Source: Chiloscyllium plagiosum (Eukaryota). From it: DNA of 64,000 nucleotides. The stretch spans positions 14,395,784-14,459,783 of the forward strand of contig NC_057751.1 of assembly GCF_004010195.1 (NCBI RefSeq), written 5' to 3'. Positions 1-64,000 of this stretch are shown here, in pieces. The translations under genes were made by a program, and so were the position numbers. The notes below the pieces were generated by a model. It was not told the origin of the DNA, did no database searches, and worked only from the letters and a program-made list of their open reading frames with translations. The first letter of the stretch is position 1; each line of letters opens with the position of its first letter.

Positions 1-215
1 CACTCCCTCAGTACTGACCCTCTGACAGTGCGACACTCCCTCAGTACTGACCCTCTGACAGTGCGACACTCCCTCAGAACTGACCCTCTGACAGTGCGAC
101 ACTCCCTCAGTACTGACCCTCTGACAGTGCAGCACTCCCTCAGCACTGACCCTCTGACATAGCCGGACTCCCTCAGTACTGACCCTCCACAAAGCACTGT
201 TCCCTGAGCGCTGAC
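1..215. repeat. 33-bp minisatellite (CACTCCCTCAGTACTGACCCTCTGACAGTGCGA)n, about 6 units, runs off the window start
   Basis: Unit restarts at 1, 34, 67, 100, 133; same unit as the array at 38535-39040. Confidence 0.95.
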
Positions 216-654
216 TCTAAAAATGGTAGTGGTAGGAAATGATTTGTGGATTGTTTGCGAGATAGAAAACACAGAGGAGTTAAAGCCTTGTTGTTTTTCA
301 CACAGCAGGAAGAATTATCCGCCTTTGCGATAAGCCACAGGAGAAGCAAACCTCTCAGAATGCACTGACATTCATCATTTAACTGGTACAGTATTTATTG
401 GTAACCTTTCTCACTGCTAATGCTGTCTCCTTATTGCGCAAGCACATGGTCAGCAGCCAGGCTCACATCTTGCAATATCTCAGTTCCATTTCATGTCAAA
501 TGATAATCCCAGAAGATAGGAGAAATGGACAGAGGCCTTGTGATCAAGTTAGCATGCTGGTCCACTCGGAATTAGGTTTGCAAAATCATTAAAAAATGTG
601 AACCAACCTATCTGGAGAGATAGATTTGAAAAGCATTGTATTGAAGCGAGATTG

Positions 655-1075
655 AACAGTGGCTCTGTGGTTAACACTGCAGTCTCACAGCGCCAGAATC
701 TGGGTTCGATTCCATCCTCAGGCGACCGTCTGTGTGGCGTTTGCACATTTTTCCCTGTGTCTGGGTGGGTTTCCTCTCCCAGTCGAAAGATGTGCGGGTT
801 TGGTGGATTGGCCGTGCTAAAATTACCTGAAGTCTTCAGGGATGTGCAGGTAAGGCCAAAGTGAGGGCTGGAGATTAGAGTCTAGATTCGAGTGGTGCTG
901 GAAAAGCACAGCTGGTCAGGCAGCATCCGAGGAGCAGGAAAATTGACGTTTCGGGCAAAAGCCCTTAATCAGAAATCTTTCTCCTGTGAAATGCAGGGTT
1001 CCAGGGATGCGGTGGGTCTGGGTGGACTCAATGGGCTGAATGGCCTGATTTCTCACTGTAGGGGTTCTATGATTC
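655..1075 (+). mobile_element. Degraded HE1-type tRNA-derived SINE, interrupted at about 852-975 by a PLE-derived fragment
   Basis: A-box/B-box-like head (GTGGTTAACACTGC...GGTTCGATTCC), V-domain-like TGTGTGGCGTTTGCACATT, tail ...GAATGGCCTGATTTC. Confidence 0.75.
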
Positions 1076-1811
1076 TCTCCTCTGATTGAACCTTGGTCAT
1101 TCCACCCTTTGAGGTGTCCAGACTGTAAAATGGCGGGGGAGTCGGTGCAGGCGTAATTTCCAAGCAGAACACGAGAAATGTGACTGTACACATTCAGAAA
1201 GGCTGGATCGTTTCCATATCTATGTGGGATAGTCCCCCGAGAAATCCAAACAGGAATTGAAAAGGAGTCTCTTCGCCCCAGAGAATCGTGGAAATATGAA
1301 ACCCCTTCCCACAGGGGAGTTGCTGAAGTGAACCGTCTCGCTGGGGCAATAAACGGGTTCTGGAGGGAGGGTTGGGATGGTGGATTTAACAGGAGGAAAG
1401 ATGGAAGGAGGTAACAAGGTGGGAGTGGGTTGAATGGCCTGTTTCTGTGCACCTGCTTCCGAAGGGCACACACTCTCATATCCTCATGAGGGCAGACACA
1501 TGTTGAGAGGATCAGCAAGTCTACATATGTCAATAGATCAGAGCCATTTGGATCACTGCTTGTGATCAGGGTGCGCAGCATCCCATTTACCAGAATGTCC
1601 CTGGAGATTTAAAGGCTCATATTACAAGCAAAAAGGTCACAATGACCCAGTTTGCATTTCCTTGACTTTGAATAATGAATAAGATTTGGTTCGAGACAAA
1701 CTGACTTCAAAATGGCTTTTGGAAGAAATACTAACGGGTTTGTCTTTTCATTTTCCAATCTGTTCCTGCAGACCCGTCAGCAGATCAATTCGTGCGACTG
1801 CGACTGTGAAC

Positions 1812-1820
1812 ATGCAGAAG
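1812..1820 (+). CDS. DMTN: Dematin coding exon 1 (ATG CAG AAG = MQK); whole exon about 1772-1820 including 5' UTR
   Basis: Polypyrimidine tract + CAG acceptor ending 1771, donor AAG|GTAGGA. Mammalian dematin's first coding exon also ends in ...QK in phase 0. Confidence 0.75.
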
Positions 1821-2676
1821 GTAGGATTAATCTCAGAGATGGCATTGCGTGAAATCGCCGACGCTGACCTTCCAGCAACTGCTGCCTGTGTTTCCAATCA
1901 GTCGTTGTGAGCTGCTTGGACGTCAGAAAGCTTGGGTAACCCAGGCACAAGGAGACCGTGAGGTTCAAAGGAAACCTTCCCATCACTTCCACGTGATGTG
2001 GTCTGGGAAACCTCCAGTAAATACTGACATTCTCCAGGAGATGTCCAAGTAAACAATGACAGGCTCCCCATTCAATTCCAGCAGACTCCCACAAACCCTG
2101 ACACATTCCCTTGAGACCGTCCTTAAATATTGACACACTTATAGGGATATACCCTGAATGGTGATTCACCACTGGGACCTCTGTAAATACTGACGCCCTC
2201 TAATCCCTAATAAACCCCCGAGGAGGGACTCCTTGTCAGTATAGATCCACACCCGGAGGCCTCTTGTAAATAGAGACCCACTCATCAAACTTAAACCTTG
2301 ATAAACTCCCGGGGATTCCTTTTAAATACTGATTCACTCCCAGGAAAAGCCTGTAAGTATTAACAGTCTCAGGCCCCCTGCATTTCACAAATTAACCATC
2401 ACTGAATGACGGTCAGTGTTGGTCATCTGATTGACAATTGGTGACATCTGTCAGCAAGTCTTCAGCCTGCCTCCTGTCTGTAGCTGGCAATTTGTCCCTC
2501 TGTTCGTCTGCTGCTTCAGAGCTGTGTGAGATAACCTGATGTGACCTTTGCCAGAGTATTTGTGCTTACTTTCTCAGACGGGATTCAGACGCACACCAAA
2601 GCGAAGACGGCTCGATAGACGTTCCCTCAACAGTTGCCCCTCACTAACACTCTTCCTGATTTTCTTCAAATCACAG

Positions 2677-2754
2677 CCATCCCAGACATCACCGGGAAGT
2701 GTCAGCTCCAACCGGCCGTTGAGTGCTCCTGGATCACCAGGTTCAACAATATGT
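2677..2754 (+). CDS. DMTN: Dematin coding exon 2 (PSQTSPGSVSSNRPLSAPGSPGSTIC)
   Basis: CACTAAC branch point at 2642, TCACAG acceptor, GTGAGT donor; aligns with human QPLTSPGSVSPSRDSSVPGSPSSIV. Confidence 0.92.
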
Positions 2755-2816
2755 GTGAGTGGTGAACTTTTCCAATCAACGAGACAGTCTCGCCAGCTAT
2801 GGTCTTCACCTTACTG

Positions 2817-2932
2817 TGTACAGATGTTGGGTCAGCACTTTGTTATGTACAGATGTTGGGTCAGTACTTTGTGATGTACAGATGCTGAGTCGGCACTTTG
2901 TTGTGTACAGATGTTGGGTCGGCACTTTGTTG
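2817..2932. repeat. 29-bp tandem repeat (TGTACAGATGTTGGGTCAGCACTTTGTTA), 4 copies
   Basis: Unit restarts at 2817, 2846, 2875, 2904. Confidence 0.9.
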
Positions 2933-3119
2933 CGTTCATGTGAGCTCATAAGACACAGGAACAGAAGTAAGCCATTCAGTGTATCGAGTCTGTTCTCCCA
3001 TTCAGAGACCATGGCTGATCTGAACATCCCCAACTCCACTGACCCGCCTTTTCCCCCATAATCCTTGACTCCCTTCCTGATTCAAAATCCATCTCAGCCT
3101 TGAATATATGTAATGAGGA

Positions 3120-3452
3120 TTAGAATCCCCACAGTGTGGGAACAGGCCCTTCGGCCCAACAAGTCCACACCAACCCTCCCAAGAGTAACCCACCCCGACC
3201 TATTCCCCCAGCCTATGTTCACCCCTGAGTAATGCACCTGGCCTACACATCCCTGGACACTGTGGGAAATTGAGCCTGGCCAATCCACCCTAACCTTGCA
3301 CACCTTTGGACTGTGGGAGGAAACCGGAGCAAACCCACGCAGACACGGGGAGAATGTGCAAACTCCACACAGCCAGTTGCCCGAGGCTGGAATCGAACCT
3401 GGGTCCCTATCCCTGTGAGACAGCAGTGCTGCCCACTGAGCCACCGTGCCGG
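3120..3452 (-). mobile_element. HE1-type SINE, near full length, inserted into an older CR1-type 3' fragment (about 2945-4140)
   Basis: Reverse complement of GGCACGGTGGCTCAGTGG...GGTTCGATTCC...GGGCCGAAGGGCCTGTT. Confidence 0.9.
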
Positions 3453-4237
3453 CGACCCATCCTCAACAGCCCTCTGCATTAAAGACACTCTGCAGATGAA
3501 CTCCCCTCTGAGAGAAGAAATCCCTCCTCATCCCTGTCTCAATGGGCAACCCCTTCTGCTGAAATTGTGCTCCCGGTTCGAATTTCTTTTCCACAACAGG
3601 GGGAAAAAAAAACCTTTCTGCATTTATCTTTTAAGTCCTCGCAGAATCTTACGTGTTTCAATGATGTTGCCTCATTGGTCCAAGTTCCAATGAGTTCAGG
3701 CCCAACCGACTCAACGTCTCCTCATCAGACAGTCCACCCATACCCAGGACCAGTCCAGTGAACCCTCCCCTGGGCTGCCTCTAATGCCAGAATATTCTTC
3801 ACTAGACAACAGGCCCCGAACTGTTCATCCTATTCCAGCGAGGTTGGGCTCGTGCCGAGAATAGTTCAAGCCAAACCTCCTTAACTTTTCTGTTCCATTC
3901 CCTCTGAAGTCAAGGCCAAAATTCCTCCGGCCTTCTTTATTATCTCCTGAACTCTGATGCCAGCTCTCTCTGCAAGTCGTGGACACGAACTCTCAAATCC
4001 CCTTTGTTCTCTCTCCATTTAAATACTATTCAACTCCTTCGTTCTCCCTGCCAAAGTGTCTGACCTCAGAATTCCCACATTGTGTTCCATTTGATGGGTT
4101 TTTGCCCACTTGTCGGTTCGTTGTTTGCCTCCCTGCCTATTTTTATGTCAACTGCATACCTGGCTATCACACATGCACATTCCACATCCTTTTTTACACA
4201 AATGTACACAATCCTCCAGCTGGGGGTCCAGACCACA

Positions 4238-7200
4238 GAAAATAGAACATAGGGCAGTACAGCACAGTCCAGGCCCTTCGGCCCTTGATGTTGCACAACC
4301 TTTCTGCAATCACCTTAAAAGTATGACCCCTCATGACAGCCAATTCCACCCTGAGAAAAAGTCTCTGGCTATCCACTCTATCTGTGCCTCTCATCATCTG
4401 GCACACCTCTATCAAGTCACCTCTCATCCTTCTTCACTCCAATGAGAAAAGCCCAGCTCCCTCAACCTTTCTTCATAAGGCATGCCCTCCAGTCCAGGCA
4501 GCTTCCTGGTAAATCTCCTCTCTAAAGATTCCACATCTTTCCTATAATGAAAGAACTGAACACAATACTCCAAGTGTGGTCTCACACCAGGGCTCGAAAG
4601 AGCTGCGACATAACCTCATGGCTCTTAAACTCAATCCCCCTGCTCATGAAAGCCAACGCACCATACGCCTTCTTAACAACCCTGTCAACTTGAGTGGCCA
4701 CTTTGAGGGATCAATGGACAGGACCGTAAGATCCCTCTGTTCCTCCACACTGCCAAGAATCCTGCCTTTAACCCTGTATGCTGCATTCAAATTCGACCTT
4801 ACAAAGAAAGACTTCACACTTTCCGAGGTTGAACTCCATCTGCCACTTCTCAGCCCAGTACTGCATCCTGTCAACGTCCCGTTGCAACCTACAACAGCCC
4901 TCCACACTATCCACCACTCCAACAATCTTCATATCACCGGCAAACGCACTAACCCACCCTTCCATTTCCTCATCCAAGTCATTTATAAAAATTACAAAGA
5001 GCAGAGGTCTCAGAACAGATCCCTGCGGAACACCACTGGTCACCGAGCTCCAGGCTGAATATTGTCCATCTATTACCACTCTCTGTCTTGTCTGGGCCAG
5101 CCAATTCTGTATCCAGCTAAATTTTCCTGTATCCCATGCCTCCTTCCTTTCTGAATGAGCGAACCTTATCAAACGCCTTGCTAAAATCCATTTACACCAT
5201 ATCCACTGCTCTACCCTCATCAATGTGTTCTGTCACATCCTCAAAGACTTCAACAAGACTTGTGAGGCAATGACCTGCCCCTCACAAAGCCATGTTGACT
5301 ATCTCTAATCAAGCAGTGGTTTTACAATTAATCATAAATCTTGTCTCTCAGAATCCTCTCCAATAATTTGACCACCACAGATGTAAGAGTGACTGGTCTG
5401 TAATTCCCAGGGTTATCCCTATTCCCTTTCTTGAACAGGGGAATAACATTTGCCACCCTCCAATCATCTGGCACTACTCCAGTGGACACTGAGGATGTAA
5501 AGATCATTGCCAAAGGTGCAGCAATCTCTTTCCTCACTTCCTGTAGTAACCTTGGGTATATCCCATCTGGCCAAGTGGACTTATCAATCCTTATATTTTT
5601 CAAAATTTCCAGCATGTCCTCCTTCTTAACATCAATCGAGCATATCACTCTGTTTCATGTTGTCCTCACAAACGACAAGGTCCCTGTCACTAGTGAATAC
5701 TGAAGCAAAATGTTTATGAAGAACCTCCCCTACTTCCTCTGACTACTGGTACAAGTTCCCTGCACTATCCCTGATCGGCCCTACCCCATCTCTGGCCATC
5801 CTCTTGCTCCTCACGTAAGTGCAGAATGCCTTATGGTTTTCCATAATCCTACCCACGAAAGCTATATCATGCCCCTTCTAGCTCTCCTGAGTCCATTCTT
5901 CAGTTTCTACCTTATAACCCTCTAGAGCCCTGTCTGATCCTTGCCTCTTCAACCTTAAGTAAGCTTCCTTCTTCCTCTTGACTAGATGTTCTCCATCCCT
6001 TGTCACCCAAGGTTCCTTCACCCTGCCATCCCTTCCTTGCCTCAGTGGGACAAACCTAGCAGCAACTGCTCCCAAAACCACCTCCACATTTCTGTCATGC
6101 ATTTTCCTGAGAACACGTGTTCCCAATTTAGGTGCCCCAGTTCCTGCCTAATAGCATTGTAATCCCTCTCCTCCAATTAAATACTTTCCCATGCCCGTCT
6201 ATTCCTATCCCTCTCCATGACTATAGTAAAGGTCAGGGAGTCATGATCACTATCACCGAAATGCTCTCGCATCGAGAGATCTGACACCTGGCCTGGTTCG
6301 TTGCCGAGCACCAAATATGGCCTCCCCTCTAGTCGGCCTATCTACATATTGAGTCAGGAACCCTTCCTGGACACACCTGACAAAAACTGCTCCATCCGAA
6401 CTATTTGAGCTAAGGAGGTTCCAATCAATATTAGGGAGGTGAAAGTCACCCATGATAACAATCCTGGTCTGGTTCATTGCCAATCACCAAATCCAATATG
6501 GCCCTCCCCTCTTATCCACCAATCGACATAATGAGTCAAGAATCCTTCCTGGACACACTTGACAAAAACTGCTCCATCCAAACTGTTTGAACTAAGTAGG
6601 TTCCAATCAATATTAGGGAAGTTAAAATCACCCATGACAACAACCCTGTTATTTCTGCACCTTTCCAAAATCTGCCTCCCAATCTGCTCCTCAGTGTCTC
6701 TGTTGCTAGTCGGGGGTCTGTAGAAAACTCCCAATAAATTGGCTGCACTTTCCTGTTTCTGACTTCCACCCTCCTTGATGATCTCCCTTTCTGAAGCTGT
6801 GATACTATCCCTGATCAGCAATGCCACATCCCCCGTGATATCCAAGTCTCCGTGATGACCACAACATCATAGTTCCAAGTACTGATCCAGGCTCGAAGCT
6901 CATCACCCTTCTTCCTGATATTTCTTGCGTTACAATAGACACATTTTAACCCATCACACTGACTGCAAATAGGGTCATAGAGTCATAGATATGTACAGCA
7001 CGGAAACAGACCCTTCGGTCCAACCTGTCCATGCTGACCAGATATCCCAACCCAATCTCGTCTCACCTGCCAGTACCCGGCCCATATCCCTCCAAACCCT
7101 TCCTATTCACATACCCATCCATATGCCTCTTAAATGTTGCAATTGTACCAGCCTCCACCACATCCTCTGGCAGCTCATTCCATACACGTACCACCCTCTG

Positions 7201-8220
7201 TGTGAAAAGGTTGCCCCTTAGGTCTCTTTTATATCTTTTCCCTCTCACCCTAACAACTCCTGTACTCAATACTCTGACTAATAAAGGAAAGCATACCAAA
7301 TGCCTTCTTCACTATTGTCCCTATCAACTGTCTATCCCTCCTCACGGACTCTGCACAATGTAGCTGGCTGTACACCAGCAATCCCGTCCTCTGGTCCGTA
7401 GCTCCGGTTCCCACCCCCTCCCTGCCAAACTAGTTTAACCCCTCCCGCAGAGCTCCAGCAAACCTCCCACCCAGGATATTGGTACCCCTCCAGTTCAGGT
7501 GCAATTCATCCTTCTTGTATTGTCCCAGAAAGTATCCCAATGATCCACATAGCTGAAGCCCTCCCTCCTACACCAGCCCTGTAGCCACGTATTAAGCTGC
7601 ACTCGCTCTCTGTTCCGAGCCTCTGTTCCGAGCCCGTGGCACCGGTAGCAATTCCGAGATCACCCTTCTGCTCATCCTGTCTTCTCACTTCCAACCTAAC
7701 TCCCGATCTGCCCTTTTCAGGTCATCCCTTTTCCGAGCTGTGTCATTGGTGCCGACGCATACCACAACGTCTGGGTGCTCACCCCTCCCCCTTAAGAATC
7801 CTGTAAACCCGATCCGAGATATCCCTGACTCTGGCAACGTACCATTCGGGAATCTCGTTCACAATCGCAGAATCTCCTGTCTGATCCTCTCACCAATGAA
7901 TCTCTCATCACTATCGCTCTCCTATTCTCCCCCCTTCCCTCCTGAGCGACAAAACCAGACGCAGTGCCAGAGACCTGGCCACTGAGGCTTTCTCCTCGTA
8001 AGTCGCCCCTCCCAACAGTATCCGAAACGGTATCTTTATTATTGAGGGGGACGCCCACAAGGGCTCCCTGCAATGTCTGCCTCTTCCCTTTCCCTCTCCT
8101 GATGCTCACCCAGCTCCCTTCAATCCTGTAACTCGGTGTGATTGCCTCCCTCTCACTCATCTCTGTCACCCTCTCAGACTCCTGAATGGTCTGACGTTCA
8201 TCCAGCTTTTCACTGTGCAC
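4238..8220 (-). mobile_element. Decayed CR1-type (HER1-like) LINE: ORF2 RT and endonuclease remnants plus ORF1 remnants; a younger CR1 3' end is nested at about 6975-7250
   Basis: Minus-strand peptides SGVPQGSVLRPLLFVIFINDLD, PGNYRPVTLTSVV, LGVFYRPP, VVMGDFNFPNIDW, and RAIVMRDSLVRG (esterase-like ORF1); many frameshifts. Confidence 0.92.
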
Positions 8221-8284
8221 GTGACAATAAATTCAATTCAGCTATAGCTCCAGTTCCCCATGGCGGGCTGTGAGGGGCAGCAGT

Positions 8285-9070
8285 TGGGTGCAAGGTCGAA
8301 CAAGTGTCTTATGCAAAGTCAACATCACCTCCCTGCTCTTGTATTCTATGCCCTTATTAATAAAGCCAAGGGCATTGGGTGCTTTATTAAGTGCCACCTT
8401 CACTGATCTGTGCACATATACCACTCCCCCCCCCCCAACCCCCAGCTCCCTCTGCTTCTGCACCCCCTTTCGAATTGGACCCTCTGTTTTATTATTGTCT
8501 TGCAATGCTCTCCTGACCAAAGTGTACCACCTCACACATCTCTGCATTGAATCTCAACTGCCAGCTCTCTCGCCACCTTGGCACTGTCCGTTTGGAGATC
8601 CGCACTGCCTCCCAATTCCTACAAGTTCCGTGTCGACTGCAAACTTGGAAATGGTCTCCTGCACAGCAAGATCCAGCCCATTAACATATAGCAGGAAAAG
8701 CAAAGCTCCTAAGACTGAGCCCTGGGGATCTCCACAAGAAACATTCCCCCAGCTTGAAAAGTATCCATTCACTCTCCGTTTCCTATCCCTCAGACAATAC
8801 ATGCTACTACTGTCCTTCTTATACCCTGACCTATAACTTTCCTCACACACTTGTTGTCAAATTCTGTCTGGAAATCCAAATAAACCACATTGACACCATT
8901 ACTTCCTGAATAAACACCGACAAATTAGTTTGACACCTCAATTCACGCACATTCTCCCTCAGCAATCCACCTTTCTCCACGTGATGACTGATTTAACCCT
9001 GAGTAACTGTTTCTGGATTGTTTTCCATCACCAAAGTTAAACTAACTGGTCTGTTGTCATTATCCTTAAC
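8285..9070 (-). mobile_element. Older CR1-type LINE RT fragment
   Basis: CGDPQGSVLGALLFLLYVNGLD...ISKFAVDTEL; GIEYKSREVMLTLHKTLVRP. Confidence 0.85.
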
Positions 9071-9521
9071 AATCATTTCTGAGCAAAGGCCTCATATTCT
9101 CCCCGGCGGCAGAGACATCATTCTTTTTGACAAATGGAGTTTTACGATTACTGAGGACAGCATTGGGGCATTTCGGTTTGCAGAGAAATTGTTCGAAGGT
9201 CCGGTGGTCCACAGCGTGTTGCCATTGACTGCAGCGCAGACTGTGGCCATCCGCTCACTCATCACTCTTTGTGTGAAAAACGTGCCTCACACATCTCTTG
9301 TAAACTTTCCTCCCTGCGCCTTTAGCCTGTGTCCCCCCGTAACTGACCCCTCCACCCTGGGAGAGATACCTCCCACTTTCCACTCTATCCATGCCATTCG
9401 CAATCTTATAAACATCCATCAGTTCACCCCCTCAATCTCGTGCATTCCAGTAAAAACAAATACAGTCAATCTAACTTTTCATCATCGCTAAAATCCCCCA
9501 TGTCAAGTAACATCCCGGTCA

Positions 9522-9812
9522 GGTAGGAGAAAGTGAAGATTGCAGATGCTGGAGTACCTATCCAAAAACCCAACAGATTATCCCAACTTTATGATACTGT
9601 TCCAAATACTAGCAAAAATCCACACATACATGCCTTGGCACAAAAGCTAAAATCAAACCCAGGGTCTTACAGGAGAGAAAAAATGTGGTGCTGGAAAAGC
9701 ACAGCAGGCTGGGCAGCATCCGAGGAGCAGGAGAATCGACGTTTCGATTCCTGAAGAAGGGCTTATGCCCGAAACGTCGATTCTGTTTTTCCAGCACCAC
9801 ATTTTTAAACTC
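9522..9812. mobile_element. Fold-back PLE-derived short element with a 14-bp TSD and a hammerhead motif
   Basis: TSD TAACATCC(C/G)GGTCA at 9508-9521 and 9813-9826; inverted arms GTGGTGCTGGAAAA...GAATCGACGTTTCG / CGAAACGTCGATTC...TTTTCCAGCACCAC. Confidence 0.8.
9749..9780 (+). ncRNA. Minimal type-I hammerhead ribozyme motif (family A), core intact
   Basis: TC-CTGAAGA-A-GGGC TTAT GCCC-GAAAC-GTC-GA: CUGANGA box, 4-bp stem II, GAAA box, loopless palindromic stem III (ACGU), GUC triplet; stem I only 2 bp. Confidence 0.65.
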
Positions 9813-9984
9813 TAACATCCGGGTCAACCTTTTCTGTACCCTCTCCAAAGCAACCACGTCCTTCTGGTAGTGTGGTGACCAGAACTGTATGCAACATTCC
9901 ACGTGTGGCTCAACTAAAGTTCTACAAAGACTCAGGAGATATCCCTGTCAGGAAATGCTGGCACAAATTGTAGGTTAAATACGT

Positions 9985-11530
9985 TGTGGATGAGACCAAA
10001 TCCCTTCAAAATACATGAAGAAGGTAGCCTAGATCCTAACTGCTTCTAATTTTATAAGTAAATGTAAGGTGTTGCTTTCCAGATGCAATTCACTTGTCAA
10101 TCAACTCGATGGTAAGCAAAACACAATTTATTCATAAACTCGAGTTAAAATCCCACAAGAGAAAGAATAAGGAAAATAATTGACTCAGTTGCAACTCTAT
10201 CGGAAATCTTAACAGAATATTAGATTCAGGAACTTTTACTAATTAACCGTTGCAAAATAGTAACATCCCAAAAACAGATCCTTGGCAAAAGGCAACTTTA
10301 AAAAACAGATTGTCTCACATATAACTCCAGCAAAGGGAAGAGCTTTCAACAAAAGCTGAAAGAGGGGAAAAATAGCTTCCGTTTCTTCAAGACCTCGGCA
10401 CCGACTGCCACTGAAAAATGAAGGGACTAAAAATCCTGGTCCTGTGAGGGCTTCGATTGTTCCAAAGAACAAAGAACATTTACAGCCCAGGAACAAGCCC
10501 TTCGGCCCTCCAAGCCTGAGCCCATCCAAATGTACTGTCTAAACCTGTCGGTCAATTCCTAAGCACCTGTATCCCTCTGCTCCCCACCTACACATGCATT
10601 TATCCAGACGCATCTTAAATGAATCTACCGTGCCTGCCTCTACCACCTCTGCTGGCAACACGTTCCAGACGCCCACCACCCTCTGTGTGAAGTACTTACC
10701 ATGTGTATCCCCCTTAAACTTTCCACGTCTCACCTTGAAAGCGTGACCTCTCATTGAATCCTTCACCCGGGAAAAAGCTTGTCTCTATCCACCCTGTCTA
10801 TACCCGTCATGATTTTGTAAACCTCAATCAGGTTCCCCCTCAATCTCCTTTTTTCTAATGAAAAGAAAGCTGACGTACTCAACCTCTCTTCATAGCTAAC
10901 ACCTTCCATACCAGGCAACATCCTCGTGAACCTTCTCTGTACCCTCTCCAAAGCGTCCACATCCTTTTTGTAATGCGGCGACCAGAACTGTACACAGTAT
11001 TCTAAATGTGGCCGAACCAATGTCTTGTACAATTTTAACATGATTATATTCTAAATGCGGCCGAACCAATGTCTTGTACAATTTTAACATGACTTGGCAG
11101 CTCTTATACTCAATACCCCCTCCAATGAAGGCAAGCATACCATATGCCTTCTTGACCACTCTATCCACCTGTGCAGCCACCTTCAGGGTACAATGGACCT
11201 GAACTCCCTGATCTCTCTGCCCATCAACTTTTCCCAAGGCTCTTGCGTTCATTGTATAATTCGCTCTAGAGTTCGTCTTGCCGAAATGCATCACCTCACA
11301 TTTTTCTGGATTGAACACCATCTGCCACTTCCCCGCCCAACTCTCCAAAATATCTATATCCTCCTGTATTCTCTGACAGTCCCTTATGCTTTCTGCTTTA
11401 TAACTTTTAAGAAAAAACAAGGCCTCATGATTTCATTGGCTTTCCAACTAGACAGCTCGCCACCTCAGTCTTAAAAGCTGTCTTTAAAAAAAAGGACAAA
11501 ATAACCTCTTAAAGTCAATGTATCGTCACA
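9985..11530 (-). mobile_element. Solo-LTR-like repeat split by a CR1 insertion (10465-11395)
   Basis: Shares GACCAAATCCCTTCAAAATA...AAGAAGGTAGCCTAGA(T/C)CCTAAC...CCTTGGCAAAAGGCA...GTCACA with 25045-25822, and in reverse with 28150-28630 and 61490-61690. Confidence 0.6.
10465..11395 (-). mobile_element. 5'-truncated CR1-type LINE 3' end
   Basis: KWQMVFNPEKCEVMHFG, LYKTLVRPHLEYCVQFWSP, FTQRVVGVWN; internal ~49-bp duplication near 11000-11090. Confidence 0.92.
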
Positions 11531-11848
11531 AATAGGAGGGAAACGCTGTGAAGTGCTGGTGACACACAGATCCCTTATGCTTTCTGCTTTATAACTTTTA
11601 AGAAAAATGATTTCATTGGCTTTCCAACTAGACAGCTCGCCACCTCAGTCTTAAAAACTGTCTTTAAAAAAAAGGACAAAATAACCTCTTAAAGTCAATG
11701 TATCGTCACAAATAGGAGGGAAACGCTGTGAAGTGCTGGTGACACACAGATTCACTTCAGTCCCAGCTCCCCCTAAGGGGCTTGACACCACTTTGAATAC
11801 AGTGCCCAAATGAAGCAAGCTGCCTTAATTCTCCTCTCTGCCCGACAG

Positions 11849-12004
11849 GCGAAGATGGATAACCAGGTGTTGGCCTATAAAGATCTGGCTGCAATCCCGA
11901 AAGACAAGGCAATACTGGAGATTGAGCGGCCAGACCTGATGATCTACGAACCACATTACAGTTACTTCTGTGCAGAGAGACCGGAGCCAGTGGGGTCTGC
12001 TGAG
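11849..12004 (+). CDS. DMTN: Dematin coding exon 3 (AKMDNQVLAYKDLAAIPKDKAILEIERPDLMIYEPHYSYFCAERPEPVGSAE)
   Basis: Near-identical to human AKMDNQVLGYKDLAAIPKDKAILDIERPDLMIYEPH; CAG acceptor, GAG|GTACAT donor; 156 nt. Confidence 0.97.
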
Positions 12005-12074
12005 GTACATTGTTTTGCTGGCAAGAAGTGGCGAGTTTTCTACAGAGCTCTGAGCTTTGGATGTGGCTGTGTTT

Positions 12075-12695
12075 CAGTCATAGAGTGATAGAGTCAAAGA
12101 GATGTCCAGCCCAGAAACAGACCCTTCAGTCCAACTCGTCCATGCCAACCTAGATATCCTAACCTAATCTGGTCCCATTTTCCAGCACTTGGCCCATATC
12201 CCTCTAAACCCTTCCTATTCATATACCCATCCATATGCCTTTTAAATGTTGCAATTGTACCAGCCTCCACCACTTCCTCTGGCAGCTCATTCCACACACG
12301 CACCACCCTCTATGTGAAAAAGTTGCCCCTTAGGTCTTTTTTATATCTTTCCCCTCTCACCCTAAACCTCTCATTCTGGACTCCCCACCCCAGGGAAAAG
12401 ACTGTCTATTTATCCTACCCATGCCCTTCATGATTTTATAAACCTCTATAAGGTCACCCCTCAGCCTCTGACGCTCCAGGGAAACCAGCCCCAGCCTCTC
12501 CCTATAGCTCAAACCCTCCAACCCTGGCAATATCCTTGTAAATCTTTTCTGCACCCTTTCAAGTTTCACATCTTTCTGATAGGAAGGAGACCAGAATTGC
12601 ATGCAATATTCCAACAGTGGCCTAACCAATGTCCTGTACAGCCGCAACATGACTTCCCGATTCCAATACTCAATGCTCTGACCAATGAAGGAAAG
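12075..12695 (-). mobile_element. CR1-type LINE 3' fragment
   Basis: LYRTLVRPLLEYCMQFWSP...LRGDLIEVYKIM...VRVWNELPEEVVEAGT; GAGTCATA-like tail. Confidence 0.92.
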
Positions 12696-13670
12696 CTCTG
12701 TCAGCCGCTAACTTTAGTATCAATAGCTATTTGAACTGGCTGATCCTGCTCCTGCCCTTTACCAACATCTGCACATTGGTGAGATATCATTGTTACGTAG
12801 AATGTTATAGGGTCATCGTATCATGGAGACATCATGGCCCAAACGAAGGCCATTCAGCCGACTGAACCAGTTCGTTGCAGACCAATCCAGCTCAGTCAGT
12901 TTCAGTCACCACCCAGGATCCAGCTCCTAGTGGATTACCTAACTGATTGAGTACTGCCAGATCAGAGCTTGCCGAGGGTGATCCCAGTTTAACTCTGAAT
13001 TGGCAAACCAGTCCAGCATTGCCCCTGACCTCGAAAAGGAAGTGATAAGGCCTTCCAGTGACGCAGTTGCAACAGTGTGAATTGCTATCAGTCCAAAACA
13101 TCTGGGCCAGAAGGCGGCTCCTGTGTTGACAGGACCCCTGGGACTTCCACAGTCAGAGACTGGGCTTCAGAACAGACACTGAAACTGCAGATAGTGGTGC
13201 GTTTTGTTTCTGAGGATGAATTTTGAGCAACTTTACAACGACAGAGACACCGTGGATGTCTTTGTCGACCACTGTGAAAACACGCGATGCATTTTGTGCG
13301 CATGTTTTCCATTGACTGATTTATTGTAGCCACATAACGAAAATAATGTTCAGATCTTTCACTCACATGGCTGGTCTTTTGCAGTAAGTATTCAGCCAGT
13401 CAAGTCGTTGCCCATTATAGGACAACCTGAGACCAATGACAAATCTCTGGTGCAGTAAATCTATCTGGATCCATTTTCCATATTTTACAAATGAAAGTCC
13501 AAATGATAGTGGACTCTTTGTGGACCTTAAGTGGTAGCTCAACTCAGAGCATAGCAACGAGCAGAAAATTTCGGGTCATGGCTTTGTGGAGGTTGTCTTT
13601 AAATGTGTTTCCATTTATTAAAATGAGACTTCAGATTATTCATTCTAATTCATGTCCTTTTCTTCCGCAG

Positions 13671-13715
13671 CGCTCACAGTCACCACGTCCGATGTCTCCT
13701 CTCACCTACCCTGAG
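13671..13715 (+). CDS. DMTN: Dematin coding exon 4 (RSQSPRPMSPLTYPE)
   Basis: TTTTCTTCCGCAG acceptor, GAG|GTAAGG donor; 45 nt; aligns with human RSLSPKSTSPPPSPE. Confidence 0.93.
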
Positions 13716-13958
13716 GTAAGGTGGAAGGATCAATCCTCATTTTATGAACTGATCTGTTATGAAGCATACTCATTTCCTTATCCACCAAAGCAGGTTCAGA
13801 AATATCCTGGGATCTAAGGAACTCTTGCTGCAGCCATCTTTCCCAGGATTCCTTGCTCAAATCCCTCCAATCAGGTTTCCAGTGAGGTCACAGTACGGAA
13901 ACAGCTTTCAGCAAAGCCTCAAATGACCAATGTGAAACTGTGGTGAAACAGTCCCCCT

Positions 13959-14320
13959 TGGATGCAGGTTTGCTCGCTGAGTTGTAAGGTTCATTTCCAG
14001 ACGTTTCGTCACCCTAGAGAATTCCTAGAAATGTGGCATTCCAACCGGAACTCTATCAACAAACACATCGAGTTAGACCTGCATCTGCCACCCCCTGAGA
14101 AAAAGAACAGGAAATGACATCACCACTGGAAATAACATCAACAACCCAAAGAAACCCAAACATATTCATAGAAAGCAGGAATCATCAGCAGTGCTTTGCC
14201 CAGAGGCCCACTGAAGATGTTACCTTATAGGGTGACGAAACGTCTGGAAATGAACCTTCCAGCTCAGCGAGCAAACCTACATCCAGAACCTCAACCTGCA
14301 AATCTTCTCAAAACTCGCTA
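13959..14320 (+). mobile_element. Penelope-like element 3' end/pLTR (family B) with an inverted 5' arm and a 13-bp TSD
   Basis: TSD AAACAGT(C/T)CCCCT at 13946-13958 and 14321-14333; 13960-14015 is the reverse complement of about 14229-14284; homologous to the GIY-YIG-encoding copy at 55335-56530. Confidence 0.85.
14208..14247 (+). ncRNA. Minimal type-I hammerhead ribozyme motif (family B), core intact
   Basis: CCA-CTGAAGA-T-GTTACCT TATA GGGTGAC-GAAAC-GTC-TGG: 3-bp stem I, 7-bp stem II, loopless ACGU stem III. Confidence 0.72.
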
Positions 14321-14324
14321 AAAC

Positions 14325-15895
14325 AGTTCCCCTCTCTATCTTCTATAATAGAATCCCGACAGTGTAGAAATAGGCCATTCTGCCCATCTAATCCACACTG
14401 ACTCTCTAAAGAGTATCCCACCCAGACTCAACCCTCCTATCCTATACCTGTAACTGTGCCTTTCCCATGGCTAATCCACCTAGCCTCTACAGCCCAGGAT
14501 ACTATGGGCAGTGTGGCATGGCCAATCCACCTAACCTGCACATCTTTGGACTGAAACAGCAGGCGTTTCCTCCAATTCACCATTCGGAAGAGCCAAGCCA
14601 GTGTCTTAGAACATGGAACATAGAACAGTACAGTACAATACAGGCCCTTCGGCTCATGATGTTGTGCCAAGCATTCATCTTAATCTAAGATCAACCTAAC
14701 CTACACACCACTCAATTTACTACTGTCCACATGCTTGTCCAGCAGTCGCTTAGATGTCCCAAATGTCTCTGACTCTACTACCATGGCTGGGCAGTGCCTT
14801 CCACCACTCTCTGCATAAAGAACCTACCTCTGGCATCTTCTCTCTCCCTTCATCCAATCACCTTGAAATTATGACCCCCTCCGACTGCCATTTCTGCCCT
14901 GGGGAAAAGTCTCTGGCTATCCACTCTATCTGTGCCTTTCATCGTCTTGTACACCTCTATCAAGTCACCTCTCTTTCTTCTTCTCTCCAGTGTGAAAAGC
15001 CCCAGCTCTCTCAACCTCCCCTTCAAAAGACAAGCCCTCCAATCCAGGCAGCATTCAGGTAAACCTCCCCTGCACTCTCTCCAAAGCATCTCCATCCTAC
15101 CTATAAGGAGGTGAAGTTCCCCTCTCTATCTTCTATAATAGAATCCCTACAGTGTAGAAATAGGCCATTCTGCCCATCTAATCCCCACTGACTCTCTAAA
15201 GAGTATCCCACCCAGACTCAACCCTCCTATCCTATACCTGTAACTGTGCCTTTCCCATGGCTAATCCACCTAGCCTCTCCACTATGGGCAGTGTGGCATG
15301 GCCAATCCACCTAACCTGCACATCTTTGGACTGAAACAGCAGGCGCTTCCTCCAATTCACCATTCGGAAGAGCCAAGCCAGTGTCTTAGAACATAGAACA
15401 TAGAACAGTACAGTACAATACAGGCCCTTCGGCTCATGATGTTGTGCCAAGCATTCATCTTAATCTAAGATCAACCTAACCTACACACCACTCAATTTAC
15501 TACTGTCCACGTGCTTGTCCAGCAGTCGCTTAGATGTCCCAAATGTCTCTGACTCTACTACCATGGCTGGGCAGTGCCTTCCACCACTCTCTGCATAAAG
15601 AACCTACCTCTGGCATCTTCTCTCTCCCTTCATCCAATCACCTTGAAATTATGACCCCCTCCGACTGCCATTTCTGCCCTGGGGAAAAGTCTCTGGCTAT
15701 CCACTCTATCTGTGCCTCTCATCGTCTTGTACACCTCTATCAAGTCACCTCTCTTTCTTCTTCTCTCCAGTGTGAAAAGCCCCAGCTCTCTCAACCTCCC
15801 CTTCAAAAGACAAGCCCTCCAATCCAGGCAGCATTCAGGTAAACCTCCCCTGCACTCTCTCCAAAGCATCTCCATCCTACCTATAAGGAGGTGAC
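14325..15895. repeat. Near-identical tandem duplication of about 780-790 bp (HE1 tail + CR1 3' end)
   Basis: 14325-15114 and 15115-15895 match almost base for base; the second copy has a 15-nt deletion. Confidence 0.92.
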
Positions 15896-17480
15896 CAGAA
15901 GTGAACACAATCTTCCGAGTGTGGTCTAACCAGGGTTTTACACAGTTGCAGCAAAACCTCACGGCTCTTAAACTCACTCCCCCGTTAATGAAAACCCAAA
16001 CACCATATGCCTTCTTTTAACAACTCTATCAACTTGGGCGGCAACTTTGAGGGATCTATATACGTGGATCCCAAGATCCCACTGTTCCGCCACACTGCCA
16101 GGAATCCTGTCTTTAACCTTGTATTCGGCATTCAAATTCGACCTTCCAAAATGAATCACTTTGCCTTTATCCAGGTTGAACGACTTTTGCCACTTCTCAG
16201 CCCAGCTCTGTCAATGTCTCGTTGTAGCCTTGGCTATGGTAAAGGTGAGGCAGTTGCGATCACTGTCGCCGAAATGCTCTCCCACCGAGAGATCTGACAC
16301 CTGGCCGGGCTCGTTGCCTAGCACCAATTCCAATATGGCCTCCCCTCTCGTTCGGCCTATCTACATGTTGAGTCAGGAATCCTTCCTGGACACACCTGAC
16401 AAAATGGGCTCCATCCAGACCATCTGCACTAAGGAGGTTCCAATCAGTGTTGGGGAAGTTGAAGTCACCCATCACAACAACTCTGTTACATCTGCATCTT
16501 TCCAAGGTCTGCTATCCATTCTGCTCTACCACCCCTTTGCTGCTATTGAGAGAGCCTGCGAAAACATCCAATGAAGTGACTGCTCCTTCCCTGTTACTGA
16601 TTTCCACGCGTACTGACTCAGTGCACAGACCCTCCACAGCAATCTCCTTTTCTGCAGCTGTGATGCCCTCTTTAATGAACAATGCTACTCCCCCTCCTCT
16701 TTGACCCCCCCCCCCGCCTCCGTTCTTTTTAAAAAGATCTAAACCCTGGAACATGCAGCAACCATTCCTGCCCCTGTGAAATCCATGTCTCACTTATGGC
16801 CACTACATCATAGTTCCACGTACAGATCTATGCTCAAAGTTCATCACTCTTATTCCTGACACTCCTTGCATCGTAAGAGACACACTTTTACCCAACCCTT
16901 TGCCCTATCAACTGCATATCCTTCTTGACAGACACTCTGCATTCTATTTCTGCCTGTTCAACAACTACCTTCTCCTCTGATCTGTCACTCTGGTTCTCAT
17001 CCCCCTGCCAAACTAGTTTAAACCCTCCTGAAGTGCGCTCGCAAATCTCCCGTTCAGGACATTGGTGCCCTTCCAGTTGCAACCCGTCCTTCATGTACAG
17101 TAGGAACCCCAATGATTTATGTATCTGAAGGCCTCCCTCCTGCACCAGCCCTGTAACCACATGTTTAACTGCACTTGCTCCCTGTTCCTCACCTCACTAG
17201 CACGTGGCACCGGTAGTAATCCTGAGATTGCCACTCTGCTCATCCTGCTTTTTACCTTCCAACCTAACTCACTGAAATCACCTTTTAGATCCTCATCCCT
17301 TCCCCTAGCTATGTCGTTGATGCCAACTGCACCACAACCTCTGGACACTCACCCTCCCCCTTCAGAATCTTGTCGACTCCATCAGAGACATCCTGGGCCC
17401 TGGCACCTGGGAGACGAAATACTTCCGGGAGTCCTGTTCGCAACCACAGAATCTCCTGTCCGTTCATCTCATTATTGAGT
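15385..17480 (-). mobile_element. Decayed CR1-type LINE with internal deletions (RT C-terminus, endonuclease, ORF1 esterase remnants)
   Basis: RGGGVALFIKE, VVVMGDFNFPNTDW, VGINDIAR...RVAISGLLPVPRAS. Confidence 0.9.
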
Positions 17481-17780
17481 TTTCTGGGAGCAGTTTCAGT
17501 TCCCCCATCTCCCGTGAGTTTGGTCCCTGCGTCCAGTATTCGACTCCCACCCTGGCTGGCAAGGCCTCAGTTTGGCTCTGCCGAGCTATCGCACTTGGAT
17601 CTTCCAGGATTTCCTCCTGGCCAGTCCAGCTGTCAGCCGGATCCAAGAGTCCAGTGGTGGAGAATTTCCTCTGGCTGTTCCCCTTGCTTGGGTGGCCCCA
17701 GTGCAAGGGTTGTCAGCAAGGAGCTGTATCAGGGGAGGGCAGCACACACACGCTAACTGTGAAACTCTGTCTCCTTTCAG

Positions 17781-17907
17781 TACATGATGTATAAGGAGAG
17801 CCGGGAATGGGCAGATGGGAAGTCTCCGGGATCCACGATGGGATCGGCCTGCAGTCGCCGTAGCTACCTGTCCACTGGGAGTCTCCCACACCACTTCCAC
17901 AGGCCAG
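17781..17907 (+). CDS. DMTN: Dematin coding exon 5 (YMMYKESREWADGKSPGSTMGSACSRRSYLSTGSLPHHFHRP + G)
   Basis: CTCCTTTCAG acceptor, CAG|GTAGGG donor; WAD.KSPG and SLPHHFHRP match human WADSRSPG and SLPHFHHP; phase 0 to 1. Confidence 0.92.
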
Positions 17908-18064
17908 GTAGGGGCACAGCATGTGATTTGACTGTTGCCTGAATCCTCACACTCAGCTCACATTCGGCAGCGGGTTCACTGGTCACATTCTGAAGGATTT
18001 TATTCGCCAACAAATAAATTACAATTAACTGAACATCATAAAGAACAAGCGTGTGATGTTGAAC

Positions 18065-19228
18065 TCCATCTCTCTTCCTCTCTGTGTCTCTCTGAAACTC
18101 CCTCTGTCTCTGGTCTCTCGATTGCTCTGTCTTCTGCTTCTGTGTCTTTTCTCTCTGACTGTCTCTATCTCACTCTGCACATGTGTGTGTCTCTGTCTCT
18201 CTCTCTCTCTGTGAGTGAGTATGTGTGTGTGTGTGTCTGTCTCTCTGTCTCTGTGTGAATGAGTATGTGTGTGTGTGTCTATATCTCTCTCTCTCTCTGT
18301 GAGTGAGTATGTGTGTGTGCATCTGTCTCTCTCTCTCTCTCTGTGAGTGAGTATGTGTGTGTGTGTCTGTCTGTCTCTCTCTCTCTGTGAGTGAGTATGT
18401 GTGTGCATCTGTCTCTCTCTCTCTGTGAGTATGTGTGTGTGCATCTGTCTCTCTCTCTCTCTCTGTGAGTGAGTGTGTGTGTGTGTCTGTCTCTCTCTCT
18501 GTGAGTGAGTATGTGTGTGTGCGTCTGTCTCTCTCTCTCTCTCTCTCTGTGAGTGAGTATGTGTGTGTGCATCTGTCTCTCTCTCTCTGTGAGTATGTGT
18601 GTGTGCATCTGTCTCTCTCTCTCTGTGAGTATGTGTGTGTGCATCTGTCTCTCTCTCTCTGTGAGTATGTGTGTGTGCATCTGTCTCTCTCTCTCTGTGA
18701 GTATGTGTGTGTGCATCTGTCTCTCTCTCTCTGTGAGTATGTGTGTGTGCATCTGTCTCTCTCTCTCTGTGAGTATGTGTGTGTGCATCTGTCTCTCTCT
18801 CTCTGTGAGTATGTGTGTGTGCATCTGTCTCTCTCTCTCTGTGAGTATGTGTGTGTGCATCTGTCTCTCTCTCTCTGTGAGTATGTGTGTGTGCATCTGT
18901 CTCTCTCTCTCTGTGAGTATGTGTGTGTGCATCTGTCTCTCTCTCTCTGTGAGTATGTGTGTGTGCATCTGTCTCTCTCTCTCTGTGAGTATGTGTGTGT
19001 GCATCTGTCTCTCTCTCTCTGTGAGTATGTGTGTGTGCATCTGTCTCTCTCTCTCTGTGAGTATGTGTGTGTGCATCTGTCTCTCTCTCTCTGTGAGTAT
19101 GTGTGTGTGCATCTGTCTCTCTCTCTCTGTGAGTATGTGTGTGTGCATCTGTCTCTCTCTCTCTGTGAGTATGTGTGTGTGCATCTGTCTCTCTCTCTCT
19201 CTCTGTGAGTGAGTGTGTGTGTGTGTCT
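18065..19228. repeat. Compound (CT)n/(GT)n microsatellite containing a perfect 36-bp higher-order unit, about 18 copies
   Basis: GCATCT recurs every 36 nt from about 18569 to 19186; the array runs into the gap. Confidence 0.95.
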
Positions 19229-20066
19229 NNNNNNNNNNNNNNNNNNNNNNNNNNNNNNNNNNNNNNNNNNNNNNNNNNNNNNNNNNNNNNNNNNNNNNNN
19301 NNNNNNNNNNNNNNNNNNNNNNNNNNNNNNNNNNNNNNNNNNNNNNNNNNNNNNNNNNNNNNNNNNNNNNNNNNNNNNNNNNNNNNNNNNNNNNNNNNNN
19401 NNNNNNNNNNNNNNNNNNNNNNNNNNNNNNNNNNNNNNNNNNNNNNNNNNNNNNNNNNNNNNNNNNNNNNNNNNNNNNNNNNNNNNNNNNNNNNNNNNNN
19501 NNNNNNNNNNNNNNNNNNNNNNNNNNNNNNNNNNNNNNNNNNNNNNNNNNNNNNNNNNNNNNNNNNNNNNNNNNNNNNNNNNNNNNNNNNNNNNNNNNNN
19601 NNNNNNNNNNNNNNNNNNNNNNNNNNNNNNNNNNNNNNNNNNNNNNNNNNNNNNNNNNNNNNNNNNNNNNNNNNNNNNNNNNNNNNNNNNNNNNNNNNNN
19701 NNNNNNNNNNNNNNNNNNNNNNNNNNNNNNNNNNNNNNNNNNNNNNNNNNNNNNNNNNNNNNNNNNNNNNNNNNNNNNNNNNNNNNNNNNNNNNNNNNNN
19801 NNNNNNNNNNNNNNNNNNNNNNNNNNNNNNNNNNNNNNNNNNNNNNNNNNNNNNNNNNNNNNNNNNNNNNNNNNNNNNNNNNNNNNNNNNNNNNNNNNNN
19901 NNNNNNNNNNNNNNNNNNNNNNNNNNNNNNNNNNNNNNNNNNNNNNNNNNNNNNNNNNNNNNNNNNNNNNNNNNNNNNNNNNNNNNNNNNNNNNNNNNNN
20001 NNNNNNNNNNNNNNNNNNNNNNNNNNNNNNNNNNNNNNNNNNNNNNNNNNNNNNNNNNNNNNNNNN
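19229..20066. other. Assembly gap (N run)
   Basis: Ns. Confidence 1.
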
Positions 20067-20499
20067 GGACAGGGACAGCACGGGGTTAGATACAAAATAC
20101 AGCTCCTTCAACACTTTCTGAATAGTATTCCTTTTACCCCATGCCTGACTGAACAATGTGACCATTTCGCAGTGATCTGATGTTCACTTGTTACATACAA
20201 TGTGGAAGTGCTGGTGTTGGACTGGGGTGCTCACTTGTTGAGTAGGAGCTGTGTTGAAATTGGTCAAACTGGAGAATTTGTGAGGAAAGGTCACTCAACA
20301 CAAAACATTAACTTCGGCTTTCTCTCCACAGATGCTGCCAGACCTGCTGAGTTTGACTTTAAATGTGCCGGTTGGGACCAGCAACTTGAGTGCTGAAGCT
20401 CACACACAATCACAGCCCTATGTAGTGAGCTCAAAGGATACCAACAACAAATGGGCATTAGTTCAAACTTGCTGTATCCCATATTCTAAACAAAGGGAC

Positions 20500-21150
20500 A
20501 GAGTGTGTGTGTGTCTATGTGTGACTGTGTGTGAGAGAGTGTAAGTGTGCGTGTATGTCTGTGTGTGTGTATCTGTCTCTGTTTCTCTGTGAGTGTGTGC
20601 GTGTCTGTCTCTGTCTCTCTGTGTCTCTGTGAGTGTGTGCATGTCTGTCTCTCTCTCTCTGAGTGTGAGCGTGTCTGTCTATTTGTCTCTCTCTTTGTGA
20701 GTATGTGTGCGTGTCTGTCTGTCTGTCTGCTGTCTCTCTCTCTGTGAGTGTGTGTCTATCTGTCTCTCTCTGTCTGTGAGTGTGTGTGCGCGTCTGTCTG
20801 CTGTCTCTCTCTCACTGTGAGTGTGTGTGAATCTGTCTCTCTCTCTCTTTCTGTGTGTGTGTGTATCTGTCTCTCTCTCTCTGAGTGTGTGTGTATGTCT
20901 GTGTGTGTGCGTGTGTATCTGTCTCTCTCTCTCTTTGTCTGTGTGTGTGCGTGTCTCTGTTTCTCTCACTCTCTCTCTCCTCCTGTGTCTCTCTCTCTGT
21001 CGCGACTATCTGTCTCTTGTTTCCTTTCCCTATCTCTCTCTTTGCCAGTATCTTTCTCTGTTTCTCACTGTCTGTAACTTCCTCTCTCCCACTCTCTCTC
21101 TCTTTCCACCTATTTCTGGGTCTCCCTCTATCTCTCATCGCTTTCTCTCT
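20500..21150. repeat. Degenerate (GT)n/(CT)n compound microsatellite
   Basis: Direct reading. Confidence 0.93.
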
Positions 21151-21399
21151 GATCTGTTTTGTTTGAGTGAACCTAATGATCTCGAATCCTCATTCGGCAT
21201 GCCCTCTTAGTCCTCATGTTAAAGAGTAGACTGAACAACGTCACACACTGGAATCGAGCTTGCAATCTGATGTAGGCAGCAGCACTTTGGGAAGTTCACG
21301 GAGAAAATGTGTGGGAAAAGACATCAGGATCCTCAAATCTTACAGACTTCTCGCTCACTCCCTTGAATAGCAGAACACAGCATACAAGATCATGATAAT

Positions 21400-21690
21400 G
21401 AAAGGCTTGTATTTTTATAGTACCTTTTATATGATCAGATCCTGACAAAGCAGCTTACAGACAAAAGAATACGTTTGAGGTGTTACTGTGGGAGTCAAGC
21501 AGTCAAATTACAGGCATCAAGCTCATCCAAACACCAAAGGGATAATAGCTATATACTGTCATTTGTTTTCATAATGAGGGATAAATATTGTCCAGGCCCC
21601 TGCTGTGCTTCTTTGAGCAGTTTCACAGGATCTTGCAATTTCACCTAGGAAGACGAGACCTCCAACTGCACAGCGCTCCCTCAGAGATGG
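21400..21690 (-). mobile_element. Old Deu-domain SINE (SacSINE1/AmnSINE1-like) remnant
   Basis: GAGGGATAAATATTGTCCAGG...CCCCTGCTGTGCTTCTTTG...CAGCGCTCCCTCAG resembles the reverse complement of the Deu core as I recall it; tail TTGTATTTTTATAGTACCTTT. Confidence 0.6.
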
Positions 21691-21882
21691 TGCCCTGTAC
21701 AGTCACTTGTCATTGTTTGAAAGTCATTCAGGAAGCAATTGCAAGTACTTTCCCTGGGGCTTTTCTCAGGGACAACTGTAACTTCAGACGATAACGAATA
21801 ATAATAATCATTGACAGACTCTGGAGACGGGTACTCTGAAAGGTTTGATCATTTCAACGTTATTGTTTTGTTTAATTCCTAG

Positions 21883-21930
21883 ATATCGGCACCAATATGT
21901 ACAGGAAGCGACCCATCTACAAGCAGAATG
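21883..21930 (+). CDS. DMTN: Dematin coding exon 6 ((D)IGTNMYRKRPIYKQN + G)
   Basis: TTAATTCCTAG acceptor, ATG|GTACGG donor; matches human SNIYKKPPIYKQ; phase 1 to 1. Confidence 0.93.
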
Positions 21931-22369
21931 GTACGGTCTGTTTTGTTTCTTCCAATTTTGGAGTAACCTCTCATTTTCTGTTTGCGTTACAGCTACGTGG
22001 CAAACCTCTATCTGAGGAGACCACAATCTGTGATGTGGCAATGTCACCCCACCAAACAATGTGCGTGACCTCAGTCTCTCTGACCTTGCCACCAGCTCCA
22101 GTTGTCCAGTCGACCTTGTGACTTTCCATCACTGGTACACTGGGGACGATTCTCCCTCTGGAACATCACTGGGGAGGAAACCTTCAAAGCTCCATTCCCA
22201 ACTCTGGACCTCCCTCTCTCAAACTCAACGTTCACTGCCTCCCTCCCCACCTTCAAAGTTCACCTGAACAACTTTGAAGTCATGTGCATATCACATTGAA
22301 AGTCTATCTCCTTGGTCTTCCTCCATCTTTGCTGGGGTCTTCCTTCTAACAATAATTTGATGGAACAGT

Positions 22370-22610
22370 AACCCCACGTTAAAAAAACAGGAAATGACAT
22401 TATCACAGGAAATGACATCTACCAACCCAAAGAAACCCAAACATATAAATAGGAAGCGGGAATCAGCAGCATTGCTTTGCCCGGAGGCCCACTGAAGATG
22501 TTAGCTAGTAGGGTGACGAAATGTCTGGAAATGAACCTTCCAGCTCAGCAAGCAAACCAACATCCAAAACCTCAACCTGAGCTACAAATCTTCTCAAAAC
22601 CCACATAAAT
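22370..22610 (+). mobile_element. Penelope-like pLTR fragment (family B) with a hammerhead variant at 22489-22528
   Basis: Homologous to 14100-14320; CCA-CTGAAGA-T-GTTAGCTAGTAGGGTGAC-GAAAT-GTC-TGG. Confidence 0.82.
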
Positions 22611-22632
22611 GACTCCCCTTGGTATTACAAAA

Positions 22633-22925
22633 GCGGCATGGTGGCACAGTGGTTAGCACTGCTGCCTCACAGCGTCAGAGACCCGGGTTCAATTCCCGCC
22701 TCAGGCGACTAACTGTGTGGAGTTTGCACGTTCTCCCCGTGTCTGCGTGGGTTTCCTCCGGGTGCTCCGGTTTCCTCCCACAGTCCAAAGATGTGCAGGT
22801 CAGGTGAATTGGTCATGCTAAATTGTCCGTAGTGTTAGGTAAGGGATAAATGTAGGAGTATGAGTGGGTTGCGCTTCGGCGGGGCGGTGTGGACTTGTTG
22901 GGCCGAAGGGCAATCTAATCTAATC
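22633..22925 (+). mobile_element. HE1-type SINE
   Basis: GGTGGCACAGTGGTTAGCACTGCTGCCTCACAGC...GGGTTCAATTCCC...(AATCT)n tail. Confidence 0.93.
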
Positions 22926-24597
22926 AGTCAGAATTGAATTGAATCAGCTTTATTGTCACATGTACTCAAACGAGTGCAGTGTGAAGTTTACAAAACACCA
23001 CTTACAGCGCCCTGCGAGGTACAAGTTACCTCAGCACAGACTCTTCAGTAAAAGTTATGAGAAAAAATATGGATAAGGAGTTGGCATACAATGTGCGCAA
23101 ATGTGAAATTACCGACTTCGACTGGGAAAAATAAAGCAACGCTGATGTGAAATGGTGAGACTATTCAGTGTTGCTGTTCAGTGGCATTGGGAAGACAGAA
23201 AGTTAACCTACAGCAATGAGAGAGGCAACCCGGAATTACAATTTATCACAGGGGGCTTGAGACAACCAGTCTTGCCACAAATTGGTGAGGTTATGTCTGG
23301 AGTATGAAGTATAGTTTGGTCTCCATATCTGAGGAAGAATATTCTCAATGTGGAGGGGTACAAAAGATGTTTGTGAGACTGATTCCTGAATAGAATCCCG
23401 AGTGTGTGGGGCCCATCCAGTCCACACCAATCCTCCGAAGAACAACCTACTCAGACCCAGCTCCTATCCCCGTGACCCTGCATTTCCCATGGCTAATTCA
23501 CTATCTATATATCTCTGGACAATACAGAGCAATTTAGATTCTGGGAGGGCTTGACAGGCCAGATTTTGAGAGAATGGGGCTGGAGAGTGCAGAATTAGAG
23601 GGAATAGTGATAGCTAATTCTGACTGTTGAGGAAAATATGTCTTCGCTCAGAAAATTATAAATTAAAGGACCCTAACCCAAGGAGCCATGAATGCTCAAT
23701 ACTGAGCGTATTCGAGGCTAAGATCAGTAAACTGGTTGACATACATCCTGCCAATTAGAGTCACTGCATATTATTCCTTCATCTTCCAATACACATACAA
23801 TTTCCGAAACAGATCAATAATTTGCCTTTACTTCCACAAGCTACAAATTCAGTTTCTTGTCAAAAGCCCTTTCAAAATCCTTATCAATAACACTGACAGA
23901 CAATTCACCTCTTCAAAAAAAGAATCCTCAGGCATGACCTACCCTTTCCAAATCCGCACAGGCTCTCTCTGATTCCGTGAAAAAGTTTTAACTTGTTCAC
24001 TCAGTCCCTTAACTACGCATTGGAATAAGTCTCATCAAGGCCAACTGGACATTTCCCTTCTGTGAACAATTTTGAATCGAGGAATGACAAGCACAACTTT
24101 CCAAATGAAAAGAATAGGGAAACGTTGCTGAGTTGAGAGATTTGGAAGAAAATTGTTCAGGCACGTGTAATAGCCTCCCCTTGGTTCTTTTAAAACCTTG
24201 GGATGGAAACCATCTGGTCCTGGGAGTTTGTCAGTCTTTATAGTGGGATTAATTTCTTTGTTACTGTTAGTTTCCTTGCACTAATAATGGTGCTTCCCTG
24301 TCTCTACTTCAATATTGGTTCCCCTGGGCTATCCGACACACTATTTTACTCTGCAGTATATACTGAAGCAGTCTTCATTCATCATCCTAACAACCATTTT
24401 TTTTCCCTCATTTAATTGGTATAATATTTTGGCAGCCTTTCTCAAGTTCTTTGTGTCGGTTCTGTCACCTTTTGGTCCTGCAGCAGTGTATGTGAAAGTA
24501 CATTCTCACCCCTTTATCTTCATGGACCCTCCAGCTCCTCACTGCAACTAGTTTCAGTACAGAAGCTCACGGCCTCCATTTTACCTTCTTGTCCCAG

Positions 24598-24747
24598 AAC
24601 CATTGACAGTGCTTCCACAGAGTAAATACATCGAGGATCTCATCATTGAATCATCAAAGTTCCCGGCTGCCCAGCCTCCAGATCCCAACCTCCCGGCGAA
24701 GATTGAGACAGAATACTGGCCTTGTCCTCCCTCGCTTGCTGTCGTAG
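24598..24747 (+). CDS. DMTN: Dematin coding exon 7 ((E)PLTVLPQSKYIEDLIIESSKFPAAQPPDPNLPAKIETEYWPCPPSLAVV + G)
   Basis: Near-identical to human IEDLIIESSKFPAAQPPDPNQPAKIETDYWPCPPSLAVV; CCCAG acceptor, GTAAGA donor. Confidence 0.97.
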
Positions 24748-24829
24748 GTAAGACGCAACCAACAAGCCTGTAATCTTACCGTGTTTTTACCATCGGTTTG
24801 ACTTCAGAACTGTGGATGGGAAGGGACCG

Positions 24830-26400
24830 GGCCTCAAAGGTATTCACCGACCTCCGTGATACCCCCTTGGTCCGCGCCCCCTCTCTCGTAACATTTCCCC
24901 ACCCGTGCAATCGCAGAGGCGTCACACTAGCTCATTTGCCTCCCTCCCCCTCGCTATCCAAGATGAAGCAGTATTTGAATTGTATTCCTTTCAATTCAGT
25001 TTACAGCTTTCACTGCTCACAATACAGGCTCCTTCACATTGGTGACAGGGCTATAGATCAGACCAGGCCCCCTCAAAATCTTTTAAGAAGGTATCTCGAC
25101 CCTAACGTTTTCTTATTTTAAAAGTACATGTCAAATGCTGTATTCCAAATGCAATTCGACTGGTCAAACTACTTGATGTTAAGCACGTAATTTATTTAAA
25201 CACTCCAGCTAAAACACAACAAAAGAAAGAAGAACTTAAAATAATTTAGCTCTATTGGAAAACTTAATAGACTAATAAATACAGTAACTCTTTCAAATGA
25301 ACTGTTCCAACACAGCAACATGACGTAAACACATCCCTTGGCAAAAAAGGCATACTCAGAAAAATAGATTTGTCCCTTGGATAACCTAGCAGCAAAGAGA
25401 AACTCCAGCTTCTAGCTGTAGCTGGGAAAGGCAAAAGATGGCTTCTAGTTCTTCAAACCTGCAGCAGCTTCTCCCGTGTTGAGACTTTAAGCAACTGCTT
25501 CAGGCTAAAAAAAAAAGCAAGGAATTCTATCTGAGAGAACTGGCCACACCCGTCCAGGCTGCTTCTATTGTTCCAACTTTTAAAAAAACATCCCGTGTTG
25601 AGACTTTAAGCAACTGCTTCAGGCTAAAAAAAAAGCAAGGAATTCTATCTGAGAGAACTGGCCACACCCGTCCAGGCTGCTTCTATTGTTCCAACTTTTA
25701 AAAAAACAACCCAAGGCCCCACAAACTGTTTACGTTACCACAGACAGCCCTACCAATTGTTCAATCTGTCTCTTAAAAGAAACCAGGACAAAATACAACT
25801 CTGAAAGCCGTCGCACTGTCACAATACCAAGCAGAGTCCAGGTGACCACTTTGCGAAACACAGCTGGTCTGTCCGTGGGAATGACCCTAACCTCTCAGCG
25901 GCTTGCCATTTCACAAACCACCCTGTTGTCATTGCTAACCTTCTGCCCTCGGTGCGCTGCAAGGTTTGAACAAAGTATTCTGTAAGCTTGAGGAACAAAA
26001 TCTCATTTTCTGCTGAGGTACCTTACAGCGCAGATGTCTCCATACTGAATTACATAATGTTGGAAAATGACTGCATTATGTCTGTTCTCCATTCTTACAT
26101 TCTCCCCTACTCCCACAACCTCAATCTTGTTGTTTACTTTACCCTGAACAAGAGAGGACCCATTCTCTCCCTTTCACACCTTAACTTACACACTTTTTAC
26201 ATTTCTTCTCCTGTTTTTCCACCATCAACCATTGCCTTTTGCACTGGACCCCTGTCTCTGCCAAAAGTATGACAAAGTACAATTTCCCAACACCTTCCCG
26301 CTCTGAAGAATAATCGTATTAGTCAAAAATGTTCACTCCGTTTCTCTCTCCACAGGTGCTGCCAGACCTGCTGAGCTTCTCCAGCAATTTTCTATGTTTC
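24830..26400 (+). mobile_element. Old Neptune-type Penelope-like element remnant (Zn-finger linker + GIY-YIG), split by a solo LTR
   Basis: PCNRR..., NSVYSFHCSQYRLLHIG before 25045; resumes after 25822 as ...GDHFAKH; 3' end CTCTGAAGAA...GCTGCCAGACCTGCTGAG...CCAGCA. Confidence 0.7.
25045..25822 (-). mobile_element. Solo-LTR-like repeat with an internal ~118-bp tandem duplication (about 25473-25710)
   Basis: GTGACAG...CTGTCACA inverted termini; homologous to 9985-11530. Confidence 0.65.
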
Positions 26401-26809
26401 TCCCAGGGTTCCCTGCTCCTGTTAGGAAGGCCATTAGGTCATCACGTTTCCATGGGCACCAGCGTCAATAGTTTGCACATGAATGTACAAAGCAGGAGCA
26501 GGAATAGGCCATTCATCCCCTCAGGCCTGCTGTGCCATTCAGTAAGGTCCAATTGTGTTCTCAATTCCACAGTCACATCTCGGCCTGAAGCCTTGGATTT
26601 GCCTGCCTGACAAAAATCGATCGTCTTCTACCCGAGAAAGCTTCAATGGCCCTATGTTCAGCACCACTGGAGGCATGGAGTTCCAAACAATTTCTCCTCA
26701 TCCCTGCCTTCTTGTTCTGGACTCACCCGAATGAAGATACACCCTTTTTCACTTCCATGTTGTTGAGATCATTCAGCATCATTTATTCTTCAATCTAATC
26801 ACCCCTCGT

Positions 26810-27250
26810 GCATAGAGTTATAGAGTTGTTCAGCACAGGAAAAGACCCTTCAGCCTAACTTGTCCATGCTGATATCTTATATTAATCTAGTCCCATTGGC
26901 CAGCATTTGGCCCATATCCCTCTAAATCCTTCCTGTTCATAATACCCATCCAGATGCCTTTTAAATGTCGTAATTGTACCAGCCTCCAACACTCCCTCTG
27001 GCAGCTCATTCCATACACACACCAACCTCTGCCTGAAAAAGTTGTCCCTTCGGTCCCATTTATATCTTTCCCCTCTCATGTTAAACCCTCTAGCTTCGAT
27101 ACTCCCGTACTCTGTGGAAAATTACCTTGGCTCGTCACCCTATCCACGCCCCTAATGATTATATAAACCTCTATCAGGTCACCCCTCATCCTCTGATGAG
27201 GGAAAACAGCCCCAGTCAATTCAGCCTCTCCCAGCAGCTCAAACTCCTCT
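26810..27250 (-). mobile_element. CR1-type LINE 3' fragment
   Basis: RGDLIEVYIIIRGVDRV; FFRQRLVCVWNELPE. Confidence 0.88.
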
Positions 27251-27842
27251 AAGCACCACTGGAAACAAGGCCAGCCTGTCTGACCACTCCTTGCGATACA
27301 ACACACAGTTTCAATCCAGTAAACTTTCTCCAATACTGAAACTGCATGGAGATATAGTCTCACCAATGCCCCATGTTCCCACTCCTCCTTACTGCAGCTC
27401 CAATGCATGCGCGACCTGAGGTCCACTTCACTTCACTCCTGAACTGAGCTTGGGCGGGGTACATTTCCTTAACCAACGTGACCAATTGTAAGTTTTGCCA
27501 AACAAAAAAGGGCATTCTTCACGTATGTGTTCAGGCAAGAAAGCTTGGCAACCTTGGACAGTGTTTGAGCTGAACGCCATCTTGTCTTCCCTGAGAGTTG
27601 TCCATACATGTCCCTTCTTAGCCCTGACAATCAGAAATGGGAATATTGTCAGAATTCCCAGCATGGGAACCCATCTGAATTGAAATTCTGGCAGTGGATA
27701 CGACTGTGATGATACTATGGCTTTCAGGGGTCTACTTTGTCCTTTTTTAAAAGTGAATAGGCATTTTAAGACAAAGCTGTCTATGAAAGCCTCGAAAGCT
27801 TATGCGATCTTGGGTTTTGTTTTAAAAGTTGGAACAAATGGG

Positions 27843-28140
27843 GGGCACGGTAGCTTCGTAGTTAGCACTGCTGCCTCCCAGCACCAGGGACCTGGGTTTG
27901 ATTCCAGCCTCGGGTGACTGTCTGTGTGGAGTTTGCACATTCTCCCCGTGTCTGCGTGGGTTTGCTCCGGTTTCCTCCCACACTCCAAAGACATGCAGGT
28001 CAGGTGAATTGGCCATGCTAAATTGCCCATCGTGTCAGGGGTGAATAAAGGGTAGGGGAATGGATCTGGGTGGGATACTCTGCAGAGGGTGTTGTTAGGC
28101 TGAAGGGGCTGTTTCCACGCTTTAGGGATTCTAATCTAAT
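27843..28140 (+). mobile_element. HE1-type SINE
   Basis: Same head, V-domain and AATCT tail as the other copies. Confidence 0.9.
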
Positions 28141-28149
28141 AGAAGCAGT

Positions 28150-28630
28150 CTGAATGGGCAGGGTTAGCTCCCACAGAACGAGGATTTTTACTTTGTTAGT
28201 TTTTCACTCACAGTTGTTGCTCTCAGCAAGGTCTGGACACAGCAGTCCATCTCTTCCTGCTACACTCCCTCTAAGAGTCTCCCCTTGATGTTTTCCCTTT
28301 TGCTGCTGGAATCGCATGTGAGACAATCTGTTTTCTGAATTTGCCTTTGCCAAGGGTGTGTGTATGGGTTGTTATCATATTGGAACAGTCACTGTTTAGC
28401 AGGAGCCAATAATCTATTATAAGATTTCCAATCACGTTAAGTTATCCCAATTTATTGTTTCTTTTGTTGTCTTATAACTGTAGTACATGAATAAAGTGTA
28501 TTTTGCTTCAAATCTGGCAGTTTGACCAGTCAAATTGCATCTGGAACGCAACACTTCCTTTCAAATAAGTAAGCGTTAAAGGCCTAGGCCGCCATCTTAA
28601 TATATTTTGAGAGGGTTTGGTCTGGTCCAG
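28150..28630 (+). mobile_element. Solo-LTR-like fragment, opposite orientation to 25045-25822
   Basis: TGCCTTTGCCAAGGG...AATAAA...ATATTTTGAGAGGGTTTGGTCTGGTC. Confidence 0.6.
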
Positions 28631-28781
28631 AACCGGGCACAGCCGTTGTATTTATCCCACAGCGTCCTATAATTATCGGGAGAACTATAGGAGTACTGGC
28701 CCAACAGGCAAATACTGCATTGAAATCTCGTAAGCCATGCTGAGATATGAGTTAACGGTGACTTGATGATGTTCCTTCCAG

Positions 28782-28891
28782 AGAAAGAATGGAGGAAAAG
28801 ATTCCCTTCGAAGGAGGATGAAGAGGATGATGAGGAGGAGGATGATGAGATGAAACAACTGCGTGAGATCCAGAGGAAGGAGCTGAACAAG
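28782..28891 (+). CDS. DMTN: Dematin coding exon 8 ((E)KEWRKRFPSKEDEEDDEEEDDEMKQLREIQRKELNK), acidic stretch
   Basis: Matches human ETEWRKR...EEEEEEEDDD...EMKALRERQREELSK; CTTCCAG acceptor, AAG|GTGCGA donor. Confidence 0.95.
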
Positions 28892-29085
28892 GTGCGAGAT
28901 GTGCCTGGCCCTGTAATGAATTGTTAGTTTCAGGGGACAGGCCACAGGCCACATCTGGATATGTTAGTGGAGGCTGTGTCTGTTTTCTCTGGGCTGGACA
29001 TTACATAAAAAAAGACCTCAAGGACTTTTTCAAAGAAGTGTGAAGGAATTGTTCTCAGTGTCCAGATCAATATTTATCAATTATA

Positions 29086-29410
29086 GGGCAGCACGGTGGC
29101 AGAGAGGTTAGCACTGCTGCCTCACAGCGCCAGAGACCCGGGTTCAATTCCCGCCTCAGGCAACTGACTGTGTGGAGTTTGCACATTCTCCCCGCGTCTG
29201 CGTGGGTTTCCTCTGAGTGCTCCGTTTTCTTCCCACAGTCCAAAAATGTGCTGGTTAGGGTGAACTGGCCAGGCTAAATTGCCTGGAGTGTTAGGTGAAG
29301 GGGTAAATGTAGGGGAATGGGTCTGGGTGGGTTGCTCTTCGGAGGGTCGGTGTGGGTCTGTTGGGCCGAAGGGCCTGTTTCCACACTGTAAGCAATCTAA
29401 TCTAATCTAA
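29086..29410 (+). mobile_element. HE1-type SINE, full length
   Basis: GGGCAGCACGGTGGC...(AATCT)3. Confidence 0.93.
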
Positions 29411-29499
29411 TTATTCTGTCCCACAAAAGATAGATTATCGCGTCAAAATCACACTGCTGACTCTGGGAATGCAGGGGTTTGATAGATCAGGAGGGTTTG

Positions 29500-29865
29500 T
29501 GCCCCAGGGAGAGGCTGAATACCCTGGGGCTGTTTTTAATGGAGCATTGGAGTCTGAGAGATTCATAAAGTCATGATGGGCATGGATAGGGTGAACGGCC
29601 AAGGTCTTTTCCTCGAGGTGAGGGCTTAATGTGAGAGGAGAAAGATTTAGAAGGAACCTAAAAGGCAACTTTTTTCATGCAGAGAGTGTGTTGGAGGCCA
29701 GTATAATTCCAGCATTAAACAGGCATCTGGACGGGCATATGAATAGGAAGGGTTTAAGGGGATTGTGGGCCAAATGCTGGCCAGTGGGATTAGATTAATT
29801 ACGGATGTCTGGTCGGCATGGACGAGTTGGACTGAAGGGTCTGTTTCCATGCTGTACAACTCTCT
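29500..29865 (+). mobile_element. CR1-type LINE 3' fragment
   Basis: GAATAGGAAGGGTTT...GGACTGAAGGGTCTGTTTCCATGCTGTACAACTCT. Confidence 0.8.
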
Positions 29866-30240
29866 ATATGTTTCCGTTCATTTAATATCATGGCCATTCA
29901 CTGAAACTTTGTGGTCCAAGATTTTCTTTAACAATAAAACACGTTTATTACATGCAAGGGAAAAAACAAACAAACCAAGCTATCTAAATATAGAATACAA
30001 TTTAAAAGCTCTGAGAACGCACAGCAAAAACAGAGTCTCAGACTTTCCCCTATTACAGTGGGGGAAATCAGTCAAATCCAGACAAACCACCCTTTCATAA
30101 AAAATCTTTTAAGTGTCATTCAACTTTTCTGCCCTGGGAACTGTAAAATCTTTCCACATGGACACTTATGACACAGAAAGCTTAGATTTTCTAAGTTCTT
30201 TACAAAGCAGCTGATTTCTAACCAAACAAGTCCCAGCCTA

Positions 30241-30655
30241 AATGTAGGGGTATGGGTGGGTTGCGCTTCGGCGGGTCGGTGTGGACCTGTTGGGCCGAAG
30301 GGCCTGTTTCCACACTGTAATGTAATCTAATCTAATTTGGGCGGCACGGTGGCACAGTGGTTAGCACTGCTGCCTCACAGCGCCAGAGACCCGGGTTCAA
30401 TTCCCACCTCTGGCGACTGACTGTGTGGAGTTTGCACGTTCTCCCCGTGTCTGCGTGGGTTTCCTCCGGGTGCTCCGGTTTCCTCCCACAATCCAAAAAA
30501 AATGTGCAGGCCAGGTGAATTGGCCATGCTAAATTGCCCGTAGTGTTAGGTAAGGGGTAAATGTAGGGGTATGGGTGGGTTTCGCTTCGGCGGGTCAGTG
30601 TGGACTTGTTGGGCCGAAGGGCCTGTTTCCACACTGTAATGTAATCTAATCTAAT
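30241..30655 (+). mobile_element. Tandem HE1 SINE: 3' 95 bp of one copy followed directly by a full copy
   Basis: 30241-30335 duplicates 30560-30655; full head starts at 30338. Confidence 0.92.
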
Positions 30656-31148
30656 CAAACAGTCCTGTTCTGAATGTTTCACAAACCAAAGTTTTGCACC
30701 AGGGGCTTTCCCTGAACTGTACTACAATTCTTTCGAGGAGAGAAACTATATTTGCTTTTGACCACAGTCAGGTGAGAGATTTTACTCTCTGAGTTTTCTG
30801 AGCTAAAGTCGGCCTTGGATATTCTAAGCAAGCTAATGCCTTTCAATGTTTACTCCCTCTGTCCTAAGCCCCACAATGTCAACAATCTTCCATTAACACT
30901 CCAGGGGTTTGCAGTTACTTGTTGTCAGAAACGAACTGGATTCGGTCACTATTGTGGATAGTTTTAAACACTTCACAGAAGTAATCAATACCCATATGCC
31001 ACTAGCTTGAAATTCAAACTCTGAAAATGATGATCTTGCGCGCCTTTATACACAATACCTAAGCACACAGTTATTTATGGACACACGCGTAGATATATTT
31101 ATGGAATACCTTTTCAGCGGAGTCGTAATTTTGTTTCTCGTGTTCTAG

Positions 31149-31254
31149 ATCCAGTCCGGACTGGGCAAATTGATCTTGAAGGAGGAGTTGGAGAAATCCA
31201 AGCCGCGAGGGAGGAAATCACGTTCACTTCCAGACCGAACCACAAGGAGTTTCT
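31149..31254 (+). CDS. DMTN: Dematin coding exon 9 (IQSGLGKLILKEELEKSKPRGRKSRSLPDRTTRSF + T)
   Basis: Matches human VTSNLGKMILKEEMEKSLPIRRKTRSLPDRT; TTCTAG acceptor, GTAAGC donor. Confidence 0.96.
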
Positions 31255-31600
31255 GTAAGCATTATGAACAGAAGTCTATGTAGTTTAAGAGGTGCCGTAT
31301 AACATCATTTGAAACCCTTTCTGAACGCGGCAGCAGTGCAGAAGCCTCTGACTTTCCATCAATCACAACATTTCTGACAGGATAACACTGGGGCAGGGAA
31401 TAGACAGGGGATATGTTGGGATTCTGCCAGTATCTGGAAGGAGGTGAAAGATGAGGTACCACTCCATCAGCGCAAACTATTGATTCTATTTCAGTTGAGC
31501 AAAGGTTCAGTGAAGAACGTACTTGCTACTCATCGTTAAAAGGTATGGTGCTGGAAAAGCACAGCAGGTCAAGCAGCACCCGAGAAGCAGAAAAGTCAAC

Positions 31601-32966
31601 TTTTTTTAAAATTTCAAAATATACTTTATTCTTAGAAATAAATCTTTGGTACCTGTACAATTGGTCATGTCGTTCATATATATATATATATATATACACA
31701 TTGCATGCCTTAACATTACAGAGAACAGATTGAATTAATCGAATTTACAGTTTTCGTATTTACAGTTCCGTTTATTAACCATCCAGTCTTTTAGTATTTA
31801 GCTGTGGCTTCAGCGGAACCCACCTACTGAGTGGGCCCTCTGTTATACGATAGCAAAGGAACCTTCTTTAACCCCCAGTTTATGGGGTTACCATTGTCCA
31901 TTTGTCTGTCCTGTCTCTGGGGTAGCTGTCTGCATTCCCATGGTGAGCACGAACTGCTGGACCCTCGCTGGGCTGAGGTAGCTATCCAGGCTCTCACTGG
32001 GGTCATTTACCTGCTCTGGAGTCATTGAGCCAAGGCAAGGGTCCGCACCGTCCAGTTCTGTGTCTGACAATGGGACTGTCAGAGGATCGCAGCTCTCAGT
32101 TGTCTGTNNNNNNNNNNNNNNNNNNNNNNNNNNNNNNNNNNNNNNNNNNNNNNNNNNNNNNNNNNNNNNNNNNNNNNNNNNNNNNNNNNNNNNNNNNNNN
32201 NNNNNNNNNNNNNNNNNNNNNNNNNNNNNNNNNNNNNNNNNNNNNNNNNNNNNNNNNNNNNNNNNNNNNNNNNNNNNNNNNNNNNNNNNNNNNNNNNNNN
32301 NNNNNNNNNNNNNNNNNNNNNNNNNNNNNNNNNNNNNNNNNNNNNNNNNNNNNNNNNNNNNNNNNNNNNNNNNNNNNNNNNNNNNNNNNNNNNNNNNNNN
32401 NNNNNNNNNNNNNNNNNNNNNNNNNNNNNNNNNNNNNNNNNNNNNNNNNNNNNNNNNNNNNNNNNNNNNNNNNNNNNNNNNNNNNNNNNNNNNNNNNNNN
32501 NNNNNNNNNNNNNNNNNNNNNNNNNNNNNNNNNNNNNNNNNNNNNNNNNNNNNNNNNNNNNNNNNNNNNNNNNNNNNNNNNNNNNNNNNNNNNNNNNNNN
32601 NNNNNNNNNNNNNNNNNNNNNNNNNNNNNNNNNNNNNNNNNNNNNNNNNNNNNNNNNNNNNNNNNNNNNNNNNNNNNNNNNNNNNNNNNNNNNNNNNNNN
32701 NNNNNNNNNNNNNNNNNNNNNNNNNNNNNNNNNNNNNNNNNNNNNNNNNNNNNNNNNNNNNNCTGGGGACAGGTAGAACCTCAGTACGTAGTGACACTTG
32801 GTGTTTGCGTACCGGGGATCCACGCACAGCTTGATGCAGCCACACACAAAGGTGGCCATCAGGGTGAGGGTGGCATTGGGTGTATTTTTTCCCCCGTTGC
32901 CCAGATCTTTGTACAGTGAGTCCATTCGGACCCGGTCCATCTTTGACCTCCATATAAACTGGAAGA
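31601..32966 (-). mobile_element. 5'-truncated Tx1/L1-clade LINE spanning a gap
   Basis: Minus strand ends GAATAAAGTATATTTTGAAATTTTAAAAAAA; ORF2 C-terminal-like FIWRSKMDRVRMDSLYKDLGNGGKNTPN...YVLRFYLSP. Confidence 0.75.
32108..32762. other. Assembly gap (N run)
   Basis: Ns. Confidence 1.
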
Positions 32967-33280
32967 TTCAGGCATAAGCCCTTCATCGGGAATGTCTTAG
33001 CTCCTCAGATGCTGCCTGACCTGCAGTGCTTTTCCAGCACCACACTTTTCGACTGTGACTCTCCCAGCATCTGCAGGCAGATTCCCTCCCCAAAGCCCAT
33101 TTTGAAGAGAACATCTCTCATATACGTGATATCACACCTGTCATTTACCTGCAACACTTCAGGCATAAGCCCTTCATCAGGAATGTCCTAGCTCCTCAGA
33201 TGCTGCCTGACCTGCAGTGCTTTTCCAGCACCACACTTTTCGACTGTGACTCTCCCAGCATCTGCAGTCCTCACTCTCTC
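32967..33280. mobile_element. Right part of a family-A fold-back element (left part 31545-31600), present as two ~110-bp copies
   Basis: TTCAGGCATAAGCCCTTCATC(G/A)GGAATG...CCAGCATCTGCAG at about 32967 and 33158. Confidence 0.78.
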
Positions 33281-33599
33281 ATATTTCCTGCTCGTGGCCT
33301 GTTGCTCAAAAGGAAGGCTTATCTGGAATTCATCAGGACAAAGACCAAAACGCCAGATTTCAAACAGCCACTATCATTTGTATTATAGCAGAAACGAATG
33401 CTGATAAGTTGGCAAGTTGACCCTGATTGGCTGAGCTGTTGCCATGGAGAAAACAATAAGAACGCTCTGCTGGCCAACCTCCTGAGGAATTCAGGGAAGG
33501 TTTGAACCTGTTGCCTTTGGTTTGCAGAGACTGGGCCCCTGTGTGTGAATGGATAATTAACAATTCGAAGTGAACACGATCCTGATGATCTTAAATTGA

Positions 33600-33965
33600 A
33601 AGAAATGAAAGGATTGGACACTCTGGCAGTAGGAAACATATTTCCACTGATGGGTGAGTACCGAACCAGAGGACACAGCTTAAAAATACGGGGTAGACCA
33701 TTTAGGACAGAGCTCAGGAGAAACTTCTTCACCCAGAGAGTGGTGGCTGTGTGGAATGCTCTGCCCCAGAGGGCAGTGGAGGCCCACTCTCTGGATTCAT
33801 TTAAGAAAGAGTTGGATAGAGCTCACAAAGATAGTGGAATCAAGGGTTATGGAGATAAGGCAGGAACAAGATATTGATTAGGATTGATCAGCCATGATCA
33901 TATTAAAGCAGTGCAGGCTCGAAGGGCTGAATGGCCTACTCCTGCACCTATTGTCTATTGTCTAA
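33600..33965 (+). mobile_element. CR1-type LINE 3' end (different subfamily, GTCTATT tail)
   Basis: TRGHSLKIRGRPFRTELRRNFFTQRVVAVWNALP. Confidence 0.9.
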
Positions 33966-34957
33966 ATTGGTTATTTGTAAAGCTAGAAGCACACCCAAGA
34001 CTGCTCAGCAAGTGCTGCTCCATCCTGGAACTGCATTAAACATTTGGGTTTTGCAAAGAGTGAGCTGGTTGAGTATGGTCTGCACCACCGCCTGTTACAA
34101 ATAACTGAAGGACCGTGCTGTTGGTTTGATCAGAAAATCACAGGTTGATATGATCTACATGCCCAGCGTCAGACTGCGCTGAAATACATACACAGCCTAC
34201 TCAACTATGGAGCAGGCAGAATGTCCACTTTGGACTGATGGCAACATTCTGTTCAGAAAAAATCGCACACCCGATGGAACGCAGAAGCATGAAATGGCAA
34301 CTGGGCTTCATACATATATATGTATAAAATTAGGTTCTTTGAAAATCTAGCTGAGAAGGAGCATAAGTTGTTTGAAATCTGACCATGTCTGCTCTTGTCA
34401 CGGAACATTACCTCTCAGAACTTCCTGCAGATTAACCAGGAAAGAAACATTATGCTTGGAATCCTTTTGAACTTGCCCCTGGTCATGATGTCGTTCCACA
34501 GCAGGGGGTGCAAGTCTACGACACGACAGAGATGAATGTCAACTCCTCCACCCCTTAGCTAGTGGGTATTTTAAACAAACTTTCTCGGGGAGGGTGCAAT
34601 CGTAAATACCGGAGAGGGGTAAACCGAAGCACATTTTCGGGATAAGGAACAGATAGGGTGTACAGAAATAAACTGATTGAAGAGTGTTAGCCTGAGAATC
34701 GAAGCTTTGGAACAATTTGAGCCAGATCTTGCAAAGTTTAATTTTGGAAACGTGAAGGCTGAGAGGCATTTGGAATTCCTTTCTCTTCCTTCATATTTTG
34801 CGGGATGTGTATGTGCAAGGCAAGCTCTGGGTGCCCACTTCAGATTGATAGATTGAACTTAAATCCTGCCAATGACTGGTGGCATTTGAACCCAAACACC
34901 AAGAGTCCAGTGACATCACAACAATGGCACAGTTTCCCCAAACGATAACTGATGTTA

Positions 34958-35630
34958 GGTTAGAGTCATAGAGATGTACAGCACGGAAACAGACCCTTCG
35001 GTCCAACCTGTCCATGCCGACCAGATATCCCAACCCAATCTAGTCCCACCTGCCAGCACCTGGCCCATATCCCCCCAAACCCTTCCTATTCATATTTCCA
35101 TCCAGATGCCTCTTAAATGTTGCAATTGTACCAGCGTCCACCACATCCTCTGGCAGCTCATTCCAACCAAGTACCACCCTCTGTGTGAAAAAGTTGCCCC
35201 TTCGGTGTCTTTTATATCTTTTCCCTCTCACCCTAAACCTATGCCCTCTAGTTCTGGACTCCCGACCCGAGGGAAAAGACTTTGTCTATTTCTCCTATCC
35301 ATGCCCCTCATAATTTTGTAAACCTCTATAAGGTCACCCCTCAGCCTCCGACACTCCAGGGAAAACAGCCCCAGCCTGTTCAGCCTCTCCCTGTAGCTCA
35401 GATCCTCCAACCCTGGCAACATCCTTGTACTATCTACCTGCGACTGCACTTTCAAGGAGCTATGAACCTGCACTCCAAGGTCTCTTTGTTCAGCAACACT
35501 CCCCAGGACCTTACCATTAAGTGTATAAGTCCTGCTAAGATTTGCTTTCCCAAAACGCAGCACCTCGCATTTATCTGAATTAAACTCCATCTGCCACTTC
35601 TCAGCCCATTGGCACATCTGGTCCAGATCT
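34958..35630 (-). mobile_element. Young CR1-type LINE 3' fragment with an internal deletion
   Basis: WAEKWQMEFNSDKCEVL...LRGDLIEVYKIMRGMDR. Confidence 0.92.
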
Positions 35631-35755
35631 TGTTGAGAGTGATAGTATTTTGTTGTCTCGAGAAACAGGACAAACTGGTTGTATGGAGTTCGGTCACAGA
35701 TTAGCCAATATCTCACTGAACGGTCTAATAATCGCATGACTCTTATTTCCTACAG

Positions 35756-35820
35756 CTCCTCAACAGTCAACATGTAAATCACCCTCGCTCCCCATCCATG
35801 GGAGGAACAGTCTGGACAGG
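35756..35820 (+). CDS. DMTN: Dematin coding exon 10 ((S)PQQSTCKSPSLPIHGRNSLDR)
   Basis: TTTCCTACAG acceptor, AGG|GTAAGC donor; matches human SLHQGTSKSSSLPAYGRTTLSR; phase 1 to 0. Confidence 0.92.
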
Positions 35821-37019
35821 GTAAGCATCAATTTCCTGTCCTGTAATTCGGAATATTTCATCATGTCACTTTATAACACAAATAGGGGAGTCGTCGCACT
35901 AACAGCTCCCACGTGGAGCTGAACTGTGTTCGAGGGCAAGAAGACATGATTGATTTCAGAGAGGACACTGGAAAGGTATAATATCAGGTAGGCCCAGGCT
36001 ACATCTGAAACATGCTATGTGTGGTGCACCGACACAGAGTTACAGAGAAAGGGAAGGAGGTGACTGAAATAACTGCACAGAGGCTGGTATCCCATCACCC
36101 TTTATTAACACGTGGAGTGTCCTTCATACTGATCCAGCTCTCTCACGGCCAACTCTCAGAATGAGCGGAACCTCTGACACTCCTGTTTATATGTGTCAGC
36201 CGGGACTCCCTGATTAACAGCCCCAATCAGGGAACTCATTCTCGATGTTACAACCACAACCTTGGCAGGAAAGAGAAAATCTTTACGTCAGAGCAGAATG
36301 TCAAGCCGTTGGCAGGAATTATGAAACAGTAACATCAGACAGTCAAATATTTCATTGACTTCTGAAGAAAATGTGAAAGTGCTCAGGAAGGAGGGAACAC
36401 ACATGTTGAGTAATACAAGATGTGCCTTCCCACATCCACGTGGGGACGGGTCCATTTTGAGGTCAGGGCCAGTTTTGAGGCTCCGAGCCTGGGATTTTCA
36501 CTTTCAGGTTGGCTTTAAAATGGGGACTGTGGTCCTGTCAGCGATGCCAGTGTCGTGGCAAAGTGATGGTTATTGTCGGCGAGGTCACACATGCCATGCC
36601 AGTCAATAGCTTTGCCAAGTTTTCTGAAGTCCAGTTCATACAAGAATAAACAGCACGTCAAACTACAGAGGGAGAGCCACATGGACACGTGGAAGCAGGA
36701 GGCAGTGGCAGCCCCTGCGTTAGGACCTATCTGGTGACTGGTCACGGATACTGAGAGTCTATATCAACAATGATTGAATGATGTTGCAGACTCAATGGGC
36801 TTATGGAGAGTCTGACAGGTAAGGGGACCATGAGCTACACGGCTGGATGAACCTCAAGGCTCTTGGCCTCAACCAAGGTCCTTGCTGTCTGCTTGGACAA
36901 AAGTCTGTGAGATGGATGAGCAAACTGACCCATTCCACTCAGGCGGCAGGATTAAGGACATCTCCTAATGCTGCCAAAGAACTTGGGGAGGATCCAGTTG
37001 TCAAGGTCCATGTTGGAAC

Positions 37020-37870
37020 CAATAGAGTTATAGACAGTCACAGAGATGGACAGCAGGGAAACAGACCCTTCAGTCTAACTTGTCCATGCCGACCAGATAT
37101 CCCAAATTAATCTGGTCTCATTTGCGAGCAGTTGGCCCATATCCCTCTCAACCATTCCTAGTCATGTCCTTATCTAGATGCCTTTTAAGTGTTGTAATTG
37201 AACCAGCCTTCACCACTTCCTCTGGCAGCTCATTCCATACAAACACCACCCTCAGTGTGAAAAAGTGGCCCCTTAGGTCCCTTTTAAATCATTCCCCTCT
37301 CACCTTAAATCTAGTTTTGGACTTGCCTACCCTGGGTAAAAAGACCTTGACCTGATCCATGTCCTTCATGATTTTATAAACCTCTATAACATCACCCCTC
37401 AGCCTCCAATGCTCTAGGGAACATAGCCCCGGCCTATTCAGCCTCTCCCTATAGCTCAAACCCTCCAACCCTGGCAACATCATTGGAAAGCATTTCTGCA
37501 CGCTTTCAAGTTTCACAACATCTTTCCAATAACAGAGAGACCAGTATTCCAAAATTGGCCTAATTAAGGTACTGTACAGCTACAAGGAGAAAGTGAGGGC
37601 TGCAGATGCTGGAGATCAGAGCTGAAAATGTGTTGCTGGAAAAGCGCAGCAGGTCAGGCAGCATCCAAGGAACAGCTCCTGTTCCTTGGATGCTGCCTGA
37701 CCTGCTGCGCTTTTCCAGCAACACATTTTCAGCACTGTACAGCTACAACATGCTACCCCAATTCCTATACTCAATTCCTATACTGAATGTACAATAAAAA
37801 CAAGCATACCAAATGCCTTCTTTACTACCCTGTCTAGCTGCGACTCCACTCTCAAGGAACTATAAACCTG
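37020..37870 (-). mobile_element. CR1-type LINE 3' fragment hosting the palindromic insertion
   Basis: LEGLSYRERLNRPGLCSLEHWRLRGDVIEVYKIM. Confidence 0.9.
37586..37733. mobile_element. 148-bp fold-back PLE-derived element: perfect 55-bp inverted repeat with 3-nt loop and a 15-bp TSD
   Basis: 37621-37675 is the exact reverse complement of 37679-37733; ACTGTACAGCTACAA at 37571-37585 and 37734-37748. Confidence 0.92.
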
Positions 37871-38244
37871 CTCTGCTCTGAGGCACAGGCTCTGTGTATT
37901 AAGTAGCGTGGACTTGGCAGAGGTTTTACAGGATGGTAACATCACCAGATATTCCTGAATAGAACAGTTTACCAGTCAAATACAGCTCCGGGGGAGGGGA
38001 GGCACAGAGGGTCAAGATTAAAGCATTGGCAAACGTCCTTTCTTGTCCTGTGTTGTCATGTATTACGGCCCACTGTTAAATGATGGATAATTGCAGGGGT
38101 CAGAGTGGAGATTTCAGAATGCAGGAGGGATCTGTGTAAGACGCTGAACAATTCAGGCCCATTTTTTAAGTCAGGGAAATGAGACCGATTAAAAATTTGT
38201 TGAACATGGTGTGTTGTGATCGAAATGTTTCTTTTCTTCCCCAG

Positions 38245-38302
38245 CTGCAGTCCGCAGACTTTGTTACACCGCAGAGACCGGAGAGAAGGAGCAATGCTGC
38301 AG
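38245..38302 (+). CDS. DMTN: Dematin coding exon 11 (LQSADFVTPQRPERRSNAA + G)
   Basis: TTTTCTTCCCCAG acceptor, CAG|GTGAGT donor; LQSADF matches human LQSTEF; 58 nt, ends in phase 1. Confidence 0.92.
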
Positions 38303-38534
38303 GTGAGTTGGGGGTCGCGACAGGATTCTCACCAGGATTTTGTCCATCCCTGTGACCACAGAGCTGTCAGAGGAGAGTTCAGCCAGAGACTCCCCGGCTG
38401 TCACAGAAGGGCCTGCAAAGGGAGGCCTGTCTTCCCTGACACACTGATTGAAGCAAATGTGTCAATAGCTCAGTATGGTAACACTGATTAGAGCAATGAC
38501 AGGCCAAGTCTGGCCTGAGCCTCAAACAGTACGG

Positions 38535-39040
38535 CACTCCCTCAGTAATGACCCTCTGACAGTGCGGCGCTCCCTCAGTACTGTCCCTCCGACAGTGCAG
38601 CACTCCCTCAGAACTGTCCCTCTGGCAGTGCAGCACTCCCTCAGTCCTGACCCTCCAACAGTGCAGCACTCCCTCAGTACTGTCCCTCCGACAGTGCGGC
38701 ACTCCCTCAGTATTGACTCTCCGACAGTGCAGCACTCCCTCAGAACTGTCCCTCTGGCAGTGCGGCACTCCCTCAGTACTGACCTTCTGGCAGTGCAGCA
38801 CTCCCTCAACACTGACTCTCCGACAGTGCGGCACTCCCTCAGTAATGACCCTCTGACAGTGCGGCGCTCCCTCAGTACTGTCCCTCCGACAGTGCAGCAC
38901 TCCCTCAGAACTGTCCCTCTGGCAGTGCGGCACTCCCTCAGTACTGACCCTCTGGCAGTGCAGCACTCCCTCAGCACTGACTCTCCAACAGTGCGGCACT
39001 CCCTCAATACTGACCATCTGACAGTGTGGCACTCCCTTAG
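38535..39040. repeat. 33-bp minisatellite, about 15 units, running into a Deu-SINE-like flank (39040-39130)
   Basis: 11-aa periodic ORFs on both strands; same unit as 1-215. Confidence 0.95.
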
Positions 39041-39489
39041 TGTGATGCTGGGAGTGTCAGAGATCTCACGTCTCTAGATTGCAGACACAAACACACCACA
39101 ATCTGACTCAGGGTCTTCTTCCACTGAGTGAAAGATTCTTAATCCGGGAATAATCTGGGACAACATTCCTCCATCCATCAACAGCTCTCTGTAATGTCCT
39201 GACACCCCTCTCATTCTGGCTAACAATAACTCCTACTGAAGCATGGCACTTTGTCAGTGAAGAGCGTTGAGGATATTGCTAAAAGATGTCATTTATCAAT
39301 GTTAAGCTTTGTTTCTAATCTCTCTGACTCATAAAGTATTCCCTGTGCAGAGAACTAGCAAACAACTCTGCTGGTGAAAATAACAGGAATTTTCCAATGG
39401 TGTTGGAAAGTTGTATACGTTTGGTGAATGCTGAGCTTTATCTCATCCTTGCTCTGGTGATAAAGCTTGCTTGTTTCATAGCATCCCTA

Positions 39490-39778
39490 CCACATGGAAG
39501 CAGGCCATTCAACCCATCAAGTCCACACTGTCCCTCTGAAGATCATCTCACCCCAATCCCTGACCCTGTATTTCCCATGACTAAACTATCTAGCCTGCAC
39601 ATCCGTGGACAAATTTAACAAGGCCAATCCACCTAACCTGCACATCCTTGGGCTGTGGGAGGAAACCAGAGCACCCAGAGGGAAACGCCACATAGACAGT
39701 CACCTGAAAGTAGAATTGAACCTGGAACTCTGGTGCTGTGAGGCAGCAGTGCTAACCACTGAGCCAATGTGCTGCCCA
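39490..39778 (-). mobile_element. Degraded HE1-type SINE
   Basis: TGTGAGGCAGCAGTGCTAACCACTGAGCCA. Confidence 0.85.
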
Positions 39779-40241
39779 GGGTGGAGTACAACAAGTGCAA
39801 AATATACCTTGTACATGTGATCGGATGCTCTTCCTCATTAAAGGAATCAATTTGACCGCTTTTGGAATATCTCAGATCTCCAGGGGTAGTGTGGAATACT
39901 GGCTGATAAAGTCCCAGAATATGTTCTGTATCGGAGGGCAAACTATCGGCCGATTAAACAGAATGCCAGTGCCTTCGAGAGTGTCAGCGTCTTCAGTTTT
40001 TCAAATGCTTTGTCCCATTGAGAAACGCAACAACTGCTCTGAGCATCACATCCTTTTACCTTTCTCAAAAGCACCTGTTCCATTCTCCATCCATGCAGAA
40101 TCGCGTGGGATGCTTGGTCATGCAGCAAAACAAAAACGATGTTTTTAAAAGATTGGAGCGTACATTCGGAACTGGGGGAGAAGGGGGTCAGAATGTTTGA
40201 ACTCTGCAGCTTTCTCATTAATTCTTCCATTGTCTCTGCAG

Positions 40242-40249
40242 ATATCCAG
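40242..40249 (+). CDS. DMTN: Dematin coding exon 12, 8-nt microexon ATATCCAG ((D)IQ)
   Basis: TTCTTCCATTGTCTCTGCAG acceptor and GTGAGT donor; converts phase 1 (exon 11) to phase 0 (exons 13/14). Confidence 0.88.
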
Positions 40250-42529
40250 GTGAGTGCTCAATATCCCTTTGGGAATGTGTGATCGACACAAGAGGTGAGA
40301 TGGCCGAATGCGAGAAACAAAGAATTTCATGCCAGTTAGAAGGGGTTCACGCTGTTGATGTTCACACTACAGGTGCTGTAGCCTATTAAACAGTCTATTT
40401 CCTGTGTCCAATGTGGGAGGGTTAAACAAGGACTGAAAACCAAACTGAAACCCAAGAGAGAAGAACACTAGGAATCGAATGCTTCCGGTTGGAAACACAT
40501 TCTCCCAGAGTTTGATCGACAGACTCTTGTTTGTTTGATTTTACCACTTAACGCACAATGTGACTCATCTCACCACACTGCATTGAGATGTCCGTTTGTT
40601 TCCCATTTAGGTGATGTGTTGGATTGCGAACTGACTGACCGTGTGTACCATTTGCAAGTGCTGCCCATACAGATAAAGTGGCAACACCTTTCAACAATTG
40701 TGCTTGTTTCAAAGTACCTAATTGGTCCGGATACTCAGTCAGTATGTGACAGAATGGGAATGTTCATCATCCTGGGCCATTTCACTCTCCACCTTGCAGC
40801 CTAACTGAAGCGCTGGTTTATTTATTCGGGTGGATCCACCTTGGCCGAGATCAGCCCCGGGTCTGATGTGGTTGAGGAAGAGAAGTTGTAAAACTTTCAC
40901 TCATCAATGGTTCCCAGCTGCAACTGAACCCTGTCCCTGAGCTTTCATCAGAAATTTCCCCAATTGGTGGAAATTGCGAGAAACAGCATTAACTTCAAGT
41001 AAGATTTGACAGAATCACCCCTGTGCACACGGATTTATACTCACTTCCAGTCAACCCTGGTTTGAAAACTCTCACTTGTTATCGAATCCCTATCCTGCCA
41101 CTTTCTCTTTCTGTAATCTCTTCCTATCCCACATCCCTTGGACATCTCTGGCCTTTTGAACATCCCCGATTTCAACTGCTCCGCCATCGGTAGCCAGGTG
41201 TTCAGGTGCCTGAGCTAGAAGCTCTGTCATTCTCTCCCTCCACCTCTCTGACTCTCCAGCTCTCGTTTCTCCCTGATGGCACAATTTAAACGTTCTTTGA
41301 CCGATCGATTGGCCCTCATGTCTCCTGATGTGGCTCAAATACTCCCGTGGAAGACCTTGGGATATTTCATTCCATTAAATAGAAAAATACAAGCTGTTGT
41401 TTGTATGACACAGTATCGGCAAGATTTTACAGCTGGGCCCAAGTAGTTGAGAGCCATTTTGTCTTCGCTGGCCAGTCATGAATTACTCCATGTGAAAATG
41501 CGTCAGTCATTGCCAGTTTCCTCCAACACCATTTGACTCCCTCAGTGGAGCTGTTATAAGACTCCAACTCCAAGCAAGGGGCGTGTTTACAGACGTGACA
41601 CAGCGAGGTGTGGTTAGAACACCAGAGCTGGAGCAGTGCTGAATGGAAGGGTGAACAAAGCAAAAACATCAAGTGGAAAGAAAACTGGGAAAGGGATGCG
41701 AGCGGCAAAAGGTGTTCACGGAAAACTGATTTCACCTGGAATCACATCCCATCCACCAGAGCAGACTGGAGAGCAAATGCCAGGTCTGAGCTTTGGTTCG
41801 GGGATGTGGCTATTCCAGTGGTGATCTCACTGAAACTCTTCAAACCTTGCTGCCATTCCAAACTCCATGATCTTCGCTTTGTCTGACTCGATATATCATC
41901 GTCTTCCAAAGCGGTGTGTCTCCTCAGCCTCTCTTTTTCTCTGCATGTGGTGTGGTCCAAACCATATTCCCCCAGGAATGATCCTCCCCGCTTAACCAGG
42001 AGGTCACTGAGACAGCCTTATCCCACACTGGCTCCTTTCAGATCTGTGGTAGACACATGAAGAACGTTAATCGGTGCAGAATGGGCTCATCACTTGCTTA
42101 AGGTTCCGCTATCCGTTCATCTTTTATTCAGACCAGTGTCCCTGAGGACACACAGCCTGAGTCCGTACCCTCTATATCTTTGGTGGAGTAACTCAGTTCT
42201 TCTGCCTTTGACGTCTTCAGACGTATTACCATAGTCTATTCCCATTGGTATCTCTGGCTTTTCTTCTCCATCTGTTCCAATGTCTTCATCATCATAAACC
42301 TATCCGCAGCTTGACAAATGTGAATTCTGCCTTCTCTCTCTCAGCTGAGCACTGGCTGCTTCACTTAGCTTTGCAATCCGGGACTAAGTGTGGTTGAGAA
42401 AAGTTGCCATGGGTACGTACTATAGAAGCAGAGGAGGACAATTATCTGATTTGGCCTCATTGACAACCTTTGAAATCCAAAGAGACAAAAATGCATGCAA
42501 AGACTTCCTCTGTTGAAGTCACTGGGCTG

Positions 42530-42850
42530 CTGAATCCCTACAGTGTAAAGCAGCTCATACCAACCCTACAAACAGCATCCCGCCCACCCCCTCCAGACTC
42601 CTCGACCCCAATCCCTGCAACCCTGCATTTCCCATGGCTAAGCCATCCAGCTTGCACATCCCTGGACACTCTGGGCAATTTAAGAAGGCCAATCCATCTA
42701 ACCTGCATATCTTTGAAGTGCGGCAGGGGTGAACTGGAGGAAACCCATGCAGACAATGGTAGAACCTGCAAACTCCCCACAGACATCTCACCCAAGGCTG
42801 GAATCACGCACGTTCCCTGGTAAGGCAGCAGTGCAAACCACTGAATCACC
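42530..42850 (-). mobile_element. Degraded HE1-type SINE
   Basis: GGCCAATCCATCTAACCTGCATATCTTTG...AGGCAGCAGTGC. Confidence 0.8.
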
Positions 42851-43250
42851 TGAAGCTCTTCTGGTTCACCATTTCCCAGTCTGGTCGCCAGAGGAGACAA
42901 CGCAAATGATGATTCTTAGCAAACTCTCTCTGCCCATTAGTCTCGCATTGATCCAGACCCCGGGAGTGGAAAACGCTCCGTGGTGCAGAGCTCTGGAACT
43001 CATTCAATTCAAGTCGCCCCCCCTAAAGACCTCACACTGACCACAGGCCATGTGTAAAATGCGCAGTGCGTCCTGATCAGCAAGCCTTCGTCTCAATAAC
43101 CCCTCAGGGTTTCCTTCCCTATAGCTGTCGCCTTCACGGTGTTGCGATTTTAATTCTTAATACGGTGAGATTTGGATGCATTGCCTCTGAGTGAAATAAT
43201 GGGATCCTAACCCACAATATGGATGCATGTGTTACCTCTACTTTTGACAG

Positions 43251-43316
43251 AATGGTGATACGCAGTCAGGGAGGATGGACAGAGGCACATCTTTGCCCAC
43301 AATGTTGGAACAAAAG
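43251..43316 (+). CDS. DMTN: Dematin coding exon 13, the 22-aa cassette (NGDTQSGRMDRGTSLPTMLEQK)
   Basis: Matches the human 52-kDa isoform insert NGEGQRGRMDRGNSLPCVLEQK; CCTAAC branch point, TTTTGACAG acceptor, AAG|GTCAGC donor; 66 nt, symmetric. Confidence 0.95.
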
Positions 43317-43484
43317 GTCAGCATCTAATTTTGGTTATTATTTACTCATGGGAAATGAGTGGCAAAGGCAAGGCGAGCATTCATTGGTCCCCCTAAGTGC
43401 CCTTGAGAGTATTTTGATACAAATGCTCATCTTGCCCAGCCATCTCAGAGGGCAGTTCAGAAACTGCAACACGGAATGTATTTG

Positions 43485-44010
43485 ATTAGAGTCAGAGACG
43501 TACAGCTTGGAAACAGATCCTTCAGTCCAACACGTCCACGCCAACCAGATATTGGAAATTAATCTAATTCCACTTGCCAGCATTTGGCCCATATCCCTCT
43601 CAACCCTTCCTATTCATATACCCATCCAGATGCCTTTTAAATTGGACCAGCCCCCACCACTTCCTCTGGCAGCTCATTCCATGCACCCTCTGTGTGAAAG
43701 GTTGCCCCTCAGGTCCCTTTTATATCTTTTCCCGCTCACATTTAAACCTATCCCCTCTAGTTTTCGAATCCCCTACCCTCGGGAAAAGACCATGCCTCTC
43801 ATGATTTTATAGATCTCTTGAAGGTCACCCCTCAGCCTCTGATGCTGCAGGGAACATAGCCCCAGCTTATTCAGCCTCTCCCTATAACTCAAACCCTCCA
43901 ATCCCAGCAGCACCCTTTTGAATCTTTTCTGAACCCTTTCAAGTTTCACGACATCTTTCCCATATAAGGATGACCAGAAATGAACGCAGTCTTCCATCGG
44001 TGGCCTAACC
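43485..44010 (-). mobile_element. CR1-type LINE 3' fragment
   Basis: DVVKLERVQKRFKRVLLGLEGLSYRERL. Confidence 0.9.
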
Positions 44011-44319
44011 AGTGAACCACAGAGGGTAAAGTCTCCAGCTATAATGTTGGAATTTGCTGACCCAATTCACTACTCTTTTACATACATTGTTTTGACACCA
44101 CCAGGGATGTTCTCATCCCTGGATTCCAGGACTTCAGCCGATCCCTGCTTTCTCATCCGTTCAGTGCCAAACCTTGGGCAGGGGAAGGCGAAGTCCCCAT
44201 TTCTGACCACCGGGCAGGATCCTTGCTGGAGGTGTGCAGCCAACAAGGGAGAAGAAACTCTGGGACACAACGCAACGGATAATTTTGTTCTGACGTATAT
44301 CTCTCTCTCTCACACACAG

Positions 44320-44394
44320 GTTTACCCGTATGAAATGCTGAAAGGAAGCAGGAGTATGAATCTGCCCCCGGGAGTGGACAGGCCCCGGCTGGAG
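44320..44394 (+). CDS. DMTN: Dematin coding exon 14 (VYPYEMLKGSRSMNLPPGVDRPRLE), headpiece N-subdomain
   Basis: Matches human IYPYEML...KLPPGVDRMRLE; CACAG acceptor, GAG|GTAAGC donor. Confidence 0.96.
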
Positions 44395-44574
44395 GTAAGC
44401 ATGGCAAGAACCTGCCTCTTGGAAACAAGAGGAAGTGCACAAAGACCGTGAAAGCCCATTGGATCAAAGAGACAGGAAGTAGCAGCCAGCAGTTGTTGTC
44501 AGTAGAAGGAACGTGTACAAGGAGGGTTCTTGTGGGAGTTCCCCGACTTGTGAAGCGTGAGGCCTGAGTTCAAG

Positions 44575-45410
44575 TCCAGGATGATCAGCTGAGGATCCTG
44601 GGACTGTATTCATTCGAGTTTCAAAGGTTGAGGGGAGATCTAATAGAAACTTACAAGATGGTGCATGGCTTTGAAAGGGTGGATGCTGGGAATTTGTTTC
44701 CATTAGGTGGGGAGACTAGGACCCATGGGCACAGCCTTAAAAATTAAAGGGGCTCAATTTAGAACGGAAATGAGAAGACATTTCTTCAGCCAGAGAGTGG
44801 TGGGCCTGTGGAATTCATTGCTACGGAGCACAGTGGAGACCGAGATGATGGGTGTCTTCAAGGCAGAGGATGATAAATTCATAATCTTGCAAGGAATTAA
44901 GGGTGACGGGGAGAGTGCGGGTAAGTGGAATTGGAACGGTCATCGGCCATGATTAAATGGCAGAGTGGGCTCAATGGGCCGAATGGCCTGGCTTCCACTC
45001 CTACATCTTATGGTCTTAGGTTCATAAGTCTGAACTGCTCCAGAGATGCATCATAATATGGCATAGGAGTTGAGACGTCGTGTTGAGGTTGTACAGGATG
45101 TTGGTGAGGCTTTGTCTGGAATACTTTGTCCAGTTCCAGGCAGCTTGTCATAGGAAGGGTGTTATTAAGCTCGAGAGGGCTCAGAAGAAATTTGCCGGGA
45201 TGTCGATGGGAATGGAAGGTTTAAGTTCTGTAGAAAGACTGGGACTTTTCTCGCAGGAGCGTAGGAGGTTGACAGATGACCTGAGAGAGGTTTACTAAAT
45301 CATAAGGGAGGGTTAATGACAGGTGTCCTTTCCTGAGGAGAGGGGCTTTCAAGACAATATTTTTAAATTGAGAGGAGAGGGTCTGTTTCCATGTTGTATG
45401 ACTCTACAGA
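44575..45410 (+). mobile_element. Two CR1-type LINE 3' fragments (about 44575-45020 and 45060-45410)
   Basis: FRTEMRRHFFSQRVVGLWNSL; LRLYRMLVRLCLEY. Confidence 0.82.
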
Positions 45411-46414
45411 TTGATTCAATATGTCTGCATGGGTCAGTATAAGAACAGCTTCTCTTGATTTGTACTGGTTAGCTGGACTTTGAGCGAGAAGGCAGACATC
45501 ATGTAGCTGAGCAAAGTACTGAACAGTAAGGATAATAATAACAGACTTCAGATGGTGGGGACATTTAATATAGAGCAGTGTGAAATGCCAGCCATTTTGT
45601 TGGAAGGGGGAGCAGACCCAAACTTGGTCCAACTGGAAGGGGGGGTTATGGGAAGGAGAAGCCAGGAGGAGTGTCGGTGGGTGAATGGTCGCAAAACTTG
45701 AAGTCGGTGGGACAATAGGAGGAAGTGATTTTAAAAACTAACTTCAGGATCCTTGGGGTCTGATCCAGGAAGAGAGAAATTACTGGAGAAACTCAGCAAG
45801 TCTGGCAGCACAGTGGAGAGAGAAACAGGGTTAACGTTTCAAGTGCAGTGACTCTTCGAGAGCGATCAATTTGAGGTGGGACTGGTCAATTCAGTGGGGG
45901 GAAAAATGAGGGACAATTCAGGGGGAGGCCCGTTCAGAGTTTGGGGAACAATTCAGGAAGAGCGAGGGGAGTGGGATTCAAGAAAGGACTATTCACACAA
46001 GTTAGGGTGATTCAAGAAGGGGCTATTCACAGAAGAAGGGTGATTCAGGAAGGGTCTAATTACAGAGCAGGGGGTAATTTAAGGAGAGTTGACTTGTAGA
46101 GGATGCTAGGTTTGGATTGAACCACTCAGCATCTGAGGTGACCTGGTTCGTGGATCTCAACTCAGGTTGGTGGGGGATATCCATGGCACAGCCATTCATT
46201 GTGCCGTATTGGAAGCTTTTCAATAACTGAAGCCAGAACAATAGCCATCGATCATTCCTAAGAGGAGGAAAGAGACGGGGGTCGGGGGACCTTTTCCAAG
46301 GGAGGAAGCATGATGATTGAAAGTCTCTTGCAGCAAGACTGGGGGTAGACTTGATTTCTCTTGAATCTCTCACCTTCACCTGACAAATTAAAATATTTGC
46401 CTTCTCTCTGACAG

Positions 46415-46528
46415 AGACATCTGTCCCCCGAGGAGTTCCAGGAGGTTTTCGGGATGACAATTAAAGAGTTTGATAAGCTTCCCCAGTGGAAGAGGACTGA
46501 TCTGAAGAAGAAGGCTTGTCTCTTTTAA
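46415..46528 (+). CDS. DMTN: Dematin coding exon 15 ([37 protein letters not shown]), villin-type headpiece C-subdomain
   Basis: Villin headpiece motif LS.EEF..VFGM...EF.KLP.WKR..LKK...LF; TAA at 46526-46528. Confidence 0.97.
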
Positions 46529-47728
46529 TGTGCTTGAAGGGTGGGATGGAGAATCCTGACGTTGGCTGCTTTGCTAAATGGTTGTTGCTGCTCCAATATA
46601 TCACTCACACACGACTCAACTTTAAAGCGTTTTTCCTTTCCACGTGTGTTTTTTTTTTCTCTCCTCTTCTATTTTCAAATATCCTGGGTTGGAAACCCTG
46701 GTGATCTCACGATGGTATTTTGGTTTGGTTTGGATTGGCTGTGCTGCATACATCCCCCTCACCACAAGCCGAAAGTGAACTGCGACCGTGATGAGCTCCA
46801 CATGTATCCAATCAGTCCCTGATGTCTGAGTTGCAGTGCGGTTTGGCGTGTGATCAGCCCTGTCTGCAACGCATTGCGTTCCTGGTGGAACAGGCTTCCG
46901 AAGGGCTGAATGGCCAGTTCATCCGCAGCACTGACACTTCAGCGTTTGTCCTCTTCAGACATTTCGCTCAGCTCTGAGCCAGGAACAATCCAGAGTCTGC
47001 TTCCCCTCTGGACCGAATCACTCAACAACTTGAAATCGGAAGCCGAACTTCCTTCTTCAGATGTTGGGAAAACCTGGGGTCCGATGCTTTCACGTTTTGT
47101 GCACCTCGCATCTTTGACAAATCCACTCCCGCCATCGAAAGACTCACGCAAAGGATCAAAGTCGGTCCGATCCGGATATGGAAGAAGGGGGCATGAATTC
47201 ATCCAAATATCAAAACTAATCTATATTTCAAAGAAAAATCTATTTATTCTCTCTGCTGCTATTGTTCTTAGTCCTGAGGTACAGTGAACCATGGTTAGCT
47301 GTAGGTCTGTGACTGTGAGGTACATGGCACACACCTCTGCCTCTGCTGTGCTACTGCACCTCACAGGAAGGACTGGAGACTGAGCGTGTTATTCCATTTG
47401 AGTGCCTCCTGTCACCCTGACATTGACTTGCAATATTATGGTCTGGACTGTTTCTGGAGTTGACGAAGAAAGTGTAGTTTGACTTCTTGGCCAAATCAAA
47501 GGACAAGGTGGAGATAATGTCTCCCAGAACATGCTCTGGTTTCTCCACCTGATCTGAAGAACAGTGACAAGTCCTCAGGGTGTTGGTGAATGGGCTCCTG
47601 ATCTGCCATCACATAATTGGGCCCAGGTATTTATCAATGATTAGTACACCCAAAACACATAAGGCCCATCCACCCCTAAACTGCTTTGTAATCACCCCCT
47701 GAGTACCTGTTATATATCTTGTGTTTAA

Positions 47729-47734
47729 AATAAA
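47729..47734 (+). terminator. Candidate proximal poly(A) signal AATAAA of dematin
   Basis: AATAAA 1.2 kb after the stop codon, T-rich downstream sequence. Confidence 0.45.
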
Positions 47735-47939
47735 TACAATTCTGTTTTATAGCTTGATGCCTTTCCTAACTAAGATGACAGCCCTCTCCATGGATCAGGG
47801 GATTATGCAGTTGACAGTCAGACAATGTGCCTCAGAAATTGGAGGTACTGGCAAATTGGGCTGTCCTAACACTAAAGTCCCTGTTAAAGTGGGGGACAAA
47901 CTTGATATAATGGAGGATGGGATTCGTGCAGAGAATCTT

Positions 47940-48270
47940 AGAATCCCTACAGTGTGGAAGCAGGCCATTCAGCCCATCCTGGTCCTCCAAAAAGCTTCCC
48001 ACCCAGACTCACCCTCCCCTTGTAACCCTGCATTTCTCCAGGGCTAATCCATCTAGCCTGCGCACTATGGGGCAATTCAGCATGGTCAATCCACCCGAAC
48101 CTGCACATCCTTGGATTGTGGGAGGAAACCGGATGACCCAGAGGGGATGCGCACAGACACCGGGGGGGGAAGAACGTACAGGCTCCACACAGACAGTCAC
48201 CCAAGGCTGGAATCGAACCTGGGTCCCTGGCGCTGTGAGGCAGCAGTGCTAACCACTGAGCCACCGTGCT
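47940..48270 (-). mobile_element. HE1-type SINE between the two candidate poly(A) signals
   Basis: GGCGCTGTGAGGCAGCAGTGCTAACCACTGAGCCACCGTGC. Confidence 0.9.
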
Positions 48271-48649
48271 GTGACAATAACAATGTTCACAAAAGGTGAT
48301 ATTTCAATGAGACGTTAGGTGGGCAGCTTTTAAATAAGTGCCCTGAAGAACACGCATCTTTTTTTCCTCTCCTGTGAAAATGCATTATCTCTCGCAAATC
48401 ATAATTTTGCTTTGCTTTTGCTCCTGGTGTTTGGTACAAGGTACACCACAAGGTACTCTGTAAAAATGCTTTGTTGTAAACCAATTCCACAGCAAGCCCA
48501 CCTGGAGCACCAACAGCTTACGCGGGGCGTCGACAGTGCAGTTATGGTTAAAGTGAAAGGGTCTGTGCAGTTCTGTGTATTGTATGTTGCACCACCGTCT
48601 CAGTAACCACAGGCTGCTGTGGTAACATTACAACACTTGGCAGTAATTG

Positions 48650-48655
48650 AATAAA
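48650..48655 (+). terminator. Candidate distal poly(A) signal AATAAA of dematin
   Basis: AATAAA with upstream TGTA elements (about 48576-48584) and GT/T-rich downstream sequence. Confidence 0.45.
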
Positions 48656-48913
48656 CCTGTAACATGGCCTTCTCAATAGAACGTCTGTCCTTGTTACACA
48701 TGTGGTATCAATTTATACAGCACGGAAACTCTCAACCAAGATTACAAAGTGTTGGAAATAATCAGGAGCTAGGCAAACGTTAGGAGTGGAGTTTGATAAT
48801 GGTTTTCCAGGAATCATTTTCTTTCCCTCATTTGCTTATTCTTTCTCACTTCTTGTCTCTGTCATGATCCTTCGCTTTCTCCCTCTTCTTCACTGACTCA
48901 CAGTTCCCCCCTT

Positions 48914-48949
<36 letters not shown>

Positions 48950-49002
48950 TCCCCCCTCGCTCTCATCATATTCAACACAGAGGTCACCAATCAGCCCATT
49001 AT

Positions 49003-49215
49003 TAGAGTGGTGCTGGAAAAGCACAGCAGGGTCAGGCAGCATCTGAAGAGCAGGAAAATCGACGTTTCGGGCAGGAGCCCTTCATTAGGAAGGGCTTTTG
49101 CCTGAAACGTCGATTTTCCTACTCCTTGGATGCTGCCTGACTCTGCTGTGTTTTTCCAGCACCATTCTCATCTTGACTCTAATCTCCAGCATCTGCAGTA
49201 CTCATTTTTGCCTAT
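49003..49215. mobile_element. Fold-back family-A element with two opposed degenerate hammerhead motifs and a 12-bp TSD
   Basis: TCAGCCCATTAT at 48991-49002 and 49216-49227; ...GACGTTTCGGGCAGGAGCCCTTCATTAGGAAGGGCTTTTGCCTGAAACGTC... Confidence 0.85.
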
Positions 49216-50079
49216 TCAGCCCATTATATCCAGGCCAGCTCTCTGTACAACAATCCCAGTCAGTCACATTCCCTCATGCTCTCTCTCTCTCTCTTTCCCC
49301 GCGGCCCTCTGAGTTTATTTCCCGCAATCTAGTTTCCTTTCGGATATTCATTCAGCATTTTACCCTCATTGGCAGAAAGCTACAGCTCATTCCCATTCTC
49401 TGGGGGAAAAACAACCCACCCTCATATTCCCCCGTACTCCCTGTTTTCTCTCTTTCTCACATCTGCTGCAGGTTTTTGGAACTTTACAATTTTTATCATA
49501 TATTAGTGAATATTAGACATGAACATGAATCACAGGCACTACTGTGCTGCAAGTGTGGGCAAACTGCTATGGATCAATTCAATAGCAACAGAAAGGGGTG
49601 TCTGATGAAAGGAGGTATGTTTAAGGGCATCAGGTAAGATAGGGTGCTGGGTGGGTTGGGTTTAGCAAGGCAAGAAATTATGATTCCACACCCTCGAAAC
49701 AACGTTGTCCACTGATGGTTATTGTCCGACCTCTACATTAAAACAATCCCGCTGTTTACATTTAATTGAGTGGTTGCAAAGTCTCAATGTTGTCCTGAGA
49801 GTCTGTAGCGTACATGAACGGAGCCATCAATCTCCCTGAGGTGTACAGCAAGGAGGAGGAACCAATCAGTGCTTTCAGCAACACTTTGCAGAAACTGAAT
49901 CGGTGAGGTGCAGGATGCACTCAACACCTACTCTGTTGATATCACGCCTTTAAGGTGGCAAAAGGTGATTTCACAGGGCAGTGAACAAGCAAAGGCTGGC
50001 ACTGAGGTGCACAAGGAGGTGCTATAATCATAATGTTGGTCAGAGAGGTAGGTCTGAAGGAGCACCTTATTGGAGGAGG

Positions 50080-50340
50080 AAGAGAGAGAGAGAGAGGGAG
50101 AGACAGAGAGACAGAGACAGTGACAGAGACAGAGACAGTGACAGAGACAGAGACAGTGACAGTGACAGTGACAGTGACAGTGAGAGCTTCGTGCCTGGGC
50201 AGCTCATGGTGCTGCGATGGAAACCCAGATTGCTTGGGAGGCAAGAATTGGAGTGTGTGTCTGAGTGTCTGTATGTGTCTGTATGTGTTCGGGGTGTGTA
50301 CGTGTGTATATCTGTGGTGTGTGTCTGTCTGTCTGTATGT

Positions 50341-50371
<31 letters not shown>

Positions 50372-51445
50372 TGTGTATCTGTATGTGAGTGAGTGAGNNN
50401 NNNNNNNNNNNNNNNNNNNNNNNNNNNNNNNNNNNNNNNNNNNNNNNNNNNNNNNNNNNNNNNNNNNNNNNNNNNNNNNNNNNNNNNNNNNNNNNNNNNN
50501 NNNNNNNNNNNNNNNNNNNNNNNNNNNNNNNNNNNNNNNNNNNNNNNNNNNNNNNNNNNNNNNNNNNNNNNNNNNNNNNNNNNNNNNNNNNNNNNNNNNN
50601 NNNNNNNNNNNNNNNNNNNNNNNNNNNNNNNNNNNNNNNNNNNNNNNNNNNNNNNNNNNNNNNNNNNNNNNNNNNNNNNNNNNNNNNNNNNNNNNNNNNN
50701 NNNNNNNNNNNNNNNNNNNNNNNNNNNNNNNNNNNNNNNNNNNNNNNNNNNNNNNNNNNNNNNNNNNNNNNNNNNNNNNNNNNNNNNNNNNNNNNNNNNN
50801 NNNNNNNNNNNNNNNNNNNNNNNNNNNNNNNNNNNNNNNNNNNNNNNNNNNNNNNNNNNNNNNNNNNNNNNNNNNNNNNNNNNNNNNNNNNNNNNNNNNN
50901 NNNNNNNNNNNNNNNNNNNNNNNNNNNNNNNNNNNNNNNNNNNNNNNNNNNNNNNNNNNNNNNNNNNNNNNNNNNNNNNNNNNNNNNNNNNNNNNNNNNN
51001 NNNNNNNNNNNNNNNNNNNNNNNNNNNNNNNNNNNNNNNNNNNNNNNNNNNNNNNNNNNNNNNNNNNNNNNNNNNNNNNNNNNNNNNNNNNNNNNNNNNN
51101 NNNNNNNNNNNNNNNNNNNNNNNNNNNNNNNNNNNNNNNNNNNNNNNNNNNNNNNNNNNNNNNNNNNNNNNNNNNNNNNNNNNNNNNNNNNNNNNNNNNN
51201 NNNNNNNNNNNNNNNNNNNNNNNNNNNNNNNNNNNNNNNNNNNNNNNNNNNNNNNNNNNNNNNNNNNNNNNNNNNNNNNNNNNNNNNNNNNNGTGTGTGT
51301 GAGAGTGAGTGAATGTGTGTCTGTATGTGTGTGTGTAGGTGTAGTGTGTGTAAGTGAGTGAGTGTGTGTGTAAGTGAGTGTGTGTGTAGGTGTAGTATGT
51401 GTAGGTGTAATGTGTGTAAGTGAGTGTGTGTGTGTATATATACAC
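50080..51445. repeat. (GA)n, (GACAGT)n and (GT)n microsatellites flanking the assembly gap 50398-51292
   Basis: Direct reading. Confidence 0.92.
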
Positions 51446-52153
51446 ATGTGAAGACTATGAAATTGCTACAGCCTCAGGAAGGGGTGAGGCCCATAGTCGA
51501 GGCAGGGGGTTGAAAACAAGCCATGCCAACTTGCCAAGTCCATGTGCCCAGAGCCACTGTAGATCAGTGAGCACATGGGGTTGTGACAGCCAAAGTGACC
51601 TCGATAATCTCTCATCCTTGAACATACAGTCAGCAGAGCTGCTTCACATTGGGATTCAGGCCTGAAGCACACTTAACACTGATGAAGCTGTAACACGCAA
51701 TTCTGGCAATAGAGGTTCAGTCAGGTGATCAGATTACAGCCTTTAAGTGTGGCGGAGTCTGCTTTCAGCTTCTCTTTGAAGTGTTTAATTTCCAACTTTA
51801 TTGGGTCCACAGCTTCAAATGTTACAAGTATTTATCCAATGAAGCTGATTTAGATTTCACATGTGAAGGATGCTTTATTGTTTTTCTGCTACTTCAAAGG
51901 AAGTGTTTGCAAACTGCATTTGCTTTATCTCTGACCTCCCCATGTGAAACATTAATCCACTCACAAACTTTCCTCATGCCAATCACTGAATCAAGAGTCT
52001 CATGCCAAACAAGGCTTCACAGTCAGAGGGCAGCTATAGGAGAGAGAGAGAGAGAGAGCATGGGGCGGTTGGATGAGTTGGGAACTGGTACAAGATTATC
52101 AGAAAAGACCCATTAGTTTGCTATTGGTGTGGAACTATGGGCAAAGAACAAGG

Positions 52154-52864
52154 TGTTACGACACGGGGCAAACCCTCCTGCTTAATTTAAACCAGCAACA
52201 CAGAAAAAGATTTATCCCGTGCAGTAATCTGTGAAAATTCGAGAGGCCAAGAACGAGTTAAAGTAAAACTTCGCAGCTTTATTTCTGAAAGTCTAACAGA
52301 GAATAATTAACTAACAACTATTTACAACTCCTTCCTCGAACCTATCTTTTACCTTCCCTGCTATAATACTCATCCGATAAAACACCACCCCAATTAAGAT
52401 TTACCAAAAATTCAAGTTTTCAAAACCAGCCAGATATCATATCTTCTCTTCATATCTTCCTCGGTTTTCTTTTCTTCGGGATTTCTGCTTCACAGATTAC
52501 TGATCGATAAAGGCACCTTAAAGAGAACTATTTTTCAGGAGTCTCTACAGGCTGGTGGCATGGTAGTTCTCCTCCCAAGTGTTAAATTTTCCCCAGTTTT
52601 ATACCCCCAAAGCATTGGATTGTATCATTGGCTTTTGCGATTATCAATATACTCAAATCAAACTGGATTGGACTTTGGTCTTTTTGAGGGATAATTTAAA
52701 CTGACTGGCCTAATTCGAATCTGTTTTTGTCTCCAGGCAACCAGCTCCCCCCAGTAGCTGAAACATATGTTACATTGTATCTTATTCAGAACACTTGGTT
52801 CTGTCAGATTGTTCTGCTAGCTTTAACTCTCTTAACGGTGCAGTATACCCACATCTTCATAACA
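52154..52864 (-). mobile_element. Solo-LTR-like element (about 710 bp)
   Basis: TGTTA...TAACA inverted termini; minus-strand AATAAA (TTTATT at about 52278) and TATA-like TTTTATA at about 52597; no clean TSD. Confidence 0.55.
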
Positions 52865-53434
52865 AAAGCAGTGGGATTAGTTTGGGATTGATACAGAATA
52901 GAGGGAGACTGGGAACGGTGTGATTCATTTAGGACTGATACAGAGTTACGGGGAGAGGGGAGGAGACCATCAGTGTGGGATTGATGCAATTAAAAGGGTC
53001 TTGGGTAGTATACAGCACGGAAACAAACCCAGTCCACGCTGACCATAATCCCAATCTGATCCAGTCCCATGAGACTGCTCCTAACCCACATCCCTCCCAA
53101 CCTTTCCTTTTAATTGGACCCACATCCATCACTTCCTCAGGAAGTTCATTCCCGCAGGACAGAGAGACCTCAGGGTGCAGGTACATAATTCCTTGAACTT
53201 TGCATCACATGGAGAGAGAGTGGTTAAGAAGGTGTTCAGCCCACTTGCCTTCATTGCTCAGACCTTTGAGTACTGGAGTTGGGACGTCACGTTGAGGTTG
53301 TACAGGGCTCTTCTGGGATACCGTGTGCAGTTCTGGTTGCCCTGTTAGAGGAAGGATATTATTAAATTGGAGAGAGTTCAGTAAGTGATTTACCAGGATG
53401 TTGCAAGGAATGGAGGGTTTGAGTTTTTTTATTG

Positions 53435-53797
53435 ATTAGATTTCCCGACAGTATGGAAACAGGCCCTTCGGCCCAAACAGTCCATACCGACCCACCGAAG
53501 AGTAACCCACCCAGACCCATCTCCCTCTGACTAATGCACCTAACACTATGGGTAATTTAGCACGGGCAATCCACCCCAACCTGCACATACCTGAACACGA
53601 AGGGTAATTTAGCATGGCCAATCCACCCTGACCTGCACATCTTTGGACTGTGGGAGGAAACTGGAGCACCCGGAGCAAACCCACGCAGACATGGGGAGAA
53701 TGTGCAAACTCCACACAGACAGTCGCTCGAGGCTGGAATCGAACCTGGCACCCTGATGCTGTGAGGCAGCAGTGCTAACCACTGAGCCACCGTGCCA
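53435..53797 (-). mobile_element. HE1-type SINE inserted into a + strand CR1 fragment (about 53160-54210)
   Basis: SINE head/tail motifs; CR1 sequence continues on both sides. Confidence 0.9.
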
Positions 53798-55334
53798 CCC
53801 TGTTATCAGAAGCGATGAGATAGGCTGGGACTTTTTTCTCCAGGTTCAGGAGTGGCCTTCTCAAGGTTTTCCAATCATGAGTTGTATAGATAAGATGAAT
53901 AGCAGGTGTCTTTTTCCAAGGGCGGTGAATTTCAAGACTAGGGGACATATTTTTAAGGTAAGAGACTTAAAAAAAGACATGATGGGTCATTGTTTTTACA
54001 CAGGGTGAACAGTGTCTGAAATGAACTTCGAAAGGAAGTGGTGGATAGGGGTACAATTACAATGTTTAACAGACATTTGGATAAGTACATGAATAAGAAA
54101 TGTTTGGAGGGATATGGGCCAAGCGCAGGCAGGTAAGACTAGTTGAGTTTGGGATTATGGTTGGCATGGATTGGTTGAACCAATGGGTCTGTTTCCGTGT
54201 GGTATGACTCGAAGATACAAGGTTACGGGCAGAGTGGAGGATGCTGAGATGAGTTTTGGGTTGGTTTCAGAGCTGTGGAGAGAGTGGGGCAGGAGGATTG
54301 GTTTGGGATTGATAACCAAATGGGGGAGAGATGAGGACAACGGAGTTGGTCAAAGACTTTGGAGAAGGGGTGGGGCAGAGGGACTGATTTAAGAATGATA
54401 CAGAGGTCTGGAAAAAGAATGAGGCAAGGGAATTTGTACAAGACTTTGGTGAGAGAGTGTGGGATCAGCTTGGGGATGAGATCAATGCCTTCCCACGTTG
54501 TAAACTAGTTTTGTTCTTTCCTGGCTCCTTCAGCACAGTCTGATGGAGAATATATTTTTTAATAAACTGCTAACACCAACTTTTGAAGAACTGTGCATGG
54601 TTGAAAATAATCCAGAAGCAGCAGAGGAATACATATTTCCCGTTAAGGTCAGTGATCATTTGAGAAGTAGCAGTAAAAGACAGACAATTCAGAGAAATCT
54701 TGATAACAGTGAAGTGATGAGGAAGATAGGACACATGTCTGACTGTAAATTTATCCAGACTGCATATTTGATTTATGTTGGCGTTAAATCTAATTTAAGA
54801 ATCAGTTCGGAAATTCTGATGAAGGAACTGTTCTGGCAATCTACTGATTGCTCAGAGTGTAATATGGATATTTTTTCTAAATGTTCTCCCAATGAAATAC
54901 AGCACCAGAAGGGATGAAGGATGCAAGGCATCTTGTTGGGATGAAACTTGTGTGAATATCACATAGTATGCACAGTGCAGAAATCAGCAAACCCTCTCCC
55001 TGGTCTGCTCCATCCAGTTGAAATGAATTGAGGATCAATGGTTGTCCATTGATCAGAGTCAGAGAGGGCGACAGCATTGAAACAGGCCCCATGGCCCGAT
55101 TTGCCCATGCAAGTCATTTTAGGCGACTCCAACTGTACCATGTACATCATGAACTGTTTGTTCCTTCCCCAACTTAATTTATCAAAGGATTCTCTTTAGC
55201 TCTGCTTCCACTCACGTGCACACATCATTCCCCGAATGGCATTTTCCTTTTTCTTTCTTTCAAGTGACACAGGCATCAGCAAGGCCAACTATTGCTGCCC
55301 ATTCTAATTGCCCAACTCGAGAGTGCTGGATGTT

Positions 55335-56530
55335 AGCGAGGTTTGAGAAGGTTTGTAGCTCAGGTTGAGGTTCTGGATGGAGGTTTGCTCACAGAGCTGG
55401 AAGGTTCATTTTCAGACGTTTTGTCACCATATGAGGTAACATCTTCAGTGAGCCCCCAAATGAAGTGGTGTAGCCTGCTTTCTATTTATATGCTTGAGTT
55501 TCCTTGGGTTAATGATGTCATCTCCTGTGGTGACATCATTTCCTATGGTGATGTCATTTCCTATTCTTTTTCTCAGGTGGTGGTAAATGGGATCCATGTC
55601 AATGTGATAGAGTTCCCGTTGGAATGCCATGCTTCTAGGAATTCTTGTATGTGTCTCTGTTTGGCTTGTCCTGGGATGGATGTGTTGTCCCAGTCAAAGT
55701 GGTGTCCTTCCTCATTGGCACGTAAGGATACTAGTGAGAGTGGATCATGTCGTTTGTGGCTAATTGATGATCATGTATCCTGGTGGCTCGTTTTCTGCAT
55801 GTTTGTCCAATGTAGTGTTTGTTACAGTCCTTGCACGGTATTTTGTAAATGCCATTAGTTTTGCTTGTTGTCTGTACAGGGTCTTTCAAGTTCATGAGCT
55901 GCTGTTTTCGTGTGTTGGTGGGTTTGTGGGCTCCCATGATGCCAAGGGGTCTGACTAGTCTGCCAGTCATTTCAGAGATGTCTTTGATGTAGGGGAGAGT
56001 GGCGAGGGTTTATGGACGTGTTTTGTCTGCTTGTTTGGGTTTTTTTTTAGATTAGATTAGATTACTTACAGTGTGGAAACAGGCCCTTCGGCCCAACAAG
56101 TCCACACCGACCCGCCGACCCGCCGAAGCGCAACCCACCCAGACCCATTCCCCTACACCTAACACTACGGGCAATTTAGCATGGCCAATTCACCTGACCT
56201 GCACATTTTTGGACTGTGGGAGGAAACCGGAGCACCCGGAGGAAACCCACGCAGACACAGGGAGAATGTGCAAACTCCACACAGTCAGTCACCCGAGGCG
56301 GGAATTGAACCTGGGTCTCTGGCGCTGTGAGGCAGCAGTGCTAACTACTGTGCCACTGTGCCGCCCCGGTTTGTTGCTGGGAAATCGGAGGACTGTGTTC
56401 ATTGGGGACCCGTTCTTTTTGCTTACATCGTCTCGGTGATTTTCCTCTGCTCTGCGTAATTCCTCTGTGCTGCAGTGTGAGCTGTCTTCTTGAATTCTAA
56501 TTCATTGTGTAGTAGTTTGGATACTTTGAC
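55335..56530 (-). mobile_element. Penelope-like element (family B): GIY-YIG endonuclease remnant + pLTR with a mutated hammerhead (55412-55451); HE1 nested at 56048-56368
   Basis: Minus-strand TNGIYKIPCKDCNKHYIGQTCRKRATRIHDHQLA; CTGAAGATGTTACC...GGTGACAAAACGTC (G12 changed to A). Confidence 0.9.
56048..56368 (-). mobile_element. Young full-length HE1-type SINE
   Basis: (AGATT)n tail; GGTTT on both flanks. Confidence 0.93.
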
Positions 56531-57519
56531 AAACCTGCCTCCACCACACCTTGTTGGACAAAGGGATGTTCTTGGGGGGGACAAAGTGAAGCAAAAGAGT
56601 CCTAACATTCTCTGCAACTGTAACACCGCGCATTACCAGTTGATCAGTCAACAAGATTAAGGGGTGACCTGACTGAGTTATGTAACATGATGAACTGATT
56701 CAACAAAGCATGCAGTGAGAAACAATTAAGGGCAAGGCAGTCCATGATGAGGAGAGCACATCCTCAAAATTAGAGTTCAGATACTAGGTTTCGTCAGACA
56801 AAGTATTGTGGCAGTCCCTTCCCAAATTCCTGATGAACTTCAGAGGGTTGGTTGGGCCGAAGGGCCTGTTTCCACAGTGTAGGGAATCTAATCTAATCAT
56901 TTAATACTCTTTTCTGTGTAACAACGACTCAGTTTGGGAATTTTTCATTTGACCTCCAGCAAACAGCAGTGTTTGGGACCTTGCCTCCGCCCCCCCCCCC
57001 ACAAAGAACATCCCTCTGCCCAACAAGGTGTGATCCTTCACCATCAGACTTGCAAGCATCAACGTTTAACAGAACTGCCTAACAGTGTGGCGGAGGCAGG
57101 TTTGTCAAAGTGTTCAAGATGGAACGAGACCCTGATTTGAAAAGGAAGACTACGTACAGTTACAGGGAAGAAGGCACCAGGTGAATTTCTCATTCGGAGA
57201 ATTGATGGGCTGAACAGTCTCATTCTGCTGCGTAACAATTCTGAGGTTGTCCAGTATGATGCTTGGTGTGTGACCCTGGACCCAACTTGACCCGGAAGAA
57301 GTTGATTATTGTGAGTGACTGGTCTCAGTGAGCTCCCGCACTGAACGCCATTCCCATTTTTACTTCTATCCCACTGACCAGAACATCCAGCACTAATCCT
57401 AGACAGGTTGACGATGGAGTGGAAATCACACTGGCCTCAGTAATGGCGACCTGCTGTGCTTCCCCAGCACCACGCTCTAATCTTGACTCCAATCTTCAGC
57501 ATCTGCAGTCCTCACTTTC

Positions 57520-60500
57520 GCCACTTCGACAGAAAAGTCAGCTTAAAAGGATGGAGATGAAGGCTGAAGGTAAACATAGTGAGGAAGGGAGTGAAGGCGA
57601 GCAAAGATATCGTCAGCAGGGGCCAAGTGAGAATCTGTTTAAATATATTGCCTAAATTTGATGGGAAGGATATAGAAGCCTTTTCTCGTCTCAGTTGAGA
57701 AGGTGGTTAAACAAATGCAGTGGCCAGTGACCATGTGGGTTTTGTTGATCCAAACAAAACTTGTAAAGTTAGTGAGGTATTTGCATCCCAATCAGAGGAG
57801 GTATCTGGGGCATGTGAGGAGGTGAGGAAAGTCATTTTCAGTGCATCTGAGCTTGTACCAGAAGCCGACAGATAGCGTTTCAGGAATCTAAGGTGGGACC
57901 CTGATCAAACCGACACTGAGTTTGAAAGGATCAATCAAAGTAAGTTTGAGAGGTGGATAAGGGCATTAAAAATAGTGCAAACCTCTGACGCTCTTCAATG
58001 ATTATTTTGGAGGAGTTCAGAAATTCACTTCCTGAGGTAGTGAGAACTCATGTGGAAGAGGAGAGAGTTAAAACAGTGAGGTTAGCAGCTCCCAAATTCA
58101 ATTTCAATCCGTGAGAGATCGAAATTGGGGCAAAGAGAAATCCTCATGTGGAAAGGGAAAGGTAGATCTCGGTGAAATCATCAGGATAGTGTAGCGCAGG
58201 GTTAAAAAGGAAACCCTTGAAGGGAAAAGAAAAGTTAAAAAGCTCTGGTGTTTTCACTGCAATAAAGTAGGCCACATGAAATCACGGTGTTGATGGGTTA
58301 GGAAAAGCACTGGGAAAATACAGAAACATTTTTACTGCCCTGGACCGCATAAGGATGTAGTTGAATTTTGCCAGACATGTCATACATGTCAGGTAATTGG
58401 AAAACCACAGGCAGTCAGACCTAATCCTGCATTTGACGATCCTTTTACAAGAGTCTTAAATGATCACATAGGACCCCAACCTAAAACAAAAAGTAGGAAT
58501 CAAAAACTCGCAATTTTGCTTTCAGAGATAAGGTGTTTGTGTAAATTCCAGTGATAGGTGAACCTTTTGGAATTAACACAAACACCTTACCTCCGATAGC
58601 AAAACTGCGAGTTTTTGATTTCTTGACTGCTTCTGGAATCATTGTATTTTGTGGTACTTTTAAATGCTGTCCAGCCAACTCCCCCTCTCGATTTAATCAT
58701 CCCCTAAAATTTGACACATCGTCCAAATACGTGGTCTCTGAATTCTGACTTACCCATTTCTCCCTTACCAATTTTAACGGTCTACTCACTTCCTGCCCAA
58801 AAACTAATTCAAATGGACTGAATTTGGTCGATTCATTTGGTGCATCTCTGATGGCAAAAAGTACAACCGGAACTCCTTTATCCTGGATAGTCTTGACGAT
58901 AAGCCCTCAACATGGTCTCTAATGTCTGATGCCATGTTTCTAGCACTTTCTGTGACTCTCATTTGGAGATGCCAGTGTTGAACTGGGGTGTACAAAATTA
59001 AAACTCACACAACACCAGGTTATAGTCCAACAGGTTGTGTGACTGTGGATGAGACGCAGTAGATGGGAAATGTTTTATTCCTAAACTGTCCATAACTTCC
59101 TTGAATAATTTTGATGTGAAGATTGACCTCTGTGGGTAGTCTGTATCTGGTGAAAAACGTGAGTAACTTCTCCCCAATCTTTATACCGGTGATATTCTGT
59201 AACAGAATGGGCTCTGGAAATCCAGTGGACGCATCCATTATTGTTATGATTCCCTACTTTTTGTTTTAGGTGGGGGTCCGACACAATCATTTAAGACTCT
59301 TGTAAAAGGTTCGTCACATGCAGGATTAGGTATTGCTGCCTATGGTTGTCCAATTACTTAACACCTTATCAAGTCAAAAGGAGATTGAGTGAGGTGAACT
59401 GTTTGATAAGGATTCCAGACAGAAGGAAATCTCACAGAGTGCGTCATGTGAATATTCTCAAAAGGTATTTTGACAGGGAAGGAAAGCCGAAGGAGACTGT
59501 GTTACTGGTTGCAACACAGAGGGCAGAACCAAGTTCAGAGGATTCTGAATTGGACATTCCTCAAATTAAATTGGACAATCAGGAAGTTGTCAAAAAATAG
59601 GATAAATCATTGAGTTACCATCTACAGGAGGTATCGCATGGGGAAATACGTGGAAATAGACTGGGAAGTACTAACCTAATTATCTGTGATGTCGAGATAG
59701 GAGATGCTGTCCTGATTAAGCAACATCATTATTGGCTGAACCCCTAAAGTTGGCAGAGGTTCAAAAGGAGATTGAACGCGTGCTCCAAGGTGACATAATC
59801 AAAGTGAGTCACAGTGACTGGAGCTCACCCATAGTAATGGTGCCAAAACCAGATTGTACCCAACGGTTCTGTGTGGATGATCACAAAGTCAATGCATATC
59901 TGATTCTGCATTTCGAAGACTGTGTTAAAAAAGTGGGACAAGCAATTTCTAAGTTTGACTCGCTCAGAGGACACTGGAAGGTACCTTTGTCCGAAAGAGT
60001 GAAGAGAATTTCAGCTTTTCTAACGCTGAATGGACTGTATCAGTTTAAAGTCACAGCATTTGGTATGAAAAATGTACCAGCCACATTTCAGAGACTAACC
60101 AATAAGGTCATTGTCAGATTACCCAATCGTGTTGTATATATGAATGGCCTGGTGTTTTTTTAGTCACACATAGAAGTTGCATTTGCAACATTCATCAAAC
60201 TTGTTGCATCGACTTCGGGAGGCACGTTTGGTGATAAACCTGGTGAAAGGTGAATTTGCTAAAGCTCAAGTCATAGAGATGTACAGCATGGAAACAGGCC
60301 CTTCGGTCCAACCTGTCCATGCTGACCAGATATCCCAACCCAATCTCGTCCCACCTGCCAGCACCCGACCCATATCCCTCCAAACCCTTCCTATTCACAT
60401 ACCCATCCATATCCATGCCCCTCATGATTTTATAAACCTCTATAAGGTCACCCCCTCAGCCTCCGACGCTCCAGGAAAAACAGCCCCAAGCCCGTTCAGC

Positions 60501-61022
60501 CTCTCCCAATAGCTCAAATCCTCCAGCCCTGGCAACATCCTTGGAAATCTTTTCTGAGCCCTTTCAAATTTTGCAACATCTTTCTGATCCCTTCCTGGGC
60601 CATGTTATTGGACATGGACAAATGGCCTCATGGAACGTAAAAACGTAAAAGGTTATTGGGGAGTTTCCCACACCATCGACAAAAACAACAGTACTACGGC
60701 TCCTGGGATTGAGTGGACTTGATCAGAAATTCGGAAAAAAATTTTAGCAGTGAGTCTGCTCCACTCACTGAATTACAAAATAAAGGCAAGAGGTTTCAGT
60801 GGACGGCAGATTGTCAGAAGGCATTTGACAGCCTGAAAGCTGTGTAAACCACTGCCCCAGTATTAGCCACACCTAATCACTATGGCTGTCAATGTGAGTG
60901 ATGGAGGTGTCAGTGCTGTGCTCTTACACGAAGACGGTGAGAAGACAGAAAGACCTATCGGGTATTTCTCCAGGAAACTGAAAATTCATCAACAGATATA
61001 TTCAACAGTTGAGAAGGAGACT
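57520..61022 (+). mobile_element. Decayed Gypsy LTR-retrotransposon internal region, Gmr1-type order (gag, integrase, RT, RNase H)
   Basis: Zinc knuckle CFHCNKVGHMKSRC (about 58250); integrase Zn region DVVEFCQTCHTCQ (about 58355); RT WSSPIVMVPKPD...FGMKNVPATFQRL (59732-60163); RNase H PIGYFSRKL...YSTVEKE (60882-61022). Confidence 0.9.
60270..60588 (-). mobile_element. Young CR1-type 3' fragment inserted in the Gypsy RT
   Basis: Interrupts the KAQV|FLGH motif; near-identical to 63670-63948. Confidence 0.9.
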
Positions 61023-61139
61023 TGGAGGCGGAGAGGTCCTCCCTCTACAAGTCTTGAAGCAGCTCTCTTCCTCCCTCTACAAGTAATCATCTTGCAAGGA
61101 TGCCTTCCATGAAGAAGCTCTCTTTCTCCCTCAACAAGT

Positions 61140-61408
61140 CCTGACCTCTCCGCCCCCACCCCCACTCTGGCCTATCACCCTCACCTTCACCTCCTTCCAC
61201 CTATTGCATTTCCAACGCCCCTCCCTCAAGTCCCTCCTCCCTACCTTTTATCTTAGCCTGCTTGGCACACTTTCCTCATTCCTGAAGAAGGGCTCATGCT
61301 CGAAACGTCGATTCTCCTGGTCCTTGGATGCTGCCTGACCTGCTGCGCTTTTCCAGCAACACATTTTCAGCTCTGATCTCCAGCATCTGCAGTCCTCACT
61401 TTCTCCTA
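61140..61408 (+). mobile_element. Family-A Penelope-like 3' end/pLTR (C-rich tract + hammerhead + terminal segment)
   Basis: The terminal GATGCTGCCTGACCTGCTGCGCTTTTCCAGCAACACATTTTCAGC segment is the same as the arm of the 37586-37733 palindrome. Confidence 0.75.
61280..61311 (+). ncRNA. Minimal type-I hammerhead ribozyme motif (family A), core intact
   Basis: TC-CTGAAGA-A-GGGC TCAT GCTC-GAAAC-GTC-GA. Confidence 0.62.
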
Positions 61409-61689
61409 GACGATCTCTGTCGGAGACCGTGTTTGATTTTACCTTTTACAGGGATTGTTGCAGGAATTTGGAACAGCATCACGAAGGCGTGGTATCGCGA
61501 TTGGGTTTTCAAATTGCTACGTTGTTCTCAATTTGGTTCTCGTTTGTTCATGTCTGAATAAATTCTGTTTTGTTGACAACCGAGTGGTCGGGCTATCTTC
61601 ATCGTTTCTGGTACATACATTTTTCACCTGTTGAAAACAAGTTTGGGTCTGGGCTCTTTTCTTGAAGCGTTTTGAGGGAGTCTGGACTG

Positions 61690-61960
61690 TTGGGAGAGAA
61701 GGAGGAGTGGACCAGAGGGAACGGTCCCTGCAGAGGGCTGTCAAGGGAGGGGGAGGGGAAGATGTGTCTGTTGATGGCGTCCTGCTGGAGGTGACGGAGA
61801 TGGCAGCTCACGATCCTCTGCATGTAGCTTCTGACGGGCTGGTAGGCGAGGAGCCTATCGCTGTTGCAGGAGGGAAATGAAGAGATGAGTGCGAGAGATG
61901 GGTCAGACCTGGCTAAGGGCCGTGTCAACAACACTGCTGGGGAATCCTCAGTTTGAGGGA
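61690..61960 (-). mobile_element. Neptune-type PLE ORF remnant
   Basis: YQPVRSYMQRIVSCHLRHLQQDAINRHIFPSP, ALCRDRSL. Confidence 0.65.
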
Positions 61961-62184
61961 GAAATAAAGATGGCACAGGATGGTCACATGCAGGGCAGGG
62001 AAAGCACAAATTCTGTCCTCTTTGGACAAAGAGCAGACTCTTTGCAAACTGACACTCCAGAATACGCCCTCGGCAAACAGGTGTAGTCAACTCTTCACAT
62101 TTTCAGCACCCGAACGTGTGAGAGTGTGTGAAGTCCTCTTGTGTTCTGACATTATTGGGGTCCTGGGTCAGCCCCTGACACTAT

Positions 62185-62363
62185 TTGGCAAAAGTGAGGA
62201 CTGCAGATGCTGGAAACCAGAGTTTAGATCAGATTGGTGCTGGAAAAGCACAGCAGATCAGGCAGCATCCGAGGAGCAGGAAAATCGATGTTTCGGGCAA
62301 AAGCCCTATTCCTGATGATGCTGCCTGACCTGCTGTGCTTTTCCAGCACCACTCTGACCGAAA
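62185..62363. mobile_element. Fold-back family-A element with a 12-bp TSD
   Basis: CCCTGACACTAT at 62173-62184 and 62364-62375; inverted TGGTGCTGGAAAAGCACAGCAG.TCAGGCAGCATC arms. Confidence 0.87.
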
Positions 62364-63459
62364 CCCTGACACTATGTACTGACCCTCAACTGTTGGCAAG
62401 TCCCAGTGATTGAAAACATGCAAGATTACACTTGATAGCGATTGCTCTTCATTGACGTTTTTAAAAAGGTTCATTTTACTGGGTTACACACTGTGTTAGA
62501 TCACTTCATTCTGCGTTGGGCAAGCTGAGTCCTTTTAGCTGTATCGTTAAGATAATTAGTGTGGTTTACGGTGCTTGTGAGCAGAAAAACCATTCTATTT
62601 ATGAGAAAAGGAAGGAGAGAGAAAAACAGACCTTGGGCAAGAATAAATTCAGTGACGTGTGGAAAGGTGTCCACAAGGTGGAGGGGTCTGATTACTGTCC
62701 CTCATCGGTTATCAGGGAACAATCCTACCCCAGAGACAGTCTTGTCACCAGCCCGATCTGTTGGAACCTCCCAGGGCAGCAGATGGTGCTGTACTAGGGA
62801 GCTGAGAGACCGGCTTCCTGTTTAAGAAGCTGAGTTGTTGATATAGTGTCCAGTTTGGGTCGTGCTGAGCACTGTAATAGTTTGCAGACTCAACGCAGCC
62901 GAAAGACAAAGAAAGGATCGCGCTGCAGAGCAGAGCTCCGGGAGCAGCAGCGATGGGACATGAAGAAGGAATCCTCTGGTTTTAGATCCAGCCATCCACA
63001 ATGAACAAACAAAAAGGTAAAACCGACTTTCCTGCCTCGATCTTTCAACTGTCACAGAATGTTGAGATTTAATTCGGCCAAAACTTCTCGTCTGAAACAG
63101 TAATTAGAAATATGGGCTGCTGAGTGCCTTTACAGTATTCGGTTCCAACAACTTACAGTAAATCCAGACTGATTTGGAAGCGCAGACCAAACCCGCAATG
63201 TTTTGACACCCGAACTGCTGTGGAGATTCATCTCTTCAGGCTGACAGGAGTATGCTTTGTTCACACTACAAATGTTATTTCCAATGCAAAGAAATCTTGG
63301 AATGTAATGCATGTTGGTGGCGTAATGTTTGTTTGTAGTGTAATGTGTTGCACTGTTTCTGAGACCTGTGTTACAAGGGCATGTTAAATCGGAGCAGGAT
63401 TTGACCATTTGGCTCCGTGAGCCTGCACTGTCAGTCAACAAGTCATGATTTTTCGCTGA

Positions 63460-63948
63460 AAGGGTTCAGAAAAGATTGACAAGGATGTTACCAGGGCTGG
63501 AGGATTGGAGCTATAGGGAGGGATTGAATAGACTGGGGCTGTTTTCCCTGGAGCGTCGGAGGCTGAGGGGTGACCTTACGGAGGTTCATAAAATCATGAG
63601 GGGCATGGATAGGATAAATAGACAAAGTAATTTCCCTGGGGCGGGGGAGTCCAGAACTAGAGGGGCATAGGTTTAGGGTGAGAGGGGAAAGATATAAAAG
63701 AGACCTAAGGGGCAACTTTTTCACGCAGAGGGTGGTACGTGTATGGAATGAGCTGCCAGAGGAAGTGGTGGAGGCTGGTACAATTGCAACATTTAAGAGG
63801 CATTTGGATGGGTATATGAATAGGAAGGGTTTGGAGGGATATGGGCCGGGTGCTGGCAGGTGGGACTAGATTGGGTTGGGATATCTGGTCAGCATGGACA
63901 GGTTGGACCGAAGGGTCTGTTTCTGTGCTGTACATCTCTATGACTCTG
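63460..63948 (+). mobile_element. Young CR1-type LINE 3' end
   Basis: TRMLPGLEDWSYREGLNRLGLFSLERRRLRGDL...; TCTATGACTCT tail. Confidence 0.93.
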
Positions 63949-64000
63949 CTTTCTTGCCTAAACCTCAGATTGCTTTGAAGTCTTGAATATACTCAATGAC

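Follow-up and report, generated by a model that had tools for sequence, protein, structure and literature searches.

The seven hammerhead motifs in the window, by which we mean the whole 64,000-nucleotide stretch of Chiloscyllium plagiosum DNA that was analysed, are with a probability of just under nine in ten minimal type-I hammerheads situated in the pLTR of a Penelope/Poseidon-type element, here called family B, and of what is likely a second Penelope-like element (PLE) family, family A, in both cases as copies that are 5'-truncated, in decay and, for the most part, inert by prediction. Judged from the sequence, the motifs are genuine minimal hammerhead ribozyme sequences carried by dead end-fragments of two Penelope-like families, the affiliation being firm for B and likely for A.

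To recover the motifs independently, we used a descriptor of the minimal type-I hammerhead consisting of CUGANGA, 0-1 extra base, a stem II of at least 4 bp, GAAA, a loopless paired NN', UH and a stem I of at least 2 bp, with motif spans given from C3 to H17. The window contained four strict matches, at 9751 (+), 14211 (+), 22492 (+) and 61282 (+), and seven matches when one core change was permitted, the additions being 972 (-), 49088 (-) and 55448 (-). These are the same seven that had been claimed in a preliminary description of this DNA, and the positions given there agreed with ours except for the copy placed at 49069-49098 (-), which was about 10 nt off and left out the 3' part of the core, the true span being 49088-49061. 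When the 61,612 non-N bases were dinucleotide-shuffled 200 times, the strict descriptor yielded a mean of 0.0 matches (maximum 0) and the relaxed descriptor a mean of 0.22 (maximum 2). That the motifs are chance matches, as might be argued from their shortness and from the lack of any Rfam hammerhead match at E<=1 in the window, has a negligible probability in view of the absence of strict matches from all shuffles and of the fixed place that the motif occupies in repeats fitting a published class. Four weak Rfam matches to miRNAs were dismissed, three of which sit on fold-back arms of family A.

With seven motifs in 61.6 kb, the claimed density of about one per 10 kb holds for the window. The number seven is an undercount of the pieces of both families, since truncated motif fragments, at 9745 (-), 14007 (-), 32969 (-), 33160 (-), 49104 (+), 62294 (-) and 31605 (-), and copies consisting of the tail only are also present. 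A third hammerhead family is represented by three copies, all of them decayed, and sequence repeated within the window, together with N, makes up at least 39% of it.

All seven motifs have an extra base between positions 9 and 10.1 and a G10.1-C11.1 pair, and the loopless palindromic 15.2-16.2 pair is C-G in six of them and U-G in 22492, so that the common architecture described earlier, including a stem III of ACGU and a stem I with 2 bp in family A and 3 bp in family B, is borne out. The motif of family A has the stem II GGGC/GCCC with a 4-nt loop, whereas stem II of family B is 6-7 bp long, and the stems are wholly unlike between the families. The full core together with the C-G pair of stem III is retained only in 9751, 14211 and 61282. 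Family A contributes the intact motif at 9751..9778 (+), with a predicted cut site 3' of 9778; the intact motif at 61282..61309 (+), which has one G-U pair in stem II; a G8U copy at 945..972 (-), in which the stem I pair 2.1-1.1 is U-A instead of C-G; and a G5A copy at 49061..49088 (-). Family B contributes the intact motif at 14211..14244 (+); the copy at 22492..22525 (+), which carries C15.2U and a G-G mismatch in stem II and lies in a truncated copy at about 22381-22600; and a G12A copy at 55415..55448 (-), in which the stem I pair 2.3-1.3 is U-A as opposed to C-G in the other two copies. The GAAAU-GUC variant and the three single-core-mutant copies mentioned in the preliminary description are thus all present, with C15.2U, G8U, G5A and G12A as the lesions.

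The motif class is a known one. Minimal hammerheads in the pLTRs of PLEs were described by Cervera and de la Pena (2014) as mostly single motifs from truncated elements, some of them close together on opposite strands, with about 4,000 copies in the coelacanth and about 9,000 in Xenopus tropicalis (PMC4209133). The motifs in the window fit their consensus, 'NNN CUGANGAH G..C GAAAN Palind NU H NNN', letter for letter, which confirms the class to which they had been assigned, and share with the published motifs the same core, the extra base at 9/10.1, the G10.1-C11.1 pair, the palindromic 15.2-16.2 pair, the missing loop III and the short stem I; the CGUC ends are common to the rows from fish, lamprey and frog (PMC4209133). 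Family A differs from most published rows by its shorter stems, with 4 bp in stem II and 2 bp in stem I (PMC4209133). No shark row was seen in the part of that study's alignment covered here, and shark, milii and Callorhinchus had no mention in two of its three supplementary files (PMC4209133).

The protein evidence for family B comes mainly from its longest copy at 55333..56495 (-), which spans the region just after the RT core, a GIY-YIG remnant with stops and frameshifts, the pLTR and the tail, and into which an unrelated short repeat that is probably a SINE has been inserted at about 56049-56366. Shark proteins with RT and GIY-YIG domains match the broken coding region upstream of 55448 (-) over 55405-56495, at 65-81%. 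An open remnant of 92 aa matched the Pfam GIY-YIG domain weakly, with an E value of 0.0025 that is under the curated cut-off, and 10 of 30 candidate proteins were homologous to it, nine from carpet sharks with 63-81% identity and three of the 10 carrying a precomputed RT domain. Proteins P0002-P0004 gave RVT_1 and weak GIY-YIG matches, and P0004 runs continuously from the RT through the GIY-YIG domain into the peptide encoded by the motif region, so that the gene is linked to the motif in a second species as well. Proteins P0004 and P0005 were used in the tblastn search that delimits the 5'-truncated copy at 14017..14320 (+), consisting of the GIY-YIG coding end, the pLTR with the motif and the tail; its target duplication of 13 nt, found at 13946 and 14321, contains one mismatch. 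Immediately upstream lies an inverted arm at 13959..14016 (-), extending from loop II to +69.

No CX2-5CxxC linker was found ahead of the GIY-YIG domain in the window remnant or in P0002-P0007, and the absence of this linker separates Penelope/Poseidon from Neptune and Nematis (PMC8557442). On the basis of domain order and linker absence, we classify family B as a Penelope/Poseidon-type element. A separate remnant of Neptune type is located at 61698-61940 (-), from which the Neptune clade is also present in this DNA; a word search with the fragment gave no match.

The closest studied relative is PAc, the Poseidon element of Anolis carolinensis (Frangieh et al. 2024), in which the ORF starts at stem II, the cut falls 26 bp in, priming begins at 111-118 bp and two priming sites bound the tail (PMC11167929). 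In all three B copies the ATG is formed by A9-U-G10.1 and opens stem II (at 14217 in the intact copy), the predicted cut lies at +28 and the common sequence stops near +110. The likeness to PAc is one of layout, with the ATG at the start of stem II in both, a cut at 28 as compared to 26 nt and ends at about +110 as compared to 111-118, and it extends to the optional tail between two end points and to a C-terminal GIY-YIG domain without the zinc-finger linker (PMC11167929). Unlike PAc (PMC11167929), the window holds no intact ORF, and in family A no ATG opens stem II.

Pieces of family A are found at about ten loci in the window. Their 5' ends vary from upstream of the motif to beyond it, and some copies extend at least 140 nt upstream into a common pyrimidine-rich stretch. 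Several loci are fold-backs, in which a truncated inverted arm is joined to a 5'-truncated direct copy. The 9751 motif lies inside such a unit at about 9680-9806, with the 5'-truncated inverted arm at 9680..9747 (-) adjoining the direct copy. In the unit at about 49003-49206, the motif of the direct arm is cut at its 5' end and the inverted arm holds the 49088 motif. Two further fold-back units are located at 62190..62358 (-), with a 5'-truncated motif carrying G16.2A, and at 37588..37738 (-), truncated 3' of the motif, and the segment 32967..33275 contains two near-identical units, each with an inverted partial motif and a direct tail. Target duplications flank the 49003 (12 nt), 62190 (about 12 nt) and 37588 (15 nt) units.

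The copy at about 61140-61407 (+), which holds the 61282 motif, includes the pyrimidine-rich stretch upstream as well as a tail of 36 nt (61372-61407). We compared contigs from two DNA runs of related organisms over 61030-61430, where 107,265 and 84,924 contigs were placed, the summed contig depth being set aside as a measure of copy number. Contigs ended loosely at 61363, 61371 and 61406-61409 and were also joined from 61407 back to 61373, and because these positions mark its limits we regard the tail as an optional 36-nt unit; it stands as a separate unit in the contigs of both organisms. A search of viral contigs with the tail pattern gave 0 matches, and 29 matches in metagenome contigs were rejected as chance, none being longer than about 29 nt and none including the motif. 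The pieces nested 5' of the 61282 copy, for which no counterpart was found in the literature examined, may be a record of repeated template jumps.

Across both families, the insertions are characterized by 5' truncation, an adjoining inverted arm, an optional tail of 36-40 nt and target duplications of 12-15 nt. The latter were found at 4 of 13 units, all four of them fold-backs (three of family A and one of family B), and the other nine units had repeats of 6-10 nt only, with no clear target duplication; among 461 trials with random site pairs, 0.4% reached 12 nt. Endonuclease-positive PLE insertions have been reported to show heavy 5' truncation, an inverted truncated copy at the 5' end and a tail of 30-40 bp, and the copies in the window resemble them in truncation, adjoining inverted arm and tail but differ in that no tandem pLTR-ORF-pLTR arrangement occurs in the window (PMC8557442). 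For family A, one of the three frames of the upstream part gave no protein match, which by the tool's own note is weak evidence, and no ORF with RT and GIY-YIG domains lies upstream of its pLTR within the window. Since a protein link was not found, its status as a PLE and its clade rest on insertion anatomy, from which family A is likely a second Penelope-like family. The PLE origin proposed earlier for all motifs was accordingly upheld for B, through the protein link to RT and GIY-YIG, and is likely for A.

The missing ORF link could also mean that family A is a non-autonomous element, similar to a retrozyme or a SINE, which is propagated through a short RNA of its own, possibly circular, with the help of PLE proteins, and does not consist of truncated copies of an autonomous PLE. 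Both RNA and DNA depth drop sharply just 5' of the core (61282-61295 versus 61268-61281), and a preprint describes non-LTR retrozymes, which likewise have type I hammerheads and are PLE-related, from one chondrichthyan genome and argues for their descent from PLE pLTRs (bioRxiv 10.64898/2026.07.22.740005). In retrozymes, however, the units follow one another head to tail and each includes a whole motif, whereas the copies here are solo or inverted (bioRxiv 10.64898/2026.07.22.740005), and neither an array of whole units nor as few as two head-to-tail units each with a whole motif was found in the window. The scattered 5' ends of family A are those expected of truncation and the pyrimidine-rich upstream stretch reaches well beyond the motif, and we consider a retrozyme-like origin improbable compared with that from a PLE.

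By analogy with PAc, the protein of the element would nick the DNA and start reverse-transcribing at either of two positions shortly downstream of the motif (PMC11167929), which in family B would be at +69 and about +110 from the ATG, and even very short abortive cDNAs would contain the motif. The abundance of the motif may thus be due to priming just downstream of it, which places it in the shortest cDNAs, and not to selection by the host. The RNA of an active master would cut itself only weakly after GUC when solo (PMC4209133, PMC6765202, PMC11167929), and stem III would form between two tandem pLTRs through the ACGU palindrome, a dependence on dimers that we derive from the published work. 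Cutting of the master RNA is likely to be aided by the protein of the element, as cleavage of PAc required it (PMC11167929), and in family B such a cut, 28 nt inside the reading frame, would separate the ATG from the remaining ORF.

To examine the decay of the copies, we aligned ten registers of family A and four of family B, setting aside N7, loop II and a few subfamily sites after the alignment had been viewed. In this small test, for which copies were found partly by their cores and some cells were non-independent (fold-back arms and the duplicate at 33 kb), CpG sites deviated from the majority in 15 of 89 cells as compared to 26 of 554 elsewhere (p=1.3e-4), whereas changes at non-CpG sites were no less frequent in the core (3 of 108) than at other sites (23 of 446; p=0.45), indicating no better preservation of the core than of its flanks. 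Covariation was limited to one double change in stem I of each family, with 156 of 500 shuffles scoring equally high for B, and stem II showed none within a family. The preliminary description had proposed an excess of core conservation and covariation of stem II across genomic copies as a test of the motifs, and among the copies in the window this expectation failed, compensatory pairs being single only. The lack of a core excess is consistent with dead copies of once-active masters and does not make the motif false. Among the variant rows listed for the reads of related organisms, those within the motif were N7, one loop II site and the change seen in the window itself.

Folding predictions, using models that leave out the hammerhead tertiary core and proteins, gave stem I a probability of at most 0.02 for all seven motifs with at least 30 nt of flank and, again for each of the seven, made the homodimer hammerhead fold less favourable than the best cofold by 5.5-18 kcal/mol. 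Inverted arms are predicted to capture three cores, those of 9751, 14211 and 49088. For 9751, pairing with the arm involves the core's 3' half, at -25 kcal/mol, and for 14211 the predicted duplex of the arm with 14228-14286 is at -105 kcal/mol. In 61282, stem II is weak, with a probability of about 0.3 in context. Family A accounted for 3,536 of the 12.96 million RNA reads analysed in one sample from a related species, with both directions represented, a pattern that fits intronic read-through. Read starts and ends in the RNA from the related species showed no pile-up at the predicted cut site, a weak test as the data were single-cell poly(A) and about 2 in 100 of the run were read. Because decay is biased to CpG sites, the core shows no excess conservation and arms are predicted to lock two of the three intact cores, the copies are probably dead and are predicted to be mostly unable to cut.

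A role other than cutting is conceivable even for the masters, since the PAc cut is dispensable for insertion in vitro: the motif might be a structural or protein-binding signal beside the priming sites, with cleavage being incidental. PAc ribozyme mutants left in vitro insertion unchanged and no PAc RNA-seq reads end at the cut site (PMC11167929), much as no pile-up was observed in the related species, and stem I has just 2-3 bp. We nevertheless regard this as unlikely, since a whole catalytic core has been kept by three families with unrelated stems, the first pair of stem I differs between the families but still pairs (C-G in A, A-U in B), and PAc does cleave, an ability that is lost in C3 and G8 mutants (PMC11167929).

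Exons of a gene of the AbLIM-anchor family were found on the plus strand at about 11846-11977 and 24570-24752, and two further exons at about 31.2 and 44.3 kb are presumably dematin-like. The B copies 14211 and 22492 are flanked by the former and are thus intronic and in sense orientation. Being 8.3 kb apart, with compatible stems I and a stem III that could form with one G-U pair, these two might be imagined to act as a double hammerhead, one example of copies that the host might have retained as functional ribozymes for cutting pre-mRNA. Such use is most improbable: 14211 has an inverted arm of its own, transcribed ahead of it and predicted to lock it; 22492 has both C15.2U and the stem II mismatch; the homodimer folds are unfavourable throughout; and no excess conservation of the core was seen. 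The stems I of families A and B do not cross-pair, which rules out A-B heterodimers.

The density of seven motifs in 61.6 kb, if typical, would imply far more copies than in the published genomes (PMC4209133). A highly speculative extension is that carpet-shark genomes contain some 100,000 or more motifs (about 1 per 9 kb), that same-family sense pairs are common in pre-mRNA and that the PLE protein assists cuts in host introns, with fold-back arms and CpG decay silencing the load. If true, this would amount to a transcriptome-wide ribozyme load and to motif counts far above the published vertebrate figures.

The motif class was described in 2014 and numbers thousands of copies in a genome, and what is added here are members from a shark and a high local density. 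We found no study of shark PLE hammerheads in the literature searched, which took in few subscription papers and neither Repbase nor Dfam. The shark family of Poseidon type has the layout of PAc in the lizard, with the start codon inside the ribozyme and a tail between two end points. The question for the field is the role of the PLE hammerhead in vivo, to which seven dead copies give no answer but for which a genome so dense in copies would be good material.

The copy of family A, likely a second Penelope-like element (PLE) family, that lies at about 61140-61407 (+) and carries the minimal hammerhead motif at 61282-61309 is immediately preceded on its 5' side by a module of nested pieces at 61022-61139 (+). 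This module contains about 15 nt from the 5' end of the copy itself, in inverted orientation, and three direct pieces of 15, 32 and 55 nt, which are nested and share one common end point. Two related organisms carry the same module in high copy number as a repeat, and their contigs show it joined directly to the start of the motif, at the position corresponding to 61275-61278. A short open frame begins inside the module with an ATG at 61100 (+). The module may represent the start of the family A ORF, duplicated when reverse transcription jumped repeatedly between templates from a third priming point, in addition to the two start sites proposed just downstream of the motif. The copy also interrupts the broken RT and RNase H region of an LTR-retrotransposon at 59295-61030 (+), a remnant that is likewise split by a LINE-end repeat.

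Three decayed copies, at 26302 (+), about 45860 (-) and about 20285 (+), belong to a third hammerhead family, which has a related tail and hammerhead remnants with a GUU end, and which is probably older. Other features of the window are an array of a 33-nt unit with at least 14 starts (38416-39107) and a 96-nt hairpin (58510-58605), which may be a small inverted-repeat element and whose miRNA match is weak and under the family threshold.

The family B (Penelope/Poseidon-type) motif copies at 14211 and 22492 are located in sense orientation within introns of a host gene bearing the Pfam domain AbLIM_anchor, which was identified in exons at about 11846-11977 (+; E = 2.5e-20) and 24570-24752 (+; E = 1.8e-9). 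Two further exons, at about 31160-31245 (+) and 44320-44415 (+), were located by short motifs and resemble dematin.

A PLE linker-region remnant at 61698-61940 (-) has 11 homologues with 46-54% identity, two of which contain the CX4CxxC motif typical of Neptune/Nematis; no junction between this remnant and family A was found within the window. Further Poseidon-type gene models from carpet sharks are P0005, P0007 and P0008, the last of which models an isoform of MAP3K7 whose C-terminus derives from a PLE. Since the C-terminal peptide of these models resembles that encoded by the motif region of family B, they hint at another family that carries the motif.
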